64,000 nucleotides of DNA, from positions 27,638 through 91,637 of the forward strand of contig CAKNJR010000005.1 in the NCBI GenBank assembly GCA_930986425.1. The letters run 5' to 3'. The position numbers and the translations under genes were made by a program. The notes beneath the pieces were generated by a model. That model had not been told where the DNA came from. It did no database searches and saw nothing but the letters and a program-made list of their open reading frames with translations. The first letter of the stretch is position 1; the number at the start of each line of letters is the position of its first letter. This stretch comes from an uncultured Clostridium sp. (lineage in GTDB: Bacteria; Bacillota; Clostridia; TANB77; CAG-508). Positions 1-64,000 of the stretch are shown here, one piece after another.

Positions 1-522
1 TTCGTCTCCATTTGAAAAGCCATAAGTATCATTATATGCCTTGAAATTATCTAAATCCAAATACATCATTGCAAATTTTTTGCCTTCATCTAATCTTTCT
101 TGCATTTCTGTCTGGATTTGATTATTTCCTGGAAGCCCTGTTAGAGGGCTTACAGTTCTATTTTTATTCAGTAATTTTATTAAATTCATAATTGTATAAT
201 AAATAATATGATAATTAGTTGGATATTTTAAGCAAATTTCTACGTCATTTTTTAAAATATCTAAAATATGCTCTTCATCATCTGATGCACTAAGTACAAT
301 TGTTAGAACATTAGTATTATCTTTAATTTTTCTAACCGCTTGCTTTATATCTAAACTTAAATATTCTTCATTTATTATACACATATCTGGAGTATCTTTT
401 TCTTTTATTTCGTTAGCGTGTATACTTTCAAGTTGTACATTTTTTTCTTTTTTCATAATCTTTTTTAAAGATTTTAACAATTTTCCATCTTTATCTTCAT
501 CTAATAGATATACTTTTTTCAT
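1..522 (-). CDS. GGDEF-domain diguanylate cyclase, N-terminal 174 aa only (gene runs off the left edge); receiver-like N-terminus
   Basis: Absent from the ORF track because the window edge truncates it. Reverse translation from ATG 522 (AAAGGA 9 nt upstream) gives MKKVYLLDEDKDG...RTVSPLTGLPGNNQIQTEMQERLDEGKKFAMMYLDLDNFKAYNDTYGFSNGDE. This is the LTGLxN...DxDxFKxxNDxxGxxxGD opening of GGDEF domains. The frame stays open to base 1. Confidence 0.75.
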   Translation of the reverse strand, partial: MKKVYLLDEDKDGKLLKSLKKIMKKEKNVQLESIHANEIKEKDTPDMCIINEEYLSLDIKQAVRKIKDNTNVLTIVLSASDDEEHILDILKNDVEICLKYPTNYHIIYYTIMNLIKLLNKNRTVSPLTGLPGNNQIQTEMQERLDEGKKFAMMYLDLDNFKAYNDTYGFSNGDE

Positions 523-555
523 GCTTTTATATCCTTTCATCAGATTAAAAGTTTA

Positions 556-1557
556 TTATAGTGTGACAGTAAATGATTGTTCTTCTACTAGGCCACTTAT
601 ATTTGTTACTGTAATTGTAACAGTATGAGTTCCTGGTGTTATTTCTTGAGTCGCTCTAATTTCTTTTTTATTTAAAGGAGCATCTCCTGTATCTGTTGTA
701 ACTCCATCTACTGTTATTGCAATTTTGCTAATTCCTTCTTCATCTTGTGCATTTATAACTAAGTTTGTTCCTTCTGCTGTAACTGTAAATGTTGGTCTAT
801 TAGCACCCTTGATTGTTTCTGTTTGAGTAGTTGTGTTTCCGTCATTATCTACTGCTGTAATTGTTAAAGTATTTTGTCCTCTTAATACCTCTACACTTGC
901 TCTTATCTGAGTTCTATCTGTGCTTGTAGAATCCAAATCTACTCTTGTAGGCTCTTCATCATTCCATTGATATGTTAAATATGACATCTCTGTTTCGTCT
1001 TTTGCTGTTATATTCAGCATATTTCCTGAAACACTTATTTCTATTGTTGGTTTTGAGCTTTCGTCTTGTTCATTTATATATTGTTTTTGGAATTGATATT
1101 CATTTCCATAGTAATCTGTTACTGTTATATTTAATATATTATTTCCAGTTGGAATTTGAGTTGTTGTTTCTAATTCTACTGTTCCGTTTCCTTGTACAGT
1201 TGTTGTTTCACCTTGTCCCCATCTATATTGTATTTGAGCGATAGGCATTTGTCCTACTGCACTTATTGTAACTTCAGTTCCTATTGGGTTTGCAGTAACT
1301 TGAGGTTCGTCTGCTAATTTTGGTTTTGATGATAGTATTCCATAAGTTGCATCTCCTATTAAAGTAAGTCCAAATAATATTATAAGTACACAAAAAACTC
1401 TTACTATTGAAACAATGCTAGCTTTATTTTCATTTGGGCTATTATAATCTACTCTTGTTTGATTATACTGATTTTTTTCTTTTTTTACCTTTTGCTGTTT
1501 AGCTTGTTTTTTTGGATTTGGCTCATTATCTGGTTGCATAGATAATATCTGATTCAT
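556..1557 (-). CDS. Membrane-anchored protein with tandem Ig-like beta-rich repeats
   Basis: 333-aa ORF with a K/Q-rich N-terminus and one TM helix (IVSIVRVFCVLIILFGLTLIG). Repeated beta-rich modules follow, ending in ITVTDYYGN / TITAVDNDGN / VTITVTNISG-type motifs. The gene starts 19 nt after the stop of adhesin A, so it looks operonic. Confidence 0.6.
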   Translation of the reverse strand: MNQILSMQPDNEPNPKKQAKQQKVKKEKNQYNQTRVDYNSPNENKASIVSIVRVFCVLIILFGLTLIGDATYGILSSKPKLADEPQVTANPIGTEVTISAVGQMPIAQIQYRWGQGETTTVQGNGTVELETTTQIPTGNNILNITVTDYYGNEYQFQKQYINEQDESSKPTIEISVSGNMLNITAKDETEMSYLTYQWNDEEPTRVDLDSTSTDRTQIRASVEVLRGQNTLTITAVDNDGNTTTQTETIKGANRPTFTVTAEGTNLVINAQDEEGISKIAITVDGVTTDTGDAPLNKKEIRATQEITPGTHTVTITVTNISGLVEEQSFTVTL

Positions 1558-1576
1558 ATTCTATTATCCTTTCTTT

Positions 1577-4105
1577 TTATATTACATACCTTTTAATTAA
1601 GAATACTCCTCCAGCGATAATTGCTAATGTTCCGGCTGTTATTCCTATATATAATGGTGCGCTACCTGTTACCATTGTTAATGCTACTGGTGCATCATCT
1701 ATATCATCTTCTCCTTCTACTTTATTATTTGGAGTTGAGTCTATATCTGGTGTTTCACTTTCATTATAGTCTTCGCTTATTTCTGCTGTATTTATCATTA
1801 CTCCCATGTTCTCTTCATCATTTATCCATGTTAGTACTATTTCTACTACTGCACTTTCTCCTGGCTCTAGTAATGTATCCTTTAATGCATCTGTTACTAC
1901 TTTTCCATCTACTTCTCTCCAGCCTGGGTTATCTGCTTGATTGAATTCTAGTCCTTCTGGAATGTAGTCTGAAATTTCTGTTGCATATCCTGGTATTTCT
2001 CCTTCATTTGTTATTCTTATTTGATATCTGAATTTTATTATTGTGTTATCTATTCTGTCTTGGTTTAAGTCTACTCTTACTACTGGTTCTGGGTCTTGTT
2101 CTGCATAATGGCCTGTATCTTTTACTTTTTCTACTCCGTCTTCTATTAGTATAACTTGACTTACCCATTTTCTTAATGCTAAGTCAAAGTATTGTACATA
2201 GATTTTCTCTATATCTTGGTCATCTTCTCCATCTATCCATTCGTCCGGAGTTGAATCTATATCTTCTACCTCTTCTCCATTTTCGTCTGCATCTTCACTT
2301 ATTTCTGCTCTATTTATTATTATTCTATCTGATGTATTTGGCTCTGTTACTCTGAATGCTACTCTTACATCTTTGTAGTCAGGTGTTTCCATTGTATCTT
2401 TATCATAGGCTTGTATTAAGTTTTCCCCTAGTGTTTCTTCATTTTCTTTTGATAGATAGTCTGTTCTTATATATACTGCCTCTTCTGCATTTTCTGTTAC
2501 ATTTCCATTTGCATCATACATTACCCATCTGTATTCTTGGTTTACTTCGTTTTCCGGTAAGAATATTAATCCTTCTGGTACATCATCTTTTATTTCTTCT
2601 GCATATCCTGACATATTTCCTTCGTTGTATATTCTTATTGTATATATTACTATATCATTTTGGCATACTCTTACTGGCTCTTTTGTGTGGTTATATGTGA
2701 AGCTTGTTATTATATTGCCATTTTCATCTTCTGTTCCATAAAGAGATGTGTCTACTTGTGGTATTCTGTTTGTTATTTCTTCGTCATTTACTCCTGTGAT
2801 GAATTTTCTTAATGCTAAATCAAATTGTTTTAATATTACCTTCTCAAAATCGTCATCGTCTTCTTGTCCTGGTATATATTCGTCTCCTCTTTCTATTTCT
2901 TCATCTCTGTAATTTGGTAAGTCTTCATCTGATGGTAATACTACTTCATTTTCATTATCTCTATCTGGTATATCTAATTCATTTCTGTATTCTGTTATTT
3001 CTGCTATATTTGTTATTTCTTTTAAATATTCTGCACTATCTCTTACTCTACATTTTACTTGTATATCTGCATAATCTAATGTACTTCCTCCATTAAATGC
3101 TGTAAGTAATGTATTTCTTAGGTAGTCTGTTTCTATTGTTCTTTCATCTGTCTGCGTCCAACCATATTCCTGATTTAATTCATCATTTGGTAAGAATTCT
3201 AGTTCTGGTGGTAGATGGTCTACTATCTTTTCTACATATCCATCTACTTGTCCTTCATTATATACTCTTATTGTGTATATTACTTCGTCGCCCTTCTTTA
3301 CTTCTACTGGCTCTTTTGTATGATTGTAATTTGCTGTTGTTTCTCCATTTAATAATGGGCTTGTATCTACTTCTGGTATTCTATTTGTTACTTCTCTATC
3401 ATTTACTCCTGTGATGAATTTTCTTAGTGATAAATCAAAATATGTTGGTTCCATTATTAACTCTTCGTAGTCATCATCATCTTCATATCCTTTTCCTTTT
3501 TCTGATGTTTCTGGGTTGTAATTGTTCTTTTCTTCTTCTGTTAAATTATCTGGAGTTGAATCTACATCTTCTGTTCCTCCTAAGATGTCTTCTGCCTCTG
3601 TGATTTCTGCTACGTTTTTCAATGATATTCTTTCATCACTTGCTCTTCTTACTACTCTACACTCTATTTGTACATCTACATAATCTAAGCCATTTGTTGA
3701 ATTTGCTGTGCCTTGTATTAATGTATCTGCCAAATATCTGGTTTTTATTGTTTGTCCTTCTGCTGTCCAACCATATTGTGCATTTATACTACTTTCTGAT
3801 GCTGGTATTAACTCTAGTCCTTCTGGTAAATAGTCAGTGATTTCCTTTGCATATCCATCTATTTTTCCTTCATTGTAGATTCTTATTGTATATCTTACTA
3901 TGTTTCCTGTTTTTACGATTAGTGGTGTTTTTGTATGTGTCTTTTCTGCTGTTGTTCCATCATCAAATGTTCCTTCTCCATTTGCAACAGATTGTGCTTC
4001 ATCTTCACTTATTTGTGGTTCACGGCTTGTCTCTACTGCATTTCCATTTATATGTGTTATATATTTTCTTAATGCTAAGTCAAATGGTTGCTTTCTATTT
4101 GTAAT
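1577..4105. repeat. Segmental duplication, copy 1 (3' end of adhesin A), matching 7050..9617
   Basis: 1577-3689 corresponds to 7050-9162 (offset 5473) and 3761-4105 to 9273-9617 (offset 5512). Both minus-strand proteins and all plus-strand antisense ORFs are letter-identical across these blocks (1621..1944 = 7094..7417, 2356..2700 = 7829..8173, 2812..3096 = 8285..8569, 3109..3414 = 8582..8887). The first mismatches I read are at 3690/9163 and 4106/9618. Confidence 0.85.
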
Positions 4106-6799
4106 AATTATTGTTATTGTATTTGTTTCTTCATCATATTCCCAGTTTGTAGCTTCTGAACTTACATTAACATTCTCAAGTATATATTCTCCATTTGATA
4201 CTGTTGTATGTGCATCTACTACTATTGGACTTGTTAGTACTGAATCATATCCTGTTGGAGCTGTTGTTTCTGTAATTGTTAAACGATAATGTTCTCCTTC
4301 TCCGTATATAGGATTTGTAATATTTATTTCACCATTTTCATTTGTTGTATAACTATTTGTTGCTCTTTCGGAACTATCATTTCCTGTACTCCTGTCTTCT
4401 ATTACTGTGCTTTCTACTGTAAATACCGCACCCTGTAATTTTTTATTAGCATCATTTTCATCTTGTTTTATTATTTTTAAATTATATGAGCCTTCTAATT
4501 TTTCATTTGGTACAGTTACTTGTACAGTTAACGCTCCTGAATTATTTACTATTGTTACATCTTCGTATTCTGTTCCATCTTCTAATGTTGCATCTACACT
4601 ACTTATTGTATATTGTCCATTATTTTCTGTTTTATTTACTTTTAGAGTAATTGTTCCTGAGAATGATGAATATTCATCAGGTGGTCTAACTTCTCTTATT
4701 GTTATTGTATCTTGTGATGTTGTGTCTGTGATTGCTATATCATTTATTGAGATTTCTCCATTTTCGTCTGTTTCGACTTGTGTTTCTTGCTCATTATTTA
4801 CTTTTACTGCAAATATTGCTCCTCCTAGTTTTTCATGTGTTAGCATATCTTCTTTTATGATTTTGAAATTATAGCTTCCTGTTATTTTTGTGTTGTTTAT
4901 TGTTACTTGTACTGTATTTACTCCATCTGAACTTGTTGTTAAATTTGCATTACTACTTCCTGTTACATTACTTGCCACATATTTTCCATTTTGTTCTTCC
5001 TTCACTACTGTTAATTCTATTGGAGTATTATTTAATGCATATCCATCAGGTGCTTCTATTTCGGTAATTGTTATTGTATCTGGATTTGAAACATTTGTTA
5101 TTTGTATACTATTAATATTTATTTCTCCATTAGAATCTGTTGTGTATTCTTGTGCACTTCCTCCATTTATGCTTATATTAAATCTTGCTCCTGATAATTT
5201 ATCTTGGTTTGAAGAATCTTGTTTTATCAATTTTAATTTATATGAGCCTGAAAGTGTAGAGTTATTAACTGTAATATTTACTGTGTTTACTCCATTACTT
5301 CCTTGAGTTACATTAACACTTCCATTTTCAACTAGTCCATCATTAACATTTGAAGTAACATTACTTGCTACATATCTTCCATCTTGCAATGCTTTTGTTA
5401 CAGTCAATGTTATTGGTGTATCATTTAAAATATATCCATCAGGTGCTGTTATTTCTGTTATTGTTATTGTATCTGGATTTGATATGTCTGTAATATTTAT
5501 TCCATCTATTGTAATCTCTCCGCTTGAATCTGTAGTATATGGAGCAGCTGCGCCATTATTTATGCTTATATTAAATGTTGCTCCATCTAATTTGTTTTTA
5601 TTAGAAGAATCTTGTTTTACTAATTTAAAATTATATGAACCCGTTGGTTTTGGTAGTGTAACTTCAGATGTACTTGAATAATTTTTGTTTACTCTATCTA
5701 TAATTACTACTGGTTGATTTATTGTAAGTTCATTTTCTCCTACTGTCCACATTATTGGAGTTGTGACTTGTGTGCTTACGGAAACCTTTAACACAACATT
5801 TTCTATGTTTGTGCTTACGGGTACTGATATATAGAAGTTATTTCCTACTGTAGAATTAATTTTATCTCCTATAGTGCTTCCTGCCGTAACCTCTTGCATA
5901 TTTTGATTTAATATGCTTACATTTGAAATATCATTTGTTCCATCTGTTATTGTTGCAGATAATGTATACTCTGTATCATTATTTTTTTCTAATGTATATG
6001 GTCCTATTATATAATTGCTTCCTTGTATTTGAACTCTAACAGAGTCCGAATTTAGTGTTACCGGATTTGCCGTATTAGTTTCATAAGTATATCCATCTCT
6101 TACTGCATTTATTGCACCTTCAACTAAATAAGTATATATTGTGTCTATTTCGTTATCTACTATGTCTAAACCATATCTGTCTATAAGCGATACTCCATTT
6201 ACATATAGTTCTAATGTATTAGTATATGGATTATGATATTCTCCATCTGGGTTAGTAAAATACCATATTGCTACTTGTTCTATTGACTCTACTATATCTT
6301 CTACTGCACTTGTAGGTATTGTTCCATCTTTGAATTTACTATTACTTCCTATTCCCACTCTTTGTAAAAATTGATCCAATGTTTCTGTGTCTGGATTGTA
6401 TATATGGTCTAATACCCATACCAATTCATTATATGTTGTCATATCACTTGGTAGCTGATTTCTATATGCTCCTGTTATTGAACTTGGATTTTTTATATCA
6501 AAATATTGTGTATATGCTATAGCTGTATTATCATAATCAGCTGAGCCAAATCCTGGCCCTGCCTTTATACAGAATATTACTGTTCCATCATCATTTTCTA
6601 CTGTTCCAGAGCTGTTGTATTTCACTATATCAAATATTGATTTGTTCATAAATGTATAGTTTCCAGTTTCTCTATCAGTTGAAAATCCTTTTAGGCCCAA
6701 ATACATTGGTCCACCACTTGCTCCTTCTGATATTCCCATTGTAAAAAGCATTATTAATATTATTAAAAATATAGCTTTTAATACACTTGTTTTTTTCAT
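1577..6799 (-). CDS. Giant surface adhesin A: thioester (TQxA-type) domain, 4 CnaB-type repeats, 4 DUF11-like repeats, C-terminal TM anchor
   Basis: The track ORF is 1577..6859. I prefer ATG 6799 (MKKTSVLK, GAAGGGA 8 nt upstream) because the predicted promoter lies at 6875-6903. A signal peptide is present. Cys in VIFCIKAGPGFGS and Gln in IEQVAIWYFTNPDG match the Cys / QxA(I/V)W thioester-domain signature. Repeats are of the form GSYNFKLVKQD...TITITEITAPDGY and FDLALRK...IYNEG...NVAEI...DVDSTPDN...EDDDD. The tail is TMVTG, then a hydrophobic helix, then KRYVI. Confidence 0.85.
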   Translation of the reverse strand: MKKTSVLKAIFLIILIMLFTMGISEGASGGPMYLGLKGFSTDRETGNYTFMNKSIFDIVKYNSSGTVENDDGTVIFCIKAGPGFGSADYDNTAIAYTQYFDIKNPSSITGAYRNQLPSDMTTYNELVWVLDHIYNPDTETLDQFLQRVGIGSNSKFKDGTIPTSAVEDIVESIEQVAIWYFTNPDGEYHNPYTNTLELYVNGVSLIDRYGLDIVDNEIDTIYTYLVEGAINAVRDGYTYETNTANPVTLNSDSVRVQIQGSNYIIGPYTLEKNNDTEYTLSATITDGTNDISNVSILNQNMQEVTAGSTIGDKINSTVGNNFYISVPVSTNIENVVLKVSVSTQVTTPIMWTVGENELTINQPVVIIDRVNKNYSSTSEVTLPKPTGSYNFKLVKQDSSNKNKLDGATFNISINNGAAAPYTTDSSGEITIDGINITDISNPDTITITEITAPDGYILNDTPITLTVTKALQDGRYVASNVTSNVNDGLVENGSVNVTQGSNGVNTVNITVNNSTLSGSYKLKLIKQDSSNQDKLSGARFNISINGGSAQEYTTDSNGEININSIQITNVSNPDTITITEIEAPDGYALNNTPIELTVVKEEQNGKYVASNVTGSSNANLTTSSDGVNTVQVTINNTKITGSYNFKIIKEDMLTHEKLGGAIFAVKVNNEQETQVETDENGEISINDIAITDTTSQDTITIREVRPPDEYSSFSGTITLKVNKTENNGQYTISSVDATLEDGTEYEDVTIVNNSGALTVQVTVPNEKLEGSYNLKIIKQDENDANKKLQGAVFTVESTVIEDRSTGNDSSERATNSYTTNENGEINITNPIYGEGEHYRLTITETTAPTGYDSVLTSPIVVDAHTTVSNGEYILENVNVSSEATNWEYDEETNTITIIITNRKQPFDLALRKYITHINGNAVETSREPQISEDEAQSVANGEGTFDDGTTAEKTHTKTPLIVKTGNIVRYTIRIYNEGKIDGYAKEITDYLPEGLELIPASESSINAQYGWTAEGQTIKTRYLADTLIQGTANSTNGLDYVDVQIECRVVRRASDERISLKNVAEITEAEDILGGTEDVDSTPDNLTEEEKNNYNPETSEKGKGYEDDDDYEELIMEPTYFDLSLRKFITGVNDREVTNRIPEVDTSPLLNGETTANYNHTKEPVEVKKGDEVIYTIRVYNEGQVDGYVEKIVDHLPPELEFLPNDELNQEYGWTQTDERTIETDYLRNTLLTAFNGGSTLDYADIQVKCRVRDSAEYLKEITNIAEITEYRNELDIPDRDNENEVVLPSDEDLPNYRDEEIERGDEYIPGQEDDDDFEKVILKQFDLALRKFITGVNDEEITNRIPQVDTSLYGTEDENGNIITSFTYNHTKEPVRVCQNDIVIYTIRIYNEGNMSGYAEEIKDDVPEGLIFLPENEVNQEYRWVMYDANGNVTENAEEAVYIRTDYLSKENEETLGENLIQAYDKDTMETPDYKDVRVAFRVTEPNTSDRIIINRAEISEDADENGEEVEDIDSTPDEWIDGEDDQDIEKIYVQYFDLALRKWVSQVILIEDGVEKVKDTGHYAEQDPEPVVRVDLNQDRIDNTIIKFRYQIRITNEGEIPGYATEISDYIPEGLEFNQADNPGWREVDGKVVTDALKDTLLEPGESAVVEIVLTWINDEENMGVMINTAEISEDYNESETPDIDSTPNNKVEGEDDIDDAPVALTMVTGSAPLYIGITAGTLAIIAGGVFLIKRYVI
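4100..5650 (-). repeat. In-frame tandem CnaB/SpaA-type domain repeats (4 units) inside adhesin A
   Basis: Four units begin with (T/S/E)GSY(N/K)(F/L)K(L/I)(V/I)K(Q/E)D and contain TITI(T/R)E(I/V)xxPDxY. Confidence 0.75.
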
Positions 6800-6874
6800 A
6801 TTTTCCATCCCTTCTAACACATTAAAATTATGTAATCTTCTTTTTATATTTTTTTGCATTTTTACTTATAATAT

Positions 6875-6903
6875 ACTATATATCAACAATTTCTTTTTTT
6901 CAA
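6875..6903 (-). promoter_or_regulatory. Putative sigma-A promoter of adhesin A (TTGAAA-17-TATAGT)
   Basis: The minus strand reads TTGAAA (6903..6898), a 17-nt spacer, then TATAGT (6880..6875). The same arrangement and flanking sequence (TTGATATATAGTATATTATA) recur upstream of adhesin B. Confidence 0.4.
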
Positions 6904-6928
6904 TAACTTTTTCAATTTTTTTCAATTA

Positions 6929-6970
6929 GAAACGGTCCTTAAATGATTTTTTTCATTTAAGGACCGTTTC
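6929..6970 (-). terminator. Perfect 18-bp stem hairpin downstream of adhesin B
   Basis: GAAACGGTCCTTAAATGA, a TTTTTT loop, then TCATTTAAGGACCGTTTC. It lies 80 nt past the adhesin B stop. There is no clean U-tract on the minus strand, so terminator efficiency is uncertain. Confidence 0.5.
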
Positions 6971-7049
6971 TGCCTAAAAATATATCTGATTCCGCCTAAA
7001 ATATATTTTTAAGTATTAAATTACATATCTTTATTTAAAACATTTCTTC

Positions 7050-9617
7050 TTATATTACATACCTTTTAATTAAGAATACTCCTCCAGCGATAATTGCTAA
7101 TGTTCCGGCTGTTATTCCTATATATAATGGTGCGCTACCTGTTACCATTGTTAATGCTACTGGTGCATCATCTATATCATCTTCTCCTTCTACTTTATTA
7201 TTTGGAGTTGAGTCTATATCTGGTGTTTCACTTTCATTATAGTCTTCGCTTATTTCTGCTGTATTTATCATTACTCCCATGTTCTCTTCATCATTTATCC
7301 ATGTTAGTACTATTTCTACTACTGCACTTTCTCCTGGCTCTAGTAATGTATCCTTTAATGCATCTGTTACTACTTTTCCATCTACTTCTCTCCAGCCTGG
7401 GTTATCTGCTTGATTGAATTCTAGTCCTTCTGGAATGTAGTCTGAAATTTCTGTTGCATATCCTGGTATTTCTCCTTCATTTGTTATTCTTATTTGATAT
7501 CTGAATTTTATTATTGTGTTATCTATTCTGTCTTGGTTTAAGTCTACTCTTACTACTGGTTCTGGGTCTTGTTCTGCATAATGGCCTGTATCTTTTACTT
7601 TTTCTACTCCGTCTTCTATTAGTATAACTTGACTTACCCATTTTCTTAATGCTAAGTCAAAGTATTGTACATAGATTTTCTCTATATCTTGGTCATCTTC
7701 TCCATCTATCCATTCGTCCGGAGTTGAATCTATATCTTCTACCTCTTCTCCATTTTCGTCTGCATCTTCACTTATTTCTGCTCTATTTATTATTATTCTA
7801 TCTGATGTATTTGGCTCTGTTACTCTGAATGCTACTCTTACATCTTTGTAGTCAGGTGTTTCCATTGTATCTTTATCATAGGCTTGTATTAAGTTTTCCC
7901 CTAGTGTTTCTTCATTTTCTTTTGATAGATAGTCTGTTCTTATATATACTGCCTCTTCTGCATTTTCTGTTACATTTCCATTTGCATCATACATTACCCA
8001 TCTGTATTCTTGGTTTACTTCGTTTTCCGGTAAGAATATTAATCCTTCTGGTACATCATCTTTTATTTCTTCTGCATATCCTGACATATTTCCTTCGTTG
8101 TATATTCTTATTGTATATATTACTATATCATTTTGGCATACTCTTACTGGCTCTTTTGTGTGGTTATATGTGAAGCTTGTTATTATATTGCCATTTTCAT
8201 CTTCTGTTCCATAAAGAGATGTGTCTACTTGTGGTATTCTGTTTGTTATTTCTTCGTCATTTACTCCTGTGATGAATTTTCTTAATGCTAAATCAAATTG
8301 TTTTAATATTACCTTCTCAAAATCGTCATCGTCTTCTTGTCCTGGTATATATTCGTCTCCTCTTTCTATTTCTTCATCTCTGTAATTTGGTAAGTCTTCA
8401 TCTGATGGTAATACTACTTCATTTTCATTATCTCTATCTGGTATATCTAATTCATTTCTGTATTCTGTTATTTCTGCTATATTTGTTATTTCTTTTAAAT
8501 ATTCTGCACTATCTCTTACTCTACATTTTACTTGTATATCTGCATAATCTAATGTACTTCCTCCATTAAATGCTGTAAGTAATGTATTTCTTAGGTAGTC
8601 TGTTTCTATTGTTCTTTCATCTGTCTGCGTCCAACCATATTCCTGATTTAATTCATCATTTGGTAAGAATTCTAGTTCTGGTGGTAGATGGTCTACTATC
8701 TTTTCTACATATCCATCTACTTGTCCTTCATTATATACTCTTATTGTGTATATTACTTCGTCGCCCTTCTTTACTTCTACTGGCTCTTTTGTATGATTGT
8801 AATTTGCTGTTGTTTCTCCATTTAATAATGGGCTTGTATCTACTTCTGGTATTCTATTTGTTACTTCTCTATCATTTACTCCTGTGATGAATTTTCTTAG
8901 TGATAAATCAAAATATGTTGGTTCCATTATTAACTCTTCGTAGTCATCATCATCTTCATATCCTTTTCCTTTTTCTGATGTTTCTGGGTTGTAATTGTTC
9001 TTTTCTTCTTCTGTTAAATTATCTGGAGTTGAATCTACATCTTCTGTTCCTCCTAAGATGTCTTCTGCCTCTGTGATTTCTGCTACGTTTTTCAATGATA
9101 TTCTTTCATCACTTGCTCTTCTTACTACTCTACACTCTATTTGTACATCTACATAATCTAAGTTACTTACTGGTGTTTGTCCATTTGTTGCTCCATCATT
9201 TTCTTCTACATTGCTTCCTGTTCCTCTTATTAAAGTGTCTGCTAAGTATGTTGTTGTTACTTCTCTACCATTTGCTGTCCAACCATATTGTGCATTTATA
9301 CTACTTTCTGATGCTGGTACTAACTCTAGTCCTTCTGGTAAATAGTCAGTGATTTCCTTTGCATATCCATCTATTTTTCCTTCATTGTAGATTCTTATTG
9401 TATATCTTACTATGTTTCCTGTTTTTACGATTAGTGGTGTTTTTGTATGTGTCTTTTCTGCTGTTGTTCCATCATCAAATGTTCCTTCTCCATTTGCAAC
9501 AGATTGTGCTTCATCTTCACTTATTTGTGGTTCACGGCTTGTCTCTACTGCATTTCCATTTATATGTGTTATATATTTTCTTAATGCTAAGTCAAATGGT
9601 TGCTTTCTATTTGTAAT
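7050..9617. repeat. Segmental duplication, copy 2 (3' end of adhesin B)
   Basis: See copy 1. It is interrupted by a divergent patch at 9163-9272, which is 39 nt longer than the patch in copy 1. Confidence 0.85.
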
Positions 9618-12600
9618 TGTTATTGTTATTGTATTTGTTTCTTCATCAAATGACCAATTTGTATTTTGTGGACTTGCTGTTATATTTTCTAGCATATATT
9701 GTTCATTAGTTATTGTACTATATGCATCAATTATAATTGGCTCTGTTATTAGAGTATCATATCCTGTTGGAGCTATTGTTTCAGTAATTGTTAAACGATA
9801 ATGTTCGTCATTTGCATTTATAGGATTTGTAATGTTTATTTCGCCATTTTCGTTTGTAATATAACTGTGTGTGCTTTCTTCTCCATTAACACTGGTTGTA
9901 ATATCAAATGTTGCTCCTTTAAGTTTTTTACTTTCATCATTTTCATCTTGTTTTATTATCTTTAAATTATATAATCCTTCTACCTTTTCATTTGGTATCT
10001 TTACCTGTACTGTCATGTTTCCATCAATGTTTGTTAATCCTATATCATCATAGTTTGTTTCACCATCTAAGGTTGCTTCTACATTATTTACTAAATATTT
10101 TCCATTATCTTCTATTTTATCTATCTTTAATATAATTGTTCCTTCAAAAGATGAATATTCATCTGGTGGTTTTACTTCTCTTATTGTTATTGTATCTTGC
10201 GATGTTGTGTCTGTTATTGCTATATCATTTATTGAGATTTCTCCATTTTTGTCTGTTTCGACTTGTGTTTCTTCTTCATTATTTACTTTTACTGCAAATA
10301 TAGCTCCACCTAATTTTTCTCCTGTTGTTTTATCTTCTTTAATGATTCTAAAATCGTAATTTCCAGTTATTTTTGTGTTATTTATTGCTATATTTACTGT
10401 GTTTACTCCATCTTGGCTTGTCGTTAAATTTGCATTGTTACTTCCTGTTACATTACTTGCTACATATTTTCCATTTTGTTCTTCTTTTATTACTGTTAAT
10501 TCTATTGGAGTATTATCTAATACATATCCATCTGGTGCTTCTATTTCTGTAATTGTTATTGTATCTGGATTTGAAACATTTGTTATTTGTATACTATTAA
10601 TATTTATTTCTCCATTAGAATCTGTTGTGTATTCTTGTGCACTTCCTCTATTTATGCTTATATTAAATCTTGCTCCTAATAATTTATCTTGGTTTGAAGA
10701 ATCTTGTTTTATCAATTTTAATTTATATGACCCTGAAAGTGTAGAGTTATTAACTGTAATATTTACTGTGTTTACTCCATTGCTTCCTTGAGTTATATTG
10801 ACACTTCCACTTTCAACTAGACCATCATTAACATTTGAAGTAACATTGCTTGCCACATATTTATCCGATTGTTCTTCTTTACTTATGGTTAGTGTTATCG
10901 GTTCATTATTTAGAATATATCCTTCTAATGTTTCTATTTCTTCTATTACTATTGTGTCATCTGTTGTGTCTGTTATTATGATATCATTGATTTGAACTTC
11001 ACCATTTGAATTTGTTGTGTATTCTCTTGCACCCTTTTCGTTTATGTTAATATTGAATTTTACCCCTTGTAGCTTTTGGGTTGTTGTTGCATCTTGTTTT
11101 ATTAATTTTAAGTTATATGAGCCATCTTTATTAGTATTATTTACAATAATTTCTACTGTATTTACTCCATCTGGATTTGTTACTAAATTAGCATTATTAC
11201 TTCCTGTTACGTTGCTTGCTACATAACGGTTTTCTTGTTCTTCCTTGCTTACTGTTAATGTTATTGGGTTTGAATTTAGAATATATCCCTCTAATGTTTC
11301 TATTTCTTCTATTACTATTGTATCATTAGATGTATTTGTTATTTCTATATTACTAATTTCGATTTCTCCGTTAGCATTTGTTGTGTATTCTTGTGCGCCT
11401 TCTCCATTTACTTTAATTCTAAATTTTACACCTTCTAGTTTTTGACTATTTTGTGCATCTTGCTTTATTAATTTTAAATTGTATGAACCTGTTTTTCTCG
11501 TATTATTTAATGTAACTTGTACTGTATTTTCTCCTATTATTTCTGCTATATCTTGCGAGCCTACTGGTTTACTCATACTTACTGATTCTACTTTATATTG
11601 TCCATCTATTTCTGTCTTTTTTACGATTATTGTAATTGGTTCTTCATTTAGAATGTATCCATTTATTGTTTCTATTTCTTCTATTACTATTGTGTCGTCT
11701 GTTGTATCTTCAATTTTAATGCCACTAATTTGAATTTCTCCATTTGAATTTGTTGTGTATTCTTTTGCACCTTCTCCATTTACATTAATATTGAATTTTA
11801 CTCCTTGCAACTTTTGTGTAGTTGTTTCATCTTGCTTTATTAGTTTTAAGTTATATGAGCCTTCTATTTTTTCATTCGGTATTGTTACCTCTACTGTTAC
11901 TTTTCCTGCGTTGTTTACTATTTCTACTCCTTCATGTTCTGTTCCATCTTCTAATGTTGCTTTTACATTATTTACTGTGTATTTTCCGTTTTCTTCTATT
12001 TTATCTACTTTTAATGTAATTGTTCCTGAAAATGATGAGTATTCATCTGGTGGTTGGATTTCTCTTATTGTTATTGTATCTTGTGTGTTTGTGTCTGTTA
12101 TTGCTATATCTTCTATTGAGATTTCTCCACTACTATTTGTTTCTATTTGTCTTTCTTCTTCATTATTTACTTTTACTGCAAATATTGCTCCTCCTAGTGT
12201 TTCTCCTGTTGTTTTATCTTCCTTTATTATTTTGAAATTATAGCTTCCCGTTATTTTTGTATTGTCTACTGTTATTTGAACTGTATTTATTCCATCTACA
12301 CCAGTGGTTAAACTTGCATTACTGTTTCCTGTTACGTTGCTTGCCACATATCTGCCGTTTTGTAGTGATTTTGTTATTGTCAGTGTAATTGGAGTACTAT
12401 TTAATATATATCCATCAGGTGCTTCTATTTCTGTAATTGTTATTGTGTCATTACTTGATATATCTGTTATGCTTATTCCATTTATGGTAATTTCGCCACT
12501 TGAATTTGTCGTATATGTTGTTGTTTGTCCATTATTTACTCTAATGCTAAATCTTGCTCCATTTAATTTATTTTGATTTAAAGCATCCTGCTTTATTAAT

Positions 12601-13784
12601 TTAAAGTTATATGAGCCTGTTATATTAGGTAATGTTACTTCTGATGAGCTTGAATAACTTTTGTTCACTTCGTCAATTACTACTACTGGTTGGTTTATTG
12701 CAAGTTCATTAGCTCCTACTGTCCATAATAGAGGGGTATTTACTCTAGTACTTACTGATATTTCTAATCTGACTTTTTCTATATCTGTATTAACTGGTAC
12801 TGATAAATAAAAATTATTTCCTACTGTAGAGTTTATTTTTTCTCCTATTGTACTGCCTTGTGTAATTTCACTTTTATTTCTATCTAAAATTTTTACATTT
12901 GAAATATTACTAGTTCCATCAGTTACAGTTGCTGATAATGTATATGCTGTATCATTATTTCTTTCTATTGTATATGGTCCTATAATATAATTGTTTCCTT
13001 CAATTGTGGTTGTTACTGAATTAGAATTAAGTGTTACAGGATTTACTGTATTACTATTATATGTGTAACCACCTCTTACAGCAGTTATTGCTCCTTCTAC
13101 AAAATATGTGTAAATTGTATCTATCTCATTATCAACGATATCTAGCCCATATTTATCTATTAATGATTCGCTATCTACATATAATTCTAATGTATTAGTA
13201 TATGGATTGTGATACTCTCCACTCGGATTAGTAAAATACCAAATTGCAACCTGCTCTATTGATTCAACTATATCTCTTACTTCGTTTGCTGGTATTGTTC
13301 CATTTCTAAAATCACTACTTCTCCATATTCCAGTTCTTTCTAGGAAGTCATCCATTGATTCATTTTCCGGATTATATAGATGGTCAAGTACCCAAACCAA
13401 TTGATTATATGTTGTCATATTTGTAGGTAATTGATTTCTGTATGAATCTTGAGTTCCTTCTGCAAAGCTCGAACTTTTTATATCAAAATATTGTGTATAG
13501 CTTATTACATCATTTGAATACGATTCTGAACCAAATCCCGCTCCTGCTTTTACACAAAAGATAACTGTTCCATCATCATTTTCTGTTGTTCCTGAAGAAT
13601 TAAATTTTACAATTTTAAACACAGATTTATTTAGGAAAGAATATTCTCCAGTTGCTCTTGCTGTCGATTTTCCTTTCAATCCCAAATATAATGGACCTCC
13701 ACTTGCTGCTTTAGAAATAGTAACCCCTACTAATAGTGCAAAGATTAGTGTAATTATTATCCTTAGTAATTTTTTCATTTTCAT
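7050..13784 (-). CDS. Giant surface adhesin B: thioester (TQxA-type) domain, 8 CnaB-type repeats, 4 DUF11-like repeats, C-terminal TM anchor
   Basis: 2244-aa ORF with an AGAGGGG RBS and signal peptide MKMKKLLRIIITLIFALLVGVTISKA. Thioester signature VIFCVKAGAGFGS / IEQVAIWYFTNPSG. Eight GSYNxK(L/I)IK(Q/E)D units and four FDL(A/S)LRK units. The last roughly 700 aa are identical to adhesin A. Confidence 0.9.
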   Translation of the reverse strand: MKMKKLLRIIITLIFALLVGVTISKAASGGPLYLGLKGKSTARATGEYSFLNKSVFKIVKFNSSGTTENDDGTVIFCVKAGAGFGSESYSNDVISYTQYFDIKSSSFAEGTQDSYRNQLPTNMTTYNQLVWVLDHLYNPENESMDDFLERTGIWRSSDFRNGTIPANEVRDIVESIEQVAIWYFTNPSGEYHNPYTNTLELYVDSESLIDKYGLDIVDNEIDTIYTYFVEGAITAVRGGYTYNSNTVNPVTLNSNSVTTTIEGNNYIIGPYTIERNNDTAYTLSATVTDGTSNISNVKILDRNKSEITQGSTIGEKINSTVGNNFYLSVPVNTDIEKVRLEISVSTRVNTPLLWTVGANELAINQPVVVIDEVNKSYSSSSEVTLPNITGSYNFKLIKQDALNQNKLNGARFSIRVNNGQTTTYTTNSSGEITINGISITDISSNDTITITEIEAPDGYILNSTPITLTITKSLQNGRYVASNVTGNSNASLTTGVDGINTVQITVDNTKITGSYNFKIIKEDKTTGETLGGAIFAVKVNNEEERQIETNSSGEISIEDIAITDTNTQDTITIREIQPPDEYSSFSGTITLKVDKIEENGKYTVNNVKATLEDGTEHEGVEIVNNAGKVTVEVTIPNEKIEGSYNLKLIKQDETTTQKLQGVKFNINVNGEGAKEYTTNSNGEIQISGIKIEDTTDDTIVIEEIETINGYILNEEPITIIVKKTEIDGQYKVESVSMSKPVGSQDIAEIIGENTVQVTLNNTRKTGSYNLKLIKQDAQNSQKLEGVKFRIKVNGEGAQEYTTNANGEIEISNIEITNTSNDTIVIEEIETLEGYILNSNPITLTVSKEEQENRYVASNVTGSNNANLVTNPDGVNTVEIIVNNTNKDGSYNLKLIKQDATTTQKLQGVKFNININEKGAREYTTNSNGEVQINDIIITDTTDDTIVIEEIETLEGYILNNEPITLTISKEEQSDKYVASNVTSNVNDGLVESGSVNITQGSNGVNTVNITVNNSTLSGSYKLKLIKQDSSNQDKLLGARFNISINRGSAQEYTTDSNGEININSIQITNVSNPDTITITEIEAPDGYVLDNTPIELTVIKEEQNGKYVASNVTGSNNANLTTSQDGVNTVNIAINNTKITGNYDFRIIKEDKTTGEKLGGAIFAVKVNNEEETQVETDKNGEISINDIAITDTTSQDTITIREVKPPDEYSSFEGTIILKIDKIEDNGKYLVNNVEATLDGETNYDDIGLTNIDGNMTVQVKIPNEKVEGLYNLKIIKQDENDESKKLKGATFDITTSVNGEESTHSYITNENGEINITNPINANDEHYRLTITETIAPTGYDTLITEPIIIDAYSTITNEQYMLENITASPQNTNWSFDEETNTITITITNRKQPFDLALRKYITHINGNAVETSREPQISEDEAQSVANGEGTFDDGTTAEKTHTKTPLIVKTGNIVRYTIRIYNEGKIDGYAKEITDYLPEGLELVPASESSINAQYGWTANGREVTTTYLADTLIRGTGSNVEENDGATNGQTPVSNLDYVDVQIECRVVRRASDERISLKNVAEITEAEDILGGTEDVDSTPDNLTEEEKNNYNPETSEKGKGYEDDDDYEELIMEPTYFDLSLRKFITGVNDREVTNRIPEVDTSPLLNGETTANYNHTKEPVEVKKGDEVIYTIRVYNEGQVDGYVEKIVDHLPPELEFLPNDELNQEYGWTQTDERTIETDYLRNTLLTAFNGGSTLDYADIQVKCRVRDSAEYLKEITNIAEITEYRNELDIPDRDNENEVVLPSDEDLPNYRDEEIERGDEYIPGQEDDDDFEKVILKQFDLALRKFITGVNDEEITNRIPQVDTSLYGTEDENGNIITSFTYNHTKEPVRVCQNDIVIYTIRIYNEGNMSGYAEEIKDDVPEGLIFLPENEVNQEYRWVMYDANGNVTENAEEAVYIRTDYLSKENEETLGENLIQAYDKDTMETPDYKDVRVAFRVTEPNTSDRIIINRAEISEDADENGEEVEDIDSTPDEWIDGEDDQDIEKIYVQYFDLALRKWVSQVILIEDGVEKVKDTGHYAEQDPEPVVRVDLNQDRIDNTIIKFRYQIRITNEGEIPGYATEISDYIPEGLEFNQADNPGWREVDGKVVTDALKDTLLEPGESAVVEIVLTWINDEENMGVMINTAEISEDYNESETPDIDSTPNNKVEGEDDIDDAPVALTMVTGSAPLYIGITAGTLAIIAGGVFLIKRYVI
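9612..12630 (-). repeat. In-frame tandem CnaB/SpaA-type domain repeats (8 units) inside adhesin B
   Basis: Eight units with the GSYNFK/GSYNLK/GSYKLK/GNYDFR start motif. Some units are near-identical to units of adhesin A (antisense ORFs 4890..5306 and 10375..10791 are near-identical). Confidence 0.75.
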
Positions 13785-13864
13785 TTTTTACCCCTCTGTT
13801 TTCTTTTTAATTAATTTACATCGTTATTGTTTTATATTATTTTTCGACATTTTATCTATAATAT

Positions 13865-13893
13865 ACTATATATCAAGAATTTATTTTTTTCAA
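13865..13893 (-). promoter_or_regulatory. Putative sigma-A promoter of adhesin B (TTGAAA-17-TATAGT)
   Basis: The minus strand reads TTGAAA (13893..13888), a 17-nt spacer, then TATAGT (13870..13865). It is homologous to the adhesin A promoter block. Confidence 0.4.
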
Positions 13894-13956
13894 TATTTGT
13901 TAAAATTTTTATTATTTAAAATGCTACTTATTATATTCTATTTTCATTGGTAAAAA

Positions 13957-13984
13957 AATAATCGCTCTTTTTTGAGTGATTATT
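13957..13984 (-). terminator. Rho-independent terminator after adhesin C
   Basis: On the minus strand, AATAATCACTC - loop - GAGCGATTATT is followed by TTTTTTT. One G-U pair. It lies 60 nt downstream of the adhesin C stop. Confidence 0.55.
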
Positions 13985-14042
13985 TTTTATAGCTTCATCA
14001 ATATGTTTTTCATATTGTATTGAAATTTATAGTTAATTCAGA

Positions 14043-14654
14043 TTATATTACATATCTTTTTATTAAGAATACTCCTCCAGCGATAATTGCTAATGTTCCG
14101 GCTGTTATTCCTATATATAATGGTGCGCTACCTGTTACCATTGTTAATGCTACTGGTGCATCATCTATATCATCTTCTCCTTCTACTTTATTATTTGGAG
14201 TTGAGTCTATATCTGGTGTTTCACTTTCATTATAGTCTTCGCTTATTTCTGCTGTATTTATCATTACTCCCATGTTCTCTTCATCATTTATCCATGTTAG
14301 TACTATTTCTACTACTGCACTTTCTCCTGGCTCTAGTAATGTATCCTTTAATGCATCTGTTACTACTTTTCCATCTACTTCTCTCCAGCCTGGGTTATCT
14401 GCTTGATTGAATTCTAGTCCTTCTGGAATGTAGTCTGAAATTTCTGTTGCATATCCTGGTATTTCTCCTTCATTTGTTATTCTTATTTGATATCTGAATT
14501 TTATTATTGTGTTATCTATTCTGTCTTGGTTTAAGTCTACTCTTACTACTGGTTCTGGGTCTTGTTCTGCATAATGGCCTGTATCTTTTACTTTTTCTAC
14601 TCCGTCTTCTATTAGTATAACTTGACTTACCCATTTTCTTAATGCTAAGTCAAA
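14043..14654. repeat. Segmental duplication, copy 3 (3' end of adhesin C), shared by all three adhesin genes
   Basis: About 14067-14654 equals 7074-7661 (offset 6993) and 1601-2188. Antisense ORF 14087..14410 is identical to 7094..7417 and 1621..1944. The first mismatch I read is at 14655/7662. The last 8 codons are synonymous-variant. Confidence 0.8.
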
Positions 14655-17600
14655 ATATTGTACGTAGATTTGCTCTATATCTTGGTCATCTTCTCCGTCT
14701 ATCCATTCATCTGGAGTTGAATCTATATCTGTAACATCTTCTCCCTCTGAGTCGCTATCATCACTAATTTCAGCTCTGTTTATTATTATTCTGTCTGATG
14801 TATTTGGCTCTGTTACTCTGAATGCTACTCTTACATCTCTGTAATCTGGCCCTTCCATTGTTTCTGCATCATATGCTTGTAATAAGTTTTCTCCTTCTGT
14901 CTCTTCTTGTGCTTTTGATAAATAGTCTGTTCTTATATATGCTGCCTCATTCGCATTTTCTGTTACATTTCCATTCGCATCATACATTACCCATCTGTAT
15001 TCTTGGTTTACTTCGTTTTCCGGTAAGAATATTAATCCTTTTGGTACATCATCTTTTATTTCTTCTGCATATCCTGACATTGTTCCTTCATTGTAGATTC
15101 TTATTGTATAGATTACTATATCATTTTGGCATACTCTTACAGGGTCTTTTGTATGATTATATGTGAAGTTAGTAATTAAATTGCCCTCTTCATCTGTTGT
15201 TCCATATAATGATGTATCTACTTCTGGAACTCTGTTTGTTATTTCTTCGTCATTTACTCCAGTAATAAATTTTCTTAATGCTAAATCAAATTTTTGCAAT
15301 ATTACTTTTTCAAAGTCGTCATCATCTTCTTGTCCTGGTATATATGCTATTCCAGAATTTATTTCTTCATTTTTATAATTTGGTAATTCTTCATCTGATG
15401 GTAAAACTACATCTCTCGCATTATCTCTATCTATTAAATTAGATTCATTACTATATTTTGTAATTTCTGCGATATTAGTAATGTTAGTTAATGTTGGTGC
15501 TGTATTTACAACTCTACATCTAATTTTTACTTCTTTATAGCTTAATGAGTTTGTATTTGAGTCAAATGCTGGTATAACATTTTCTACATCATTTTCTCTT
15601 GATAATATACTTGTTCTAAGAGTTCTTTGAGTTTCGTCTGATGTATCTATTATCCATCCATACTCGGCATTCAAATCATCATTTACTATAAATTCTAAGT
15701 ATGGTGGTAAGTGCTCTACTATTTCGTCAACATATCCATCTACTTGGCCTTCATTATATACTCTTATTGTATAAGTTACTATGTCGCCTGCTTCAACACT
15801 TACAGGATTCTTTGTATGATTATATGTTGCTGTTGTTTCTCCTGAAAGTAATGGATTAACATCTACCTCAGGCTCTCTGTTTGTTATTTCTCTATCATTT
15901 ATTGCTGTTATAAATTTTCTAAGTGAAAGGTCAAAATATTTTCCAAGCATAACTAGTTCTTCATAATCATCATCATCTTGATATCCTTTTCCTTCTTCTG
16001 ATGTTCCTGGAAGATAGTTATTTATTTCGTTATTAGTTAAGTTACCTGTTTCTGAATCCCTGTCTACTCTTCCACCTGTAATGTCATGTGCTCCAAGTAT
16101 TTCAGCAACATTCTTCAAAGAAACATCTTGCTCTGCAACATCTTTTGTTACTCTACATTCTATTTGTACATCTACATAATCAATAGTATATACTCCATTG
16201 TCTGGGTCTTTATCAAAAGCAGATATTAGAGTATCTTTTAAATAATCTGTTACTACTGCTTGTCGTGAAGTAGTGCTTCCATCAGTTGATACTGGTTCAG
16301 ATGCATATTCTGTCCAACCATATTTTGTATTAATTGTACTTTCACTTGCATCTACTAATTCTAATCCTGCTGGCAAGTAATCAATTATTGTATCAGCATA
16401 TCCATCTATATCCCCCTCGTTGTATATCCTGATTGTATATATTATTCTGTCATCTTTATCTACAACTAAAGGTGTTTTTGTATGAGTTTTTGTAACTGTT
16501 GTTCCATTGTCAAAATCAGCTGTTCCTGTTGCTAATGCTCTTAAATCCTCTTGTGTAATTTTAGGTTCACGGCTTACTTTTACTGGTGAGCCATTTATTG
16601 AAGTTATAAATTTTCTAAGTGCTAAGTCAAATTCTGGATTTGTTATTTGTATTGTTGTTGCGTCTCTATAATTTTGTTTATCTCTTGAAATTATTACGAC
16701 TGGTTGATTATTGGCTAAGCTTGCTTGTCCTACTGTCCAAAGTGTTTGTGTTGTATTATAATATTCTGCATTAACAGCTAATGTTGCATCTGTAATATTT
16801 GATGATATTGGAATTGAAATGTAAAAATTATTTCCAATTGTTGTTTGTATTTTTTCTGTTAAATTACTTCCAGTTGTTATTTCTTGTCTATTTTCATCTA
16901 ATACTTTTGCATTAGATATTGTTCCAGTAGAGCTGTATAACTCTGCTGATAAATTGTATTCTCCATTTGATTGTTCTTCTATTCTATAAGGTCCTAATAT
17001 ATAGTTTGAATTGTCCATTGTTAATGTTGCTTGATTTTTTATAAATGTTATTGGTGATGTTCCAATAATTGAATCTTCATAAGTATATCCACCATTAACT
17101 GCGTCAATTGCTCCTTGTACTAAATAATGATATATTGCATCAATCTCATTTTCTACTATATCTAGTCCGTATTTATCTATTAAAGATTCTCCATCAACAG
17201 CGATTTCTACTGTTTCTGTTGAATCATTATGATATTCTCCATCTGGATTTGTAAAATACCAAATCGCTACTTGTTGTATACATTCTAATATATCTTCTAT
17301 TTCTTGACCATATGTTGCACTATCTCTTAAGAAGCTATCTTCTGAAACTCCTGCATTATCTAGTAAATTTTGTTTTGATTCATTTGCAAGTGCTATTTCA
17401 TCTGATGTAGCTCCTGTTTTTGCTGGAATATATAAGTGGTCTAGTACCCATATCAACTCATTATATGTTGTCATATCTGTTGGAAGAGATTCTCTATATG
17501 GTGATTCAATTGCATCTGGATTTTTCATATTAAAATATTGTGTATAATTTACTATTGTATTTTGATATGATTCTGAACCAAATCCTGGTCCTGCTTTTAC

Positions 17601-17834
17601 ACAGTATATTGAAGCATTATCTCCTACCTCTGTTGTTCCTGTGCTATTATTATATTTTACAATTTTGAATATATCTTTTGAATTAAAAGTATATCTTCCT
17701 GTTTCTCTTTCTGTTGTTCTTCCTTTTAAGCCCAAATATATACCATTAACATCACTTACAGCATAATTATTTGTTGTAAACAATAAAATGGTTATTAAAA
17801 TTATTCCTATAATTACTCCTAATTTTTTTGTCAT
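14043..17834 (-). CDS. Surface adhesin C: thioester (TQxA-type) domain directly followed by 4 DUF11-like repeats, same C-terminal anchor
   Basis: The track ORF is 14043..17852. ATG 17834 (MTKKLGVIIG, AGAGAGG 7 nt upstream) is preferred because the predicted -10 box is at 17872-17877. Thioester signature SIYCVKAGPGFGS / IQQVAIWYFTNPDG. No CnaB repeats. The last roughly 200 aa are identical to A and B. Confidence 0.85.
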   Translation of the reverse strand: MTKKLGVIIGIILITILLFTTNNYAVSDVNGIYLGLKGRTTERETGRYTFNSKDIFKIVKYNNSTGTTEVGDNASIYCVKAGPGFGSESYQNTIVNYTQYFNMKNPDAIESPYRESLPTDMTTYNELIWVLDHLYIPAKTGATSDEIALANESKQNLLDNAGVSEDSFLRDSATYGQEIEDILECIQQVAIWYFTNPDGEYHNDSTETVEIAVDGESLIDKYGLDIVENEIDAIYHYLVQGAIDAVNGGYTYEDSIIGTSPITFIKNQATLTMDNSNYILGPYRIEEQSNGEYNLSAELYSSTGTISNAKVLDENRQEITTGSNLTEKIQTTIGNNFYISIPISSNITDATLAVNAEYYNTTQTLWTVGQASLANNQPVVIISRDKQNYRDATTIQITNPEFDLALRKFITSINGSPVKVSREPKITQEDLRALATGTADFDNGTTVTKTHTKTPLVVDKDDRIIYTIRIYNEGDIDGYADTIIDYLPAGLELVDASESTINTKYGWTEYASEPVSTDGSTTSRQAVVTDYLKDTLISAFDKDPDNGVYTIDYVDVQIECRVTKDVAEQDVSLKNVAEILGAHDITGGRVDRDSETGNLTNNEINNYLPGTSEEGKGYQDDDDYEELVMLGKYFDLSLRKFITAINDREITNREPEVDVNPLLSGETTATYNHTKNPVSVEAGDIVTYTIRVYNEGQVDGYVDEIVEHLPPYLEFIVNDDLNAEYGWIIDTSDETQRTLRTSILSRENDVENVIPAFDSNTNSLSYKEVKIRCRVVNTAPTLTNITNIAEITKYSNESNLIDRDNARDVVLPSDEELPNYKNEEINSGIAYIPGQEDDDDFEKVILQKFDLALRKFITGVNDEEITNRVPEVDTSLYGTTDEEGNLITNFTYNHTKDPVRVCQNDIVIYTIRIYNEGTMSGYAEEIKDDVPKGLIFLPENEVNQEYRWVMYDANGNVTENANEAAYIRTDYLSKAQEETEGENLLQAYDAETMEGPDYRDVRVAFRVTEPNTSDRIIINRAEISDDSDSEGEDVTDIDSTPDEWIDGEDDQDIEQIYVQYFDLALRKWVSQVILIEDGVEKVKDTGHYAEQDPEPVVRVDLNQDRIDNTIIKFRYQIRITNEGEIPGYATEISDYIPEGLEFNQADNPGWREVDGKVVTDALKDTLLEPGESAVVEIVLTWINDEENMGVMINTAEISEDYNESETPDIDSTPNNKVEGEDDIDDAPVALTMVTGSAPLYIGITAGTLAIIAGGVFLIKRYVI

Positions 17835-17871
17835 AATTTGACCTCTCTTCATATATTATTATACAATTTAT

Positions 17872-17900
17872 ATTATATTATAAATTGTTTGTAAAATCAA
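17872..17900 (-). promoter_or_regulatory. Putative promoter of adhesin C (TTGATT-17-TATAAT) embedded in a 26-bp palindrome
   Basis: Minus strand: TTGATT (17900..17895), a 17-nt spacer, TATAAT (17877..17872). The palindrome ACAATTTATA-N6-TATAAATTGT spans 17863-17888 and covers the -10 box. Confidence 0.45.
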
Positions 17901-17996
17901 TATTTTGCAGTTTTATTTTTGTTTCTAAATTATTACATTTTTATTTTGTTCAAAACAAAAAATTATATACAATTGTGATTAATATTAAAAAATGTA

Positions 17997-18025
17997 TTGA
18001 CTTTTTTCACATTTTTTGTTATTAT
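17997..18025 (+). promoter_or_regulatory. Putative promoter of the tRNA-Gly/tRNA-Cys unit (TTGACT-17-TATTAT)
   Basis: TTGACT at 17997-18002, a 17-nt spacer, TATTAT at 18020-18025, 15 nt before the tRNA 5' end. Confidence 0.45.
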
Positions 18026-18040
18026 AAATAACGTACTCAC

Positions 18041-18116
18041 GCGGGAATAGCTCAGTTGATAGAGCGTCGCCTTGCCAAGGCGAAGGTCACGGGTTTGAGC
18101 CCCGCTTCCCGCTCCA
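18041..18116 (+). tRNA. tRNA-Gly (anticodon GCC), CCA encoded
   Basis: Hand-folded cloverleaf. Acceptor GCGGGAA/TTCCCGC, D arm GCTC-AGTTGATA-GAGC, anticodon arm TCGCC-TTGCCAA-GGCGA, T arm ACGGG-TTTGAGC-CCCGC, discriminator U73, CCA. Positions 19 and 56 are unusual (see findings). Confidence 0.9.
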
Positions 18117-18208
18117 TATTATATTGTAGATATTTGTTTATATTATTGAACAAATATTTTTTATAGTTTTTTGTTCTATATAAACTTTAGTTGCATATAT
18201 TTTATTAT

Positions 18209-18282
18209 GGCGATATAGCCAAGTGGTAAGGCACGAGTCTGCAAAACTCTGATCCCCGGTTCGAATCCGGGTGTCGCCTCCA
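18209..18282 (+). tRNA. tRNA-Cys (anticodon GCA), CCA encoded
   Basis: Acceptor GGCGATA/TGTCGCC, D loop AAGTGGTAA with GG, anticodon loop CTGCAAA, T arm CCCGG-TTCGAAT-CCGGG, U73, CCA. Confidence 0.9.
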
Positions 18283-18321
18283 ACGACGAATCTGTTCGAA
18301 CTAATAGAACAGTATTGATAC

Positions 18322-18357
18322 AAAATCAATCAGAAAATAAAACTGGTTGATTTTTTT
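18322..18357 (+). terminator. Rho-independent terminator of the tRNA unit
   Basis: ATCAATCAG - 9-nt loop - CTGGTTGAT followed by TTTTTTT (18351-18357). Confidence 0.55.
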
Positions 18358-18409
18358 GTTGTCTATAAACAATATAAAAATCATCCAAATGAAAGGATGG
18401 TGCAAATAA

Positions 18410-18679
18410 ATGAAGATAATTAAGCAAGAATTACAATTTGAAGAAAGTCTAAAGCAAAGGCTAGAATTTATATGTGAATTTTCTAAAGTTACTCCTACTT
18501 TTATTAATGGTAGTATTAGAAAAATTGAAAAAACTAATCTCACATATATTGAACCACATAGAGTAATAATTAAAAATATTACATTCTTAGTTTTTAATTA
18601 TTCAAATGATGTATATATTTCAAATTTAACTAAAAAGATTAAATTATCAGAATTAGAAGAATATATAAAAAACATATAA
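18410..18679 (+). CDS. Hypothetical protein (89 aa)
   Basis: ORF with AAAGGATGG about 9 nt upstream. No recognisable motif. Confidence 0.4.
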   Translation: MKIIKQELQFEESLKQRLEFICEFSKVTPTFINGSIRKIEKTNLTYIEPHRVIIKNITFLVFNYSNDVYISNLTKKIKLSELEEYIKNI

Positions 18680-18689
18680 ATACCAGTAT

Positions 18690-18717
18690 TTGACATTTCT
18701 TAAAATTGTGGTATAAT
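18690..18717 (+). promoter_or_regulatory. Near-consensus promoter upstream of the recombinase gene (TTGACA-16-TGnTATAAT)
   Basis: TTGACA at 18690-18695, a 16-nt spacer ending in TGG, TATAAT at 18712-18717. Confidence 0.5.
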
Positions 18718-18842
18718 GTCTTATGTAAACATTTTAGTTTATGGAGATGATTATATGATTTTGAAAAAATTGCATTTTAAAATAAAAATTTTACAGAGAT
18801 GTCATTAGTATTAATTTGTACTTTTGATGTCTTTTTTGTTAG

Positions 18843-20777
<1,935 letters not shown>

Positions 20778-20819
20778 TTGTTGCAACTATTACTTATATA
20801 TTTTCTTTGTTGCAACAAT

Positions 20820-21040
20820 CAAATTAACGTGGCACGTTTTGTTTTTGCAATTAGCAAAAATGAAAGTGGCGATAGTTAATTTGGATAAAATTTATCTATG
20901 AAAGATAAATTTTATTGCCTCGCAGAGCCCCCGAGTTTTGATAGCATGTCAAAACTCATAGGGGGTTAGGACTTATGACATGGTCAAAGTCCTGTAAAAA
21001 ATACTTCGTATTTTTATGGAGCCTTCGGCTTAAAAAGAAT
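20820..21040 (+). promoter_or_regulatory. Hairpin-rich region upstream of the MobV gene, candidate oriT
   Basis: Perfect 13-bp inverted repeat ATAAAATTTATCT-ATGAA-AGATAAATTTTAT (20885-20915). CCCCCGAGTTTTGA...TCAAAACTCATAGGGGG (20928-20965). Further short inverted repeats (AGGACTT..AAGTCCT, AAAATAC-TTC-GTATTTT, AGCC-TTC-GGCT). Confidence 0.4.
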
Positions 21041-21059
21041 CTTCAAGGAGGTGCTTTTG

Positions 21060-22445
21060 ATGGAACAAGAATTAGCATATTCATTTCACTTAGGTAGTGA
21101 TAAAAACAAAAGTAAATTAGCCAAAAGAGTATCAAAAGATAATGTATCTGGTACTACTTCTCTTTCCAATAATGCTATTCAAAATGCAAACGATTTATCT
21201 AGAGTTAATAAGCATAATTTAAGAGATTATGATAAAAATAAAGAATTAATTAAAGTAATTTATGGTACAGATAATATTATAACTGATGTAAAAGATTTGT
21301 ATTTAAAAGAATTTGAAGAAGCAAAGATAGATTATAACAATAAGCAAAGTCGTGAAGATAGAAAAATAAAAAACTACTTCCAAAAAGTATGTGAATCTCA
21401 AAACGATATAGCTTGTGAAATTATAATAGAACTTGGAGATATGGATTTCTGGAATGATAAAGACCAAGAATATAGATTGAAAATGATTGATGTATATAAT
21501 GAACAAATAAAGGATTTAACTAAAATTGTGCCAACTTTTAAAATAGCAAATGCTACAATACATTTTGATGAAACTTCTCCACATATGCACATTGTAGGTG
21601 TACCAGTAGTTGAGAATTGTAATAGAGGGATGAAAAAACAAGTTGGAAAAAGCAAGCTATTTACTAAAACATCATTAACTGATATACAAGACAAAATGAG
21701 AAATGCCTGTATTAAGTCATATAATAAGTTTTATGAAGTTGATACTAGACTAAAAGAAAAACAAAAAGGTAGAAATCAAGATATAAATGTAAAAGATATG
21801 AGTAATTATAAAAAAATAAAAAAACAGTTGGACAAGAACGCACAAAAACTTGCTGAGGCAAATAATCAAACAGAAAAATTAGACAATAGCGGTAAAGATA
21901 TAAATTCAATATTAGATAAACTAAAGCCATCTAAACTTAATAAAAATAATAATCTTATTTCAAACGAGGATATTGAAAAAATCAAAAATTTTACAAAAGA
22001 TGTAAAAGATATTGCTAAAACAGTTAGAAGTGTAAATGACTTAAATATGGCTATCAAAGATTTTGAACATAGTTCCTTTGAAATAGCACAAGAAAATTCT
22101 TCACTAAAATATCAATTAGATTTAAAAACTGATGAAATTGATAGATTAAAAAAAGATTTGTCTGCAAAGGAAAAAATTATTAGTAAATTACAAGCAGAAA
22201 AAGAAAAAATAAAACAAGAATTACAGAAATTTAAAGACTTCTGGTATAGAATTATGGGACATTTCCATAAAAGAATTTGCTATGACAAAGATAATAACTA
22301 TAAAATAGTTAGTGATGACTTATACAAAAATGGTATATTTACTGATGATGAAAATGAAATTGCAAATAATATTGCTAGAAAAGTAAAACCAAAAGAAGAA
22401 CTAGAAAATAAGAGTAAAAAGAAAAATAATTATGAATTAAAATAA
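21060..22445 (+). CDS. MobV-family (Mob_Pre) relaxase
   Basis: HFDETSPHMHIVGVPV matches the HxDExxPHxH motif of MobV relaxases. K/E-rich coiled-coil C-terminal half. ATG 21060 has AAGGAGG 8 nt upstream (the track starts at GTG 21051). Confidence 0.85.
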   Translation: MEQELAYSFHLGSDKNKSKLAKRVSKDNVSGTTSLSNNAIQNANDLSRVNKHNLRDYDKNKELIKVIYGTDNIITDVKDLYLKEFEEAKIDYNNKQSREDRKIKNYFQKVCESQNDIACEIIIELGDMDFWNDKDQEYRLKMIDVYNEQIKDLTKIVPTFKIANATIHFDETSPHMHIVGVPVVENCNRGMKKQVGKSKLFTKTSLTDIQDKMRNACIKSYNKFYEVDTRLKEKQKGRNQDINVKDMSNYKKIKKQLDKNAQKLAEANNQTEKLDNSGKDINSILDKLKPSKLNKNNNLISNEDIEKIKNFTKDVKDIAKTVRSVNDLNMAIKDFEHSSFEIAQENSSLKYQLDLKTDEIDRLKKDLSAKEKIISKLQAEKEKIKQELQKFKDFWYRIMGHFHKRICYDKDNNYKIVSDDLYKNGIFTDDENEIANNIARKVKPKEELENKSKKKNNYELK

Positions 22446-22459
22446 GGAGTAAAAAAATT

Positions 22460-22765
22460 ATGAAAGAAAATAAAGTTGAGAATGTAATAAATATAATTAA
22501 AGATTTGAATACTAAAGATAAATTAAGATTAGGAATTTGCTTAACTACAAGTGATTGGGCTAATATTTTATATAATAAAACAGAAATGTATGAGAAATTT
22601 GATACTATGTTAAAAGAAATTGATGAAGAATGTAGAACTACTTTAGTAAATTTTGCAAAATATAAGATTGTAATGTTTACAATGGCTAAAATAATGGAGA
22701 TGGAAGAAACTGAAAGAAATAAGATAATTTTATATTTGTATAAAAGTTTAAATCATAAAATATAA
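22460..22765 (+). CDS. Hypothetical protein (101 aa)
   Basis: ORF 14 nt after the relaxase stop, with a GGAG RBS. No recognisable motif. Confidence 0.5.
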   Translation: MKENKVENVINIIKDLNTKDKLRLGICLTTSDWANILYNKTEMYEKFDTMLKEIDEECRTTLVNFAKYKIVMFTMAKIMEMEETERNKIILYLYKSLNHKI

Positions 22766-22801
22766 TACTTATCTAAAATGAAAAAAGGAAACTGTGAAAT
22801 T

Positions 22802-22830
22802 TTGCAAAAATGTTCAAAATATAGTATAAT
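22802..22830 (+). promoter_or_regulatory. Putative promoter (TTGCAA-17-TATAAT)
   Basis: TTGCAA at 22802-22807, a 17-nt spacer, TATAAT at 22825-22830, upstream of 22899..24257. Confidence 0.5.
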
Positions 22831-22898
22831 ATTAGTAGTATTTTAGATTAGAAAGGATTTTGAATTATATATACTAATTGAGAAATGAGGTGTAAAAG

Positions 22899-24257
22899 AT
22901 GAATTATGGAAAAGAGATTAACTATGACTTAATAGACGAATTATACTACGAATGGCGTAATGAACGTGATCCGTTCGCTCAAAGAAATAAAAGAGATGAA
23001 ATTAAAAGAAAAATATCTCCATATGAATTTTTAGTTTATAGTTCTAGAAATTCATATATGCCTTTTAAGATATTTAGAAATATTTTCGGATTATCAGATT
23101 TATTTGATACACTTGAAAAAATGCAAATGCAAGGCAAAGACATAAGTAATTTAACTAATCAATTATTATTAATAGAAACTCCAGAAGATATAAGAGATTT
23201 AAACAATTTTGCAAAAAGAGAGACAACTTCGGAAGTAAGTAATTTATATTGTGTATGTATGGGAAATAATATATTTAGATATGGAGATGTCAAAAGTATA
23301 GGGAAAAAATTTTTGAATATACATGTTAATAACTTAAGTTTAGAACAAATAGAATATATGATTAAATCACAAAATGATTATAAAGGTATACCAATTACTA
23401 TAACTATAGATAATATAGGGCAACTTCCATTAGATAAATTAGCTTATATTGAAAGTAAATTTGATGTTGAAGGAATACAGATATTAGACAGAGATAAAGT
23501 TAATCAAGCTCATCAAGGTGAACGTACTCCTTTAAATTTAAGAACTTATAAACAAGTTAGAACAATAGCAAATGATATTATTAGTAAACTTTATATTGAA
23601 AAGAATTCGAATTCAGATAAAATGCTTATTGATTTTCAACTTGCTATACAAATAATAGACGAGATTGCACACAGAATTGATTACGATTATGATGCAGAAA
23701 ATAAGCCACGTTTTTCTGATGAGGTAATAAATGCTAGTGGAATGGTAGGATTATTAACAGGAAAATCATTATGTAAGGGGTATTCGGAAATTTTAAGGAA
23801 TATTTTAAGTTGCGTAGATGTTGAATGCACAGTTATCGATGGTACTGATTTTAATAATAATGCTCATACATGGAATCAGGTTAAGTTAGGAGATATATGG
23901 TTTAATGTAGATTTGACTTATGCTAGAAATGCAATATGTAATGGAAAGCCATCTGGAGATTTGTTTATGTCAGATATGGCTTTTTATGGGAATAGAAAAC
24001 AATACACTTTTGAAAAGGGACAAGAGATTAATGGTAAAAAGGTAGAAAGTACTGTAATGATAGGAGGTCATTCATCACAAGTTTATGGTTCAAATTGTAG
24101 ACAATGTAGATCTTATGTTACTCCATATTTAACCTCAATTTTAATAGAAAAATCTAGAAATTATAATGAAAATTATAATGGAATTATACAATATGTAGGA
24201 AGTGACATTGAAAAAGCACGTTCTGAATCTAAAACAACTATTAACCCACAACGTTAA
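22899..24257 (+). CDS. Transglutaminase-like (Cys-His-Asp) domain protein
   Basis: 452 aa with a GAGGTG RBS. The C-terminal half has GKSLCKGYSEILRNIL ... NNAHTWNQVKLGDIWFNVDLT, the Cys...HxW...D core pattern of transglutaminase-like cysteine peptidases. Confidence 0.65.
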   Translation: MNYGKEINYDLIDELYYEWRNERDPFAQRNKRDEIKRKISPYEFLVYSSRNSYMPFKIFRNIFGLSDLFDTLEKMQMQGKDISNLTNQLLLIETPEDIRDLNNFAKRETTSEVSNLYCVCMGNNIFRYGDVKSIGKKFLNIHVNNLSLEQIEYMIKSQNDYKGIPITITIDNIGQLPLDKLAYIESKFDVEGIQILDRDKVNQAHQGERTPLNLRTYKQVRTIANDIISKLYIEKNSNSDKMLIDFQLAIQIIDEIAHRIDYDYDAENKPRFSDEVINASGMVGLLTGKSLCKGYSEILRNILSCVDVECTVIDGTDFNNNAHTWNQVKLGDIWFNVDLTYARNAICNGKPSGDLFMSDMAFYGNRKQYTFEKGQEINGKKVESTVMIGGHSSQVYGSNCRQCRSYVTPYLTSILIEKSRNYNENYNGIIQYVGSDIEKARSESKTTINPQR

Positions 24258-24275
24258 AGAAAATAATAAAAATGA

Positions 24276-24304
24276 TTTACAATAAAAAGAAATCTTAGTA
24301 TAAT
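24276..24304 (+). promoter_or_regulatory. Strong orphan promoter (TTTACA-17-TATAAT) driving a short plus-strand RNA
   Basis: TTTACA at 24276-24281, a 17-nt spacer, TATAAT at 24299-24304. No ORF follows. A terminator lies about 60-95 nt downstream. Confidence 0.5.
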
Positions 24305-24310
24305 AGTTAT

Positions 24311-24399
24311 AGGAAATGAAAGCCACAGAAATGTGTGCTACCATATAAATTATATGATAAAACACCACAAAGCTTGGCAGAGCAAATGTGGTGCTTTTT
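24311..24399 (+). ncRNA. Candidate antisense/antitoxin sRNA (about 90 nt) convergent with the small toxin-like gene
   Basis: Bounded by the promoter above and the hairpin CACCACA-17 nt-TGTGGTG plus CTTTTT (24363-24399). It contains GTGCTACCATATA (24335-24347), complementary to the start-codon region of the minus-strand peptide mRNA. Confidence 0.35.
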
Positions 24400-24400
24400 A

Positions 24401-24514
24401 TTATTTGCTCAAAATTACTACTATTGCAATAATCAAGGCAAATGCTATAATAGTCATTCCTACTAAACCGTAGAAAAGTAAGTATATGATCATTATCATA
24501 GTTTGTTCTACCAT
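24401..24514 (-). CDS. 37-aa hydrophobic peptide, candidate type I toxin
   Basis: Too short for the ORF track. GGAGGTGG lies 9 nt upstream of ATG 24514. Translation: MVEQTMIMIIYLLFYGLVGMTIIAFALIIAIVVILSK, a single TM helix with a polar C-terminal SK. Confidence 0.5.
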   Translation of the reverse strand: MVEQTMIMIIYLLFYGLVGMTIIAFALIIAIVVILSK

Positions 24515-24778
24515 ATAGCACCACCTCCATTCTCACAGCTAAAACTGTGTATGTAAAGTGGTAGCACCCACACTGCTTATTCTCATTTCCTATGTTTAGC
24601 AGTAAAGCATATTGATTTATAAAAATCAATGTTTAAGAACAAAAATTTGTAGGAAGTTTTTTTATGAAATTTATTGCAATTTACAAAAAATATGATATAC
24701 TTTTATAAATTGATTGATTATTGTATCAATCGCTATGGGGAAAAAAGTTGTAGATAACTACGACGTTCGCTCCAAAAG

Positions 24779-24804
24779 CAAAAGCACCAAAATTGGTGCT
24801 TTTT
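24779..24804 (-). terminator. Bidirectional hairpin terminator after 24807..25508
   Basis: AGCACC-AAAATT-GGTGCT is flanked by an A-run and a T-run. On the minus strand it is followed by TTTTGCTTTT. Confidence 0.55.
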
Positions 24805-24806
24805 AT

Positions 24807-25508
24807 TTATTTATCTTGATAGTTATCTACTTCTCTATTCATTAAAGTTTTCGATTCTAATACACTTGACATTCCCCTAAAAGTCTTTCCTATTTGAAGC
24901 TTTCCGTTTTCAGATAAAACATTAATTTCTGTTCCATCTTGTAATTTCCAACTTAAAGGAGATTTTCTTTCTATTCCTGTAGAGTATATAATATTGCCAT
25001 TTTCATCTTTTGTCATAGGTGTTCTATTTGTTACTACTTTTTTCTCACCATTACTAACAGGAAGTTTTACTGGTTTTATATTACCTTTTCTATCTCTCAT
25101 TACTAGCTGATATAGCTCTTTGCCATCTTCTTTATCTATCTGTTTTGTTAAGTATATATTTATATGTGCATTTGGGTCAATTCCTTGGCTCATCAATATT
25201 TTACTAACCATTTCTTGATTTTCTAATTTTGTAATTGCACTAGTATCATGTACATCCTGATAATATTTATTTATTTCTTCAACGGCATTATAATCTTCTG
25301 GTTTTCCTATTTCTTCTGGTTCTAAGTTATATCCTCTCAAGTCCCATGATTTTAAAGCGGGTTCTTTTGCTTGGATTTCTACTTGTCTGTCCGGATATTT
25401 CTCACAATCTTCTAAATATCTATCATAAAATTCTTCTGGTACAAACCAAAATATTTTCTTTTCCTCTCCTGTTAATTCGTTTATTTCTGATGTAGCAATT
25501 TTTCTCAT
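24807..25508 (-). CDS. Hypothetical protein (233 aa from first ATG; frame stays open about 170 nt further upstream)
   Basis: ORF track entry. No recognisable motif. See the frameshift finding. Confidence 0.55.
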   Translation of the reverse strand: MRKIATSEINELTGEEKKIFWFVPEEFYDRYLEDCEKYPDRQVEIQAKEPALKSWDLRGYNLEPEEIGKPEDYNAVEEINKYYQDVHDTSAITKLENQEMVSKILMSQGIDPNAHINIYLTKQIDKEDGKELYQLVMRDRKGNIKPVKLPVSNGEKKVVTNRTPMTKDENGNIIYSTGIERKSPLSWKLQDGTEINVLSENGKLQIGKTFRGMSSVLESKTLMNREVDNYQDK

Positions 25509-25683
25509 TCTAGTTTTTTTAGGTACACATTCATGTCTTCCGAAGAAAATATTTTTGAAATGATATTTTGAAATTCTATCTATTTCTTTTTGAGATAGTC
25601 TAGACTTTAAATTGAAACTATCTGCATGTCTTACACAATCTCTATATATAATGCATCTTATTTCAAATGGCTTTCCTTTTCCG

Positions 25684-25875
25684 TTAGAATAGTCTTTTGT
25701 TGTACTGATTCCGATTTTTCATTTCTTCTCTAGCCTCATCTTCAGTAATACATGATAATTCTGAATCTGTAGTAAAGCTATCTAAAATGTTTAAATTATC
25801 TTTCCACTTAGCCGAATTTGTACCATGAATAAAGTAAGTCCAGCCATTTGGTATGTTTATCGTTTGTTTTACCAT
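25684..25875 (-). CDS. Hypothetical 63-aa protein, possibly the N-terminal part of a frameshifted gene
   Basis: ORF with a GGAGGGGAAC RBS-like sequence upstream. Its stop lies 1 frame away from the open frame leading into 24807..25508. Confidence 0.4.
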   Translation of the reverse strand: MVKQTINIPNGWTYFIHGTNSAKWKDNLNILDSFTTDSELSCITEDEAREEMKNRNQYNKRLF

Positions 25876-26056
25876 AGTTCCCCTCCATATTAATCATACA
25901 AAAAATTTAAATTTATTTCAATATCTTTATTAAATTTAGAGCTTTTTACTTTAAAAATTACAAAACGCTCCGTTCAAAGTTGCCTTTCGGTTTCTCTGAG
26001 CGGAGCGCCCCCACGCATGTGGGCATGTTGCGCGCTGGTGCTGTTTTTTTTCCGTT

Positions 26057-26428
26057 TTACGATTTCATGATAGATACCAAAACAGTTGCCACCAAAGCAA
26101 TGACGCCAATAATGTTTGCCACTGCAATGCCTGTGTTCAAGAACATGTCGCAAGCTGCCCAAGCTGCTATCACAACGGCTTCAACGATCAGAATAACAAT
26201 GTCGAATATAATCGACTTTTTGTTGTATTCTGAGCCCTCGTGAATGCCATGCTTGATATCAGCAAAGAGCCAAACTGTACCATACAGCAACGTTATTGTT
26301 GTTGTTATAATCCTGACCAAGTTGAAAGGGAGTGCCATGAACATGACAACTTCCACTACCAAAGTGGTCAATACGGCCAATCCGAGGATTCTCCTATTTT
26401 CATCGGAGAGCAGTTTTTCTTTTTTCAC
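26057..26428 (-). CDS. Four-TM membrane protein of unknown function, encoded in a GC-rich block
   Basis: The track ORF is 26057..26470 (TTG start). GTG 26428 is preceded by AGGGAGGAG 6 nt upstream, giving VKKEKLLSDENRRILGLAVL... Four hydrophobic helices. Local GC is far above the surroundings. Confidence 0.55.
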   Translation of the reverse strand: MKKEKLLSDENRRILGLAVLTTLVVEVVMFMALPFNLVRIITTTITLLYGTVWLFADIKHGIHEGSEYNKKSIIFDIVILIVEAVVIAAWAACDMFLNTGIAVANIIGVIALVATVLVSIMKS

Positions 26429-26525
26429 GTTTTTCTCCTCCCTACTCGGAGTATTCCAGCGCTTCAGCAAAACATGGTACCTTATATTATATCACAATTC
26501 TTGCATTTTTTCAACTTTATCATGT

Positions 26526-27767
26526 TTAAATTTCATCTTTATTAAATATTTTTATTGTTCCTGAATAAATTTTAGCAATTATACTAAAGTAATCCACTAT
26601 TCCTCTTTTTTTCACTTCTTTTTGTGCTTTAATTTCTATTTCTTCAATTATTTCATCTCCTATTTTGACTGTTACTGTTCCTATACGTGTATTTATATCA
26701 ATTGGTGCTTCTATATATGATACTACATTTATCTCGATTGCTGGATTCATATCTGTTGCAACTTTTTTTATTTTTACTTCATCTAGTTTTAATTCTAGGC
26801 TATTTGCGGCTTTATTTACATATATTCTGTTTTGATTTATTTGCTTCCATAATTCAAACTCTTGCTTGATTGCTTCTTCTACATTGAACACATAAAATCT
26901 TTTATATGCATACTCAATTAATTTCATAGTATCTTTTGCCCTATCTTTTCTTGTATCAGCTCCTAGTACTACTATTATTACATCCATATCTCCTCTTTTT
27001 ACACTTGTCACTAAACATCTTCCTGCATTATTTGTAAATCCAGTTTTTACTCCATACACTCCTTCTACATTTCCAAGAAGCTCATTTGTATTATTGATTT
27101 GCATGCTATTTCCATTTATATATATTGTAGCAGTTTTTGTTTTTACTATTTTTGCAATTGTTTCATTTTTCAAGGCATAATCTGTGATTTTTGCTAATTC
27201 ATAAGCTGTTGTATAGTGCTCACTATTATCTAGTCCATGTGGTGTTACAAAATTTGTATCTTTTAATCCTAATTCTTCTGCTTTTTGATTCATAAGTTTC
27301 GAAAATTCTTCTACACTTCCAGAAATATGTATTGCGAGTGCTACCGCTGCATCATTTCCTGACTTTAGCATTAAACCATATAATAAATCTAATACTTTTA
27401 TTTTATCATCTGTACGAAGTCCAAGCCTTGAGCCTCCTGTTCCTGCTGCTTTTGCTGTAACTGTTACTACATCTTCTAAATCACAATTTTCAACAACAAC
27501 AATTGATGTCATAATTTTAGTCGTTGATGCCATTGCAGTTTGCTTATTTTCGTCTTTACCATATATACATCTTCCTGAAAGTCTATCATATACAGCATAC
27601 CTTCTTGAATTTATTGTTGGTTTTGTATCTGAGTTTGCAGTTTCTATTATTTCTTTTTTTTCGTTTTCTTGTATAATATTTTCATAATTTTCATTTTCAT
27701 CATCTGCATATACACAATTACTAATTAAAAATATTATTAACATTATAATAAATAAAATTTTTTTCAT
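26526..27767 (-). CDS. Serine-type D-Ala-D-Ala carboxypeptidase (PBP5/DacB-like)
   Basis: Signal peptide. SxxK (ASTTKIMT), SxN (KSGNDAA) and KTG (VKTGFT) motifs. C-terminal beta domain. Confidence 0.85.
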   Translation of the reverse strand: MKKILFIIMLIIFLISNCVYADDENENYENIIQENEKKEIIETANSDTKPTINSRRYAVYDRLSGRCIYGKDENKQTAMASTTKIMTSIVVVENCDLEDVVTVTAKAAGTGGSRLGLRTDDKIKVLDLLYGLMLKSGNDAAVALAIHISGSVEEFSKLMNQKAEELGLKDTNFVTPHGLDNSEHYTTAYELAKITDYALKNETIAKIVKTKTATIYINGNSMQINNTNELLGNVEGVYGVKTGFTNNAGRCLVTSVKRGDMDVIIVVLGADTRKDRAKDTMKLIEYAYKRFYVFNVEEAIKQEFELWKQINQNRIYVNKAANSLELKLDEVKIKKVATDMNPAIEINVVSYIEAPIDINTRIGTVTVKIGDEIIEEIEIKAQKEVKKRGIVDYFSIIAKIYSGTIKIFNKDEI

Positions 27768-27876
27768 AATAGTAACTTTTCCTTTCTTTAAGAACTGTTT
27801 TATTAATAACCTTCTTATATCTATAAATTGTTTTTAACTTATAAATACTTTTTACTAGTTACATTTGCATAATACA

Positions 27877-27913
27877 AAAACACTTATAACATTTTATATG
27901 CTATAAGTGTTTT
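27877..27913 (-). terminator. Hairpin terminator closing the T4SS-like operon
   Basis: AAAACACTTATA - 13-nt loop - TATAAGTGTTTT. On the minus strand it is followed by TTTTTGTATT. It lies 37 nt past the stop of 27950..28897. Confidence 0.5.
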
Positions 27914-27949
27914 CTTTATTACTATTTATATTTGTATTACTCTTTTACA

Positions 27950-28897
27950 TTACTTTAGTTTTATATTCATACTATATGCTAAATTCGAATTTTCTGTACT
28001 TCCTTCTTGTGCAGTTTCTAAATCATTTCCATATAATCTTATTAAATTAAAGTTTAATTCTCTAGGATTTTTGTTATCATCATAATATTTATCAAATAAT
28101 AAGAAGTAATTCATAGTTCTTCCTGGTGCTATTATTAAGTTATCATTTACTACATCTAATGCTGGTCTTGTTTGGTCACCTAAATTTAACGTTATTTCAT
28201 TTGCCGCTGCACCATTTGCTAGTACTATATATCCATCCGTTTTATTGGTTATTTCTACTGCGTATTCCTCTCTATCATAACTCATATTTTTATATAATAC
28301 GTCGATTTTTAAATATTGGTCTTCTCCTGTTAAGTTGCTAAAATTTGTTTTTCCTATATAACCTTGATTTGATATTTTAAGAGTAGCATCTTCTTCGATT
28401 AGTGCTATTTTTTCTCTATGAGTTTGGTATCCTCCTGTTGTTCCTGTTGAAAGAATATCATCTAATATATTTATATCATATATGTATACTCCATCTACAT
28501 TAGAATAATTCTGTATATTATATATTTTTTTAGTTGTAAATAATTCATCTACATACTTTGTAAAATCTTCTAAACTACCACTATATACATATTCTTGACA
28601 ATCTGTTGTAAGCATATTATATGCATTAAGATATTGCTTGTTATTACAATAATTAAAAAATGTATCTATTACTAAATTAACTTCTTCTCTTTCTTCCTCT
28701 GGAACTACTTCGCCTGTATCCATTACTGGTAAGTCTGGTGTATATGTATTAGCAACAATATTTTCTTCTGGTAAATTTTTTAGGTAATTATTTATTATAA
28801 TTATGCCTATCCATATTACTGCAACAATTACAATGTATTTCCAATATTTCTTCCAAAAGTTCCTTAGAGCTAGCAAAATTCTTGTTCCTGGCTTCAT
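27950..28897 (-). CDS. TM-anchored extracytoplasmic protein (T4SS-like locus, last gene)
   Basis: 315 aa with an N-terminal TM (YIVIVAVIWIGIIIINNYL). The motif FFNYCNNKQYLNAYNMLTTDC...SLEDFTKYV is shared with 28968..29537. Confidence 0.5.
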   Translation of the reverse strand: MKPGTRILLALRNFWKKYWKYIVIVAVIWIGIIIINNYLKNLPEENIVANTYTPDLPVMDTGEVVPEEEREEVNLVIDTFFNYCNNKQYLNAYNMLTTDCQEYVYSGSLEDFTKYVDELFTTKKIYNIQNYSNVDGVYIYDINILDDILSTGTTGGYQTHREKIALIEEDATLKISNQGYIGKTNFSNLTGEDQYLKIDVLYKNMSYDREEYAVEITNKTDGYIVLANGAAANEITLNLGDQTRPALDVVNDNLIIAPGRTMNYFLLFDKYYDDNKNPRELNFNLIRLYGNDLETAQEGSTENSNLAYSMNIKLK

Positions 28898-28967
28898 TCC
28901 AACGACTTTCCTTTCTTCTATTTTAATTTCTCTTATTTTACTGTTTGAAATTTTATATTATTATTTT

Positions 28968-29537
28968 TTACTGATTTACAGCAAATGATAATTTAAAATC
29001 ATTTACCTCATTTTCTATTATTACAATTCTTTGCTCTGGAACTTCTGTTTCAGTTGTGTCTGTTAATGGATTCCTTATTTTTACAGTTAATACAAAAATT
29101 GTTCCTTCCCTATCTATATTTGTATATTCTACTACCATGTTACTTGGATAGTTATTTTGAGCATATGTTATAAAATCTTCTAAAGATGGAAAGTATGATT
29201 GCTTAAATCCATCATATAATAGATTATATGCTTCTTCATAATCTTTACTTTCTATAAATGATATATACTGTCCAAAATATGTTTGCATACGTAATTGCTC
29301 GCCAAGTGATGCTATTTTGTTTTCTCTATTTTCTTCGTCTGTTTCTGTTGAGGTTGTTTCATAATTAGTGTTAATTTGTTGATTTGTACTAGTAGTTGTG
29401 TTTGTTGTATTCGTTGTATTTTCTGCTATAACTTGTTCCGGAGAATTATGGTTTATAAAAATAATTATGTTTAATGCAATGAAAAATAGTATTATTATAA
29501 TTAAAATTAAATACGTAATTTTCTTTTTATCATTCAT
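28968..29537 (-). CDS. TM-anchored small protein, paralogue of 27950..28897 (possible NTF2-like/VirB8 analogue)
   Basis: 189 aa with an N-terminal TM and a T/N-rich linker. Contains FIESKDYEEAYNLLYDGFKQSYFPSLEDFITYA. The fold assignment is inference only. Confidence 0.45.
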   Translation of the reverse strand: MNDKKKITYLILIIIILFFIALNIIIFINHNSPEQVIAENTTNTTNTTTSTNQQINTNYETTSTETDEENRENKIASLGEQLRMQTYFGQYISFIESKDYEEAYNLLYDGFKQSYFPSLEDFITYAQNNYPSNMVVEYTNIDREGTIFVLTVKIRNPLTDTTETEVPEQRIVIIENEVNDFKLSFAVNQ

Positions 29538-29542
29538 ATTTT

Positions 29543-30193
29543 TTATTCCTCTTCTTTATCTGCCCCAAACTTTATTTGAGGTGTTGCACTATTGCTATTT
29601 GCTAAGTAAACTTTTAATTTTATATATTCGCCATTTGTGTAATTAAATGTTACATAAAATGTTGTATATCCATCTTCGTCCTCATTATATGAGTCTGTAT
29701 CTATGACATTTTTTGAATTTCTAACTCCGCTAATATGAGTCACTTTAAGTAGTTGAATAGAAATATTTAAAAAGTCTTCTGATGAATAAATATTCATGTC
29801 ATTTATTTCTTCAGTATTTAAATCATATAATTGTAATATTTTATTTATACTCATTCTATTTATTAGATTATAAATTTCATTTACATCTGTATTTACAAAA
29901 TTATAGAATTCTTCTAACAATCGATTTAAATTTTCTTCATTTGAATATCTCTCTATTATGTAACTTATATTTCGCAGTGATATTATATTTCTTCTTTGCT
30001 CATTGCTGGTTTCTGTACCTATGCTGTTGTCATTTATATTTACATTTTGCTCATTATTTTGATTAATAGTATTTTCCTCATTTACTATTGAATTTTGTAC
30101 TTCATTATTTGAATTCATAATATTATAATAAGCAAGTTGTCCAACTAATAATATAATCAAAATAATAATTATTACTATTAAAAATTTTTTCAT
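29543..30193 (-). CDS. TM-anchored small protein (T4SS-like locus)
   Basis: 216 aa with an N-terminal TM (FLIVIIIILIILLVGQLAYY) and an N-rich linker. It sits 5 nt upstream of the next gene. Confidence 0.45.
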   Translation of the reverse strand: MKKFLIVIIIILIILLVGQLAYYNIMNSNNEVQNSIVNEENTINQNNEQNVNINDNSIGTETSNEQRRNIISLRNISYIIERYSNEENLNRLLEEFYNFVNTDVNEIYNLINRMSINKILQLYDLNTEEINDMNIYSSEDFLNISIQLLKVTHISGVRNSKNVIDTDSYNEDEDGYTTFYVTFNYTNGEYIKLKVYLANSNSATPQIKFGADKEEE

Positions 30194-30241
30194 CTATTTT
30201 CCCCTCAATTAACAGTTTTAATGTTGATAATTGATAATTAT

Positions 30242-32992
30242 TTATTCTTCTTCCTCTACGCCTTCTGTTAAGGATTCAAAAATACCTAATCTTGTACCTT
30301 TGTAAGTTGGATACATGTATGTTTCAATGTCATCTACAATTGTTTTATCCATATTATATAGTAATATATGCATTTCTTGGTCTGTTGCTGTGCCTATTGA
30401 TGAACCCGCTGTAACTTCTTGTCCTGCTGAAACAGATGGCGTTATTCCACTTATTGTCATTTCCATATCTAGTACAATATCTCTTTCTACATCAAAGTAA
30501 TCTGTTCCGAATTTATCTTGAAGTGCTTGTGCATTTCCATCTGATATTGTTTTGAATTTTAGTCTAACCGTATCTCCATCTACGCTTACGACAGTAGCAT
30601 CTCCTGGAGCTATAATATTATCTCCACTTTGCACTGCTGTACCATTTTCTAAAAATATTCCATATTGATTTTGTTTTTTTACTATACCTTGCGTAGCAAT
30701 TTCAGCTTCGTCATCACTTTCTTCAGTATCACTACCTACTCTTTCTACTGGCCATAGAAGTACTTGTGTAAGTGGCTTCATAAAGTCCTCTTTAGTAAAA
30801 TAGCCTAATTGTATTACTAATTCCTTTAACATTCTATATACTGTTTCTGCTTCAATAGAATGAACATTCTCTAATATTCCGAAAGCTGTGATTGCGTCTT
30901 GTTTATTTTCATTTCCATTTTCATCTGTTGTTACAAATGTTACTGATTGTTTTGCAATAGCCCAATCACTGTTGTCAGTTGATACAACTGGATAATTATC
31001 TCCCTGATAGTAATATGTATCTTTTCCTTCATCAATTGCTTTGGCATTTACAATTCTTTGTGCTGTTGCTCTTGTTCCATCAAATCTATAATATTGTCCT
31101 GGGAAATTATATGTAGCTCCTCCATAAGTACTTCCGCTTCCACCCTTGAATAATGCAATTATTGCCGGGTTTGGTCCAGTGGCTTCTGGCTCTGCTAATT
31201 GATAAAATACTCCATCTGCATTTGTATATGTTGTATCAAGTATTATGCTTCCTCCATTTAAGTTTTTCTCAGATAGTGGGTCATCTTCATCTTCTGTTGC
31301 ATATTGAACTTTTTTCTTTGCTCTTCCTGCTGTTCCATAATCATAATATATGTCATTAAAGTACCAATGCCTTATTACACTTTCTATTCTTGGTAAATAG
31401 GTCTTTCCTGGTTCTGTTCCATCTTTAATTAGATTCTTTAATTCTTCTAATTGCTGTACTGTTATTCCAGAAAGAGAAGTTCCATCTAATGCTGTTTGAG
31501 CTGCTGCTACTTCATCTGCGTTGTCCATATCAACTGCTGCTAAATATTTGTCAATAACACTATCTACTGGATCTCCTTTAACTTGTCCTGTTTGTTGTCC
31601 GCTTATAGGATCCCATACAGGTGTATAAGTTTCCATTTTAACATTCACTGTACTATATTTTTGTCCTAATATTTTCTCTTCAACTTCGCTCAAATTAAAT
31701 CCTAATCTTAATTCATCTGCTCCATAATTTTCTATTGTTTTATCTGCTATTATTGACCCCTCTGTTGCATTTATTCGATCTACTGGTGTAGCATCATTTA
31801 TTGAATTAACAATCTTTTCAAATGCTTCTTCTAGTTTTCCAGCAGTTTCAAATCTGCTTATTTGTTCATCCGTCATATTACACATAACTCTTAAGTATAT
31901 ATTTTGTATATCTGTTTGAGATATTTCTGTTCCATCACTTTTTCTATAAATTACTTTAAATGTTGATGTAACTTCCTGTAATTGTATATTAACTTTAGTA
32001 TTAAATGCTGGGCTCGTTGCTAAATCATATGTTAAATCTGGCATCATTGTTGCTAAATGTAATGATAAAAATAGTTCTAGTGGTTTACCATATATTGATG
32101 TCCAGTCTGATAAATCAAAGTACAATACATCACCATATCCAAATGATAAATCATTCGAAAGACCAAACCTTTTTGTTTGTATTCTTAATAATTTTCTTTC
32201 TCTATCTACTTTAACTTGTGGTCCATATCCTCCTAGGTCAACCAAATTAACAATATCTATCATTCCTTCCGAATACATTCTTGCAGTTGTTTCATCAATA
32301 TTATTGGGGTCTCCAAAAATTGCTTCCACTCCATTCTTTATGTCATTAGTTAAACTATTCCATGCTCCTAATAAATTCCAAGAAGATAGTACATACATTG
32401 CTTCACTTTGCGCAATATATGCTTGTAAATAATTTCTTGATGAATCTATTTTGGATATTCCTATTATTTTATTATTTGTAACTCCATCTATATCTTCTGC
32501 AACAGCTGTATCATTATCATACTCATATTCTGCATCAGCAAATCCATAGCCGACTACATCATATCCCATATCCTCTATTTTTTGTGCTAATGCTATTTGG
32601 TCTTCTTCTGTTACACTTGTTGTTACTCCTTCTCCATTAAAGAAATTAACAATTGAACCCCAAAGTGTAGTTCCAAATTCTTTTATGCTTTCTATAAAAG
32701 TTCCAGGTAGTGACATAAAAAATCCTATAAAACCAATTACTAGAACTATAATTAGTATTACTAAAGCTACTGTTCCTAATGCTGGCAATTTTGTGATAAT
32801 TGCTTTAATCGCTTTAATTTTACTATTTCCTGCCGCTTTTTTTACATTACTTGCTGCATTTTTCACATTGTTTGCTGCATTTTTAGCTTGTTGTGCTCTT
32901 TGAGCTACACCTCCACCATTTTTATTTTGCTTATCTTCTGCATTTTGCTCTCCCATAGTAGTTACATTACTATTGTTATCTTCTGGTTCCAT
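30242..32992 (-). CDS. Large bitopic protein with C-terminal LytM/M23-like (apparently degenerate) domain
   Basis: 916 aa. K/A/N-rich N-terminus, one TM (LPALGTVALVILIIVLVIGFIGFFMSL) and a roughly 750-aa ectodomain. The C-terminus IIAPGDATVVSVDGDTVRLKF...VSAGQEVTAGSSIGTATDQEMHILLY follows the M23 strand pattern. I find no HxxxD or HxH metal ligands. Confidence 0.5.
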   Translation of the reverse strand: MEPEDNNSNVTTMGEQNAEDKQNKNGGGVAQRAQQAKNAANNVKNAASNVKKAAGNSKIKAIKAIITKLPALGTVALVILIIVLVIGFIGFFMSLPGTFIESIKEFGTTLWGSIVNFFNGEGVTTSVTEEDQIALAQKIEDMGYDVVGYGFADAEYEYDNDTAVAEDIDGVTNNKIIGISKIDSSRNYLQAYIAQSEAMYVLSSWNLLGAWNSLTNDIKNGVEAIFGDPNNIDETTARMYSEGMIDIVNLVDLGGYGPQVKVDRERKLLRIQTKRFGLSNDLSFGYGDVLYFDLSDWTSIYGKPLELFLSLHLATMMPDLTYDLATSPAFNTKVNIQLQEVTSTFKVIYRKSDGTEISQTDIQNIYLRVMCNMTDEQISRFETAGKLEEAFEKIVNSINDATPVDRINATEGSIIADKTIENYGADELRLGFNLSEVEEKILGQKYSTVNVKMETYTPVWDPISGQQTGQVKGDPVDSVIDKYLAAVDMDNADEVAAAQTALDGTSLSGITVQQLEELKNLIKDGTEPGKTYLPRIESVIRHWYFNDIYYDYGTAGRAKKKVQYATEDEDDPLSEKNLNGGSIILDTTYTNADGVFYQLAEPEATGPNPAIIALFKGGSGSTYGGATYNFPGQYYRFDGTRATAQRIVNAKAIDEGKDTYYYQGDNYPVVSTDNSDWAIAKQSVTFVTTDENGNENKQDAITAFGILENVHSIEAETVYRMLKELVIQLGYFTKEDFMKPLTQVLLWPVERVGSDTEESDDEAEIATQGIVKKQNQYGIFLENGTAVQSGDNIIAPGDATVVSVDGDTVRLKFKTISDGNAQALQDKFGTDYFDVERDIVLDMEMTISGITPSVSAGQEVTAGSSIGTATDQEMHILLYNMDKTIVDDIETYMYPTYKGTRLGIFESLTEGVEEEE

Positions 32993-33069
32993 TTTTTATA
33001 TCACCTCCTAATTTGTTTTTAAAAGCTTATTTCTAGCTTTTATTATTTTTAATTTTCTTGCCTATGTCT

Positions 33070-35667
33070 TTAATGTGTAAATCTATTATTGAATTTTCTT
33101 CTTATATTTCCTGTAAATCTTCTTACTGCGGATATTTCACTTATATTGCCTCTTTGTACTCCAGCTACATTTTGCTCTACTTGTGTTATTGCATCATCTG
33201 CTGAAAGTCCAGAGTCTATATATCTATCTTGCTCAGCACGTATTAAATTATAATAGTCTTCTTCATATGGTTGATATTGCTCTGAGCCATCTAATAATGC
33301 TTTTGTGTGGTCCCTTATCCATGCATCATCTCTTCCTTGATATGTTTGGCCCGCTATATCTTTATAGTCTTTAGCAAATTTTCTTAAATTTGAATTTTCT
33401 TCCATTCTTGATATAACACCATTTGAAATATTCATACCTGTATTATATCCTGATATAGCATTTTCCACTCTTCCTGTTGCTAAACCTGCCGCTCCAAGCA
33501 TAATCGCTAGTGGTAATTTTCCCGCTTGTTTAAATCCGAATTTGGCTACGCCACCAATTGTCCTAAGTATTGGATTACCTCCTCCGCTTCTATTACTTCC
33601 ACTATTTGCTCCGGTTGTATTTGCTGATGCTGTCGCTGTTTGTGTCGCAGGATTTGTCATTCCTCCAGCTCCTGTAGCCGCCCCGGCAGTATTGGCTGCT
33701 CCTCCTATTCCGCCTGTTCCTGCTGCTGCATTTGCTGCTGCGGCTATTCCATTTGCTGGTGCTCCACCTGGCGCTGTTGGATTTGTAGTAGCTGGTTTTT
33801 GATTTGTCTTTGGATTACCTCTACTTGCATATCCCTTAACCTTAGCTCCAGATGATGCTGCTTTGGATACAGCACCAATTGCTGATGTAACCAATGCTGC
33901 TTGTGCAACTGTTTTTGCTACACTCTTTCCTTGGAAGTGGAATATCTCTTTTATAATATCCTCTGCTTCAAACATGAAAAATACCATAATTATTGCTACA
34001 ACAACAGTAGATATGTCATCTGCACTCATCGAAGTTATTGCTGTTTGTACCAATGCTAGATATGTTACACATTGAAATGGCTGAAGTAATATATTATATA
34101 CAAAGTTCTTAAACCAAGTATTTAGTGCTTGTGATTTTCCATCTCCCATTCTATCTATTGAATAAGTTACAGTTATTAATGGCGATATCATAATCAAAAA
34201 TGCTATTGTAACCATACGTTTTACATATGTACAGAAAAATATAAATGTCATTACGGCTAACATTACATATATAACCATATTTGCTAGCTGTGATGTGAAA
34301 GATAATATATCTGAAAAAGACATAGCATTATCATATGCTTCTTCCATAACTGTTGCACCATTTGTTGAACCATTTCTTGCTATTTTTAATACCTCTACTA
34401 ATCCATCATTTATATTTATAATAAATATCATTATATAGTGTAAAACGAATAGTAAAACAATACTAACTACCCAGTCTGTTAACATTCTTTTATATCTTGC
34501 TTTTTCTTCTGCAACAGAAGATATAGCCATTCTTATTCCTATATAAAGTGCCATTATTGCTAATATAACTGCTGCTATATTTCTTATTGCTACATACCAA
34601 ATTGATACTTGCTCTCTTATTAGATTAACTGTATCTGCATTTACACCTGTGACTGTTTCGAAAAAATTAATTCCAAGTATTGGCACTTCGTTGAATAATA
34701 TTTGGTCTAATGATAAGCCTGACATTACACTATCAGAGCCATTAACTGCTAGACCAATAATAGACATCAAAACTCTTGCACCCATCATCGGTAATAATTT
34801 TACGAAATAGAAAAATATACCTACAATACCATTTAGAAATGATGCTAATGCTCCACCTACACCTGCTACAATTCCTGCTACTCCTCCGCCACTATCGTTT
34901 CCATTAAGTTCTGTGTTAATATCTGCAGATTCTACTATTCCGTCCTCTACTCCTTGCAATGATGGAAACTCATCTCCAATCACTGCTAAAGCTTCCCTTA
35001 AAGCTTCTTCGCATCTCTGAACCTCATCTGTTGTTGTACTTGCATTATATGCTTCAGCATAAGCTCTTCTTATTTTATCTCCATATTTTTCAACTGCTGA
35101 CCTTGCTGTCTGTTCAGCAGTCCCTGCTCCCATTCCTGCATTGCTCATAAGATAATTAGTAAATACATCTATTAGGTAATCATCTGTTAATTCTAATGGA
35201 CTATCAGTTTCTACAGGTTCATCTTCATCTGGTTCATCTTCAGCCGGAGGTTGTTCTTCGGTACCATTAACAACTTCTTCTACATTTGCTAGTCCTACCA
35301 TTGTGTCGATTCCAGATACGTATACCGTTGATAATCCTGGTACACTTTCTAATGCTTGTTTCAATGAATCTTCACATTTTTTTACTTCATCTGTTTCTGA
35401 GCTATTTGCATATAAATCGTTATATTCAGCTACAATCCAGTCTCCATATGTATAAACCATATTTTCTGCTACTGACTCTGCTGTATCACCTGGTAATAGG
35501 CTTCCTCCATTTCTCGCAAAATCCTCGCTGCTAATATAACTCTCAAATAATTGTTGTAGGAAATTCGTATCTACTGTTAAAGTATTAGCTGCCCTAACAA
35601 AATTTGTTATTATTATAAGTATAATAATTGGCATTATTATTTTTTTTAATAATTTTTTAGCCTTCAT
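33070..35667 (-). CDS. VirB6/TrbL-like polytopic membrane protein, paralogue 1 (duplicated N-terminal ectodomain, G/A/T/N-rich tail)
   Basis: 865 aa with a signal/anchor. Two roughly 90-aa repeats (..DEVKKCEDSLKQALESV.. and ..DEVQRCEEALREALAVI..). Core motifs VPILGINFFE, VSIWYVAIRNIAAV, LYIGIRMAISS, KARYKRML and GDGKSQALNTWFKNF with at least 6 TM helices. Low-complexity tail PGGAPANGIAAAANAAAGTGGIGGAANTAGAATGAGG. Confidence 0.65.
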   Translation of the reverse strand: MKAKKLLKKIIMPIIILIIITNFVRAANTLTVDTNFLQQLFESYISSEDFARNGGSLLPGDTAESVAENMVYTYGDWIVAEYNDLYANSSETDEVKKCEDSLKQALESVPGLSTVYVSGIDTMVGLANVEEVVNGTEEQPPAEDEPDEDEPVETDSPLELTDDYLIDVFTNYLMSNAGMGAGTAEQTARSAVEKYGDKIRRAYAEAYNASTTTDEVQRCEEALREALAVIGDEFPSLQGVEDGIVESADINTELNGNDSGGGVAGIVAGVGGALASFLNGIVGIFFYFVKLLPMMGARVLMSIIGLAVNGSDSVMSGLSLDQILFNEVPILGINFFETVTGVNADTVNLIREQVSIWYVAIRNIAAVILAIMALYIGIRMAISSVAEEKARYKRMLTDWVVSIVLLFVLHYIMIFIININDGLVEVLKIARNGSTNGATVMEEAYDNAMSFSDILSFTSQLANMVIYVMLAVMTFIFFCTYVKRMVTIAFLIMISPLITVTYSIDRMGDGKSQALNTWFKNFVYNILLQPFQCVTYLALVQTAITSMSADDISTVVVAIIMVFFMFEAEDIIKEIFHFQGKSVAKTVAQAALVTSAIGAVSKAASSGAKVKGYASRGNPKTNQKPATTNPTAPGGAPANGIAAAANAAAGTGGIGGAANTAGAATGAGGMTNPATQTATASANTTGANSGSNRSGGGNPILRTIGGVAKFGFKQAGKLPLAIMLGAAGLATGRVENAISGYNTGMNISNGVISRMEENSNLRKFAKDYKDIAGQTYQGRDDAWIRDHTKALLDGSEQYQPYEEDYYNLIRAEQDRYIDSGLSADDAITQVEQNVAGVQRGNISEISAVRRFTGNIRRKFNNRFTH

Positions 35668-35680
35668 GTTTCACCCCTTT

Positions 35681-38600
35681 TTATAGTCCTTCCATAAACT
35701 TATTTGCGCCTCTGTATTTAGTTTTTGCCTTACCTTCAAAATCTTTTATGTCTTTATCTAGCTTAAATAAGTCTTTTGTTAAGTCTTGATATCCTTTGTC
35801 TTCTATTACAGCTTCTGTTGCACTTTCTTGTATAATTTTTACTATATCTGATTTAGTATATGTTGTTGTGCTTTCATCTTTTGTATCATTTTCATTATTA
35901 GAATTATCTGAAGGAGAATCTGCATATCCAAATTTGGATTCGTTTCTTCTTGAATCGTTTTCTGATTTTGTTTTTTCTCCATCATATCCATATTTTGAGT
36001 CATTATTTGTATCTACTGTCTGAGCATCGATGCCTTCATTTCCTTCGCTTCTTTCTTCTGCCTCTTTCTTATTTCGTAAAAATACAACTTTTGTTCTTGC
36101 CTTTTCTGATAATATACTTCTTAAAGAATCATTTTTTGTAATTTTTACTCCAATTGCCTGAGATATTGCATCTATTATATCATTTATTGAATAATTATCA
36201 ATAGTTGTTATGTTATTTTCTTTTATATAGTCATCTATTAATTCTTCTAGTTTGCTCTCACTTACTTCTTCTAATACAATACTTGCATCTGCCTTAAATG
36301 AATTAAACTTGTTTTCATCAAGTTTTTTCATTGCTTCTGCCTTTTCCTCTATGCTTGTCTCTTTACTGTTAATCTTATCTAATAAATCTGCTGCACTGTA
36401 TTGTTTGTCTCTCTTCTTTGTGTATTTTTCTGCTTTATAATTCATATCTGATTGTTTTATTATAATTCCATCTTTTTGTGCTTTATAGTGTTTCTTTCCC
36501 CTTGTTTTCTTTAATGTATTTAAGCCAGTTGTAAACATTGTTAATCCAGCTACTGGGTTTACCACTGCCATAGGTGCTGCAAGTAATGTACTTATAGAAC
36601 CAGTTGCTGCTTTCTTAATGAAATCAACGTTCGACTTAAATCTTTTCTTTCTGTTTTTAGAAATACTATTTTTAATCTGTCTAGCCTTTACACCAACAAC
36701 TCCTTTTTCTCTAGAAAGTCTACGTAATTGTGCTTGTCTTTGAACAGCTGTTAATGCTTGATTTCTCCATGTCCTTGGAGAGTTACCCTGGTTATTACCA
36801 CCTTGATTATTTTGCATATTTCTTGCTACATTTTCTATACGCGTGTCAACCGCATTTAGTGCACTATTAACTCTACTACCAACATTTTCACTTGCATTTG
36901 GAAATGTTCTCCCCAAATATCTTGTAAATCTTCTTCCTGTTCTAACAGCTCCTGTACCAAGTCCTTTTGCAAATCCAAACGTTGTTTTCGCCATACTTCC
37001 TACGAACATGGCACCAGCAAAATTTTGCATAACTTCTTTACGGCTTTCTTTTCTAGCTGCTTCTTCTGCCAAATCTGATTTACTTTCAAAGTTGAATATA
37101 CTTCTAAATATATCATCTGCATCTAGCATAAAATTCATAAATACTAATGCAATTATATATCCCACAAGTGATGAAAAAGCAAAATTAATTGCTGCAGTCA
37201 TTAATACAGTATATACTATTGCATGAACAGTTTGAAGTAATACATTTAACGTGAAATCATATAACCAACTACTAAATGATGAACCTTTTTTACCTCTAGC
37301 GCTATCTATTGCATATTTTGCTCCTATAAATGGAGCAATTATTACAAGAATTAATATTGTGAAAGCTCTTTTGATGTAAACCCATAGGAATTTTACCCAT
37401 ATTACTACAAGTGCTATGTACATTATAGTTCCAGCCAAACCTACGCTTAAACGTAAATCATATGCTCTTGTTCTAATGGTTTCATAAATTGAATCTTCTA
37501 TCCACCCATTAGAAGTCATCATGTCTTGTGATGCCTTTTCTAGTAATGCCACTAAACTATTATTAGTATTTATTATTAATATCATTATAAAGTGTACAAC
37601 TAAAACAATTACTAGTGCTTGTACCCATCCAATCATCATAGTTTTGTATTTTGCTTTATCATTTGGTATTGTTGATAAAGCCATTCTTATTCCTATATAT
37701 ATAATTATTATGGCTAATGCAATTATTACTAAGTTTCTGAATGATGTATACCAAACTGATACAGTAGTTCTAATCACACCTACTGCACTTCCTTCAGAAA
37801 CAGGTTGTCCACCAGCAGTATCTGAAAAGAAATTTATATCTAAAATTGGAATTCTATTAAATATTATATCTTCTATTGTATATAAAGGTTCTTGATATTT
37901 ATCTTCGTCACTTCCTCCTGCTATTTCTATTCCTAAAAATAGTTTGCCAAAGAAGTTTGCAGTGTCATCAACAACTTGTCCACCATTGCCTACACTATCA
38001 TTAAAGTTATGGTTAGTATTGCTATAATCTTTTACTTCTCCTCCTTGGTTAGATACAGTATTTTTAGTTTGTTCAACAATACTACTATCTATTGGACCTT
38101 CTCCTTTTGCATCAGCTCCGTCTTCTGCTAAGAATATAGCCCCTGAATAACTGCTTAATACTGAGTTAGGATATGAATTATCCATTTCCGAGAAAAAAGT
38201 ACCACTTGCTTCAAAAGAAAATGAACCTTTATTTAAAAAGTCATAGCCCATTGAACCATCACCATTTGCTGGAGCCCATAGTGCTATTCCTGCCACCGAA
38301 TGACTTCCTGTTTGTGTGTACATTGAGGCAACTCTTCCGCCCATACTATGTCCGACAAGGCCTATTTTACTACTATCTATATCATATCTACTTGACATAT
38401 TTGAAATAGCTGAGTTCACATATTCATACATATTTGATAGTGTATATGCTGATTCTGCTGCTGTACTATCTCCACAACCAGGGAAGTCAATTGTTACAGC
38501 TGCTATTCCATGTTGAGCCAAAATGTTTCCTAATCTTATAAAATGGTCATCATCATTTCTTCTATTTCCAGTATATCCATGACACATAACTACTAATGGC

Positions 38601-38839
38601 ATTGCTTCTGTTGTTCCATTTGGTACCATTATAGTTGCATTTATTGGATTCCCTGGTGTTGATGATGATTGAAAAGTTGTATTATTTGTAGTTACTGCAT
38701 AAATTCTATTAGCATTACTTGGTGGTGTCGTTTCTACTGTATCATCAGTTGCTTTTACTGAAAACATCGAAAAAAGAATAGTAAAAGCAAATATGCATAT
38801 TAATACTGTGGTAATCTTGTTGTATAATTTCACTTTCAT
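35681..38839 (-). CDS. Alpha/beta-hydrolase fused to a VirB6/TrbL-like polytopic domain, paralogue 2
   Basis: 1052 aa. N-terminal signal/anchor, then a hydrolase fold (VVMCHGYTGN, nucleophile elbow LVGHSMGG, late NTNHNF His). Core motifs IPILDINFFS, VSVWYTSFRNLVI, IYIGIRMALST and KAKYKTMM with multiple TM helices. Long K/R/E/N-rich C-terminal tail. Confidence 0.7.
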   Translation of the reverse strand: MKVKLYNKITTVLICIFAFTILFSMFSVKATDDTVETTPPSNANRIYAVTTNNTTFQSSSTPGNPINATIMVPNGTTEAMPLVVMCHGYTGNRRNDDDHFIRLGNILAQHGIAAVTIDFPGCGDSTAAESAYTLSNMYEYVNSAISNMSSRYDIDSSKIGLVGHSMGGRVASMYTQTGSHSVAGIALWAPANGDGSMGYDFLNKGSFSFEASGTFFSEMDNSYPNSVLSSYSGAIFLAEDGADAKGEGPIDSSIVEQTKNTVSNQGGEVKDYSNTNHNFNDSVGNGGQVVDDTANFFGKLFLGIEIAGGSDEDKYQEPLYTIEDIIFNRIPILDINFFSDTAGGQPVSEGSAVGVIRTTVSVWYTSFRNLVIIALAIIIIYIGIRMALSTIPNDKAKYKTMMIGWVQALVIVLVVHFIMILIINTNNSLVALLEKASQDMMTSNGWIEDSIYETIRTRAYDLRLSVGLAGTIMYIALVVIWVKFLWVYIKRAFTILILVIIAPFIGAKYAIDSARGKKGSSFSSWLYDFTLNVLLQTVHAIVYTVLMTAAINFAFSSLVGYIIALVFMNFMLDADDIFRSIFNFESKSDLAEEAARKESRKEVMQNFAGAMFVGSMAKTTFGFAKGLGTGAVRTGRRFTRYLGRTFPNASENVGSRVNSALNAVDTRIENVARNMQNNQGGNNQGNSPRTWRNQALTAVQRQAQLRRLSREKGVVGVKARQIKNSISKNRKKRFKSNVDFIKKAATGSISTLLAAPMAVVNPVAGLTMFTTGLNTLKKTRGKKHYKAQKDGIIIKQSDMNYKAEKYTKKRDKQYSAADLLDKINSKETSIEEKAEAMKKLDENKFNSFKADASIVLEEVSESKLEELIDDYIKENNITTIDNYSINDIIDAISQAIGVKITKNDSLRSILSEKARTKVVFLRNKKEAEERSEGNEGIDAQTVDTNNDSKYGYDGEKTKSENDSRRNESKFGYADSPSDNSNNENDTKDESTTTYTKSDIVKIIQESATEAVIEDKGYQDLTKDLFKLDKDIKDFEGKAKTKYRGANKFMEGL

Positions 38840-38938
38840 TACTATTCTCCTTTCTGAATTTCATATTAATTACTATCTATTTTTATTCTAATATTTTGTA
38901 TTTGTACTGAAATTTTGTTTTTTCTTATTTAATCTTGA

Positions 38939-39886
38939 TTAATTCAGTCCATGTAAGAATGAGTTAATCATTAATTGGAAGAAATACACATATCCTAATA
39001 ATGGCGCTTTTATTAATGAAATTAATATACCCGCTAAGTAGTCCATAAATCCACTTATTCCATCAAATAGCCATTTAAAAATATCTACTTGTTCTTCATA
39101 TATAATTGTTGTTGGCATACCATCAAAAGTAAATTCGTCTGCAATTGCATCTAAGTCAACTTCTTCTGAGTCTAGTTCTACACCAGATGGGCTTGTTGCT
39201 CCATTTAAGCCTCCAACACCGCCTACTCCTGCTCCTTCTAAATATTCAAAAGAAGCATTTGCAGCGGTTTCTGCTGTTACTCTTCCGACCCATCCTTGGT
39301 ATCCACCATTGCTGTTACAATCACTTATTGCACTTCCATAATAAAGTCTTTTGGTATACATTCCTATTGACATACCATCTCCAACATATACAGCTACGTG
39401 GTGCCACATTACAATAATATCTCCTGGTTGCCATTCATCTGAAGAGCAATCTACTCTTTCAAATCCATTTTTTACATAAGGTGCATTATTAGGATTTGAT
39501 GTTCCCGAACTGGCATATGGGCATTTTACAAATTCTGTATATTCTTCTTCTCCTATTCCTAAGGCATGATGAATTACAAATGATACAAATGCTACACAGT
39601 GAAAACTATATATTGTTGTTGTATCTGAATCACTGACAGGAAGGTTATACCCTGCAGTTCCTCCATACCTTGCTTGTGAAGAGTGCTTGTTGGCAAAATC
39701 AATTGCCCATGCTGCTATGGTTTCTCCTGCTTCTTGTACAGTATGGCCTGTAGTTGGTCCTAATGAGGAAGAACCACCATCATTTATTTGCATTTGCGGA
39801 GCTCCTAATGAAATTGATAAGGAGAAATTCCAAAATACGTCTGCAATTAGTAGTATAACTATTATTTTAGTAAATATTTTTCTCAC
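38939..39886 (-). CDS. NlpC/P60-family cell-wall hydrolase with C-terminal hydrophobic segment
   Basis: 315 aa. GTG start overlaps the upstream stop by 1 nt, with GGAGGAG upstream. Signal peptide. Cys in YSFHCVAFVSFV and His in GDIIVMWHHVAVYVGDG, the NlpC/P60 Cys...His pattern. C-terminal FMDYLAGILISLIKAPLLGYVYFF. Confidence 0.65.
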   Translation of the reverse strand: MRKIFTKIIVILLIADVFWNFSLSISLGAPQMQINDGGSSSLGPTTGHTVQEAGETIAAWAIDFANKHSSQARYGGTAGYNLPVSDSDTTTIYSFHCVAFVSFVIHHALGIGEEEYTEFVKCPYASSGTSNPNNAPYVKNGFERVDCSSDEWQPGDIIVMWHHVAVYVGDGMSIGMYTKRLYYGSAISDCNSNGGYQGWVGRVTAETAANASFEYLEGAGVGGVGGLNGATSPSGVELDSEEVDLDAIADEFTFDGMPTTIIYEEQVDIFKWLFDGISGFMDYLAGILISLIKAPLLGYVYFFQLMINSFLHGLN

Positions 39887-41115
39887 TATTCTCCTCCATT
39901 TTCTTCTCCAGAATCTAAATAAATTTGATTTGAAATTCTGTCTCCTTCAGCCTTTAATACCAAGTTTGTTTCTAATCTTGTGTATATGTTAGCAGGTATA
40001 TTCTTGTTTTCTATTAAATCTTCCATTTTTATGTTTTCAGTAATCCATCCTTGGAAATTACTATATATTATTACTCCATTTTGTGATGGGTAGCCCATTC
40101 TTACACAAAAGCCTAATAAAGGATATTCTATATCTACATAATTATTATTATCAGTAAAACTGCTGTAATGTGGATATAGGTCTGTTAATTTATTTAAAAA
40201 TGTATTTATATCTCCTGTGTTGTTTAGCTCTGTAACTAGTTTTCCAAACTCTATACTGTCTTTTTCGTCATATTTGTCTGGAGGATATAAAGATATTTCA
40301 TCGTTTGAAAAGAATATATAGAAATACTCACATTTATAACCTATAATATCATTATTGGTATCTTCATATGTTGGTGTTCCGAGTATTTTTTCTACATCTT
40401 CTAAACTTGCATTAGTTGTTATTCCATTTACAATTTCATCTAAATAACTTTGTGTAAAAACAATATTGTATATTTCTGATCCAATTTTTCTAATATTATA
40501 CCCTTCTTGATATATCTCATAATCGTTTTCCATACTTGTCCTTACTCCAAGGTTTACGTTGTTATATATCCAGTTTGCATTTATAATATTTGCTAGTATT
40601 GGTGATGTTATAGTAAAAGCAGTTAATTGTTCATCTTTATAATTATCTATTTGATAATTTGCTTTTATATGTTCCCAGTACTTTCCGTCGTTGTTTATAG
40701 TGTAAAGAGATACTTCATCATTTTCATTATATTGTATTTTTACAAGGACATTTTTTTCTGTGTCAATCATTCTGAAATTGTGGCCTTTTCTAAAACCTGC
40801 TACATGGCTTATAACAACTTCATAAAGTGATTTATTCGTTATACCATCTTCATTTACTGTTGGCTTGCTAAAGCTTAAATAGATATCATCTTCAAATCCT
40901 TCTTCTGCTGATTTTTCTGTTCTAATATACTCATGTCCATCATATTCTATTATTTCTTTTACTGAAGAAAAGTCATTGACAGATGTTTTAGGCCTACTTT
41001 TGTCTAAGAAATATCCTATTAAACCAATAATTATTATAACTAATGCAATTCCTAGAAAAATCAATGTTTTTTTTCTTTTTTTCATTTTCTTATCCTCTTT
41101 ATTTAATACACGCAT
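39886..41115 (-). CDS. TM-anchored protein of unknown function (T4SS-like locus)
   Basis: 409 aa with an N-terminal TM (LIFLGIALVIIIIGLIGYFL). No recognisable motif. Confidence 0.5.
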   Translation of the reverse strand: MRVLNKEDKKMKKRKKTLIFLGIALVIIIIGLIGYFLDKSRPKTSVNDFSSVKEIIEYDGHEYIRTEKSAEEGFEDDIYLSFSKPTVNEDGITNKSLYEVVISHVAGFRKGHNFRMIDTEKNVLVKIQYNENDEVSLYTINNDGKYWEHIKANYQIDNYKDEQLTAFTITSPILANIINANWIYNNVNLGVRTSMENDYEIYQEGYNIRKIGSEIYNIVFTQSYLDEIVNGITTNASLEDVEKILGTPTYEDTNNDIIGYKCEYFYIFFSNDEISLYPPDKYDEKDSIEFGKLVTELNNTGDINTFLNKLTDLYPHYSSFTDNNNYVDIEYPLLGFCVRMGYPSQNGVIIYSNFQGWITENIKMEDLIENKNIPANIYTRLETNLVLKAEGDRISNQIYLDSGEENGGE

Positions 41116-41137
41116 TTATCAATTCTTTGTTGTACCA

Positions 41138-42331
41138 CTATTTATTTCCAGGGATTTTTACGCTCTTCAATCCTTTATCTGCTGTACCTCCGCTGATTTT
41201 TAATGCACTTCTTACAACTTTTTCTGCATTATCTAATGAAATTATAAATATAATTCCTATTATAGGTGCTGTTTTTGCGATTTCACCTGCTGAAAGCATA
41301 AACACTACATATAATATTAGATGCATTGGTTGTATGAATACTTGAATCATTATTTCTTTAAACCAATTATTAAACGCTTGTGGTTTTCCATCGCCTACGG
41401 CATCAATTGGGTATGATAAACAAATAAATGGTGCGATAACTGTCATTATAAAAATTTTTAACACCCTGAATAGGTATATAACAAAAAACTTTATTTCATA
41501 AAATACTAGTACGCAATTCATTGTTGTATATATTAATTTTTCCCATCCTTCGGCTCTTGATGTTTCTGCTGCTAGTCCTGAAAGCATTGCTGTTTCAACA
41601 TCATTCACATCCTGATTATTCTCAATTGCTCTATTTATGAAATCTACAACTATATCAGACAAGCTTATCATTATTGCTACTATATATTGAATAACAAATA
41701 ATAGTATTACTCCGACTAGCCAACTCATAAGCATTTTCTTGTATTTAGCTGAATCTTCTGCACTTGCTGAAATTGCCATTCTTATTCCAACATATACTAA
41801 TGTTATTGCACATCCAACTGCTGCTATATTTCTTGTTGCAACATACCAAACTGCTGCATTATCTTTTAAGGTATTAGAAATATCTGAATTTGGTCCTTCA
41901 GGAGTTTCAGCAAACATGTTAATATTAAATAGTGGATATTGATTTGTTAGCAATTTTCCTATTGTAAAAAATTCTGTTTGTTGAACGCCATCGGTGAAAT
42001 TAGCCGCTTGGTTTGTTGCAACAGCTTGGAGTACCAAATTTATTGTATTTGCTGCCATTGTACCTATGCTGGTTATTGCATTGGCAGTCGTTTCTTCTTC
42101 TGCTTCGCTTGTTCCAATATCGACATTCTCTGATTGTACAGAAGAATTTGAACCATCAGATGTTACAGTTGATTGTCCATCCATTAATTCATTAAATGAT
42201 TCTTCTGGGTTTGAAGATGAAGAACTGTCTGGTATATCAAAAGTATGGTCATTTAAGGCCGATACTTTAGGGGTAAGAAGAATCGCAATAGTAATTATCA
42301 TTACTAATATTGTTATTATTTTTTTTCTCAT
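41138..42331 (-). CDS. VirB6/TrbL-like polytopic membrane protein, paralogue 3 (minimal form)
   Basis: 397 aa with a signal peptide. Core motifs YPLFNINMFAE, AAVWYVATRNIAAV, VYVGIRMAISAS, SAKYKKML and GDGKPQAFNNWFKEI, with 5-6 TM helices. Confidence 0.65.
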   Translation of the reverse strand: MRKKIITILVMIITIAILLTPKVSALNDHTFDIPDSSSSSNPEESFNELMDGQSTVTSDGSNSSVQSENVDIGTSEAEEETTANAITSIGTMAANTINLVLQAVATNQAANFTDGVQQTEFFTIGKLLTNQYPLFNINMFAETPEGPNSDISNTLKDNAAVWYVATRNIAAVGCAITLVYVGIRMAISASAEDSAKYKKMLMSWLVGVILLFVIQYIVAIMISLSDIVVDFINRAIENNQDVNDVETAMLSGLAAETSRAEGWEKLIYTTMNCVLVFYEIKFFVIYLFRVLKIFIMTVIAPFICLSYPIDAVGDGKPQAFNNWFKEIMIQVFIQPMHLILYVVFMLSAGEIAKTAPIIGIIFIISLDNAEKVVRSALKISGGTADKGLKSVKIPGNK

Positions 42332-42345
42332 TAAAACACCCCATA

Positions 42346-44298
42346 TTATGCTTGCTTTTCTTTTAACTTGTTAACATTCGTTTCTATAAATTCAAATTCT
42401 TTCTTTGTTGGAATTATTTCCATAATTGCTGTTTGTTCTCCAACTTTGAATAATCCTTGTCCTCTACTGCAAGTAGTTAGGAAAGAAGCTTCTCCTTCAC
42501 TTAATTTGAAAACTTCTTTTATATATTGTATTTCAGATTTATCTTGTGCTAAGAATAACTTTGTATCTGAAGATGTTAAAACTGCTTGAACTTCTGATTT
42601 TTCATAGAAGTCTTGGAATCTCTGTGATACAACAGCTAGTGAAACATTTCTTTTTCTGGCACGTCTTGCCATTTTATTTAAGAAGTCTACAGCTTCTGGG
42701 TATGGTAAAAGCATCCAAGCCTCATCAACTAAAACACGCTTCTTTCCGGCCTTTGCTTTATCCTCACTATTTTTCTTAACATATTTTTCCCAAATCCAAG
42801 AAAGTAATATTTGCTGTGCTAATGGTCTTGCAAATCTTTCCTCCAAATTTGATATGTCTAGATTTATAAATGAAGTTCCTTCTAATAAATCAAATGTTGA
42901 TTGTCCATCAAAATATGCCATTTGTCCATTAAGCTCTCTTACGTATTGTTTCATAACTTTTACTAAGTAACTGTAATGAACTCTATAATCTGGGTTTGTA
43001 TTTTGATTAGCATTTGTAACTAATCTTCTATACCAAGAGCCTATTGTTGGCATTTTTTTCTTAGTTCTTCCTAGGTAATTATTTTCTATTATTCCATTAA
43101 TATTTTTTTCATACAAAGAATTTACATCATTTGTAATACCTAAGCTAGCATATTCTTCTGCTGCCGCTTCAGCAATTATTTGCTTTGTTACTTCGTTTAC
43201 ATCTTCTGTTCTTGTACTACCTCTAGCCATTGTTAGAAGAATCTGAGTAACGTCCTCTACTTTATTTTCTACATTTAAAACTACTTTTTCACGACCTGTA
43301 ATTTCATCTCTTGTAATTTCAGGTTCTATATCAAATGGATTAATAATTGTATTTGAACTTGGTGAAATTACTACATTTAATCCACCAAGAGCATCTGCAA
43401 CAACTCCATATTCGCCTTCAGCATCTAGTGCTAAGCTTTCAATTCCCATAAGAACTGCTGACCTTGCGATAAGAGTCTTTATTGTAACACCCTTACCAGC
43501 ACCAGATTTACCGAATACAACCATGTTGTAGTTACTTAGAGTTGGGCTAAAATTATCATATAATATTGGTAATCCTGTTTGTCTATTAAATCCAATTGGT
43601 ATACCTTTTTCATGTCCAACATCTGAGTTGATAAATGGGAATACTGTTGCCATTGATCTACGGTCAAAAGTATGTACCTTTTTGATTTTGTCTTCACATA
43701 GTGGTAAATTAGATTTAAACGCATCTTCTTGCATTGCCCATGCTGTTTTCATACCAGTTAATGTTTTGGCCATTTCTGATGATAACAATTCTGTTTGTTT
43801 ATCTAATTCTTCTACACTATAAGCAAAAAGTGTACAAATTATTGAAGATTCAAATAATTTGTCCAAACCACTAGCAATTGCATCTCTTAATTCTTCTGCC
43901 TCTGCTCTTTTTTGTGCTAATGAACTTTCTCTATTGATTTGTCCTCTCTCTTGAGCAACAATTCTTTCTGATTCAAGTTCATTGATTGTTCTATTTAATT
44001 CGTTTTGTGATTTTGACTCACTTATAGGAGTTATATATACAGATACATTAATATCTCCAAAAGTATACATACTTCTTAGTAACTCTGGGAATGTACACAT
44101 TCTAGGAAGTGTTGATACAAGCATTGTCCTTGCATATTTACTTGTACTAGATATTATCTCTAACTTGTTGGTGCTTGTTGCATCTATTCCTGATGGTGCA
44201 ATTAAGTCTTTTAAATCCTTTGCATTATCCACAAAGCTTCTTTCTTCCTTTTGCGTTTCTCCTATATTGCTACTTTGCTCATTATTTTTCTTTTTCAT
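42346..44298 (-). CDS. VirB4/TraE-type type IV secretion ATPase
   Basis: 650 aa. Walker A VVFGKSGAGKGVT, LDAEGEY, INPFDIEP, Walker B KRVLVDEAWML, VVSQRFQDF. The N-terminal domain follows the IAPSGID...KYARTMLVSTLPR pattern of Gram-positive VirB4 homologues. Confidence 0.85.
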   Translation of the reverse strand: MKKKNNEQSSNIGETQKEERSFVDNAKDLKDLIAPSGIDATSTNKLEIISSTSKYARTMLVSTLPRMCTFPELLRSMYTFGDINVSVYITPISESKSQNELNRTINELESERIVAQERGQINRESSLAQKRAEAEELRDAIASGLDKLFESSIICTLFAYSVEELDKQTELLSSEMAKTLTGMKTAWAMQEDAFKSNLPLCEDKIKKVHTFDRRSMATVFPFINSDVGHEKGIPIGFNRQTGLPILYDNFSPTLSNYNMVVFGKSGAGKGVTIKTLIARSAVLMGIESLALDAEGEYGVVADALGGLNVVISPSSNTIINPFDIEPEITRDEITGREKVVLNVENKVEDVTQILLTMARGSTRTEDVNEVTKQIIAEAAAEEYASLGITNDVNSLYEKNINGIIENNYLGRTKKKMPTIGSWYRRLVTNANQNTNPDYRVHYSYLVKVMKQYVRELNGQMAYFDGQSTFDLLEGTSFINLDISNLEERFARPLAQQILLSWIWEKYVKKNSEDKAKAGKKRVLVDEAWMLLPYPEAVDFLNKMARRARKRNVSLAVVSQRFQDFYEKSEVQAVLTSSDTKLFLAQDKSEIQYIKEVFKLSEGEASFLTTCSRGQGLFKVGEQTAIMEIIPTKKEFEFIETNVNKLKEKQA

Positions 44299-44331
44299 AT
44301 TTGGAAATTCCTCCTATTCTTTAGTTATATA

Positions 44332-45522
44332 TTAGATGTTTTTTCTTATAATTCTTCTCTTAGGCTTGTCTTGAATAGCCTCTTGTATATCGGTATTTTT
44401 TACTTTTTCTTTAGCTGCTTTATATAAAGAATTACTCATTTCATCTTTATATTCGTCGACCATTTCTTCTGCTCTTTCTCTTATTTTGGCTTCTTGTCTT
44501 AGCTTTTCTCTTTGCTCTTTATCAGCATCAATTATACTTTTTGCTGCAAGTTTTGCTGCATTTTCTTCAACTTGTCTTTCTAATCTTTGCTTTTTAGTTT
44601 CTAATACGTCTTTTGCTGTTGAATATAATTTATCGTATTCTGAATTCAAAGCATTTCTAAGTGTATAAACTTCTGATTGGTCTCTATTGTATGCTACATA
44701 TAGTAATTCCATTAACTCTTCTGAATTTAATACTTTTCCTGTTACTTCTGCTGAAGCTAATGCTCTAATTAATGTTTGAGCTCTTGTATATAATTCTGAA
44801 AATGCTATATCATCAATTTCATCTTTTGAATATGTGCTTGTATCTCCAAATTCAGCTGTATAATATGAAATTATTATATATGTTTTTTGTTGTAATATGT
44901 TTTTGCTTTCGCTAAGTTTTTCTGTGTAATCTGTTATAGATTCTCCATACTCTAATATGTTTTGTTTTCTTTTTCTCTCGAACTCAAGTCTTGACACAGC
45001 TTCTGTATTTCCATTTCTCTTTGCATTTTCAATTTGTGCATTAAGTCTTGCTATTTGATTATCTACATCATGTATTCTTTCATGATAATTTTGTATCAAA
45101 TCTTCGAAATTAAGTTTTCTTGTTTGTACATATAATTGTATTGAAAAGCGTAATGTATTTAAAAATTCTATAAATCCTGATTCAACAGCATTTTTTTCAT
45201 CTTCTGAAAGTAAATCATAATTGATTCCTTTACATTCTATTACCATAACATATTGTTTTCTTCCTTTTCTAACAATCATGTTATCTAGGACTTCGTCAAA
45301 TTCCATGAACTTATAAATTGAATCTATTGCTTTTCCTGTTCTAGTTATAAGATTTGTTTTTTCAGCACTTTGATTTGGATTGTTTACTTTTATCTCGGTA
45401 TCATTGTTAGGTTCTCTTTTTCTTCTCATTTTATATATTAATAATGCTGCAATAAACCCAAGTATTAATATCAAGATTAATATTATTATTAAAATTAAAT
45501 TAAGTAATTGAACTGTATCCAT
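44332..45522 (-). CDS. TM-anchored coiled-coil protein, possibly related to the VirB4 N-terminal domain
   Basis: 396 aa with an N-terminal TM. The segment YVMVIECKGINYDLLSEDEKNAVESGFIEFLNTLRFSIQLYVQT resembles the N-domain pattern of VirB4-type proteins. No Walker motifs. Its start abuts the stop of 45523..45975. Confidence 0.45.
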   Translation of the reverse strand: MDTVQLLNLILIIILILILILGFIAALLIYKMRRKREPNNDTEIKVNNPNQSAEKTNLITRTGKAIDSIYKFMEFDEVLDNMIVRKGRKQYVMVIECKGINYDLLSEDEKNAVESGFIEFLNTLRFSIQLYVQTRKLNFEDLIQNYHERIHDVDNQIARLNAQIENAKRNGNTEAVSRLEFERKRKQNILEYGESITDYTEKLSESKNILQQKTYIIISYYTAEFGDTSTYSKDEIDDIAFSELYTRAQTLIRALASAEVTGKVLNSEELMELLYVAYNRDQSEVYTLRNALNSEYDKLYSTAKDVLETKKQRLERQVEENAAKLAAKSIIDADKEQREKLRQEAKIRERAEEMVDEYKDEMSNSLYKAAKEKVKNTDIQEAIQDKPKRRIIRKNI

Positions 45523-45975
45523 CTATTTTTCCTCCTTTGTATTTGCTTTATTAGCAGTTTGTTTTGGTGTTCCAACAACTTTTCCTATAATATTATCTAA
45601 AGAAAGGCTATCTAAAGCACTAGCATAATCTGCTTCTTTTCTGTCAACTGCATATGTATATACTTTATTAGTCTTTTTAAAAACTATATACCTTTTTATT
45701 ATATCATCAATTGAATCTCCACCAACATTCTTGGCTAGTTTTGACGTTCCTGAAGCTGGCATTTTAACAGTTGCTATGGCATAACCTATTAAAGCACATA
45801 CTCCAATAAAAATATACCCTAATATATCTATGCCTAAGATAACACCAAATATAAAGTAGAATACTAATCCTATAACTCCTCCTATTGCTGTGTAAATCAA
45901 AGATTTAGCAGTAAAAATATATAATATCCTACTTTCTCCTTTTAAATTATTACTTGGAATATAGTAACTTCCCAT
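45523..45975 (-). CDS. VirB3-like (PrgI/TcpE-type) two-TM protein
   Basis: 150 aa with two adjacent TM helices (LIYTAIGGVIGLVFYFIFGVILG / ILGYIFIGVCALIGYAIATV). It sits immediately upstream of the VirB4 region, as in Gram-positive T4SS modules. Confidence 0.55.
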   Translation of the reverse strand: MGSYYIPSNNLKGESRILYIFTAKSLIYTAIGGVIGLVFYFIFGVILGIDILGYIFIGVCALIGYAIATVKMPASGTSKLAKNVGGDSIDDIIKRYIVFKKTNKVYTYAVDRKEADYASALDSLSLDNIIGKVVGTPKQTANKANTKEEK

Positions 45976-45990
45976 AATTTTCCTCCTTTG

Positions 45991-46368
45991 TTATGCAAAA
46001 ATTGAATTTCCTAAATTTATTATTATTGCAAACAATCCTGTTGCTCCATAAATTAAAACAGTGGCTATAACTAATCCAATAAGTTTTTGTTTTATATTAG
46101 CTTTACCTTGTGGGTCTGTAATCATATATTGTATTCCAAGGTACATATATGCAATAACAAGTACAACAGAAGCAATGGCTACTAAAACTTGTCCAATTGG
46201 TCTAAGTATATCCCATGCTTCCTCAGTAGTTATTACACTTGATGTACTTCCTTGGCTAATAAAGTCATCCCCTGCGTCTTTTATGTTTTGTAGTGCAAAA
46301 ACTTGATTGCTACTAAAGATTATAGCTATTAAAATAATGATGTATAATACTTTTTTTATTTTTTTCAT
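45991..46368 (-). CDS. VirB2/T4SS-pilin-like small membrane protein, copy 2
   Basis: 125 aa. Signal peptide ending VFA, then two TM helices separated by YMITDPQGKANIKQKL. Confidence 0.6.
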   Translation of the reverse strand: MKKIKKVLYIIILIAIIFSSNQVFALQNIKDAGDDFISQGSTSSVITTEEAWDILRPIGQVLVAIASVVLVIAYMYLGIQYMITDPQGKANIKQKLIGLVIATVLIYGATGLFAIIINLGNSIFA

Positions 46369-46442
46369 ATTCTTCCCCTAAAAAATTTTGAATATTAATT
46401 AATCATTTCAGATTTATGCTTTTAGCATTAGTATTGTTTTAG

Positions 46443-46799
46443 TTAAATATTATTTAATGCCATTCCTCCAATTAAGCCAACTAGTGAACCTGCTGCAAAT
46501 AATATAACTGCTCCAACTGCTATATATATAAACTTTTTCTTAAGTTCAGCTTTGGCTTCAGGTGCTGCCCACATATATTTTATACCAGCAAACATAACAG
46601 CTATAACTGCTGCTGCATATAGAATTATTTGTGCAACCCAAATAATTTGTCCACCAATACTATTAGCCACAGCGTCTGATACATATATATCATCCATGTT
46701 AGATGGCACATCTATTCCTGCATATGCTACATTGCTCATCATTAAGAAATATGAAAAAATTAGAGTTAACACAGATGTTATTTTTGTGATTTTTTTCAT
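46443..46799 (-). CDS. VirB2/T4SS-pilin-like small membrane protein, copy 1 (first gene of the operon)
   Basis: 118 aa. Signal peptide ending AYA, then two TM helices separated by YMWAAPEAKAELKKKF. Confidence 0.6.
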   Translation of the reverse strand: MKKITKITSVLTLIFSYFLMMSNVAYAGIDVPSNMDDIYVSDAVANSIGGQIIWVAQIILYAAAVIAVMFAGIKYMWAAPEAKAELKKKFIYIAVGAVILFAAGSLVGLIGGMALNNI

Positions 46800-46842
46800 T
46801 TAAATATTTTACTCCTATTCTTACTTATAGTTACTTTATTTT

Positions 46843-46872
46843 ATTATACAATTAATAGTAATAATATTGCAA
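46843..46872 (-). promoter_or_regulatory. Putative promoter of the T4SS-like operon (TTGCAA-18-TATAAT)
   Basis: Minus strand: TTGCAA (46872..46867), an 18-nt spacer, TATAAT (46848..46843), 44 nt before ATG 46799. Confidence 0.45.
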
Positions 46873-47156
46873 GTATTTTTTGGTTTTTTAGCATATTTTT
46901 TTATATTGTTTTGATTTATTTTCAAGTTTTATTTTTTGTATTTTTATATATTTTTTTGACTAATTTTGATTTTAATTACCTTTACTCGTAAATTCGACTT
47001 TTTATTTACCCTTATCATTATTAATTCAATTTCTATTTTTTGTCGAATTTTGTAGAATTTAGGAACTTAAAACTTCCAAAATTCCCTTTATTTCTATTGA
47101 CTTTTTTGTAAAATTATGGTATTTTTAAGATATAGATATTGAACGGGAGTGATAAT

Positions 47157-64000: not shown

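Follow-up and report, generated by a model that had tools for sequence, protein, structure and literature searches.

Class II thioester domains (TEDs) are known from thioester/isopeptide (TIE) proteins such as BaTIE of B. anthracis (6FWV), EfmTIE86 of E. faecium (6FWY) and SaTIE of S. aureus, with heads of 249-276 aa and a Cys-Gln spacing of 171-204 (Miller et al. 2018, PMC6194298). Another adhesin of this type, TIEpLS20, is encoded by gene 34 of the B. subtilis plasmid pLS20 and requires its Cys to function (Gago-Cordoba et al. 2021, PMC8092201). The internal Cys-Gln thioester chemistry was described for class I TED adhesins (Walden et al. 2015, PMC4450167), among which SfbI targets fibrinogen (PMC4450167). 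As to stalks, the CLIPPER domain of the Acinetobacter adhesin B9T28_05395 contains a Lys715-Asn806 bond (Costa et al. 2025, PMC12617251), and periscope proteins, e.g. SasG and Rib, are described as having variable-length repeat stalks (PMC9704523).

We analysed a 64,000-nucleotide stretch of DNA (the window) from an uncultured Clostridium sp., in which three adjacent genes on a low-GC, gut-type Clostridia chromosome quite probably encode secreted TIE-type fibrillar adhesins that act in covalent tethering. The core of the preliminary description of this DNA, namely thioester-domain adhesins with CnaB-type and DUF11 stalks of varied length, was borne out by profile matches, relatives and a model of the head.

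General features of the locus

The triad spans 16,276 nt and is composed of three intact ORFs, all on the minus strand; the exact coordinates given for the genes in the preliminary description match these uninterrupted ORFs (Table 1). In gene 1 the ORF opens at 6859, right beside its own promoter-like -10 box, and the start of this gene is likely at 6799 (MKKTS..., with a Shine-Dalgarno sequence ahead), for a product of 1740 aa. The architecture of gene 3 is that of the single-copy form of distant relatives. By direct reading we found promoter-like and terminator sequences common to the genes; consensus scans for promoters and terminators stayed at background level. Upstream of the genes, Rfam at gathering thresholds revealed two tRNAs only and no riboswitch (e.g. 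for c-di-GMP).

Table 1. Features of the adhesin locus and of the genes discussed with it (positions in the window)
Feature	Position	Strand	Remarks
Gene 1	1577..6859	-	ORF 1760 aa: signal peptide, TED head, 4 SpaA, 4 DUF11, anchor
Gene 1, signal peptide and TED head	5642..6859	-	Cys97 6569-6571; Gln195 6275-6277; candidate bond-forming Gln382 5714-5716
Gene 1, four SpaA/CnaB-type units	4085..5641	-	PF17802
Gene 1, four DUF11/CLIPPER units	1751..4084	-	Unit 3 (2189-2824) modelled
C-terminal anchoring signal	1580..1750	-	Identical copies 7053-7223, 14046-14216
Gene 2	7050..13784	-	2244 aa: signal peptide, TED head, 8 SpaA/CnaB-type, 4 DUF11, anchor
Gene 2, signal peptide and TED head	12618..13784	-	Cys77 13554-13556; Gln178 13251-13253; candidate bond-forming Gln365 12690-12692
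Gene 2, eight SpaA/CnaB-type units	9597..12617	-	Lys, Glu, Asn invariant at CnaB isopeptide triad positions
Gene 2, four DUF11/CLIPPER units	7224..9596	-	DUF11 profiles
Gene 3	14043..17852	-	1269 aa: signal peptide, TED head, 0 SpaA, 4 DUF11/CLIPPER, C-terminal anchor
Gene 3, signal peptide and TED head	16632..17852	-	Cys84 17601-17603; auxiliary Gln194 17271-17273; candidate bond-forming Gln383 (NQPVV) 16704-16706
Gene 3, stalk of four DUF11/CLIPPER units	14217..16631	-	15936-16631, 15291-15935, 14655-15290, 14217-14654
Exact direct repeat, 2113 nt	1577..3689	.	= 7050-9162 (3' portions of gene 1 and gene 2)
Downstream partner gene, 333 aa	556..1557	-	Starts 19 nt past gene 1; N-terminus cytoplasmic and Lys-rich; a single transmembrane helix; Ig-like repeats
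Receiver-GGDEF (diguanylate cyclase-type) gene, 5' part	1..522	-	Cut by window edge
Sortase gene, sole one in window	55631..56356	-	His, TLITC Cys, Arg present

Thioester-domain head

The heads of the three paralogues are ~357-360 aa long and share 73% (gene 2 versus gene 1) and 53% identity. Their Cys motifs read IFCIKAGPGFGS, IFCVKAGAGFGS and IYCVKAGPGFGS; the motif described earlier is present in all three heads, but its first position is I throughout and not I/Y. The [YFL]C-hydrophobic-hydrophilic pattern of TEDs is found as FCIK, FCVK and YCVK with the Cys on a beta-strand, and this Cys is invariant in the head alignments A1 and A2 (33/33 in A2), in proteins containing only 4-5 Cys each. 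The (E/Q)QVAIWYFTNP segment noted ~100 aa past the Cys lies at actual distances of 98, 101 and 110 residues. Its (E/Q)QVAIW part is the TQ-like motif, with E/Q in place of Thr, Gln in 155 and Trp in 156 of 158 aligned heads. Farther downstream, 285-299 residues (~290) past the Cys and 23 residues ahead of the head's end, NQPVV keeps its Gln in 148 and its Pro in 152 of 155 aligned heads; it follows the terminal-strand motif of TEDs (hydrophobic-Q-hydrophilic-hydrophobic-hydrophobic) with Pro, not a hydrophilic residue, at the middle. Judged from these alignments, the conservation of the Cys, the QxAIW Gln and Trp and the downstream QP, kept in 148-156 of 155-158 heads, is not due to chance.

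The preliminary description read the Cys together with the TQxA(I/V)W signature and proposed a check of Cys-Gln proximity. This pairing had to be revised, since the Gln in that signature is not bond-forming in known TEDs and belongs to an auxiliary motif (PMC6194298, PMC4450167); the bond partner is likely the near-invariant NQPVV Gln. From the conserved residues and the folds we infer a thioester in the heads, each of which is probably a self-activating "chemical harpoon".

With the Pfam TED profile (PF08341, gathering score 22), the isolated heads of genes 1, 2 and 3 obtained 24.8, 21.4 and 18.9 bits (E-values 3e-5 to 2e-3), only gene 1 being above the threshold, and the full-length proteins 19.3, 17.9 and 16.6 bits, all under it. 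The same profile matched 33/33 scanned relatives at E<=0.01, the best at 1.3e-10. TIGR03934, named in the preliminary description as a check, gave no match for gene 3 and 11.1 and 14.0 bits for the other two against a cut-off of 30.4, in a sub-threshold match of nine residues only (QVAIWYFTN). Searches of PDB sequences with the head sequence itself and with two profiles of it returned no relevant match, and the solved TEDs were reached by fold alone.

Residues 49-405 of the gene 1 ORF were modelled with AlphaFold (AF2), with pLDDT 90.1 and pTM 0.81. TEDs were the sole Foldseek PDB matches under E 1e-2, with 6FWY (6.7e-11) and 6FWV (2.4e-10) ahead of the class I SfbI TED 5A0L (3e-3), at a probability of 0.98-1.00 and modest TM-scores of 0.36-0.44 within an overall range of 0.29-0.45. 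Class II structures match better than class I ones, by 7 orders of magnitude in E-value; the likeness to Cpa, SfbI and FbaB seen at first gives way to class II TEDs, E. faecium TIE86 and B. anthracis BaTIE, as the nearest structures. In the model (domain numbering), the Cys ends strand 46-49, the QQxAIW Gln and Trp lie on helix 135-154, and Q334 opens the final long strand 336-353. Past the final helix (189-206) only beta structure follows (219-353), with two strands of 18-19 residues at the close. As in class II TEDs, a sandwich appears to be placed between helix alpha-3 and the P/Q hairpin, with a slipknot back into the N-lobe; this beta-sandwich exceeds the ~75-residue class II insert.

Mean-field DCA on the heads (Neff ~183) placed 5 of the top 40 couplings between the N-lobe strands and the hairpin tip versus 1.07 expected (p 0.004), for regions picked after the secondary structure of the model had been seen. 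These couplings were I47-I338, I50-M322, I30-V336, L6-V336 and I66-N333, and none of the top 40 joined the N-lobe to the sandwich body. The Cys strand is tied to the TQ helix by V46-E143 and F48-E146. Indirectly, the couplings would place the tip of the Gln hairpin at the barrel that bears the Cys.

Stalk domains

Pfam PF17802 recognised 4 and 8 stretches in genes 1 and 2 (E 2.7e-41 and 1e-81), in agreement with the 4, 8 and 0 SpaA/CnaB-type units counted before in genes 1, 2 and 3. The units comprise 122-136 aa (122-130 aa in gene 2), and K9, the 'I.E' Glu and the Asn of the penultimate strand are invariant in all 12.

The count of four DUF11 units per protein also stood, with 4 stretches each by TIGR01451 and with PF01345 matches (E 6e-13 to 8.7e-19). 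Their opening FDLxLRK reads FDL[AS]LRK. The end D(V/I)DSTP(D/N)N, previously ascribed to all units, was present in units 1, 3 and 4 of genes 1 and 2 (unit 3 ending DIDSTPDE) and in units 3 and 4 of gene 3, but not in the remaining units; these, namely the second units and the first one of the short gene 3, have DRDNE../DRDSE... Every unit closes with an acidic ED(D/Q/I)D block. K7, N171 and E68 are invariant across 8 distinct DUF11 units, and the best PDB match of the model of unit 3 of gene 1 (pLDDT 90.2) is the isopeptide-containing CLIPPER domain 9IFR. A Lys-Asn isopeptide bond probably locks each stalk domain.

C-terminal anchor and sortase

The anchor reads ...EDDIDDAPVALTMVTG, followed by a hydrophobic helix and KRYVI. 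In the whole family the tail motif is APVxL[ST][IV]xTG, after which comes a stretch of 29-31 residues with IKK[YF]V[LI] at its end; this motif and its fixed spacing are kept in 102 relatives, in a tripartite layout of xTG motif, hydrophobic helix and basic tail. LPXTG was absent from the three proteins, and from all ORFs of at least 150 aa with a tripartite tail in the window and 74 loci. The sorting-signal models all scored below their cut-offs (TIGR01167, 12.6-14.5 vs 15.9; NF058582 for LAVTG, 16.4 vs 27). With this conserved motif and spacing, a sortase-type signal carrying a non-canonical [ST][IV]xTG motif is a likelier reading of the tail than a membrane helix.

The sortase of the window, 38 kb from the triad, fits no defined NCBIfam class (52 vs 160 with the class C model), and is a candidate for the enzyme that processes the xTG tail. 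An example tail peptide, DDAPVALTMVTGSAPL, is a candidate substrate of it.

Repeats and copy number

A 593-nt sequence containing the last DUF11 unit and the anchor is identical in the three genes (1596-2188, 7069-7661 and 14062-14654). Between genes 1 and 2 the 3' identity reaches 2113 nt, which indicates gene conversion at the 3' ends. Paralogue 3' ends are also alike in independent MAGs, being identical or near-identical over ~1200 nt in locus L007 and 92-99% identical in locus L001. Relatives contain one or two copies, the nearest ones a gene 3-type and gene 1-type pair only, with no counterpart of gene 2; by this comparison the 8-unit gene 2 is a lineage-specific extra copy.

Family size and gene neighbourhood

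Exhaustive profile search revealed a family of at least 758 clusters at 50% identity, and a genome scan 359 stretches. Both were needed for the extent of the family, which has diverged to ~25-35% identity; a word-indexed homologue search found 11 relatives only. No name for these proteins was found in the literature.

The 333-aa partner protein, for which a PDB sequence search gave no match, is encoded directly 3' of the adhesin on the same strand in 48/74 related loci, and the GGDEF gene is the next conserved downstream neighbour in 47/74. The conserved chromosomal block has the order carboxypeptidase, tRNA-Gly/Cys, adhesin, 333-aa protein, GGDEF and dcw genes.

At 30-47 kb in the window, 12 kb from the adhesins, there is a T4SS-like cluster (VirB4/VirB3/VirB2/VirB6-like/NlpC-P60), in which no relaxase or coupling protein was found. 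Homologues of its genes were located on the upstream side of the adhesin in the three nearest relatives and in 10 of the 27 loci that offer 8 kb or more of sequence there, where the label 'T4SS-like' in distant loci means homology to weakly annotated window proteins. In those 10 loci a carboxypeptidase gene separates adhesin and cluster, together with tRNA genes in the five loci checked. The other 17 have no such neighbours, and six of them contain clpC/mcsAB and a PBP gene instead. Pfam gave no domain for c5, c12, c18 and c19, which are conserved on the upstream side in distant loci, and no direct repeats of at least 13 nt flank a putative inserted element. Conjugation adhesins (TIEpLS20, PrgB) are placed inside a transfer operon with relaxase and coupling protein, and such a place was not found for the window genes.

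Proposed mechanism

The observed domain composition, fold similarity, residue conservation, synteny and repeat identity suggest the following course, in which covalent bonds, anchoring route and target are predicted. Each protein would be exported via its Sec signal peptide and retained at the surface by its C-terminal tail. Stalks of four CnaA-like DUF11/CLIPPER and 0, 4 or 8 CnaB-like SpaA domains would each present a class II-like thioester domain, at a distance from the cell that differs among the three. The internal thioester would be formed by the Cys (C97, C77 and C84 in genes 1, 2 and 3) and the NQPVV Gln (Q382, Q365 and Q383), the latter on a long beta-hairpin folding from the enlarged beta-sandwich onto the N-terminal barrel, with the QQxAIW helix beside the bond. 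The thioester would be opened by a nucleophile of the target, e.g. a Lys amine, and a covalent tether of the bacterium would result. That this target is a host ligand, as in the preliminary description, is an assumption. Gene conversion would keep the last DUF11 unit and the anchor identical, and differing heads upon this common base may provide an array with varied specificities and reaches.

Alternative explanations

The proteins might instead bind other bacteria and not a host, as partners of the nearby T4SS-like apparatus in mating-pair or cell contact, like the class II TED adhesin of pLS20. Gram-positive T4SSs depend on surface adhesins (bioRxiv 10.1101/2025.01.22.634366), and both the cluster in the window and its homologues in 10/27 loci and the three closest relatives agree with this. 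However, most of the 27 loci lack it, some having the clpC/mcsAB and PBP genes, the carboxypeptidase gene lies between, housekeeping-side genes come next in 47-48/74 loci, no coupling protein or relaxase was found in the cluster and the labels in distant loci come from homology to weakly annotated window proteins; we regard this role as less likely than not. It is quite unlikely that the head has a TED-like fold without thioester, binding its ligand non-covalently with Cys and Gln as structural residues. Marginal profile scores, the TIGR03934 result, E/Q at the T of TQxxW and a head larger than and diverged from every solved TED could be understood so, but the Cys and both Gln are near-invariant at such low identity in Cys-poor proteins, the bond was present in all TEDs examined by MS in two studies (PMC4450167, PMC6194298), and the couplings indirectly put the Gln hairpin beside the Cys strand.

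Very unlikely, too, are sortase-polymerised pilus subunits in place of single-chain fibrillar adhesins. The SpaA units weakly match the model for SpaH/EbpB major pilins (63-125 bits against a cut-off of 95; 8 stretches in gene 2) and pilin structures are among the DUF11 fold matches, yet the model matches are repeats of a single CnaB domain, the YPK pilin motif is absent from all three proteins, no class C sortase is adjacent to them (the sole sortase being the distant one above), and 1269-2244 aa with a tip-type head on each copy suit fibrillar adhesins. An assembly artefact, with a mis-joined or duplicated repeat and two real genes, would explain the perfect identity of genes 1 and 2 over the long repeat and the two genes of the nearest relatives; this is extremely unlikely, given that gene 2 has a head of its own, a separate promoter-like region and terminator, and four distinct additional SpaA units, and that paralogue 3' identity recurs in independent MAGs.

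Significance

Read as TIE-type fibrillar adhesins, the locus is a well-conserved new member of a known adhesin class and no new kind of system. A wider reading, which we consider unlikely, is that the large, unnamed clade of class II-like thioester adhesins uses an undescribed C-terminal sorting signal and an unclassified sortase, and acts with the relaxase-less T4SS-like apparatus and a c-di-GMP regulator in covalent cell-to-cell attachment. If true, the role of the clade would be mating or epibiont-like contact and not host-matrix binding, and the locus would be the type example for a clade of uncultured, small-genome gut Clostridia.

To our knowledge, thioester adhesins, which attach covalently to their targets, have been studied almost solely in pathogens; here covalent adhesins would be deeply conserved and chromosomal in uncultured gut Clostridia, with stalks of three lengths side by side, heads in two to three variants and a shared base homogenised by gene conversion. 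C97, Q382 and their equivalents are concrete residues for mutation, and the defined non-LPXTG tail is offered as a possible sortase substrate. The neighbourhood, with the Ig-like membrane partner, the GGDEF regulator and the T4SS-like cluster, could guide work on the attachment of these unculturable commensals to host or other cells. TED and isopeptide domains are already in engineering use as covalent tags, and the domains here may be of interest for protein engineering.

Comparison with known systems

The class II TIEs are the best and only strong structural matches of the window head. Both groups have an N-terminal signal peptide, an isopeptide-type Ig stalk and C-terminal anchoring, and in the head the [YF]C-hydrophobic-hydrophilic Cys motif, the QxxΦW helix and a beta-sandwich ahead of the terminal hairpin with its conserved Gln. 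They differ in that no sequence similarity is detectable, the window head (~357 aa) is ~80-100 aa larger than the 249-276 aa known, the Cys-Gln spacing is 285-299 and not 171-204, the TQ motif has E/Q for T, the stalk contains four DUF11/CLIPPER units, the tail has [ST][IV]xTG in place of LPXTG, and the proteins are far larger.

TIEpLS20 shares the class II-type TED, the Cna-type stalk, the absence of canonical LPXTG and the T4SS genes nearby. It is plasmid-borne, inside a conjugation operon and 778 aa long, with a 'toast-rack'-like C-terminal region without transmembrane helix, whereas the window genes lie on the chromosome amid conserved, non-mobile neighbours, their tail contains a transmembrane segment and their link to the T4SS-like cluster is positional and partial only.

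The class I TEDs Cpa, SfbI and FbaB (S. pyogenes) and CpTIE (C. perfringens) resemble the window proteins in tip-on-stalk logic and in the proposed chemistry, a target amine attacking the internal Cys-Gln thioester, which is predicted for the window heads. The SfbI TED is the fifth structural match of the window head (E 3e-3); class I TEDs have no beta-sandwich insertion, which the window head has, and the fibrinogen target of SfbI does not transfer to the window proteins.

For the DUF11 units, the CLIPPER domain 9IFR is alike in fold as the best structural match, in the invariant first-strand Lys and late-strand Asn, and in tandem copies in adhesin stalks. The window units are longer (146-232 aa against ~121 aa), are joined by long acidic D-x-D...EDDxD tails and have no disulfide motif, E68 being the candidate catalytic acid.

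Periscope proteins likewise have a reach set by the number of near-identical stalk repeats, and long identical DNA repeats as recombination substrates; the length variants of the window are three coexisting genes with different heads and not alleles of one gene.

Adhesin genes and stalk domains

We confirmed the three genes of the preliminary description as three intact ORFs in tandem on the minus strand (g1, g2 and g3), each encoding a typical Sec signal peptide at the N-terminus. A promoter-like box common to g1 and g2 abuts the first ATG of the g1 ORF, and the start at 6799 (MKKTSVLK..., Shine-Dalgarno sequence upstream) appears more likely than this ATG. The three genes look individually transcribed, because a hairpin with T-run lies 3′ of g3 and of g2 and separate promoter-like sequences lie 5′ of g2 and of g1; consensus scans for promoters and terminators gave no signal above background.

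Coordinates of the adhesin genes and other features in the window
Feature	Position	Strand	Remark
Receiver-GGDEF (diguanylate cyclase-type) gene	1-522	-	5′ part, cut by window edge; profile-checked
333-aa membrane protein	556-1557	-	directly downstream, starts 19 nt after g1
g1	1577-6859	-	1760 aa
g2	7050-13784	-	2244 aa
g3	14043-17852	-	1269 aa
tRNA-Gly(GCC)	18041-18116	+
tRNA-Cys(GCA)	18209-18282	+
~7-kb block	18283-25600 (approx.)		between tRNA-Cys and S11 carboxypeptidase gene
Large serine recombinase	18858-20777	+	in ~7-kb block
MobV/Mob_Pre relaxase	21051-22445	+	in ~7-kb block
Transglutaminase-like protein	22899-24257	+	in ~7-kb block
T4SS-like cluster	30242-47786		further upstream of adhesins
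VirB6-like membrane paralogue	33070-35667
VirB6-like membrane paralogue	35681-38839		N-terminal alpha/beta-hydrolase
NlpC/P60	38939-39886
VirB6-like membrane paralogue	41138-42331
VirB4	42346-44298
PrgI/VirB3-like gene	45523-45975
VirB2/TrbC-type pilin	45991-46368
VirB2/TrbC-type pilin	47319-47786
M16-family peptidase	47826-50363	-
M16-family peptidase	50515-52002	-
Sortase, the only one in the window	55631-56356	-	His, TLITC, Arg present

The stalk-unit counts described earlier were also borne out: Pfam found four SpaA stretches (PF17802, CnaB-type prealbumin fold) in g1, eight in g2 and none in g3, and Pfam and NCBIfam found four DUF11 repeats (PF01345, TIGR01451) in each protein. Through regular-expression mapping, SpaA units measured 122-136 aa and DUF11 units 146-232 aa, every DUF11 unit opening with FDL[AS]LRK. 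A Lys in the first strand, a Glu ("I.E") and an Asn in the last strand are invariant in all 12 SpaA units, an arrangement that corresponds in sequence to the CnaB isopeptide triad. Of the DUF11 units eight are distinct, and K7, N171, E68 and a D-x-D...EDDxD acidic tail are common to these eight; one unit was modelled (pLDDT 90.2, pTM 0.88), with CLIPPER domain 9IFR as top PDB match. DUF11 was lately renamed CLIPPER, and its Lys-Asn isopeptide bond was shown in fibrillar-adhesin stalks (PMC12617251). Considering the SpaA triad, the invariant DUF11 residues and the CLIPPER match, the stalk is most likely a chain of Ig-like domains locked by putative isopeptide bonds.

Thioester-domain head

The N-terminal heads were recognised weakly by the Pfam thioester domain (TED) profile: full-length g1, g2 and g3 scored 19.3, 17.9 and 16.6 bits, below the gathering score of 22, and the isolated heads 24.8, 21.4 and 18.9 bits. 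All 33 scanned relatives matched this profile (best 1.3e-10). Sequence comparison of the head with solved structures, profiles included, detected no match. An AlphaFold2 model of the g1 head (residues 49-405, numbered from 1 below; input alignment of 14 sequences) was confident (pLDDT 90.1, pTM 0.81), and thioester domains were its sole significant PDB matches. The best were two class II domains, Enterococcus faecium TIE86 (6FWY, 6.7e-11) and Bacillus anthracis BaTIE (6FWV, 2.4e-10), followed by the class I SfbI TED (5A0L, 3e-3). TM-scores stayed at a modest 0.36-0.44, as would fit a head that is larger and has diverged. C-terminal to its final helix the model consists of beta structure alone (219-353), the closing two strands having 18-19 residues each; this beta-sandwich-plus-hairpin part has the class II TED pattern but is about 40-60 residues larger.

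In known TEDs, the thioester joins the Cys of a [YFL]C-hydrophobic-hydrophilic motif with a Gln in the last strand, within a weak hydrophobic-Q-hydrophilic-hydrophobic-hydrophobic motif; the Gln and Trp of the TQxxΦW helix adjoin the bond and are dispensable for it (PMC6194298, PMC4450167). The Cys in our heads (g1 C97, g2 C77, g3 C84) ends model strand 46-49 and is invariant in both curated head alignments, each protein having only 4-5 Cys in total. QVAIW lies on model helix 135-154, its Gln conserved in 155 and its Trp in 156 of 158 homologous heads. NQPVV (g1 Q382, g2 Q365, g3 Q383) starts the last long strand, 23 residues from the head end, with Gln in 148 and Pro in 152 of 155 homologous heads; in the model this is the expected site of the class II bond-forming Gln. 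We therefore assigned the candidate bond-forming Gln to NQPVV rather than to QQxAIW.

Mean-field DCA of 195 non-redundant heads (Neff ~183) linked N-lobe strands to the hairpin tip in five of the 40 strongest couplings (I30-V336, L6-V336, I47-I338, I50-M322, I66-N333; expected 1.07, hypergeometric p 0.004), and couplings between N-lobe and sandwich body were absent from these 40 (expected 4.4). The pairs V46-E143 and F48-E146 connect the strand of the Cys with the helix of QVAIW. This agrees with a slipknot-like return of the Gln hairpin beside the Cys, for an alignment that is shallow and regions set after the model was seen.

The preliminary reading as thioester-domain adhesins is thus supported by domains and fold, the thioester itself being putative, with three corrections. 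The head is class II-like instead of Cpa/SfbI-like, since 6FWY and 6FWV rank above 5A0L. The QVAIW Gln is auxiliary, because its counterpart in known TEDs is not required. TIGR03934, proposed as a check, missed its cut-off of 30.4 (11-14 bits, a match of only nine residues).

C-terminal anchor

No LPXTG was found in g1, g2 or g3; all three end in ...EDDIDDAPVALTMVTGSAPLYIGITAGTLAIIAGGVFLIKRYVI. Among 102 full-length relatives the tail E-D-D-I-D-D-A-P-V-x-L-[ST]-[IV]-x-T-G is strikingly uniform (T in 81, G in 92), followed by a spacer of 29-31 residues in 88 (exactly 29 in 59) and closed by IKK[YF]V[LI]. The layout is tripartite, as in a sortase signal. The tail scored below threshold against the sorting-signal models NF058582 "LAVTG" (16.4 vs 27) and TIGR01167 (12.6-14.5 vs 15.9), and the sortase of the window was far under the cut-offs of all NCBIfam classes (best class C, 52 bits vs 160). 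The tail is either cleaved and wall-linked or a plain membrane anchor; the conjugation adhesin TIEpLS20 likewise has no sortase signal (PMC8092201). The sortase gene sits among housekeeping genes (nrdDG, ksgA, PBP).

Evolution of the array

The 3′ ends of g1 and g2 share 2,113 perfectly identical nt (1577-3689 = 7050-9162), and 593 nt are identical in all three genes; the first nucleotide of this block is that of the last DUF11 unit, and 19 nt separate its end from the stop codon. Identity between the heads is just 73% (g1/g2) and 53% (g1/g3). An assembly artefact was ruled out as source of these ends, the same pattern occurring in independent MAGs: paralogue 3′ ends are identical or near-identical over ~1200 nt in one related locus (L007) and 92-99% identical in another (L001). 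This recurrence argues for recurrent gene conversion of the base as a family property. From the fifth SpaA unit of g2 onward, g1 and g2 are alignable (91% nucleotide identity), therefore g2 corresponds to a gene of the g1 type that has four more units. The four most closely related genomes contain only a g3-type and g1-type pair, and more distant genomes a single g3-type gene; g2 is a lineage-specific addition.

Distribution and genomic neighbourhood

For the head family we counted 758 clusters at 50% identity and 359 genomic stretches, nearly all from uncultured gut Clostridia MAGs (human, rabbit, mouse and ruminant samples); a 1.57-Mb closed chromosome is among them. No source searched had a name for these adhesins. 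The most constant neighbour is the gene of the 333-aa protein (immediately downstream and on the same strand in 48 of 74 loci, median gap 137 nt). Its product has a Lys-rich N-terminus, one TM helix and three Ig-like repeats weakly matched by Big_13/CE2_N, gave no PDB or NCBIfam match, and may be an adhesin accessory or partner. The receiver-GGDEF gene comes next in 47 of 74 loci, which hints at c-di-GMP-linked control; Rfam found no c-di-GMP riboswitch anywhere in the window. Beyond it lie mraZ-rsmH-ftsL-PBP, assigned by reading neighbour sequences. Upstream are tRNA-Gly and tRNA-Cys (five loci scanned for tRNAs) and, in 18 of 74 loci, the S11 D-Ala-D-Ala carboxypeptidase gene. Because neighbours are conserved across the 74 loci, the adhesins are core chromosomal genes and not mobile-element cargo. 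The tRNA pair is kept between carboxypeptidase and adhesin genes in relatives; it has the orientation of the adhesin in L001, L026 and L030 and the reverse one in L002, L004 and the window.

The ~7-kb block also carries small ORFs and probably represents an integrative mobilisable element. In five relatives the order is carboxypeptidase, tRNA-Gly/Cys, adhesin, with the block missing; no direct repeats of at least 13 nt were found to flank it in the window. Gene 24807-25508 may be ancestral, since L004 retains a homologue. Two adjacent M16-family genes (in one, only an inactive domain was recognised) and a PMT_2-type glycosyltransferase gene sit between the T4SS-like cluster and nrdDG.

Comparison with known systems

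Existing profiles recognise all component domains, and the architecture of TED tip, isopeptide stalk and C-terminal anchor is that of thioester/isopeptide (TIE-type) fibrillar adhesins, which are abundant in metagenomes (PMC9210967). Three features stand out: a conserved C-terminal tail other than LPXTG, an array in which three stalk lengths share a base under gene conversion, and a gene neighbourhood that is itself conserved.

The T4SS-like cluster has no recognisable relaxase or coupling protein. Among 27 related loci with enough upstream sequence, 10 have homologues of cluster genes upstream of the adhesin. The cluster resembles the relaxase-less, VirB2-containing monoderm-type T4SS of Patescibacteria (bioRxiv 10.1101/2025.01.22.634366). 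The host ligands of the preliminary description are a presumed target; by analogy, the adhesin target could possibly be another bacterium, the link to the cluster being positional and partial; this adjacency matters because pLS20 conjugation needs a class II TED adhesin (PMC8092201).

Follow-up and report, generated by a model that had tools for sequence, protein, structure and literature searches.

A tandem array of fibrillar adhesin genes from an uncultured Clostridia bacterium: a recombination-homogenised 3' module and letter-perfect repeats that most likely stem from short-read assembly

Introduction

The closest described counterparts of the adhesins reported here are the class II TIE proteins, represented by BaTIE of B. 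anthracis (6FWV), TIE86 of E. faecium (6FWY) and the TIE protein p34 of pLS20. The last of these lies in a conjugation operon and is required for mating (PMC8092201). A further component of the stalks considered below, the CLIPPER domain, is an isopeptide domain (PMC12617251). At the level of gene families, interlocus gene conversion between paralogues of adhesins and surface proteins has been described for babA/babB of H. pylori and for the FLO genes of yeast (PMC5483490, PMC3512402), and general criteria for gene conversion are available (PMC2720389).

Here, we analyse a 64,000-nucleotide stretch of DNA, which we call the window, in which three paralogous genes for fibrillar adhesins lie in tandem on the minus strand, ordered C-B-A. 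The DNA comes from an uncultured Clostridia bacterium of chicken gut. As in the class II TIE proteins, whose tips are the nearest structures, the adhesins feature a conserved cysteine and a Q-x-A-I-W motif in a tip that is followed by a stalk of CnaB/SpaA and CnaA-like CLIPPER domains, the thioester and isopeptide bonds being predicted. In contrast to TIE proteins, they contain four membrane-proximal CLIPPER stalk domains and are encoded by three tandem paralogues rather than one gene. They also have a C-terminal hydrophobic helix and a KRYVI tail in place of LPXTG: no LPXTG sortase signal is present near the C-terminus, which reads TMVTG, hydrophobic helix, KRYVI. pLS20 p34 likewise is without LPXTG.

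Results

Organisation of the adhesin array

Each of the three genes is full-length, encodes a signal peptide and has a promoter-like site of its own (Table 1). Gene callers place the start of gene A at the ATG at 6799, giving a protein of 1740 aa, and 1740-aa calls are found in the assemblies L006 and L008. Gene B follows the architecture of gene A but has about 8-9 SpaA/CnaB domains, and its CLIPPER-1 to CLIPPER-4 domains are of the A type. Gene C has no SpaA stalk; its predicted thioester domain is joined directly to four CLIPPER domains and the TM anchor. Pfam finds SpaA (PF17802) in four stretches of A and eight of B and DUF11/CLIPPER (PF01345) in A, B and C, and TIGR01451 likewise matches all three adhesins in an NCBIfam search. 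The intergenic region x2 contains a promoter-like site (TTGAAA-17-TATAGT, 6903-6875) as well as a terminator-like hairpin whose 28-nt arms lie within 6919-6980. The x3 region and the gene ends on either side of it form a diverged paralogue of the x2 region (82% over 3.2 kb). In the related assemblies L009 and L017, the copy of x2 located 3' of the upstream gene is 100% identical to that of the window. The adhesin genes adjoin a Gram-positive T4SS-like gene cluster, a setting comparable to that of pLS20 p34. When positions 1-20000 of the window were searched against a plasmid collection, the sole match was an 85-bp tRNA; the locus is therefore not a known plasmid.

Table 1. Coordinates of the adhesin genes, intergenic regions and shared segments in the window
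Feature	Coordinates	Strand	Description	Basis
Adhesin gene A	1577-6859	-	ORF of 1760 aa; signal peptide, predicted thioester domain, ~4-5 SpaA/CnaB, 4 CLIPPER, C-terminal TM anchor	ORF list and translation; architecture from Pfam and translation
Adhesin gene B	7050-13784	-	2244 aa	ORF list, Pfam, translation, orthology matrix
Adhesin gene C	14043-17852	-	1269 aa (gene callers: 1263)	ORF list, Pfam, translation, structure model, Foldseek
Intergenic x2	6860-7049	-	between B and A	inverted-repeat search, strain comparison
Intergenic x3	13785-14042	-	between C and B; promoter-like hexamers as in x2, at 13893-13865	
A/B shared segment, copy 1	1577-3689	-	C-terminal part of CLIPPER-1, CLIPPER-2 to 4, TM anchor; most likely a collapsed consensus	
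A/B shared segment, copy 2	7050-9162	-	copy-1 variants recur at +5473	exact match
593-bp triple stretch, gene A	1596-2188	-	CLIPPER-4 and TM anchor; equals B 7069-7661	
593-bp triple stretch, gene C	14062-14654	-	third copy	exact match
345-bp near-identical block	3761-4105	-	start of CLIPPER-1; partner 9273-9617; one retained mismatch (3808/9320)	
Divergent island between identical blocks	3690-3760	-	variable loop of CLIPPER-1	
SpaA/CnaB unit	4890-5306	-	94% identical to B 10375-10791; likely switch point of the B/A chimera P0096	

To characterise the tip, we used an AlphaFold2 model of C residues 31-405 (pLDDT 88.6). Its top PDB matches in Foldseek were 6fwv and 6fwy, followed by Cpa, with E values from 3.6e-10 to 6e-4 (about 1e-10 with a probability of 1.0 for 6fwv and 6fwy). 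We tentatively assign the modelled tip to the class II thioester-domain fold, at low TM-scores of 0.26-0.33. Residues C54, Q164, A166, I167 and W168 are invariant in a 24-sequence alignment (A1), where they form part of the motifs IFC[IV]KAG and EQVAIWYFTNP; the cysteine and the Q-x-A-I-W glutamine are the predicted thioester-forming pair. At the sequence level, the tip domain matched no thioester domain in PDB, Pfam or NCBIfam; only the structure comparison found one.

Repeats shared by the three genes

The original prediction had pointed to DNA-identical 3' segments in these genes. The longest, shared by A and B, spans 2113 bp with 0 mismatches both in a direct comparison and in an exact-match scan, and it starts, as described, at the stop codon (position 1576 differs from 7049). 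Identity of this length is not possible by chance, so the observation holds for the given sequence. The stretch common to all three genes is slightly longer than first described: it measures 593 bp and starts at 1596 rather than 1601. The second A/B block had been called letter-identical as well, which is incorrect: it contains one mismatch that separates exact runs of 47 and 297 bp. The internal CnaB unit proved near-identical as stated (94.2%, 24 mismatches in 417 positions, exact runs of at most 100 bp). In the divergent island, the counterpart in B (9163-9272) is 39 bp, or 13 codons, longer.

Homogenisation of stalk and anchor

Synonymous divergence is distributed unevenly along the genes. 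Between A and B, dS is 0.8-1.3 in the tip domain, in agreement with the predicted divergence of the N-terminal domains, 0.09-0.6 in the SpaA stalk and 0 in CLIPPER-1 to 4, a zero that is exaggerated by collapse of the shared part and may in truth be nearer 0.05. Between A and C it runs from about 1 through 0.33 to 0-0.05 in the tip-to-anchor direction. The tract boundaries are sharp, A/B identity dropping from 1.0 to 0.5 within 100 bp.

We compared the domains to those of a sister lineage, L007. In CLIPPER-1 and 2, A and B of the window match the L007 orthologue of A at 84-88%, and C matches the L007 orthologue of C at 82-83%, whereas A-type and C-type sequences are merely 68-72% identical to each other; the orthology matrix identifies CLIPPER-1 to 3 of B as A-type. 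In contrast, CLIPPER-4 and the anchor are 99.7-100% alike among A, B and C of the window, versus 85-87% to either L007 gene: the last domain clusters by genome, not by orthologue. The L007 paralogues themselves are 80% identical at the 3' end and share no exact repeat of at least 40 bp there. L017 represents a close strain that differs at 2 of 2754 A-specific positions and nowhere in x2; the 3' end of its upstream gene stays 7% and 19% divergent.

Three observations support the conclusion that the 3' modules have really been homogenised by recombination, and recently: the gradient in dS, the clustering of the last domain within genomes and the unconverted states in L017 and L007. The membrane-proximal module has most likely been homogenised by homologous recombination between the paralogues, either as interlocus gene conversion or as unequal exchange. 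A-type sequence is now found in CLIPPER-1 to CLIPPER-4 of B, and CLIPPER-4 and the anchor are common to A, B and C, while the ligand-binding tips have remained old and divergent. For the A/B tract, we infer that conversion proceeded from A to B.

Variants mirrored between the copies

Several related assemblies allow the perfection of the repeats to be judged separately from the homogenisation. L008, L010, L011 and L016, all from other samples, and L006 (SAMEA5754823) belong to the same clone as the window and are 100% identical to it in every unique segment compared (about 16 kb, comprising D, the 5' part of A, x2, the 5' part of B, x3 and all of C outside R1). The first four nevertheless show 13-28 differences from the window per copy, confined to the shared segments and always mirrored between copies, at offsets of +5473, +5512 or +6993. 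In total, about 48 mirrored variant sites are found within the 2.46 kb of shared sequence. In the A/B segment they lie at 2330-2456, 2690, 2843-3094, 2972, 3152-3245 and 3499-3596; L008 has 15 at 3878-4013 in the 345-bp block, and in L016 the variants at 7382, 7384 and 7446 of B are mirrored at 14375, 14377 and 14439 of C. At the protein level, seven biallelic blocks assort independently over six assemblies, and A equals B within each. The alternative alleles are also present in A-orthologues of other strains (P0121, P0127 and P0128) and hence are real alleles. We rejected a second co-resident strain as their source: its SNPs would be expected in unique DNA too, where none occur, and the roughly 1% difference of L017 in D serves as a yardstick.

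The positions of breaks and retained differences share a length scale. The contigs of L005 and L016 end at window positions 1631 and 3635, each exactly 55 nt inside a repeat. The sole A/B difference retained in the shared blocks, at 3808, is 48 nt from unique sequence, and both differences between C and A/B at 1577-1595 fall within 55 nt of it; no collapsed variant in the A/B blocks comes closer to unique sequence than 93 nt. Every assembly that passes through gives identical repeat lengths (2113, 593, 297, 100 and 64).

These observations suggest that the perfect identity is most likely a product of short-read assembly, in which the shared piece was built once and pasted into each copy. The data behind the window are most likely 150-bp paired-end Illumina reads, if the sample label GLEN20 denotes, as we take it, Glendinning 2020. 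In a short-read de Bruijn-graph metagenome assembly, shared sequence would collapse into one path wherever the nearest unique anchor is over k (55) nt away; bubbles between paralogue variants would be popped to one allele, and the collapsed path would then be threaded through each copy. In the organism's own DNA, the copies are probably not equally perfect: with at least 48 sites differing over 2.46 kb, their identity would be about 98%, and we infer that the allele pair at each mirrored site represents the genuine A and B versions. The earlier warning of an assembly hazard is thus borne out by variants that are mirrored in every copy and confined to the repeats and by contigs that break k = 55 nt into them. 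Its companion claim, that perfect kilobase-scale repeats imply recent or ongoing conversion, reads too much into the sequence: homogenisation is supported by dS, clustering and the L017 and L007 comparisons, whereas the perfection behaves as an assembly product.

The pattern resembles collapsed repeats and paralogous sequence variants known from de Bruijn-graph assemblies in its repeat-confined mirrored variants, its breaks at k, its differences kept only within k of unique sequence and its constant repeat lengths. Unlike the usual collapsed repeat, which shows up as a missing copy, the collapsed path here appears to have been re-threaded, leaving the gene number right and the identity artificial.

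Alternative explanations

Could the copies be truly letter-identical in each cell, kept so by frequent conversion among A, B and C, with the population of each bird fixed for its own mosaic? A equals B in every assembly that passes through the repeat, and the state of homogenisation does vary by strain: L017 is unconverted, L009 has two genes and P0096 is chimeric. However, a collapsed repeat would give the same A = B picture whatever the truth. True identity would also need about 48 positions within 2.46 kb to differ between birds alongside 0 differences in some 16 kb of surrounding unique DNA, and complete conversion of both copies in each of about 36 block states. The alternative alleles 3939A, 3974T and 3982G have no donor elsewhere in the window, and the k = 55 signatures in contig ends and retained differences are expected from collapse, not from biology. 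We consider this explanation improbable. Slightly less probable still is the related proposal that the two allele sets at the roughly 48 mirrored sites do not stand for fixed A and B versions but for a mosaic kept up within the population by very frequent A/B/C conversion inside the genome, the array generating stalk diversity through recombination; gene gain and loss, as in L009 and P0096, would then be by-products.

That the triad itself is an assembly artefact, with fewer genes in reality or with B chimeric or drawn from another strain or locus, is very unlikely. The 593-bp and 2113-bp repeats are too long for short reads to span, in L009 C is followed directly by x2 and A, and a 6-kb contig carries the B/A chimera P0096. 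But the 5' part of B comprises 4.2 kb of unique sequence, preceded by an upstream region of its own (x3), and five assemblies from different samples link these to C and to x2/A. Moreover, the repeat is entered from three different 5' bodies and left into three different flanks (D, x2 and x3), for which three copies are needed. L009 is another strain, given that its A-like gene is merely 97% identical to A of the window. Both the copy number and the order of the genes (C-B-A versus C-A-B) depend on how the graph was traversed, and the A-to-D adjacency in L017 supports the order given. A contig scan for close relatives carrying the neighbouring gene D returned only four distant ones (25-44% identity), of no use for comparing the array.

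The original prediction also saw in the repeats a cassette-like variation mechanism, for which we find no direct support. In its strongest form, the array would be a programmed antigenic- or phase-variation system shuffling adhesin modules, possibly via the adjacent serine recombinase; in its favour are the direct repeats, the mosaicism and the presence of a large serine recombinase at about 1 kb from gene C. Against this, A, B and C are complete genes and no silent cassette exists among them, and homogenisation affects the conserved stalk and anchor, the tips being unexchanged and most divergent. No inverted repeats flanking promoters or gene segments were found in 1-19 kb, where the search returned only the terminator-like hairpin of x2. 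The recombinase sits with a Mob_Pre relaxase beside tRNA-Cys in a block that is absent from L007 and fits an integrative mobilizable element, separate from the array. In contrast to the pilE/pilS, vlsE and MgPar systems, the array has no silent, promoterless donors serving one expression site, and the exchanged segment is not the variable exposed part. We regard a programmed system as scarcely tenable. Finally, strong purifying selection on stalk and anchor without recombination, which the structural nature of the shared module (CLIPPER domains and anchor) might suggest, is refuted by the dS pattern, synonymous divergence being zero there too versus about 1 in the 5' parts of the same genes, and L007 and L017 orthologues tolerate 7-20% divergence.

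Discussion

We conclude that the locus reflects ordinary concerted evolution plus a demonstrated assembly artefact. Taken as a whole, a tandem C-B-A array with a recombination-homogenised 3' module, its perfection made by short-read collapse, is an account that we hold with good confidence. This has consequences for sequence catalogues: deposited A and B sequences (proteins such as P0122, P0132 and P0095) carry a consensus 3' part, catalogue 'variants' of these adhesins largely represent permutations introduced by assembly, and P0096 and chimeras like it may be unreal. More generally, perfect repeats in short-read metagenome assemblies are unsafe ground for inferring ongoing gene conversion.

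The array adds another surface-adhesin family with diverging tips and a stalk and anchor made uniform by recombination, in this case a predicted thioester-tipped, CLIPPER-stalked one that is encoded beside a T4SS-like cluster and comes from a lineage of uncultured gut Clostridia. Compared with babA/babB and FLO, conversion is deduced here from sequence and its extent is blurred by assembly collapse. The likeness to those adhesin and surface-protein paralogues is nonetheless extensive: part of the gene is more alike between paralogues than between orthologues, the mosaic is sharp-edged, synonymous sites are homogenised, the binding parts are divergent and a chimeric allele (P0096) possibly exists. 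Unlike in babA/babB and FLO, the homogenised tract of the array reaches the stop codon and spans the anchor-proximal stalk.

Repeats shared by the adhesin genes

Repeats linking the tandem adhesin paralogues A, B and C were examined by BLASTN self-comparison and an exact-match scan of the window (see the table). The letter identity predicted for the longest A/B segment held without a mismatch, as did the stretch of about 590 bp said to be common to all three genes; the second A/B block, also predicted to be letter-identical, carries one mismatch. The predicted near-identity of one pair of SpaA/CnaB units was borne out, as was the start of identity at the A and B stop codons: position 1576 differs from 7049, and the 100 bp downstream of the stop codons are ~40–50% alike. 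The longest A/B block encodes the remainder of CLIPPER-1 through the anchor, and the triple block encodes CLIPPER-4 and the anchor (CLIPPER, formerly DUF11, is a CnaA-like domain with an isopeptide bond that belongs to the stalks of fibrillar adhesins; PMC12617251). A divergent island (3690–3760 in A, 9163–9272 in B) splits the two identical A/B blocks, where either separate conversion tracts meet or a loop difference is maintained by selection. In the protein, the island is a CLIPPER-1 surface loop that reads QGTANSTNG in A and RGTGSNVEENDGATNGQTPVSN in B.

Features of the adhesin array and its surroundings (window positions)
Feature	Position	Strand	Detail
Gene A ORF	1577-6859	minus	adhesin, 4 SpaA/CnaB-type stretches (Pfam)
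Gene B ORF	7050-13784	minus	adhesin, 8 SpaA/CnaB-type stretches (Pfam)
Gene C ORF	14043-17852	minus	adhesin, no SpaA/CnaB-type stretch (Pfam)
A/B shared segment	1577-3689 = 7050-9162		exact match, 2113 bp, 0 mismatches
Triple-identical stretch	1596-2188 = 7069-7661 = 14062-14654		exact match, 593 bp, three copies
Second A/B block	3761-4105 vs 9273-9617		one mismatch (3808/9320)
SpaA/CnaB unit pair	4890-5306 vs 10375-10791		94.2% identical
Mirrored variants	2330-2456		13 sites
Mirrored variant	2690		1 site
Mirrored variants	2843-3094		9 sites
Mirrored variant	2972		1 site
Mirrored variants	3152-3245		4 sites
Mirrored variants	3499-3596		5 sites
Mirrored variants	3878-4013		15 sites
tRNA-Gly	18041-18116		right of array
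tRNA-Cys	18209-18282		right of array
Large serine recombinase	18858-20777		
Mob_Pre relaxase	21051-22445		
Transglutaminase-like gene	22899-24257		
T4SS_pilin matches	within 33070-35667 and 41138-42331		T4SS-like cluster
NlpC/P60	38939-39886		T4SS-like cluster
VirB4/TraG-like ATPase	42346-44298		T4SS-like cluster
PrgI-like gene	45523-45975		T4SS-like cluster
Alpha/beta-hydrolase protein			T4SS-like cluster, 1052 aa

Mirrored variants and probable assembly collapse

Scaffolds labelled GLEN20-1_SAMEA5754823 (L006, L001) match the window at 100% identity, and assemblies of its clone also came from other samples: L010 (SAMEA5754833), L011 (SAMEA5754839), L008 (ERZ4883061) and L016 (ERZ4883056). 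Among all same-clone assemblies, no unique segment varies: the neighbouring gene D, the A-specific 5' part, the B–A intergenic region, the B-specific 4.2 kb, the C–B intergenic region and gene C outside the triple block are identical. All differences among same-clone assemblies fall within shared segments, and each has its mirror in another copy, offset by +5473, +5512 or +6993; they include three sites in the triple repeat of L016 that are common to B and C. In the proteins, seven blocks with two alleles each combine independently of one another over six assemblies, with A equal to B inside each.

The alternative alleles are unlikely to come from a second strain in the same sample, since its SNPs would appear in unique DNA too, where there are none. 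They are genuine, to judge by their presence in other strains' A-orthologues (P0121, P0127, P0128) and by the agreement of many with C or with the A-orthologue of L007, a sister lineage. The pairs are most simply read as the true A and B versions, implying a true A/B divergence of ~2% (48/2458 sites).

Repeat lengths (2113, 593, 297, 100 and 64) are alike in every assembly that passes through the array. Contigs that do not pass through end exactly 55 nt into a repeat (L005 at 1631, L016 at 3635), and L009, from a different strain, ends 77 nt into the 345-bp block. Position 3808, the sole A/B difference retained in every assembly, lies 48 nt from unique sequence, and the differences of C from A/B at 1577–1595 lie at most 55 nt from it; within the A/B blocks, no collapsed site comes closer to it than 93 nt. 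In a de Bruijn graph with k = 55, two-copy sequence with paralogous variants would be held as one path: popping would leave each paralogue bubble with only one of its branches, and the assembler would then walk the resulting path once for every copy. Because the mirrored variants, 55-nt contig ends and near-edge retained differences fit such collapse, the perfect A/B identity is most likely an assembly product, the hazard that the original prediction had raised. If GLEN20 is Glendinning et al. 2020, 150-bp paired-end reads from birds sharing one room would account for the unspanned 593-bp and 2113-bp repeats and for the shared clone. The main value of these observations is caution over the deposited gene and protein sequences.

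Two recombinant-looking forms were found. L009 (4x coverage) joins C directly to the B–A intergenic region and an A-like gene. P0096 (1971 aa, 6006-bp contig) starts as B-type, through the tip and the first SpaA units (98% to B), and turns A-type (99% to A) near B residue 1200, switching within a 94–98% identical SpaA/CnaB unit, that of the unit pair in the table. Both could be real deletions or fusions by paralogue recombination or, equally, graph mis-traversals.

Homogenisation of stalk and anchor

Between A and B, dS is 0.8–1.3 in the tip domain, confirming the predicted N-terminal divergence, 0.09–0.6 in the SpaA stalk and 0 in CLIPPER-1 to 4; between A and C it falls from ~1 to 0.33 in CLIPPER-3 and 0–0.05 in CLIPPER-4. 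Selection alone is insufficient to explain the A/B identity, because synonymous differences would remain, yet they are erased. Over CLIPPER-1 and 2, the L007 A-orthologue is matched by window B as well as by window A (84–88%), so B is A-type sequence there; window C matches the L007 C-orthologue at 82–83%. In CLIPPER-4 and the anchor, the window genes are mutually 99.7–100% identical and 85–87% identical to either L007 gene. The two L007 paralogues are 80% identical at their 3' ends, with no exact repeat of at least 40 bp. L017 comes from a different study and is a strain very close to the window clone: 2754 bp of A-specific DNA hold 2 differences, and the B–A intergenic region holds none. Yet its gene upstream of A keeps a 3' end divergent from window B (7% over the last 612 bp, 19% over the next 354 bp), so A/B homogenisation arose recently in the window clone and is specific to its lineage. 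The stalk and anchor module has thus truly undergone concerted evolution, as is ordinary among adhesin families. The original prediction had read recent or ongoing conversion from the perfect repeats: the 3' homogenisation stands on dS, L007 and L017, but ongoing conversion is undermined because kilobase-scale perfect identity rests on collapsed short-read assembly.

The suggested cassette-like variation fared less well. A, B and C are all complete, an inverted-repeat search of 1–19 kb found none pointing to an invertible element, and homogenisation affects the conserved module rather than the exposed tip; a programmed system thus has no support. Promoter-like hexamers are the same for A and B, with a separate set at C; all are consensus matches at a level that chance would give in AT-rich DNA. 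A hairpin at 6919–6980 (28-nt arms, 86% complementary, 6-nt loop), between B and A, is probably the B terminator; a simple terminator scan did not call it.

Genomic neighbourhood

To the left of the array lie gene D, a GGDEF gene and the mraZ/dcw cluster. To the right, a block within 18041–25500 with recombinase, relaxase and transglutaminase-like genes is missing in L007 and resembles an integrative mobilizable element sited at tRNA-Cys. Besides the repeats, 18463–21530 is the only zone variable between samples (~10% divergent in L010 at 19170–19700), possibly mixed or collapsed in assembly too. Beyond the block is a Gram-positive T4SS-like cluster (30242–45975) among housekeeping genes (D-Ala-D-Ala carboxypeptidase, M16 peptidases and, on the flanks, nrdD, dnaB and ftsH). 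The cluster is apparently chromosomal and stable, because its arrangement is kept in other samples (L001, L002), and L007 retains part of it, with the S11 peptidase and large ORFs lacking annotation upstream of C. An inverted 146-bp match of 75% identity (46488–46631 versus 47592–47735) corresponds to two small, oppositely oriented TrbC/T4SS_pilin-like genes (121 and 118 aa in L001). Among labelled genomes, the closest are MAGs named 'uncultured Clostridia bacterium'.

Relation to thioester adhesins

The translations of A, B and C have in common an N-terminal signal-like segment, four CLIPPER units (DUF11 repeats in Pfam, towards the C-terminus), each opening with FDLALRK, and a C-terminal hydrophobic helix followed by KRYVI. 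The helix is preceded by APVALTMVTG in all three (1577–1700 in A), where TMVTG is a candidate non-canonical sorting motif. These three parts together recall a sortase signal, although none of the three translations contains LPXTG; a sortase gene lies at 55631–56356. In L017 (MUNK18 sample; 6200–6470, ~window 1760), a GAA-to-TAA change 61 codons ahead of the usual stop of the A orthologue would delete the membrane anchor; it could be an error or could mark a true secreted or pseudogene variant.

The ~375-residue tip domain has no sequence match in Pfam or PDB. Among PDB structures, its AlphaFold2 model (24 homologues, pLDDT 88.6) comes closest to BaTIE of B. anthracis and TIE86 of E. faecium, in each case to a class II thioester domain, with Cpa next (E 3.6e-10 to 6e-4 across these matches). 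One Cys never varies among the 24 aligned homologues, nor does a Q-x-A-I-W motif. From this predicted fold and these motifs, together with the stalk domains and the C-terminal helix lacking LPXTG, we assign A, B and C as TIE-like adhesins with a putative membrane anchor replacing the sortase signal. In pLS20, a class II thioester adhesin encoded within the conjugation operon is needed for efficient mating (PMC8092201), which makes a role in mating pairs or host adhesion plausible for the present array, which lies on the same window as a T4SS-like cluster.

Follow-up and report, generated by a model that had tools for sequence, protein, structure and literature searches.

A proline-free, sorting-signal-like C-terminal tail on three adhesins of an uncultured Clostridium species

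The three adhesins encoded in the window (the whole stretch of 64,000 nucleotides analysed here) end in the same C-terminal tail, which we read, with about even confidence, as a lineage-specific, proline-free derivative of the cell-wall sorting signal of Gram-positive bacteria, joined directly to the final CLIPPER (DUF11) domain of the stalk. Once exported by Sec, the adhesin would be held in the membrane by its hydrophobic segment and its KK[Y/F]V[L/I] end, one of the family's two core, class-D-like housekeeping sortases would cut the T-G bond of L-[S/T/A]-[I/V]-x-T-G, and the same enzyme would link the Thr carboxyl to peptidoglycan. The outcome would be a continuous covalent chain from the thioester head through the isopeptide-locked stalk to the cell wall.

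The shared tail and the adhesins that carry it

The open reading frames at 1577-6859, 7050-13784, and 14043-17852, all on the minus strand, share their last 42 residues. Translated from the minus strand, positions 1577-1705 read DIDDAPVALTMVTGSAPLYIGITAGTLAIIAGGVFLIKRYVI followed by a stop, and all three proteins close with DIDDAPVALTMVTG, 23 hydrophobic residues, and KRYVI. An earlier note on this DNA had described the tripartite layout of a sorting signal on each adhesin, and this layout is indeed present. In adhesin A, the sequence DIDDAPVAL (1679-1705, minus strand), which closes the last CLIPPER domain, is followed by the pentapeptide TMVTG (1664-1678, minus strand), an uncharged 23-residue segment (1595-1663, minus strand), the basic tail KRYVI (1580-1594, minus strand; family consensus KK[YF]V[LI]), and the stop codon (1577-1579, minus strand). 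The uncharged segment, SAPLYIGITAGTLAIIAGGVFLI, is rich in small residues (G/A/S/T fraction 0.50), has a Kyte-Doolittle hydropathy of 2.06, and is predicted to be helical. The tail of adhesin B (7050-7178, minus strand; TMVTG at 7137-7151, minus strand) is identical in DNA to 1577-1705, and that of adhesin C (14043-14171, minus strand; TMVTG at 14130-14144, minus strand) encodes the same peptide as adhesin A. Identity between A and B is unbroken for 2113 nt from the stop, and C differs from A by two synonymous bases in the last 129 nt, with no further difference for about 600 nt. Because the DNA at the 3' ends is identical in A and B and near-identical in A and C, the three copies of the tail are not independent, and it is the evidence from other genomes that takes the conservation of T-G beyond chance. 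The earlier note was also right that no canonical LPXTG tail is encoded in the window: a scan of all open reading frames for xPxT[GAN] or LxxTG at most 45 residues from the C-terminus gave only chance matches that were antisense or lacked a transmembrane (TM) segment.

Thioester and isopeptide fibrillar adhesins of Firmicutes are normally anchored by sortases, and TIE adhesins such as Cpa/SfbI and CpTIE end in a canonical LPXTG. Adhesin A (1760 amino acids; 1577..6859, minus strand) consists of a signal peptide, a thioester-domain-like head, SpaA/CnaB domains, CLIPPER (DUF11) repeats, and the C-terminal tail, with Pfam scores of 140 bits for SpaA, 49.6 bits for DUF11, and 19.3 bits for TED, the last falling short of its cut-off of 22. 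Adhesin B (2244 amino acids; 7050..13784, minus strand) has the same architecture with more SpaA repeats, and adhesin C (1269 amino acids; 14043..17852, minus strand) has the head, four CLIPPER repeats, and the same tail (DUF11, 68 bits; TIGR01451, 66.9 bits). The CLIPPER assignment (DUF11, PF01345) is based on scores of 68.4 and 49.6 bits against a gathering cut-off of 24.6, and the repeats carry the signature FDLALRK...NxAEI...DSTP...EDD.D. Signal peptides are visible at the N-termini, and the thioester-type head carries an N-terminal Cys...(E/Q)QVAIW. Cpa/SfbI of S. pyogenes and CpTIE of C. perfringens have the same thioester-type head and SpaA/CnaB and CLIPPER stalk (PMC12617251), but in the window proteins the last strand of the stalk passes directly into the proline-free motif. 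An EDD.D..V motif also occurs at the internal repeat junctions of adhesins A, B, and C.

The place where domain ends and tail begins was located in an AlphaFold model of 180 residues (mean pLDDT 81.6). Its last beta-strand spans residues 140-149, corresponding to IDDAPVALTM, so that the tail begins within that strand. Only V-T-G-S separates strand from helix, which starts two residues past the G. In a Foldseek search of the PDB, the model of this last domain found only generic Ig-like matches (best E value, 1.4e-3), among which the CLIPPER structure 9IFR ranked 27th, and the search contributed nothing about the tail. Since the Leu and the two residues that open the motif fall within the strand of the AlphaFold model, fold constraints could explain L and I/V. 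This bears on a rival reading to which we give tentative credence, somewhat short of an even chance, namely, that the tail stays uncleaved and serves as a plain membrane anchor at the C-terminus, while the stalk is long enough to bring the head through the wall. In that case, L-x-[I/V] would be the last CLIPPER strand and T-G the turn from strand to helix, the Tyr would belong to the juxtamembrane aromatic belt, KKYVL would follow the positive-inside rule, and the likeness to a sorting signal would reflect descent from such a signal with no function now. The strand and the early start of the helix favor this alternative. Against it, a non-covalent tether would be the weak point of an adhesin whose head is covalent and whose stalk is cross-linked.

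Conservation of the motif in the family

The motif was followed in 131 representatives of 50%-identity clusters, with T-G also checked at 80 genome loci. TMVTG is the local variant of a family-wide module made up of the last CLIPPER/DUF11 strand, L-[S/T/A]-[I/V]-x-T-G, a small-residue-rich hydrophobic segment, and KK[Y/F]V[L/I]. At a fixed offset after EDDIDDAPV, the Gly is present in 131/131 clusters and the Thr in 123/131 (94%), while the residues right after the Gly vary, with the commonest reaching at most 28% at any position. P3 is I or V in 116 of the 131 clusters and M in the window. The commonest motifs are SIKTG, SISTG, and SIQTG, and PVALTMVTGSAP and PVMLSIKTGQAR are motif-spanning peptides of proline-free tails. 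Across the family, an uncharged segment of 16 to 24 residues follows the motif and then K[KR][YF]V[LI]; the Tyr after the motif, a GG, and the KKYV[LI] end are strongly conserved. The pentapeptide TMVTG itself, which had been noted on all three adhesins, occurs in a single one of the 131 clusters, and the unit that is conserved is instead L-[STA]-[IV]-x-T-G. The related concern that the motif might be unique to the three paralogues can be set aside, as T-G is kept across the whole family.

These patterns cut both ways for a plain membrane anchor. P3 is I, V, or M rather than Pro in 127/131 clusters, and the cytoplasmic end is strongly conserved, both of which would suit an anchor. However, more than 200 diverse sequences all have the Gly, next to residues that vary freely, and Pro is tolerated at the supposed core-strand position: four of the 131 clusters have it at P3 (MPKTG, SPSTG, SPATG, and QPATG), in register with canonical signals. 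On the side of the anchor again, the conservation of the Tyr and of KKYV[LI] exceeds what a signal that is cut off and discarded would require. The window belongs to a subgroup, designated 'A-L', in which the Thr is kept in 9/13 clusters and replaced by A or P in 4/13, compared with 4/118 elsewhere, and in which the usual K/R at P2 is absent. This loss of the Thr again favors the anchor. TMVTG is a genus-level variant in a subgroup whose signal looks partly relaxed.

The tail was present in all 125 sampled genomes of the bacterium's family, which always carry sortases, in 6/125 genomes from elsewhere in the order, and in 0/391 genomes from other families of the class. Because of this last result, the class-wide survey offers no sortase-free lineage as a test. 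Two genomes from other families, G140 (97% complete) and G085 (89% complete), have related tails although no sortase domain was detected in either, a finding that lends weight both to the anchor and to a third explanation, which we regard as very unlikely. In it, the tail would be processed by an enzyme other than a sortase, either a shedding intramembrane or juxtamembrane protease or a family-specific sorting enzyme. The conservation of the whole tail as a domain, including the Tyr, the GG, and the KKYV[LI] end, would fit such processing, as would the confinement of the tail to one family, which is typical of dedicated sorting systems. Against it, no candidate enzyme was identified, and no conserved neighbor other than sortases indicates one, barring two proteins encoded downstream, one with Ig repeats in the membrane and one with a GGDEF domain.

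Likeness to sorting signals and to membrane anchors

The proposed proline-free signal shares much with LPXTG signals: a tripartite C-terminus with Thr at P1 and Gly at P1', 0 to 7 spacer residues, a stretch of about 21 hydrophobic residues in which small ones abound, and a short basic tail, as well as a signal peptide on the fibrillar adhesin and sortases encoded in the genome. Unlike them, the family's tails have I/V at P3 (M in the window) and S/T/A at P4, with the Leu one residue further upstream, and the KKYV[LI] end is unusually conserved here. Annotation models register this difference. The NCBIfam LPXTG_anchor model TIGR01167 gave the window tail 13.7 and 12.4 bits against a cut-off of 15.9, a rejection that counts in favor of the anchor; proline-free tails of the family scored 0 to 15.7 bits, and one Pro-bearing member passed at 19.3 bits. 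The best NCBIfam match of the window tail was the LAVTG model NF058582, at 17.5 bits with a cut-off of 27, and no dedicated C-terminal sorting-domain model for it was found in NCBIfam.

Two observations on the part of the tail that follows the Gly argue against an ordinary anchor. In the whole genome, a hidden Markov model of this part retrieved only the adhesins, their AMGTG paralogue, and one giant protein with a canonical LPPTG (E value, 3.7e-4), with the next match above 0.6. The segment is homologous to its counterpart in this LPPTG protein, and the module is also common to HPPTG and IPNTG proteins. Second, the hydrophobic segment is composed like those of the genome's xPxTG tails and unlike those of its ordinary C-terminal TM anchors: hydropathy and G/A/S/T fraction are 2.53 and 0.36 for the family tails, 2.52 and 0.39 for the xPxTG tails, and 3.18 and 0.21 for the other anchors.

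We know of no sortase that accepts a beta-branched I or V, or an M, at P3, and the precedents in the literature are divided. Pro is found at P3 in about 90% of known sortase signals, and class A, B, and D sortases reject even Ala at this position; class E sortases accept LAXTG, which makes the Pro dispensable (PMC5148588). The tail resembles the LAXTG/LAVTG signals of class E in Actinobacteria in being a proline-free pentapeptide that ends in T-G, but its P3 is I/V/M rather than Ala, its P4 is not Leu, and the phylum is another. The non-class-B sortases of the genome reach 42 to 70 bits with the class E model against a cut-off of 160. Compared with the (S/P)PxTG signals of C. difficile SrtB, the family motifs SIKTG, SISTG, and SIQTG are SPKTG, SPSTG, and SPQTG with I for P, and the NVQTG tail of C. 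difficile CbpA likewise has a beta-branched residue at P3. The earlier note had listed NVQTG among the known SrtB motifs, but SrtB fails to cleave it in vitro, and SPSTG and SPQTG proteins of C. difficile are not anchored in vivo (PMC4155245, PMC5569036). NVQTG is therefore a negative precedent, and these results speak for the anchor. A class B, SrtB-like sortase was considered as the partner and rejected: SrtB leaves NVQTG uncut, and no class B sortase was found in the tail-bearing genome of a genus mate, G110, which has four tails and only two sortases. The window tail also lacks the Pro at P3 of the (S/P)PxTG type.

Candidate sortases and their gene neighborhoods

A sortase with an intact triad had been noted at 55631..56356, and this stands: the gene (minus strand) encodes 241 amino acids with a Pfam Sortase score of 91 bits and the pattern GHN...TLITC...R. 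The special link to the adhesins that was drawn from it does not hold up, as this is one of nine sortase-domain genes in the genome, lies 38 kb from the adhesins, and in relatives sits beside xPPTG proteins. Two of the nine are core to the family, the second being located outside the window (G000:C1:194055-194735), and the NCBIfam class models assign a class to neither. Three others are class B. The nearest solved relative of the window sortase is C. perfringens SrtD, an enzyme with a preference for LPQTGS that leaves LAETG unprocessed (PMC5148588).

It is unlikely, in our estimate, that the window sortase is a dedicated enzyme for TMVTG tails. The gene belongs to the family core, since 121/125 genomes of the family have a strong, full-length orthologue, lies about 20 to 50 kb from the adhesin locus in many relatives, and closes an array in one genome (G175) that starts with a proline-free adhesin followed by an LPPTG giant protein. 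However, co-occurrence amounts to a single lineage-level event that the second sortase type shares, and the three or four family genomes with only weak matches to the window type (E values from 1e-26 to 1e-38) still have the tail. The window sortase query had no match in much of the remaining order, where the tail is nearly absent. Phylogenetic profiling for a cognate sortase was accordingly set aside: nearly all genomes of the family, and few others, have the tail together with the two core sortases, so that the profile reflects one evolutionary event and cannot discriminate. The neighborhoods also tell against a dedicated pairing. In the window, the gene is flanked by nrdD (53114-55240), rsmA/ksgA (56398-57225), and a PBP gene (57326-59596). 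Where the window type has a direct neighbor in relatives, it is a canonical xPPTG protein (G006, G119, and G175), the sortase coming after the giant protein, and the LPQTGS preference of SrtD is matched by LPQTG and IPQTG proteins among the canonical xPxTG proteins of the genome, substrates with which its sortases could be occupied. The sortase found directly beside a proline-free adhesin is of the other core type only, its gene following 12 to 18 bp behind that of the adhesin in G234 and G053.

Such adjacency of sortase genes directly behind the adhesins in some relatives is a further point against a plain anchor. It is about as frequent for proline-free adhesins as for canonical xPPTG substrates (2 of about 21 genera), and most genomes have no sortase adjacent to the adhesin genes. 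None was found within 3 kb of them at the 80 genome loci or in L009, nor downstream of the window's adhesin triad, where the Ig-repeat membrane protein, the GGDEF protein, and the dcw cluster lie. Canonical substrates were found in every genome checked, so retention of the sortases needs no extra substrates; a search for a sortase without another substrate was given up, since even the two-sortase genome, G110, has LPXTG anchors above the cut-off. The sortase at 55631-56356 is a candidate enzyme and not the favored one, and the case for the G000:C1:194055-194735 type is at least equally good.

The family resembles two-sortase systems, such as SrtA (LPXTG) and SrtD (LPNTA) of B. anthracis or pilus and housekeeping enzymes, in having two conserved sortases and two tail classes, xPPTG/LPQTG and L[ST][IV]xTG, each of which adjoins a different sortase type in some relatives, the adjacency coming from three genera only. 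A more speculative and rather improbable extension of the proline-free signal would have two parallel sorting channels, the window type serving xPPTG/LPQTG and the C1:194055 type serving L-[S/T]-[I/V]-x-T-G, with its beta-branched P3 at the end of a strand. The latter specificity, equally doubtful, would be one not described for any sortase. In the conserved gene pairs of proline-free adhesin and xPPTG giant, the proline-free signal might even serve to link the adhesin to the giant protein, much as in a pilus, and not to the wall.

If the tail is not cleaved, it would be a clear case of a sorting signal decaying to a membrane anchor while head and stalk stay covalently locked, and the view of adhesin mechanics would change. 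If it is cleaved, it would represent a new sortase recognition motif in which I/V replaces Pro at P3, with a new enzyme and tag pair for sortase-based protein ligation. Hundreds of adhesin clusters would then bear the motif in this family of gut Clostridia, which is widespread although uncultured and whose wall-anchored surface proteome would be under-called, since current annotation models miss the motif.

A common tail on three adhesins

Three minus-strand ORFs of the window encode secreted fibrillar adhesins: adhesin A (1577-6859, 1760 aa), adhesin B (7050-13784, 2244 aa), and adhesin C (14043-17852, 1269 aa). Their heads are thioester-domain-like (Cys...EQVAIWYFTN), scoring 19.3 bits against Pfam TED, below its cut-off. 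SpaA/CnaB repeats are present in A and B, and each adhesin has four DUF11 repeats, an isopeptide-bonded stalk domain lately renamed CLIPPER (PMC12617251). All three proteins end alike in DIDDAPVALTMVTGSAPLYIGITAGTLAIIAGGVFLIKRYVI, and a scan of all window ORFs found no canonical xPxTG tail. Translations and scan thus bear out the earlier note, which had described a sorting-signal-like tail on all three adhesins in a window lacking canonical signals. The three tails count as one observation, since A and B are DNA-identical over 2113 nt from the stop and the tail of C differs from that of A by only two synonymous bases. Downstream of adhesin A (window 1-1557) lie, after a 19-nt gap, a 333-aa Ig-like-repeat membrane protein and then a response-regulator/GGDEF protein; a distant relative with ALSIKTG tails (L009:24640-25745) keeps the same order of three adhesins, a 308-aa protein, and a GGDEF protein.

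Conservation of the motif and its distribution

With the last 180 residues as queries, a word-indexed search gave 6876 matches and an exhaustive one over 1.84 billion cluster representatives gave 609 clusters at E < 1e-30; by sequence, both identify the tail as a conserved module. Behind the motif EDDIDDAPV at the end of CLIPPER stands [M/I/L/A]-L-[S/T/A]-[I/V]-x-T-G; the next four residues vary, the Y that follows them is nearly invariant, and the module closes with a hydrophobic stretch ending in GG-h-x-L-I and with KK[Y/F]V[L/I]. The G is found in 131/131 cluster representatives, T and L in 123 each, and I/V at P3, the third position before the presumed cleavage site, in 116. The most frequent pentapeptides are SIKTG and TVKTG, and TMVTG represents a single cluster of the 131. 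The same spectrum was seen at 80 loci of species-representative genomes; all of these are MAGs from the guts of humans, mice, rabbits, and deer that bear the label uncultured Clostridia or 'Clostridium sp. CAG:571'. Because T-G is kept across these relatives, the motif is not confined to the window's paralogues; what is conserved, however, is L[ST][IV]xTG and not the TMVTG put forward in the earlier note. In the window's subgroup (ALTMVTG, ALTVVTG, and others), T is retained in 9 of 13 clusters and replaced by A in three and P in one, with K/R at P2 in none, and T is present in 114/118 clusters outside it, so that the signal looks relaxed exactly where the window sits.

An HMM of the tail, built on alignment A1, matched 125/125 genomes of the window's family, 6/125 from the other four families of the order, and 0/391 from over 80 further families of the class. 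These counts, like all genome counts given here, cover sampled genomes, and genomes related to one another do not count as independent observations. The tail is characteristic of a single family of gut Clostridia with small genomes (1-2 Mb).

Sorting signal or membrane anchor

Proline replaces I/V in four clusters and one further locus (MPKTG, SPSTG, SPATG, and QPATG). The SPSTG tail scores 19.3 bits against NCBIfam LPXTG_anchor, above the 15.9 cut-off, and proline-free tails score 0 to 15.7 bits, the window's 12.4 to 13.7; judged from these scores, proline is the sole missing feature. An HMM of the part after the motif G, run against all 5709 ORFs of the window's genome, matched only the three adhesins, an AMGTG paralogue (C2:7690-12552), and an LPPTG giant protein (C2:12528-18437; E 3.7e-4), all remaining ORFs having E > 0.6. 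Relatives of the giant protein have HPPTG, LPPTG, TPPTG, or IPNTG ahead of the same module. The 1620-aa paralogue (...LIAMGTG...) overlaps the start of the 1969-aa giant by about 25 nt, and in the genome G175 the same pair lies upstream of a window-type sortase (L160:720-12020).

The rival reading, that the tail is a membrane anchor that lost sortase processing, is a strong one, somewhat short of an even chance and most pertinent to the window's relaxed subgroup, with its loss of T in 4/13 clusters and its lack of K/R at P2. Among the determinants of sortase signals, P3 is the most conserved, with Pro in about 90%; class A, B, and D sortases refuse Ala there, and C. perfringens SrtD leaves LAETG unprocessed (PMC5148588). 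NVQTG, cited in the earlier note as a C. difficile SrtB motif, is in fact left uncleaved by that enzyme, whose substrates are SPKTG, PPKTG, SPSTG, and SPQTG, and two SPxTG proteins of C. difficile remain unanchored in vivo (PMC4155245, PMC5569036). When the last 180 residues were modelled with AlphaFold from 64 locus-derived sequences (mean pLDDT 81.6), IDDAPVALTM formed the last beta-strand of the domain and V-T-G-S a link of four residues, with the helix beginning at residue 154; the motif may therefore be poorly exposed, and fold constraints alone could account for the conservation of L and I/V. Related tails also occur in two genomes of other families in which a search for sortase domains found none, G140 (SPATG, 97% complete) and G085 (GVKTG, 89% complete), possibly through mis-binning or incompleteness.

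Against a plain anchor stand the register of the proline-bearing tails and the module shared with the canonical LPPTG giant. In hydropathy (2.53 ± 0.29) and G/A/S/T fraction (0.36), the family's hydrophobic segment likewise agrees with xPxTG tails of the window's genome (2.52 and 0.39), unlike the 16 other C-terminal TM anchors of that genome (3.18 and 0.21). In both G234 and G053, the stop codon of a proline-free adhesin gene (TISTG, TIATG) is followed after 12 to 18 bp by the start of a same-strand sortase gene. By mechanical logic, a covalent head and a cross-linked stalk would call for a covalent anchor.

Candidate sortases

The window's genome (1.76 Mb, 28% GC, 34 contigs) has nine sortase-domain ORFs: three of class B, one adjoining a TPKTG protein and two in apparent conjugative-element genes; two small sortases beside proteins ending in LPRTGK or LPRTGC; one beside a DUF11 giant protein; one without the catalytic Cys; and two stand-alone enzymes, at 55631-56356 (minus strand) in the window and at C1:194055-194735. 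The LPRTG proteins (C4:84956-87964, 1002 aa, ...TLPRTGK; C2:82438-85047, 869 aa, ...TLPRTGC) stop a single residue past the motif, lacking a hydrophobic segment or basic tail; the very C-terminus is an unusual place for a sortase motif. Their adjoining TLITC sortases (C4:88559-89146, C2:80680-81279) have apparent mobile-element genes around them (L004, L005). The small sortase C1:3364-3942 (L003, C1:1870-5235) is flanked by a 330-aa secreted protein ending in KLPVTFD, a TM segment, and KKK (LPVTF, no G) and by a DUF11 protein (C1:1-3253) that is longer than 1084 aa and loses its C-terminus at the contig end; the locus may pair a dedicated sortase with another odd motif. The 214-aa ORF L008:1252-1896 (C15:6067-6711; Pfam 47 bits), with its TLxTC cysteine replaced (IIILITYVKD), is probably a catalytically dead homologue, and G139 and G205 have truncated matches resembling it.

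Only the two stand-alone sortases are family core, with strong full-length orthologues in 121/125 (window type) and about 120/125 (C1:194055 type) genomes; a genus mate, G110, has just these two. Both fall under every class-specific NCBIfam cut-off, and their nearest solved relatives are of class D (C. perfringens SrtD 4D70 and B. anthracis 2KW8, respectively). Several genera of the family have two or three tandem copies of the C1:194055 type (L157:2448-4709, L158:2549-4062, L148:1698-3232, in G219, G227, and G117), and the window type is mostly single copy.

The window enzyme is, as the earlier note had claimed, a sortase with an intact H/C/R triad. That it is the specific enzyme for the adhesin tails is the weaker part of the proposal and, despite its place in the family core, unlikely. 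In a survey of one genome per genus (±2.5 kb around each sortase), the window type lies directly behind an xPPTG giant in G119 and G175, and likewise in G006, and has no adjacent tailed protein in the other 18 sampled genera; for the second core type, 20 genera gave no tailed neighbour, the exception being the proline-free adhesins of G234 and G053. In the G175 array, a proline-free adhesin (SVETG) is followed by the LPPTG giant and then the sortase; both G006 and G175 have rsmA first, the giant protein(s) next, and the sortase last. The window sortase is thus tied, if anything, to the canonical signal class. In the window, rsmA (56398-57225) adjoins the sortase directly (junction 55631-57225). 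Relatives hold one or two giant surface-protein genes there, an xPPTG giant with or without an adhesin (L161:2786-11853, L160:720-13366), and the junction seems to gain or lose such genes between genera. These arrangements give a hint that each of the two signal classes may have its own sortase, and six xPxTG tails in the window's genome could occupy sortases (VPKTG, LPPTG, TPKTG, IPQTG, and two LPQTG).

The earlier note's reading of the tail as a sorting signal, with a sortase in the window, is partly supported. An NCBIfam scan returned no curated family for the tail and we found no published description of it. The most likely reading, to which we give an even chance, is that the tail derives from a sorting signal, has lost its proline, and would still be cut by one or other of the two core sortases.

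Follow-up and report, generated by a model that had tools for sequence, protein, structure and literature searches.

In par of Enterococcus faecalis pAD1 and its relatives, toxin and antitoxin RNAs are read from convergent promoters towards a shared bidirectional intrinsic terminator, which gives them complementary 3' stem-loops (PMC7472228). An intramolecular structure of the toxin mRNA, the 5'-SL, sequesters its Shine-Dalgarno (SD) sequence, the direct repeats DRa and DRb provide a second complementary region over the SD and the start codon, and the loop of the toxin RNA's terminator carries a YUNR U-turn, although not in all homologues (PMC7472228). The bsrG/SR4 and txpA/RatA pairs of Bacillus subtilis have 3' overlaps of about 75-120 nt, and their antitoxins bind far from the translation start, leading to RNase III decay (RatA, SR4) or to a tighter SD stem (SR4) (PMC4147584). 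For the type I modules of Clostridioides difficile, a role in the maintenance of mobile elements is described (PMC6563280; PMC7699646).

The locus described here is one copy of a conserved ~350-nt cassette in which a small-RNA gene faces the gene of a membrane peptide of 37 residues. The copy occupies positions 24276-24629 of the window, by which we mean the whole 64,000-nt stretch of uncultured Clostridium DNA that was analysed (Table 1). Judged by its sequence features, the cassette is most likely a type I toxin-antitoxin (TA) module in the form of a conserved two-gene RNA cassette, and it looks like a type I family that has not been described. Across many genera the ORF, both promoters, the sRNA structure with its hairpin, the terminator and the SD-sequestering leader are conserved, while spacers and flanks vary.

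Table 1. Features of the cassette copy, with positions in the window.
Feature	Position	Strand	Sequence or detail	Basis or remark
sRNA promoter	24276..24304	+	-35 TTTACA (24276-24281), 17-nt spacer, -10 TATAAT (24299-24304)	promoter score 11/12
Predicted ~92-nt antisense sRNA, putative antitoxin	24310..24402	+		ends inferred from promoter and terminator
sRNA 5' box	24310-24319	+	UAGGAAAUGA	
sRNA hairpin 1	24321-24339	+	GCCACA-GAAA-UGUG(U)GC	
Motif within AU-rich sRNA linker	24335-24347	+	GUGCUACCAUAUA	
Terminator hairpin and U-run of sRNA	24357-24399	+		
Shared bidirectional terminator, 3' overlap of sRNA and mRNA	24354..24402	both		RNAcofold
37-codon ORF, hydrophobic peptide, putative toxin	24401..24514	-	MVEQTMIMIIYLLFYGLVGMTIIAFALIIAIVVILSK	ORF listing
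Shine-Dalgarno	24521..24528	-	GGAGGUGG (= GGAGGTGG)	6 nt before ATG, 9 nt from GGAGG core
Leader hairpin H2, enclosed by anti-SD:SD helix	24534..24549	-	CACAG-UUUUAG-CUGUG	covariation
Anti-SD within leader motif, pairs with SD flank GGAGGUGGU	24555-24563	-	UACCACUUU	MFE fold of 236-nt mRNA
Leader motif	24555..24567	-	GUGCUACCACUUU	MFE fold of 236-nt mRNA
mRNA 5' end	24568..24592	-	box UAGGAAAUGAG (24582-24592), then AAUAAGCAGUGUGG	segment complementary to terminator 5' arm
mRNA promoter	24601..24629	-	-35 TTGATT (complement of 24624-24629), 17-nt spacer, extended -10 TGcTTTACT (complement of 24601-24609)	read from sequence

A search for homologous peptide/sRNA loci, suggested by an earlier sequence-only reading of this DNA, found cassette DNA in 149 of 201 sampled genomes of the same family, spread over 42 of 50 genera; the whole cassette is kept in hundreds of loci, with 1-6 copies per genome. 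Counts by family in an order-wide sample were 62/77 (f1), 7/77 (f2), 5/33 (f3), 1/4 (f84) and 0/9 (f83), the sister families of the order having the cassette more rarely than the source family. A peptide search of other Clostridia families in a class-wide sample, less sensitive than the DNA search, gave no cassette outside its own order. The known carriers are all uncultured MAGs, those with a name all being from the gut, and the host range of the lineage takes in humans, rabbits, mice, ruminants and birds. PLSDB plasmids searched with blastn in distant mode yielded no cassette match. Rfam at E <= 10 on window positions 23000-26000 had its best matches outside the cassette or far below threshold, the sole match inside being snoR43, at 19 bits where the threshold is 50, and a full-text literature search with four peptide strings found no paper.

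The source genome holds three intact, paralogous copies of the cassette, one orphan sRNA and one truncated remnant. As had been said of its location, the window copy lies in a mobilizable element, part of whose content is common to another genus: there the same cassette (97.5% nt) adjoins the same transglutaminase-like gene (94% aa) and a serine recombinase (84% aa). No convincing att-like direct repeats were found in the surroundings of the element. Many other copies are chromosomal, in conserved housekeeping neighbourhoods, such as the one between plsX and rplL, a site that is filled in the source genome and empty in five congeners. The ~390-nt insertion/deletion unit at this site, the 1-6 copies per genome and the cassette ends, an inverted repeat of the promoter plus about 35 nt that includes the UAGGAAAUGAG box on both sides, would all suit a MITE-like selfish repeat whose ends serve mobility and whose ORF, promoters and hairpins are incidental or secondary. 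We consider it very unlikely that the cassette is mainly such a repeat, since comparison of filled and empty plsX-rplL sites gave no target-site duplication and no sharp terminal boundary, the ORF stays open (in 66 loci, 32-39 aa, behind GGAGG) with SD and start codon conserved and with substitutions that leave residues hydrophobic, RNA helices of a given strand are maintained by compensatory changes, and the asymmetry in promoter strength is systematic. The open ORF, the strand-specific compensatory changes and the promoter asymmetry therefore indicate that selection acts on expressed products. Mobility and TA function are not mutually exclusive.

The sequence-only reading had picked out the 37-aa ORF, its strong ribosome-binding site and the plus-strand TTTACA-17-TATAAT promoter, and all three are present at the positions in Table 1. 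Its remark that the peptide is missing from the ORF track needs qualifying, as the peptide is not wholly absent from gene calls elsewhere, where a cluster of 33 members has 'hypothetical protein' as its sole name. About 30 consecutive residues of the 37 are hydrophobic, which agrees with type I toxins being small (<60 aa) hydrophobic peptides with a transmembrane helix. A charged C-terminal tail is usual in such toxins; the window peptide ends in ..VVILSK, with a single Lys and no charged tail, and has neither Pro nor Trp. Pfam, NCBIfam and PADLOC gave no meaningful match for this peptide and four variants; even with the cut-off at E <= 10, Pfam and NCBIfam named no family. The RNA chassis bears at least peptide classes A to E, and sister cassettes built on it encode peptides with a canonical helix and a charged tail (for example ..LYKNWVDKQLHK and ..YIKYVNSKIDKE), and the charged tails of the sister classes include KNWVDKQLHK, KYVNSKIDKE and RKLDNPKKNTPLSGS. 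Pooled pN/pS of the ORF is 0.47-0.57, with the second codon position least variable, and a ratio near 0.5 indicates no more than moderate constraint.

The peptide could instead be a small membrane protein that is not toxic and that modulates, say, a transporter or sensor; with the sRNA and the SD-sequestering leader keeping its level low, the cassette would be a case of antisense regulation without TA function or addiction. We regard this as unlikely. A window-type peptide that is hydrophobic almost end to end and has no charged tail, a pN/pS of about 0.5, the lack of a toxin family match and the many chromosomal copies in conserved housekeeping neighbourhoods (plsX/rplL) would fit it. It accounts less well for each genome having multiple divergent copies at independent sites, for decayed copies (a frameshifted copy, a truncated remnant, an orphan sRNA), for congeners that differ in presence or absence at the same site, or for copies on mobilizable elements across genera. 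The systematically stronger sRNA promoter and the classical toxin shape of sister peptides also speak against it. Copy, mobility, promoter and sister-peptide features of this kind are what selfish TA modules typically show, and not a small protein with a housekeeping task. Frameshifted copies, truncated remnants and orphan antitoxins are typical decay products of TA families.

The promoter of the putative antitoxin is close to consensus. The plus-strand site is the best promoter-like match in a 2-kb scan, and its counterparts in 51 homologous loci read TTGACA/TTGACT-17-TATAAT with a mean score of 11.6/12 (34 perfect), while their spacer and upstream DNA vary. The mRNA promoter in other loci reads TTGnnn-17-TATAGT/TATACT with a mean of 8.75/12; the sRNA promoter outscores it in 49 of the 51 loci, the hexamers being conserved and the spacers variable. 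The 92-nt RNA folds at -24.8 kcal/mol (RNAfold, z -3.5), and none of 200 shuffles folded as well. Hairpin 1 is found in 56 of 56 distinct homologues, with compensatory stems CACA/UGUG, CGCA/UGCG, CCAC/GUGG and CUAC/GUAG. The linker of the sRNA has the sequence GCUACCAUAUA.

Could this RNA be an independent trans-acting regulator of other genes that merely shares a terminator with the peptide gene? The orphan copy in the source genome, which has no peptide gene (G000:C1:128047), would suit that idea. So would the lack of any conserved complementarity between the sRNA 5' part and the peptide mRNA, and the 16 of 110 units without a recognisable ORF in a census that used the sRNA as its only seed and was blind to the ORF. 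In the other 94 units, however, the sRNA faces an SD-preceded ORF of 25-60 codons ending at the terminator. Furthermore, sRNA and mRNA leader have motifs in common and each co-varies with the terminator, the 3' overlap follows from the geometry, and TA decay commonly leaves orphan antitoxins behind. We judge independence to be very unlikely.

The hairpin and U-tract proposed to serve both strands consist of a stem at 24363-24393 and a T-run at 24395-24399, just ahead of the peptide stop codon (24401-24403). They fold in RNAfold; a simple terminator scan missed the hairpin because its loop rule is 3-8 nt. The symmetry of A-run, hairpin and T-run is kept in all loci. Because the bidirectional terminator is common to both genes, the two predicted RNAs are convergent, as had been proposed, and their 3'-terminal stretches of about 49 nt are perfectly complementary. 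RNAcofold, the check put forward at the time, gives 49 intermolecular pairs between these predicted RNAs, with a ddG of -50.1 kcal/mol. The 3' overlap is obligatory given the gene geometry. A conserved promoter and terminator thus delimit a predicted convergent RNA of ~92 nt with a predicted 49-bp 3' duplex, as in the antisense RNAs of type I systems.

The leader of the peptide mRNA appears to restrain its own translation. The sequence-only reading had noticed a further copy of the sRNA motif in this leader and proposed that the leader could mask the start codon. The copy, GTGCTACCAC, exists, one base away from the 24559-24568 given for it (it is the complement of 24558-24567). In the predicted fold the leader motif masks the SD and not the AUG, its partner being the SD flank GGAGGUGGU. 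This anti-SD:SD helix is paired in 96.4% across 55 loci but is nearly invariant, as is GGAGGT in alignment A4. The enclosed hairpin H2 has changes on both sides in 5 of 5 pairs, with 96.9% of cells paired and none of 500 shuffles reaching the observed score. Three loci without H2 have a direct GCCUCC-loop-GGAGGU hairpin instead. Among 71 loci sampled independently, pairing of the SD window is 0.79, against 0.55 for shuffled upstream sequence, and the value is higher in 68 of 71 loci. Further upstream, a same-sense 5' box is common to sRNA and mRNA. Leader nt ~13-30 are complementary to the 3' terminator arm, and the leader:terminator-arm duplex, at -17.7 kcal/mol in the window, co-varies across terminator classes. 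The AUG of the 5' box was considered as the start codon of a conserved upstream ORF, a reading that was rejected: frames and stops differ between loci, and AGGA is only 1 nt away from this AUG.

Complementarity of the sRNA to the start-codon segment had also been proposed, and in the window copy it is real: the direct repeat GTGCTACCATATA (24335-24347) and GTTCTACCATATA (24505-24517) agree at 12 of 13 positions. When the window sRNA is shuffled, 3.5% of the shuffles reach the 10-nt perfect sRNA:mRNA complement CTACCATATA, so for this copy the match does exceed chance. It is limited to the window's MVEQ subfamily (p 0.00-0.035), decays without compensation even there, and brings a marginal net gain of -3.5 kcal/mol; start-codon pairing is therefore not the common mechanism of the family. 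Across subfamilies no complementarity other than the terminator overlap is conserved, and outside MVEQ the longest complement does not exceed that of shuffles. Conserved trans-pairing at the translation start was rejected, as the 5' part of the sRNA and the leader gave a mean RNAduplex z of -0.38 relative to shuffles. The 5' arm of hairpin 1, AAACCACA, might be imagined to lock the leader at UGUGGUUU, which is speculation only: the 8-nt match does not exceed shuffles (p 0.11-0.31).

As a type I TA module, the cassette could work as follows. A moderately strong minus-strand promoter would give an mRNA of ~240 nt that encodes a membrane-inserting peptide of 37 residues, which we infer to be toxic. 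Translation of this mRNA would be restrained by the anti-SD UACCACUUU, whose pairing with the SD flank GGAGGUGGU encloses a small hairpin. The near-consensus plus-strand promoter would give a structured sRNA of ~92 nt, presumably in excess, that would neutralise the peptide; both RNAs are taken to be made with the ends in Table 1. Their 3' pairing probably begins between the two terminator loops, as in par, and may be followed by RNase III cleavage and mRNA decay, as for txpA/RatA, or by stabilisation of the SD-closed fold, as for bsrG/SR4. Within the window's subfamily the further 10-12-nt match would let the sRNA cover the start codon, like DRa/DRb in par. On a mobilizable element the cassette may act as an addiction or stabilisation module.

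Two features do not follow from this simple model: the 5' box that sRNA and mRNA carry in the same sense, and the complementarity between leader and terminator. A bolder reading goes beyond a par-like antisense pair and takes the cassette as a modular, self-contained RNA switch chassis with interchangeable membrane peptides (at least classes A to E), in which three co-evolving copies of one motif, one in the mRNA leader and the others in the 3' arms of sRNA hairpin 1 and of the terminator, set toxin output by RNA mimicry or competition and not by simple antisense occlusion. Leader:terminator-arm pairing could then be a 5'-3' lock or an antiterminator, or the sRNA could compete for the same partner. 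We offer this as a tentative idea with a small chance of being right.

As a type I TA family, the cassette would be an addition present in most genomes of a small-genome lineage of uncultured gut Clostridia, where a genome has several copies and mobilizable elements that pass between genera carry the cassette too. With its interchangeable peptides, the compact and highly conserved regulatory chassis would offer a natural experiment on the control of a toxic gene by RNA structure, and a candidate component of synthetic post-transcriptional devices. Once one member is tested, names could be given to several hundred short genes and sRNAs that are now unannotated or called 'hypothetical protein'.

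Set against described systems, the cassette resembles the type I modules of C. difficile (CD2517.1/RCd8 and others) in coming from the class Clostridia, in the convergent arrangement of (putative) toxin and antitoxin genes and in small membrane peptides missed in annotation. It differs in that those toxins are 50-53 aa long (34-59 aa over all modules) with lysine-rich tails, and the modules have long complementary RNA regions and no sequence similarity to the cassette. The CUACCAUAUA:UAUAUGGUAG pairing of the window copy recalls SprA1/SprA1AS of Staphylococcus aureus, an RNA I/RNA II homologue; in the cassette this 5' pairing is weak (net -3.5 kcal/mol) and not conserved in the family, and the peptide is unrelated to PepA1. 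In hok/sok and aapA1/IsoA1 a long-distance 5'-3' fold-back locks the toxin mRNA. The co-varying complementarity of the cassette leader to the 3' terminator arm is comparable, but in the cassette it is the terminator stem that serves as the partner, the local hairpin persists in the MFE fold, processing is not known, and the genes are convergent and do not overlap at their 5' ends.

The sequence-only reading had assigned the cassette to the organisation of txpA/RatA, bsrG/SR4 and fst/RNAII alike. With the first two it shares convergent genes, a 3'-end overlap, location on mobile elements and an SD in a stem of the free mRNA, but the B. subtilis overlaps are about 75-120 nt whereas that of the cassette is about 49 nt and consists of the terminator only, the peptides are unrelated, and no HMM or Rfam match links the cassette to them. 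Binding at a distance, in the manner of RatA or SR4, would be the most plausible route for subfamilies without 5' complementarity. The likeness to fst/RNA II holds: in architecture the cassette appears closest to par, although its peptide, judged by sequence, is not a member of the Fst family, lacking PXXXG, proline, Trp, a charged tail and an Fst HMM match. Further differences are the predicted sRNA of ~92 nt instead of ~40 nt, the single 13-nt repeat (12/13) of the MVEQ subfamily (net -3.5 kcal/mol) as its only such complementarity, and the same-sense 5' box of both RNAs, which par does not have. Like par, the cassette has convergent promoters, a shared bidirectional terminator and an SD-sequestering structure in its putative toxin mRNA; a DNA direct repeat makes the sRNA of the window copy complementary to the initiation codon, and both systems occur on mobile elements as well as core chromosomes.

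The window locus is, by its sequence and conservation, a real and conserved peptide/sRNA cassette rather than a chance ORF. A sequence-only reading had claimed a 37-codon minus-strand ORF with its RBS, a plus-strand promoter, a hairpin and T-run beside the stop codon, and two repeats, and all of these are present where it had placed them; a further copy of the repeat motif in the mRNA leader has the claimed sequence, but lies one base away. The predicted 92-nt RNA at 24311-24402 folds at -24.8 kcal/mol (z -3.5), and this fold contains both the terminator hairpin and a 5' hairpin (hairpin 1). The terminator hairpin is missing from a simple terminator scan because the loop rule of that scan is 3-8 nt.

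Features of the window cassette and its surroundings (window positions)
Feature	Position	Strand	Remark
Peptide ORF, 37 codons, MVEQTMIMIIYLLFYGLVGMTIIAFALIIAIVVILSK	24401..24514	-	from ORF listing
Shine-Dalgarno (SD) GGAGGTGG	complement of 24521-24528	-	upstream of peptide ORF
sRNA promoter TTTACA-17-TATAAT	24276-24304	+	11/12; top promoter-like site of 2-kb scan
Terminator hairpin; T-run	24363-24393; 24395-24399		ends right before peptide stop codon
Direct repeat GTGCTACCATATA; GTTCTACCATATA	24335-24347; 24505-24517
Leader copy GTGCTACCAC	complement of 24558-24567	-
Same-sense box UAGGAAAUGA(G)	24310-24320; 24582-24592	+; -	start of both predicted RNAs
Leader segment AAGCAGUGUGG...	24568-24581	-	complementary to terminator 5' arm; co-varies across terminator classes
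Transglutaminase-like gene	22899-24257		one neighbour of cassette
Gene without assigned function	24807-25508		other neighbour, convergent
Serine recombinase	18858-20777		upstream of cassette
Mob_Pre relaxase	21051-22445		upstream of cassette
tRNA-Gly and tRNA-Cys	18041-18282		adjoin element; serine recombinase directly after

The window's genome (1.76 Mb, 34 contigs; the window averages ~30% G+C) has two more intact paralogues, with peptides 65% and 59% identical, and the three loci can be aligned over ~330 nt including both promoters, while their flanks are unrelated. Searching this genome with a pattern of sRNA promoter plus 5' box, the start motif shared by the two RNAs, gave two extra sites: an orphan sRNA without a peptide gene (G000:C1:128047) and a remnant (G000:C28:11318) in which the sRNA is retained and the peptide gene is cut down to its last ~14 codons. 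The promoter of the orphan (L215, G000:C1:127950-128550, ~75-205) is a perfect TTGACA-17-TATAAT; the 5' box, hairpin 1 and a terminator are also there, and the linker is CACUUCUCCUAAAUG, with an anti-SD-like CUCC stretch in place of UUGCCA. In the remnant (L216, G000:C28:10800-11400, minus strand ~545-415), the sRNA terminator is mutated and the peptide ends ..IALIITLVIILSK.

Cassette DNA is found in 149 of 201 sampled genomes and in 42 of the 50 genera of its own family, usually at 1-4 copies per genome. In an order-level sample it occurs in 62/77 own-family genomes and in 7/77, 5/33, 1/4 and 0/9 genomes of sister families. Among 401 genomes across the class, a peptide profile matched in just two families, the own one and a sister, in a less sensitive search that detected the own family in 3/8 genomes. 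Scanning named genome records for an exact pattern gave at least 120 loci; among the matches listed, almost every one is a gut MAG (human, rabbit, mouse or ruminant) under the label uncultured Clostridia bacterium or Clostridium sp. No cultured carrier is known. A protein library with 1.84 billion representatives contains only 13 relatives of the peptide at E <= 0.001, and where annotations call the peptide, its sole name is 'hypothetical protein'. Two pattern matches (L101, L130) come from 'cleanbin' isolates whose bins carry the labels Bacteroidaceae and Lachnospiraceae; these labels probably reflect mis-binning or mislabelling, or the loci may represent transfer.

A cassette 97.5% identical to the window copy occurs in a genome of another genus, again with the transglutaminase-like gene (94% aa) and with a recombinase (84% aa) as neighbours; the ends of the window's element were not found. 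Between plsX and rplL, the cassette behaves as an indel unit of ~390 nt: this site is filled with a chromosomal copy in the window's genome (L003 1380-1760) and empty in five congeners (L217-L221), with intergenic gaps of 51-190 nt in the latter versus about 430-530 nt when filled, and no target-site duplication was seen in this comparison. Elsewhere, a tRNA gene directly adjoins one near-identical copy of the cassette (L014, ~1430-1460). The window also has a second hairpin and T-run (24780-24807) behind the convergent neighbour, with weak sub-threshold Rfam matches (rimP leader, SpF10); its 3' arm and T-run (24788-24807) repeat 24383-24402 at 90%, as CAAA(A/T)(T/G)TGGTGCTTTTTATT.

The peptide ORF is intact in 66 loci, at 32-39 codons and with a GGAGG-type SD in front every time. 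Variation is lowest at second codon positions and pooled pN/pS is 0.47-0.57 in the two large length classes, which indicates a translated, moderately constrained product in which mainly hydrophobicity is preserved. DNA of the window's own peptide type, the MVEQ subfamily, is ~90% identical over several genera; the most frequent chromosomal type is MIEAVLLEIIYLLLFGLVVETIIVFALIILVIILSK. In some loci both cassette ends are conserved and the middle is divergent, and here the RNA chassis carries different peptides, such as MFMVKVILFFIISLMLSLTLNVALTAVLYKNWVDKQLHK, of which one copy is frameshifted (L090, class B). Loci L080-L092 and L095-L214, from other genomes, include at least four other classes whose promoters, 5' boxes, sRNA and leader are the same: ..LYKNWVDKQLHK, M[GS]FILFLIYALMVSSTINVALLTILYIKYVNSKIDKE, MLDFLMFLIIGFMISITINVALVSVIYIILSNKQQ and a 50-aa form with the tail RKLDNPKKNTPLSGS. 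Seeded with nothing but the promoter and 5' box of the sRNA, a census returned 110 units, in 94 of which an SD-preceded ORF of 25-60 codons faces the sRNA and ends at the terminator. These peptides form at least five classes, with a common mid-helix motif, [ST][IL][IN][AV]xAL, and several end in lysine-rich tails, a shape that is classical for type I toxins.

In a comparison of 51 loci, the sRNA promoter has a mean of 11.6/12 matches (perfect in 34) and the mRNA promoter 8.75/12, the former being the stronger in 49. The sRNA promoter hexamers are conserved, and the spacer and upstream DNA are variable. Hairpin 1 is present in all 56 distinct sRNAs, with compensatory stems (CACA/UGUG, CGCA/UGCG, CCAC/GUGG, CUAC/GUAG), and is followed by an AU-rich variable linker and then the terminator. 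Both predicted RNAs open with a same-sense box, UAGGAAAUGAG, and GUGG(U)UUGCCA or GUGCUACCA is common to both farther from the 5' end.

The mRNA leader contains a hairpin (H2) in which all five pairs have changes on both sides; it is 96.9% paired, and 0/500 shuffles match the observed values. The enclosing anti-SD:SD helix, of (U)ACCAC/GCCAC with the GUGG of GGAGGUGGUGC, is 96.4% paired and almost invariant, so covariation speaks neither for nor against it. Further lines of evidence do support this helix: in the window mRNA, whose predicted MFE fold has -69.6 kcal/mol (z -4.2), UACCACUUU pairs with GGAGGUGGU, three loci without H2 have a direct GCCUCC-loop-GGAGGU hairpin in its place, and pairing of the SD window is 0.79 versus 0.55 with the upstream part shuffled (71 independent leaders; higher in 68). 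The earlier suggestion that the leader motif masks the start codon thus holds for masking, but the predicted target is the SD. In many MIEAV-type loci (L036, L041-L043, L053, L071 and others), the 5'-box AUG shares the reading frame of the peptide ORF without an intervening stop, reading MRISRCGLPLL..ENGGGA-MIEAV.., which could be chance inheritance of the conserved leader; in the window, this AUG opens a separate 15-codon frame.

Co-folding of the two predicted window transcripts, a check proposed with the sequence-only reading, predicts a duplex of 49 bp across the terminator that they have in common (ddG -50.1 kcal/mol). The claimed complementarity of sRNA and start codon is present, and is used when the 5' parts are co-folded alone: the predicted dimer pairs CUACCAUAUA with UAUAUGGUAG, for a net gain of only -3.5 kcal/mol. 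This claim does not extend beyond the MVEQ subfamily, where the 10-nt start-codon complement exceeds shuffles (p 0.00-0.035) and the linker has uncompensated changes (L065, L066, L023 and L016, among others); other subfamilies show no start-codon complementarity above chance against shuffles, and RNAduplex z-scores average -0.38. The terminator overlap is therefore the sole family-wide complementarity, to which start-codon pairing may add in the window's subfamily. Leader nt ~13-30 could also pair with the terminator 5' arm (-17.7 kcal/mol in the window), and this complementarity co-varies across four terminator classes, with two exceptions. In a separate set of 62 pairs, the cognate mean is -15.7 versus -14.0 +/- 0.3 when permuted, and 0/2000 permutations attain the cognate mean, in a type of test that relatedness inflates. 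Such pairing could be a 5'-3' lock or an antiterminator, or, by analogy, could relay sRNA binding at the 3' end to the SD, as has been shown for SR4 on bsrG (PMC4147584).

Rfam, Pfam, NCBIfam and PADLOC gave no family matches, and a full-text literature search for the peptide strings found no paper with them. The cassette probably represents a new family of type I toxin-antitoxin modules, with predicted RNAs and a putative toxin. The type I organisation of Firmicutes that had been claimed for it fits in part. The type I modules known from Clostridioides difficile are unrelated in sequence, and txpA/RatA and bsrG/SR4 of Bacillus subtilis share the 3'-overlap logic, with longer overlaps (PMC4147584). 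With par, the Fst/RNA II locus of Enterococcus faecalis pAD1, the cassette shares convergent promoters, a bidirectional terminator serving both RNAs and an SD-sequestering stem, and the window copy also has one repeat across its start codon, comparable to the direct repeats of par (PMC7472228). Membership of Fst was ruled out for the window peptide, which, unlike Fst, has no PXXXG motif, charged tail or HMM match. Among the systems compared, the predicted architecture most nearly matches par, with a peptide that falls outside the Fst definition.

Follow-up and report, generated by a model that had tools for sequence, protein, structure and literature searches.

A 64,000-nucleotide stretch of DNA from an uncultured gut Clostridia bacterium (the window) contains a chromosomal type IV secretion system (T4SS) gene cluster that encodes three related membrane proteins, paralogues A, B, and C. 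The locus raises the question of what these proteins are and why one cluster carries three of them. The original prediction described them as VirB6/TrbL-like paralogues that share one core and differ in their ectodomains and tails.

Three paralogues share one polytopic core

All three predicted ORFs were recovered, with the predicted lengths:

33070..35667, minus strand: paralogue A, 865 aa (ORF list, hmmsearch, AF2 model)
35681..38839, minus strand: paralogue B, 1052 aa (ORF list, Pfam, hmmsearch)
41138..42331, minus strand: paralogue C, the minimal form, 397 aa (ORF list)

BLASTP alignments indicated that A, B, and C were true paralogues with one conserved polytopic core of ~290 aa that was 30-36% identical (E 1e-36 to 6e-48). 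Specifically, A and B were 35% identical over 269 aa (E 6e-48), A and C were 36% identical over 248 aa (E 4e-45), and B and C were 31% identical over 240 aa (E 1e-36). At a database size of 2e12, the pairwise E values were still 1e-23 to 1e-45, which placed the similarity far above chance. The four ordered motifs that had been predicted were found in all three proteins: PILGINFF, PILDINFF, or PLFNINMF; SIWYVAIRNI, SVWYTSFRNL, or AVWYVATRNI; YIGIRMAIS, YIGIRMALS, or YVGIRMAIS; and ARYKRMLTDW, AKYKTMMIGW, or AKYKKMLMSW. The additional motif GDGK(S/P)QA(L/F)NxWFK was present in two of the three (A and C only), again as predicted. An hmmsearch identified exactly three family members in the window. 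The core belongs to a large family (4303 clusters at 50% identity) for which no curated model exists, and no curated family passed its threshold on the core.

The size contrast between minimal C and the longer A and B, which have different ectodomains and tails, also held. Paralogue A contained a signal peptide, two helical-bundle repeats, a long hydrophobic Gly-rich helix, the core (~aa 315-627), a disordered linker of ~100 aa, and a folded helical C-terminal domain that was alignable across 58 A-type tails. In the translation, each ectodomain repeat terminated with TDEV(K/Q)(K/R)CE(D/E)(S/A)L(K/R)(Q/E)AL. Paralogue B contained a signal peptide, an alpha/beta-hydrolase ectodomain, the core (~aa 320-655), and a long basic tail of ~400 aa. 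Paralogue C contained a signal peptide, a short and partly disordered ectodomain with one helix, a six-helix core, and almost no tail; the pLDDT of its AF2 model was 81.7 overall and >90 in the core, and its orthologues in 62 loci had a median length of 394 aa and a median tail of 9 aa. The modules outside the core, together with a neighboring hydrolase gene, were as follows:

34945..35568, minus strand: ectodomain of A, two repeated helical bundles (aa 34-134 and 162-241; AF2 pLDDT 85-93)
33148..33468, minus strand: folded helical C-terminal domain of A (aa 734-840; pLDDT 94-97)
38210..38692, minus strand: alpha/beta-hydrolase (carboxylesterase-type) ectodomain of B, with GHSMGG (Pfam Abhydrolase_1, 2.7e-15)
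38939..39886, minus strand: NlpC/P60-type cell-wall hydrolase (Pfam NLPC_P60, E 4.7e-4)

Thus, the N-terminal modules of A (two helical bundles) and B (a Pfam alpha/beta-hydrolase) were unrelated, as had been proposed. The PDB sequences closest to the B ectodomain were S33, feruloyl, and cinnamoyl esterases and PETase/cutinases (E ~1e-16). Across loci, B-type ectodomains were of the NlpC/P60, M23, CHAP, or alpha/beta-hydrolase type, and the NlpC/P60 hydrolase was fused to the N terminus of the B-type paralogue in 17 of 62 loci and was a separate gene in 10. By these assignments, the B-type ectodomain is usually a cell-wall hydrolase, with a carboxylesterase taking its place in the window. The tails of A and B had been described as long and of low complexity. 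They were long, but they were not merely low-complexity sequence: A ended in a folded domain, and both tails aligned across orthologues. The computed charge bias of the tails, which were basic, suggests a cytoplasmic location, although they would lie outside if the chain crossed the membrane an even number of times beyond the core's first helical hairpin.

The paralogue triplet is ancient and lies in a conserved T4SS locus

The remaining genes of the cluster were as follows:

47319..47786, plus strand: VirB2-like pilin gene 1 (Pfam T4SS_pilin 32.2 bits; cutoff 26.6)
46443..46799, minus strand: VirB2-like pilin gene 2 (Pfam TrbC/VirB2 32.8 bits, T4SS_pilin 29.7 bits)
45991..46368, minus strand: VirB2-like pilin gene 3 (Pfam T4SS_pilin 31.9 bits, TrbC 27.3 bits)
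45523..45975, minus strand: VirB3/PrgI-like small membrane protein (Pfam PrgI E 5e-4, below cutoff)
44332..45522, minus strand: 396-aa TrsD-like protein with a membrane anchor, similar to the N-terminal portion of VirB4 (NCBIfam VirB4_plasma positions 80-221, E 9.2e-5)
42346..44298, minus strand: VirB4 ATPase (NCBIfam CD1110-family VirB4 E 1.6e-66; Pfam TraG P-loop, AAA_10)
39886..41115, minus strand: conserved 409-aa bitopic protein, always between C and B (61/62 loci, duplicated in some)
30242..32992, minus strand: conserved 916-aa protein downstream of A
27950..30193, minus strand: three small N-terminally anchored proteins (216, 189, and 315 aa) that close the cluster (ORF list)

The VirB3/PrgI-like gene position was kept in 60 of 62 loci, and the TrsD-like protein (TrsD is described in PMC12102498) was likewise found in 60. 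The 409-aa protein had no family match in Pfam, NCBIfam, and further profile searches. The 916-aa protein, which matched nothing in Pfam, NCBIfam, PHROG, or PDB, occurred in 42 or more of the 62 loci, a count limited by flank sampling. Homologues of the three small anchored proteins sat at the same end of many loci. No VirB5-like gene was recognized in the locus with Pfam and NCBIfam. A search of 10 kb on either side found a coupling protein (T4CP) or relaxase in 0 of 79 loci, and the VirB4 control was found; in the window, the only such gene was a Mob_Pre gene in a separate island. Housekeeping genes flanked the loci: 26 of 62 had M16 peptidases alongside, and the window had a DD-carboxypeptidase.

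Each of the 62 syntenic loci, all from uncultured gut Clostridia genomes, contained exactly three cores, and their arrangement relative to VirB4, VirB3, and the pilins never varied. The cores formed three clades, each matching gene position in 62 of 62 loci. Because each paralogue type formed its own clade, the triplication is older than the sampled genomes. These comparisons indicate that A, B, and C are three ancient, position-specific orthologous groups and that the triplet is vertically inherited. The family was nearly absent from plasmids, with only 6 weak matches among 72,556.

The core opens with a pilin-like hairpin

Three findings went beyond the original prediction: the antiquity of the triplet, the locus without a coupling protein or relaxase, and a pilin-like hairpin inside each core:

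41657..41869, minus strand: pilin (VirB2)-like helical hairpin of C (~aa 155-225; Pfam T4SS_pilin, hhalign)
37562..37774, minus strand: pilin-like hairpin of B (~aa 356-426; coordinates by alignment to C)
34408..34620, minus strand: pilin-like hairpin of A (~aa 350-420; Pfam T4SS_pilin E 2e-4 at aa 352-408)

The hairpin of C spanned the WY..RN, Y(V/I)GIRMA, and AKYKKM motifs and matched Pfam T4SS_pilin with an E value of 1.4e-5 and 25.5 bits, which is under the cutoff of 26.6. In hhalign comparisons, the pilin family matched the C-type cores with a probability of 96.1% (E 3.5e-9), the B-type cores with 96.0% (E 4.2e-9), the A-type cores with 94.6% (E 7.2e-8), and the whole core family with 95.6% (E 1.3e-8). 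All of the controls (reversed, column-shuffled, PrgH, Orf15, TcpH, and VirB3-like) gave ≤1%. At the level of sequence profiles, these results indicate homology between the core's opening helical hairpin and the co-encoded pilins.

Position and fold point to a probable VirB6-like protein

The VirB6/TrbL-like label was partly supported, by position and fold but not by sequence. A significant match of the VirB6/TrbL/TcpH type, the test set beforehand, was not obtained at the sequence or profile level: Pfam TrbL/VirB6 did not match the three paralogues at E ≤ 0.1, hhalign gave the core a probability of 0.1% against the PrgH family profile and ≤1% against TcpH and Orf15, and a sequence-profile search of the PDB returned 0 matches to the core. 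In contrast, the locus is a T4SS with the paralogues at the VirB6 position, and two independent AF2 models agreed on the best PDB fold. The top Foldseek match of the C model in the PDB was R388 TrwI/VirB6 (7o3v_J, probability 0.97), with TrwI chains making up five of the top six. For the A model, TrwI/VirB6 accounted for all top five matches (probability 0.89-1.0, TM by target 0.39-0.48). With E values of only 0.1-0.3 and TM scores of <0.5, the TrwI matches are not significant alone, and all-helical membrane folds may match loosely. A C. botulinum plasmid T4SS carried a single-copy family member (64 bits, E 8e-21) directly after VirB4, with a T4CP present.

Proposed role and alternative explanations

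We consider it reasonably probable that A, B, and C are VirB6-position subunits of a chromosomal monoderm (MPF_FATA-related) T4SS/pilus system in an uncultured gut Clostridia lineage. This reading starts from what the comparisons show, namely paralogy, hairpin-pilin homology, synteny, an ancient triplication, and the identified ectodomains; a VirB6 function, oligomerization, templating, and a nonconjugative role are what we infer for the proteins. The signal peptide would export each paralogue and thus place its N-terminal module outside the cell. The pilin-homologous hairpin would anchor the protein and, with the four long hydrophobic helices that follow, would give a VirB6-like fold. Together with the VirB3-like, TrsD-like, and VirB4 proteins, A, B, and C would assemble into a membrane platform for polymerization of the pilin array, and their built-in hairpins may serve as the layer on which the first pilins dock or are templated. 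The paralogues would be specialized and nonredundant: C would supply the platform alone, B would deliver an enzyme that cleaves the wall or esters at the site of assembly, and A would contribute its helical ectodomain and folded C-terminal domain. With neither a coupling protein nor a relaxase in the locus, the system would more likely make a pilus and/or export proteins than conjugate DNA. What counts against this reading is that the genome could encode a T4CP or relaxase at another site.

That possibility is central to an alternative that we judge unlikely, in which the locus derives from a conjugative element by decay or domestication and A, B, and C are ordinary extended-VirB6 mating-channel subunits (ConG/Orf15/TcpH class) that serve DNA transfer, with the T4CP and relaxase elsewhere. 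In its favor, VirB4 has its nearest match in the CD1110 conjugative family, the plasmid relative coexists with a T4CP, T4CP genes are sometimes far from virB4 (PMC12102498), and MPF_FA systems normally have VirB6 proteins extended to 700-900 aa (PMC12857230). However, the 79 loci without a nearby T4CP or relaxase, the housekeeping flanks, the near absence from plasmids, and a triplication that predates the sampled genomes, with synteny kept since, argue against it.

Another explanation, which we regard as quite unlikely, is that the hairpin inserts into the VirB2 lattice and A, B, and C become part of the pilus, probably as a tip or cap pentamer in the role of diderm VirB5. Ectodomains displayed at the distal end could cut peptidoglycan or engage a target cell. 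This would fit the hairpin-pilin homology, the wall hydrolase or esterase ectodomains, the lack of a recognized VirB5-like gene in the locus, and the presence of some shorter R388 stalk chains (7o3v_H, 8rtd_H, and 8rtd_I) among the weak Foldseek matches of A (probability 0.25-0.44). In contrast, the best fold matches over the whole core were VirB6, not VirB5; four more strongly hydrophobic helices and long basic tails are ill-suited to an extracellular fiber; C almost lacks an ectodomain; and the plasmid relative is single copy at the VirB6 position. It is highly improbable that the core is a generic polytopic membrane domain (e.g., a transporter) unrelated to type IV secretion that sits in the locus by coincidence. 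No curated family reached threshold and no PDB sequence matched the core, but the invariant gene order in 62 loci, the same arrangement in an independent plasmid T4SS, the hairpin-pilin homology, and the top structural matches to VirB6 argue against it.

Comparison with known systems

Like the VirB6/TrbL family (R388 TrwI, A. tumefaciens VirB6; PF04610), the VirB6-position subunits proposed here are polytopic, all-helical, and encoded beside VirB4, VirB3, and VirB2. They differ in that sequence and profile similarity to that family is not detectable, their cores open with a hairpin that shares ancestry with the cognate pilins, the number of paralogues is fixed at three rather than one, and a signal peptide and large ectodomains are present. 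TrwI forms a pentameric platform that recruits VirB2 via membrane helices (PMC12624023).

PrgH (pCF10), Orf15 (Tn916), and TcpH (pCW3), whose class also includes ConG (ICEBs1), likewise have VirB4 and a wall hydrolase as neighbors. Extended forms with hydrophilic C-terminal regions occur there too: Orf15 and TcpH measure 725-832 aa (sequences; PMC12857230). The original prediction held that a single VirB6-like protein is typical of Gram-positive systems, and the reference systems compared here (pCF10, pCW3, Tn916, and the C. botulinum plasmid) had one each; unlike the present locus, the PrgH, Orf15, and TcpH systems carry a T4CP and relaxase. PrgH scores above the Pfam TrbL cutoff and Orf15 is subthreshold, whereas the A/B/C family has no TrbL match.

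Among named families, statistical significance at the sequence level was reached by NF045848 alone (MMCAP2_0566 family conjugal transfer protein; NCBIfam), which matched C (E 2.2e-9) and A (E 6e-4) over model positions 47-306 of 322, with scores of 37 and 19 bits, far under the curated cutoff of 90. From gene names and numbering, we take this family most likely to be CDS16 of the Mycoplasma ICE; by the same numbering, MMCAP2_0566 presumably adjoins the pilin-like Mbov_0395/MMCAP2_0565 family, near the Mbov_0397 VirB4 family. CDS16 is a likely VirB6-like component (PMC12857230). Unlike the present locus, Mycoplasma ICEs are mobile, have a T4CP and one copy, and have no wall hydrolase.

The Rickettsiales rvh T4SS has VirD4. 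It is a diderm MPF_T system, whereas the present system is monoderm, with extensions that include N-terminal enzymes behind a signal peptide. Both are vertically inherited chromosomal T4SSs with tandem, ancient, nonidentical VirB6-like paralogues that carry large hydrophilic extensions. This resemblance, which the original prediction drew with the effector-translocating rvh system, is an architectural analogy only. The four Ehrlichia VirB6 paralogues (Bao et al. 2009, as cited in PMC12857230) are an example of the rvh array.

The chromosomal T4SS of Patescibacteria offers a further comparison, and we know of no report of three VirB6-like paralogues in it. The present host is a Clostridia lineage, not a member of the Patescibacteria, and the likeness is one of component set. 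The Southlakia epibionticum system (SEML1_0006-0019) is likewise monoderm, chromosomal, and MPF_FATA-related; its locus is likewise without a recognizable relaxase or coupling protein, and it shares a divergent VirB2-like pilin array and TrsD-like, PrgI/VirB3, VirB4, and VirB6 components with the locus described here (PMC10633639, PMC12102498).

Three paralogous proteins in a T4SS gene cluster

The window was a low-GC (~30%) chromosome segment of an anaerobic Gram-positive bacterium that also encoded NrdD/NrdG, FtsH, PBPs, KsgA, and, further along (55631-56356), a sortase. Three paralogous membrane proteins, designated A, B, and C, were encoded in a 20-kb cluster of T4SS genes on the minus strand (27950-47786). 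Housekeeping genes flanked the cluster, namely M16 peptidase genes at one end and a DD-carboxypeptidase gene at the other.

Features of the cluster, in order
First: three VirB2-like pilin genes, each above Pfam cutoffs
Next: PrgI/VirB3-like gene
44332-45522: TrsD-like protein of 396 aa, resembling the N-terminus of VirB4
Next: VirB4, nearest to the CD1110 family (E of 1.6e-66)
41138-42331: C, 397 aa
Next: conserved 409-aa protein
38939-39886: NlpC/P60 hydrolase
35681-38839: B, 1052 aa
33070-35667: A, 865 aa
30242-32992: conserved 916-aa protein
27950-30193: three small anchored proteins of 216, 189, and 315 aa

The three ORFs of the original prediction proved to be genuine, and all four of the motifs that it listed were found in A, B, and C in the same order. 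The GDGKxQAxNxWFK motif was restricted to A and C and absent from B. Pairwise BLASTP of the ~290-aa cores yielded 35% identity for A and B (E of 6e-48), 36% for A and C (E of 4e-45), and 31% for B and C (E of 1e-36), and all three E-values were still ≤1e-23 at a database size of 2e12. A core profile search indicated that A, B, and C were the only family members in the 64-kb window. Each protein had a typical N-terminal signal peptide and six hydrophobic segments in its core, compared with the five or more hydrophobic helices of polytopic VirB6/TrbL proteins; six long helices had pLDDT values above 90 in AlphaFold2 models of C and A. In scans of Pfam, NCBIfam, and PHROGs, the cores of A, B, and C scored above the cutoff of no family, and family members carried no names in public sources.

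The 396-aa protein, located directly upstream of VirB4, was N-terminally anchored and rich in coiled coils, and it matched only a Mycoplasma VirB4 model, over the N-terminal portion of that model (E of 9.2e-5). It is probably a TrsD-like component of the kind that is abundant in Patescibacteria T4SS loci; TrsD has been described previously (PMC12102498). The 916-aa protein had no match in Pfam, NCBIfam, PHROGs, or PDB sequences, and its C-terminus (…GQEVTAGSSIGTAT…MHILLY…) by eye resembled a degenerate form of the LytM/M23 domain that PrgK-type VirB1 proteins carry. The three small proteins at the end of the cluster were N-terminally anchored and matched no family, and by eye their ectodomains looked NTF2-like/VirB8-type.

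Elsewhere in the window, three very large surface proteins of 1760, 2244, and 1269 aa were encoded upstream (1577-17852); these contained several SpaA/prealbumin-like and DUF11 domains. A 385-aa ORF (59843-61000) had a partial Flagellin_N match (residues 115 to 180, E of 9.5e-9), and no further flagellar genes were recognized in the window ORFs scanned.

A pilin module inside the core

The sole Pfam signal on the core was T4SS_pilin, which fell on the first hairpin and just below the cutoff of 26.6 bits (25.5 bits for C, 21.8 bits for A, and 23 bits for the C. botulinum relative, a single-copy core-family protein on a plasmid). When an alignment of 276 pilin genes collected from related loci was compared with the core using hhalign, the probability was 95.6% (E of 1.3e-8) over 70 columns, which were exactly the first two helices and the basic loop. 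The pilin consensus GIKY-M-ASPeeKAdIKK was aligned with the core consensus GIRMAISTvAEDKAKYKk. Similar values were obtained with the C-type, B-type, and A-type orthologues separately (96.1%, 96.0%, and 94.6%, respectively; E of 3.5e-9 to 7e-8). The controls, which comprised the reversed core and eight cores with shuffled columns as well as the PrgH family, Orf15, TcpH, and the VirB3-like family encoded in the same loci, all gave probabilities of ≤1%.

Based on profile comparison, and not on a curated score, the first core hairpin is homologous to VirB2/T4SS pilins (Pfam PF18895 and PF04956), and thus the WY..RN, YxGIRMA, and AKYKxM motifs of the original prediction correspond to the pilin-like part. 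Mature pilins are ~50 to 150 aa and consist of the hairpin only, and A, B, and C were 397 to 1052 aa in length with four further helices and extra domains. Hence, the three proteins contain a pilin module but are not themselves pilins. By analogy to VirB2 topology, the basic hairpin loop would be cytoplasmic and both ends of the hairpin would face outward, which agrees with the signal peptides and the extracytoplasmic N-modules.

Relationship of the core to VirB6

The original prediction had classified the three proteins as VirB6/TrbL-like, a reading that was plausible by position and fold but failed at the sequence level, where no match to TrbL, PrgH, TcpH, or Orf15 was found. Pfam TrbL/VirB6 (PF04610) did not match A, B, C, or the C. 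botulinum relative at an E of ≤0.1; among the controls, pCF10 PrgH passed (29.2 bits versus a cutoff of 25.9) and Tn916 Orf15 was sub-threshold. Local hhalign comparisons of a 146-sequence core alignment with single PrgH, TcpH, and Orf15 sequences gave probabilities of ≤1%, and a comparison of the core family with a 44-sequence PrgH family profile gave a probability of 0.1%. The three-core alignment, used as a profile against PDB sequences, returned 0 matches at an E of ≤10. There was also no signal between PrgF, represented by one query sequence, and the PrgH family.

As for position, the genes for A, B, and C shared a T4SS locus with those for VirB4, VirB3, and VirB2, which is a VirB6-type setting. 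As for fold, the best match of the C model (AlphaFold2, pLDDT of 81.7, core above 90) among 350,542 PDB chains was 7o3v_J, the R388 TrwI/VirB6 protein (prob 0.97), and TrwI chains made up 5 of the 6 best Foldseek matches. The A model, which was generated in a separate AlphaFold2 run (pLDDT of 76.7), had TrwI/VirB6 chains as its top five PDB matches (prob 0.89 to 1.0). For both models, the Foldseek E-values against TrwI were 0.1 to 0.3, which is not significant alone, with TM scores by target of 0.39 to 0.48 and an rmsd of 6.6 to 8.6 Å. The A model also weakly matched shorter chains of the R388 stalk complex, which may be partial TrwI or TrwJ/VirB5 (7o3v_H, 8rtd_H, and 8rtd_I; prob 0.25 to 0.44, ~157 columns, rmsd of 5.6 to 5.9 Å). 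The fold comparison was thus concordant but not decisive, and taken on position and fold, a VirB6-like core is plausible.

Two sequence links added weight to the VirB6 reading. One was NCBIfam NF045848 (MMCAP2_0566 family conjugal transfer protein), which has a cutoff of 90 bits and matched C with 37.1 bits (E of 2.2e-9) and A with 19.2 bits (E of 6e-4), far below the cutoff; B was not matched. These scores indicate that A and C are distant relatives of the NF045848 family and not members. By gene numbering, we presume that this model most likely represents CDS16 of the Mycoplasma ICE. CDS16 has been called the likely VirB6-like component (PMC12857230).

The other link was the C. botulinum plasmid family member. 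A tblastn search of 72,556 plasmids with the C core found only six weak matches, all in C. botulinum, and the family member of 864 aa (64 bits, E of 8e-21) was single copy and encoded directly after VirB4 in a plasmid T4SS that also had a pilin, a wall hydrolase, and a T4CP (coupling protein). The locus on plasmid pFWSKR40E1 (L083; record positions 9176-19856) was a compact T4SS with the gene set of the family (a pilin, a 105-aa protein, a 334-aa protein, VirB4, the single 864-aa protein, and a C39/3D hydrolase). A T4CP gene was close by, most genes were annotated as hypothetical, and the plasmid was typed as non-mobilizable.

N-modules, tails, and topology

The N-modules of B-type proteins were mostly wall-active enzymes. 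Pfam identified NlpC/P60 in 11 of 56, M23 in one, and CHAP in one, and a more sensitive search, phmmer with the window P60 protein as the query, showed that the P60 module was part of a fusion in 17 of 62 loci and encoded separately in 10. In the window and its three closest relatives, the B N-module was instead an alpha/beta-hydrolase and P60 was encoded by a separate upstream gene. The B hydrolase contained GHSMGG, and its nearest solved structures were S33, feruloyl, and cinnamoyl esterases and cutinase/PETases (E of ~1e-16). The product of the separate P60 gene (38939-39886) ended in a hydrophobic helix (…FKWLFDGISGFMDYLAGILISLIKAPLLGY…) that by eye resembled the segment preceding the core in relatives with a fusion of P60 and the B-type protein (the loci compared were L008, L016, L018, L021-L025, L055, and L074). 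This resemblance suggests that a gene fission or fusion took place and that the esterase domain was introduced by a domain swap within the window lineage.

The A ectodomain consisted of two repeats of a helical bundle. Its tail consisted of a ~100-aa disordered linker, a weakly conserved Gly-rich pair of hydrophobic helices, and a confidently folded helical domain (residues 734 to 840, pLDDT of 94 to 97). A-type and B-type tails had no profile similarity (0.5%).

Across 186 cores, loop 1-2 was positive, loop 2-3 was negative, and loop 3-4 and the post-core segment were positive. These charge statistics favor cytoplasmic tails (i.e., an N-out, C-in topology), and VirB6 of A. tumefaciens has a reported N-out, C-in topology. 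The consistently basic post-core segment would lie outside in a simple 6-TM topology, which was therefore rejected. The candidates are a 5-crossing topology (N-out, C-in) or an R388-like arrangement.

Distribution and age of the triplication

The family comprised 4303 clusters (50% identity) at an E of ≤1e-3 and 2668 at an E of ≤1e-30, and its members ranged from 370 to 1258 aa with a varying core offset. A scan of GTDB species representatives identified 79 loci, all from uncultured gut Clostridia assemblies (e.g., Clostridium sp. CAG:571, CAG:793, and Ca. Scatovivens) and one of them on a closed 1.8-Mb chromosome. The gene order was conserved: pilin array, VirB3-like gene, TrsD-like gene, VirB4, small core protein, 409-aa protein, large core protein, mid-size core protein, and 916-aa protein. 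Upstream relatives of the window M16 peptidases were present in 26 of 62 loci. A literature search for T4SSs in this Clostridia lineage (order name TANB77) found nothing relevant.

We built a neighbor-joining tree of the 186 cores from the 62 loci that held exactly three full cores. The tree had three clades that corresponded to gene position (62/62 each), and distances between paralogues within a genome were barely smaller than distances to paralogues of different genomes. These results indicated that the triplication was older than the radiation and that there was no gene conversion. N-modules and tails extended the hydrophobic core to a type-specific length.

Median lengths of the three types in related loci
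C-type: protein 394 aa, N-module 114.5 aa, tail 9 aa
B-type: protein 1108 aa, N-module 266.5 aa, tail 475 aa
A-type: protein 772 aa, N-module 105 aa, tail 302 aa

The number of pilin genes, which was three in the window, was most often 3 and up to 7 in related loci. One subclade (L060, L067, L069-L071, L073, L075-L077, and L079) had 6 or 7 tandem pilin genes, a duplicated 409-aa gene, and B-type paralogues that reached 1250 to 1780 aa; pilin number and platform size seem to expand together.

Coupling protein and relaxase genes

Queries representing three T4CP types and three reference relaxases (PcfC, TcpA, TcpB, Orf21, PcfG, MobT, and TcpM, the last three being the relaxases) had no phmmer match in the 79 loci, and no T4CP or relaxase Pfam domains were found in the window cluster. 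The phmmer control, PrgJ, picked up VirB4 in 35 loci. The only relaxase of the window was a Mob_Pre protein, which matched only itself as a phmmer query and was encoded together with a serine recombinase on a separate island of the plus strand whose GC skew was opposite.

Features of the plus-strand island (18000-24700, lower GC)
18858-20777, plus strand: large serine recombinase
21051-22445, plus strand: Mob_Pre relaxase
22899-24257, plus strand: transglutaminase-like protein

The island looks like a small integrated mobilizable element between the surface-protein genes and the T4SS cluster.

Discussion

Four elements described here are new: the core contains a pilin module, the triplication is ancient and fixed, enzyme domains are fused to members of the family, and gut Clostridia have a conserved, piliated T4SS whose loci lack a T4CP gene. 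In the mechanism that we propose, A, B, and C would form a platform at the VirB6 position, above VirB4 and VirB3, and their pilin-like hairpins would serve as docking or template sites for VirB2 pilins. Such docking or templating is consistent with the established model, according to which VirB2 is recruited by the membrane helices of a VirB6 pentamer and the pilus grows on top of this pentamer (PMC12624023; bioRxiv 10.64898/2025.12.18.695078). B would bring a wall- or ester-cleaving enzyme to the assembly site, and the tails of A and B may replace missing cytoplasmic adaptors.

A bolder reading, which we offer tentatively and regard as more apt to fail than to hold, is that the three proteins might be VirB2-VirB6 chimeras, with a pilin hairpin joined to a VirB6-type helical body, that oligomerize to present a ready-made first layer of the pilus lattice for polymerization of the pilin array. 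The three fixed paralogues might then form a hetero-oligomeric or layered base or tip with wall-cutting enzymes, and the machine might be a vertically inherited, non-conjugative T4SS of a clade of small-genome gut Clostridia. One main rival to the proposed platform is that the paralogues bearing ectodomains have a pilus-tip (VirB5-like) role; the wall-active N-modules speak for such a role, and the TrwI/VirB6 fold matches speak against it. The other main rival is an ordinary conjugative channel with its T4CP and relaxase elsewhere in the genome. The T4CP of the C. botulinum plasmid system speaks for this explanation, and the empty T4CP and relaxase searches at the chromosomal loci speak against it.

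If the chimera reading is true, it would add a second monoderm lineage, besides Patescibacteria, with a piliated T4SS for cell-cell interaction and not plasmid transfer, and it would point to a shared origin of VirB2 and the VirB6 membrane anchor. VirB6 is the least understood T4SS core subunit, and nucleation of the VirB2 pilus by VirB6 is still a model. A large uncurated family with a pilin-homologous hairpin in a VirB6-position protein provides a concrete and directly testable pilus-templating hypothesis. Given the fixed triplication and the enzyme ectodomains fused to a channel protein, monoderms may couple wall breaching to channel assembly in this way.

The reported hallmarks of Patescibacteria T4SSs are an array of pilin genes, the presence of a TrsD-like gene, conservation on the chromosome, and a lack of nearby relaxase and T4CP genes (PMC10633639; PMC12102498), and a 2025 review considered the piliated T4SS of Patescibacteria to be unique among monoderms (PMC12857230). 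The window locus resembled these systems in having a divergent pilin array, a TrsD-like gene, chromosomal conservation, and no relaxase or T4CP in the locus, and these hallmarks were found at a locus kept beside housekeeping genes in at least 62 species-level gut Clostridia genomes. Their presence in gut Clostridia implies that such T4SSs may occur more widely and may matter for the ecology of human and animal guts. The Rickettsiales rvh system, to which the original prediction had likened the tandem paralogues, is an analogy: its VirB6 arrays and the proteins described here are alike in that several tandem paralogues with large hydrophilic extensions have been kept for a long time.
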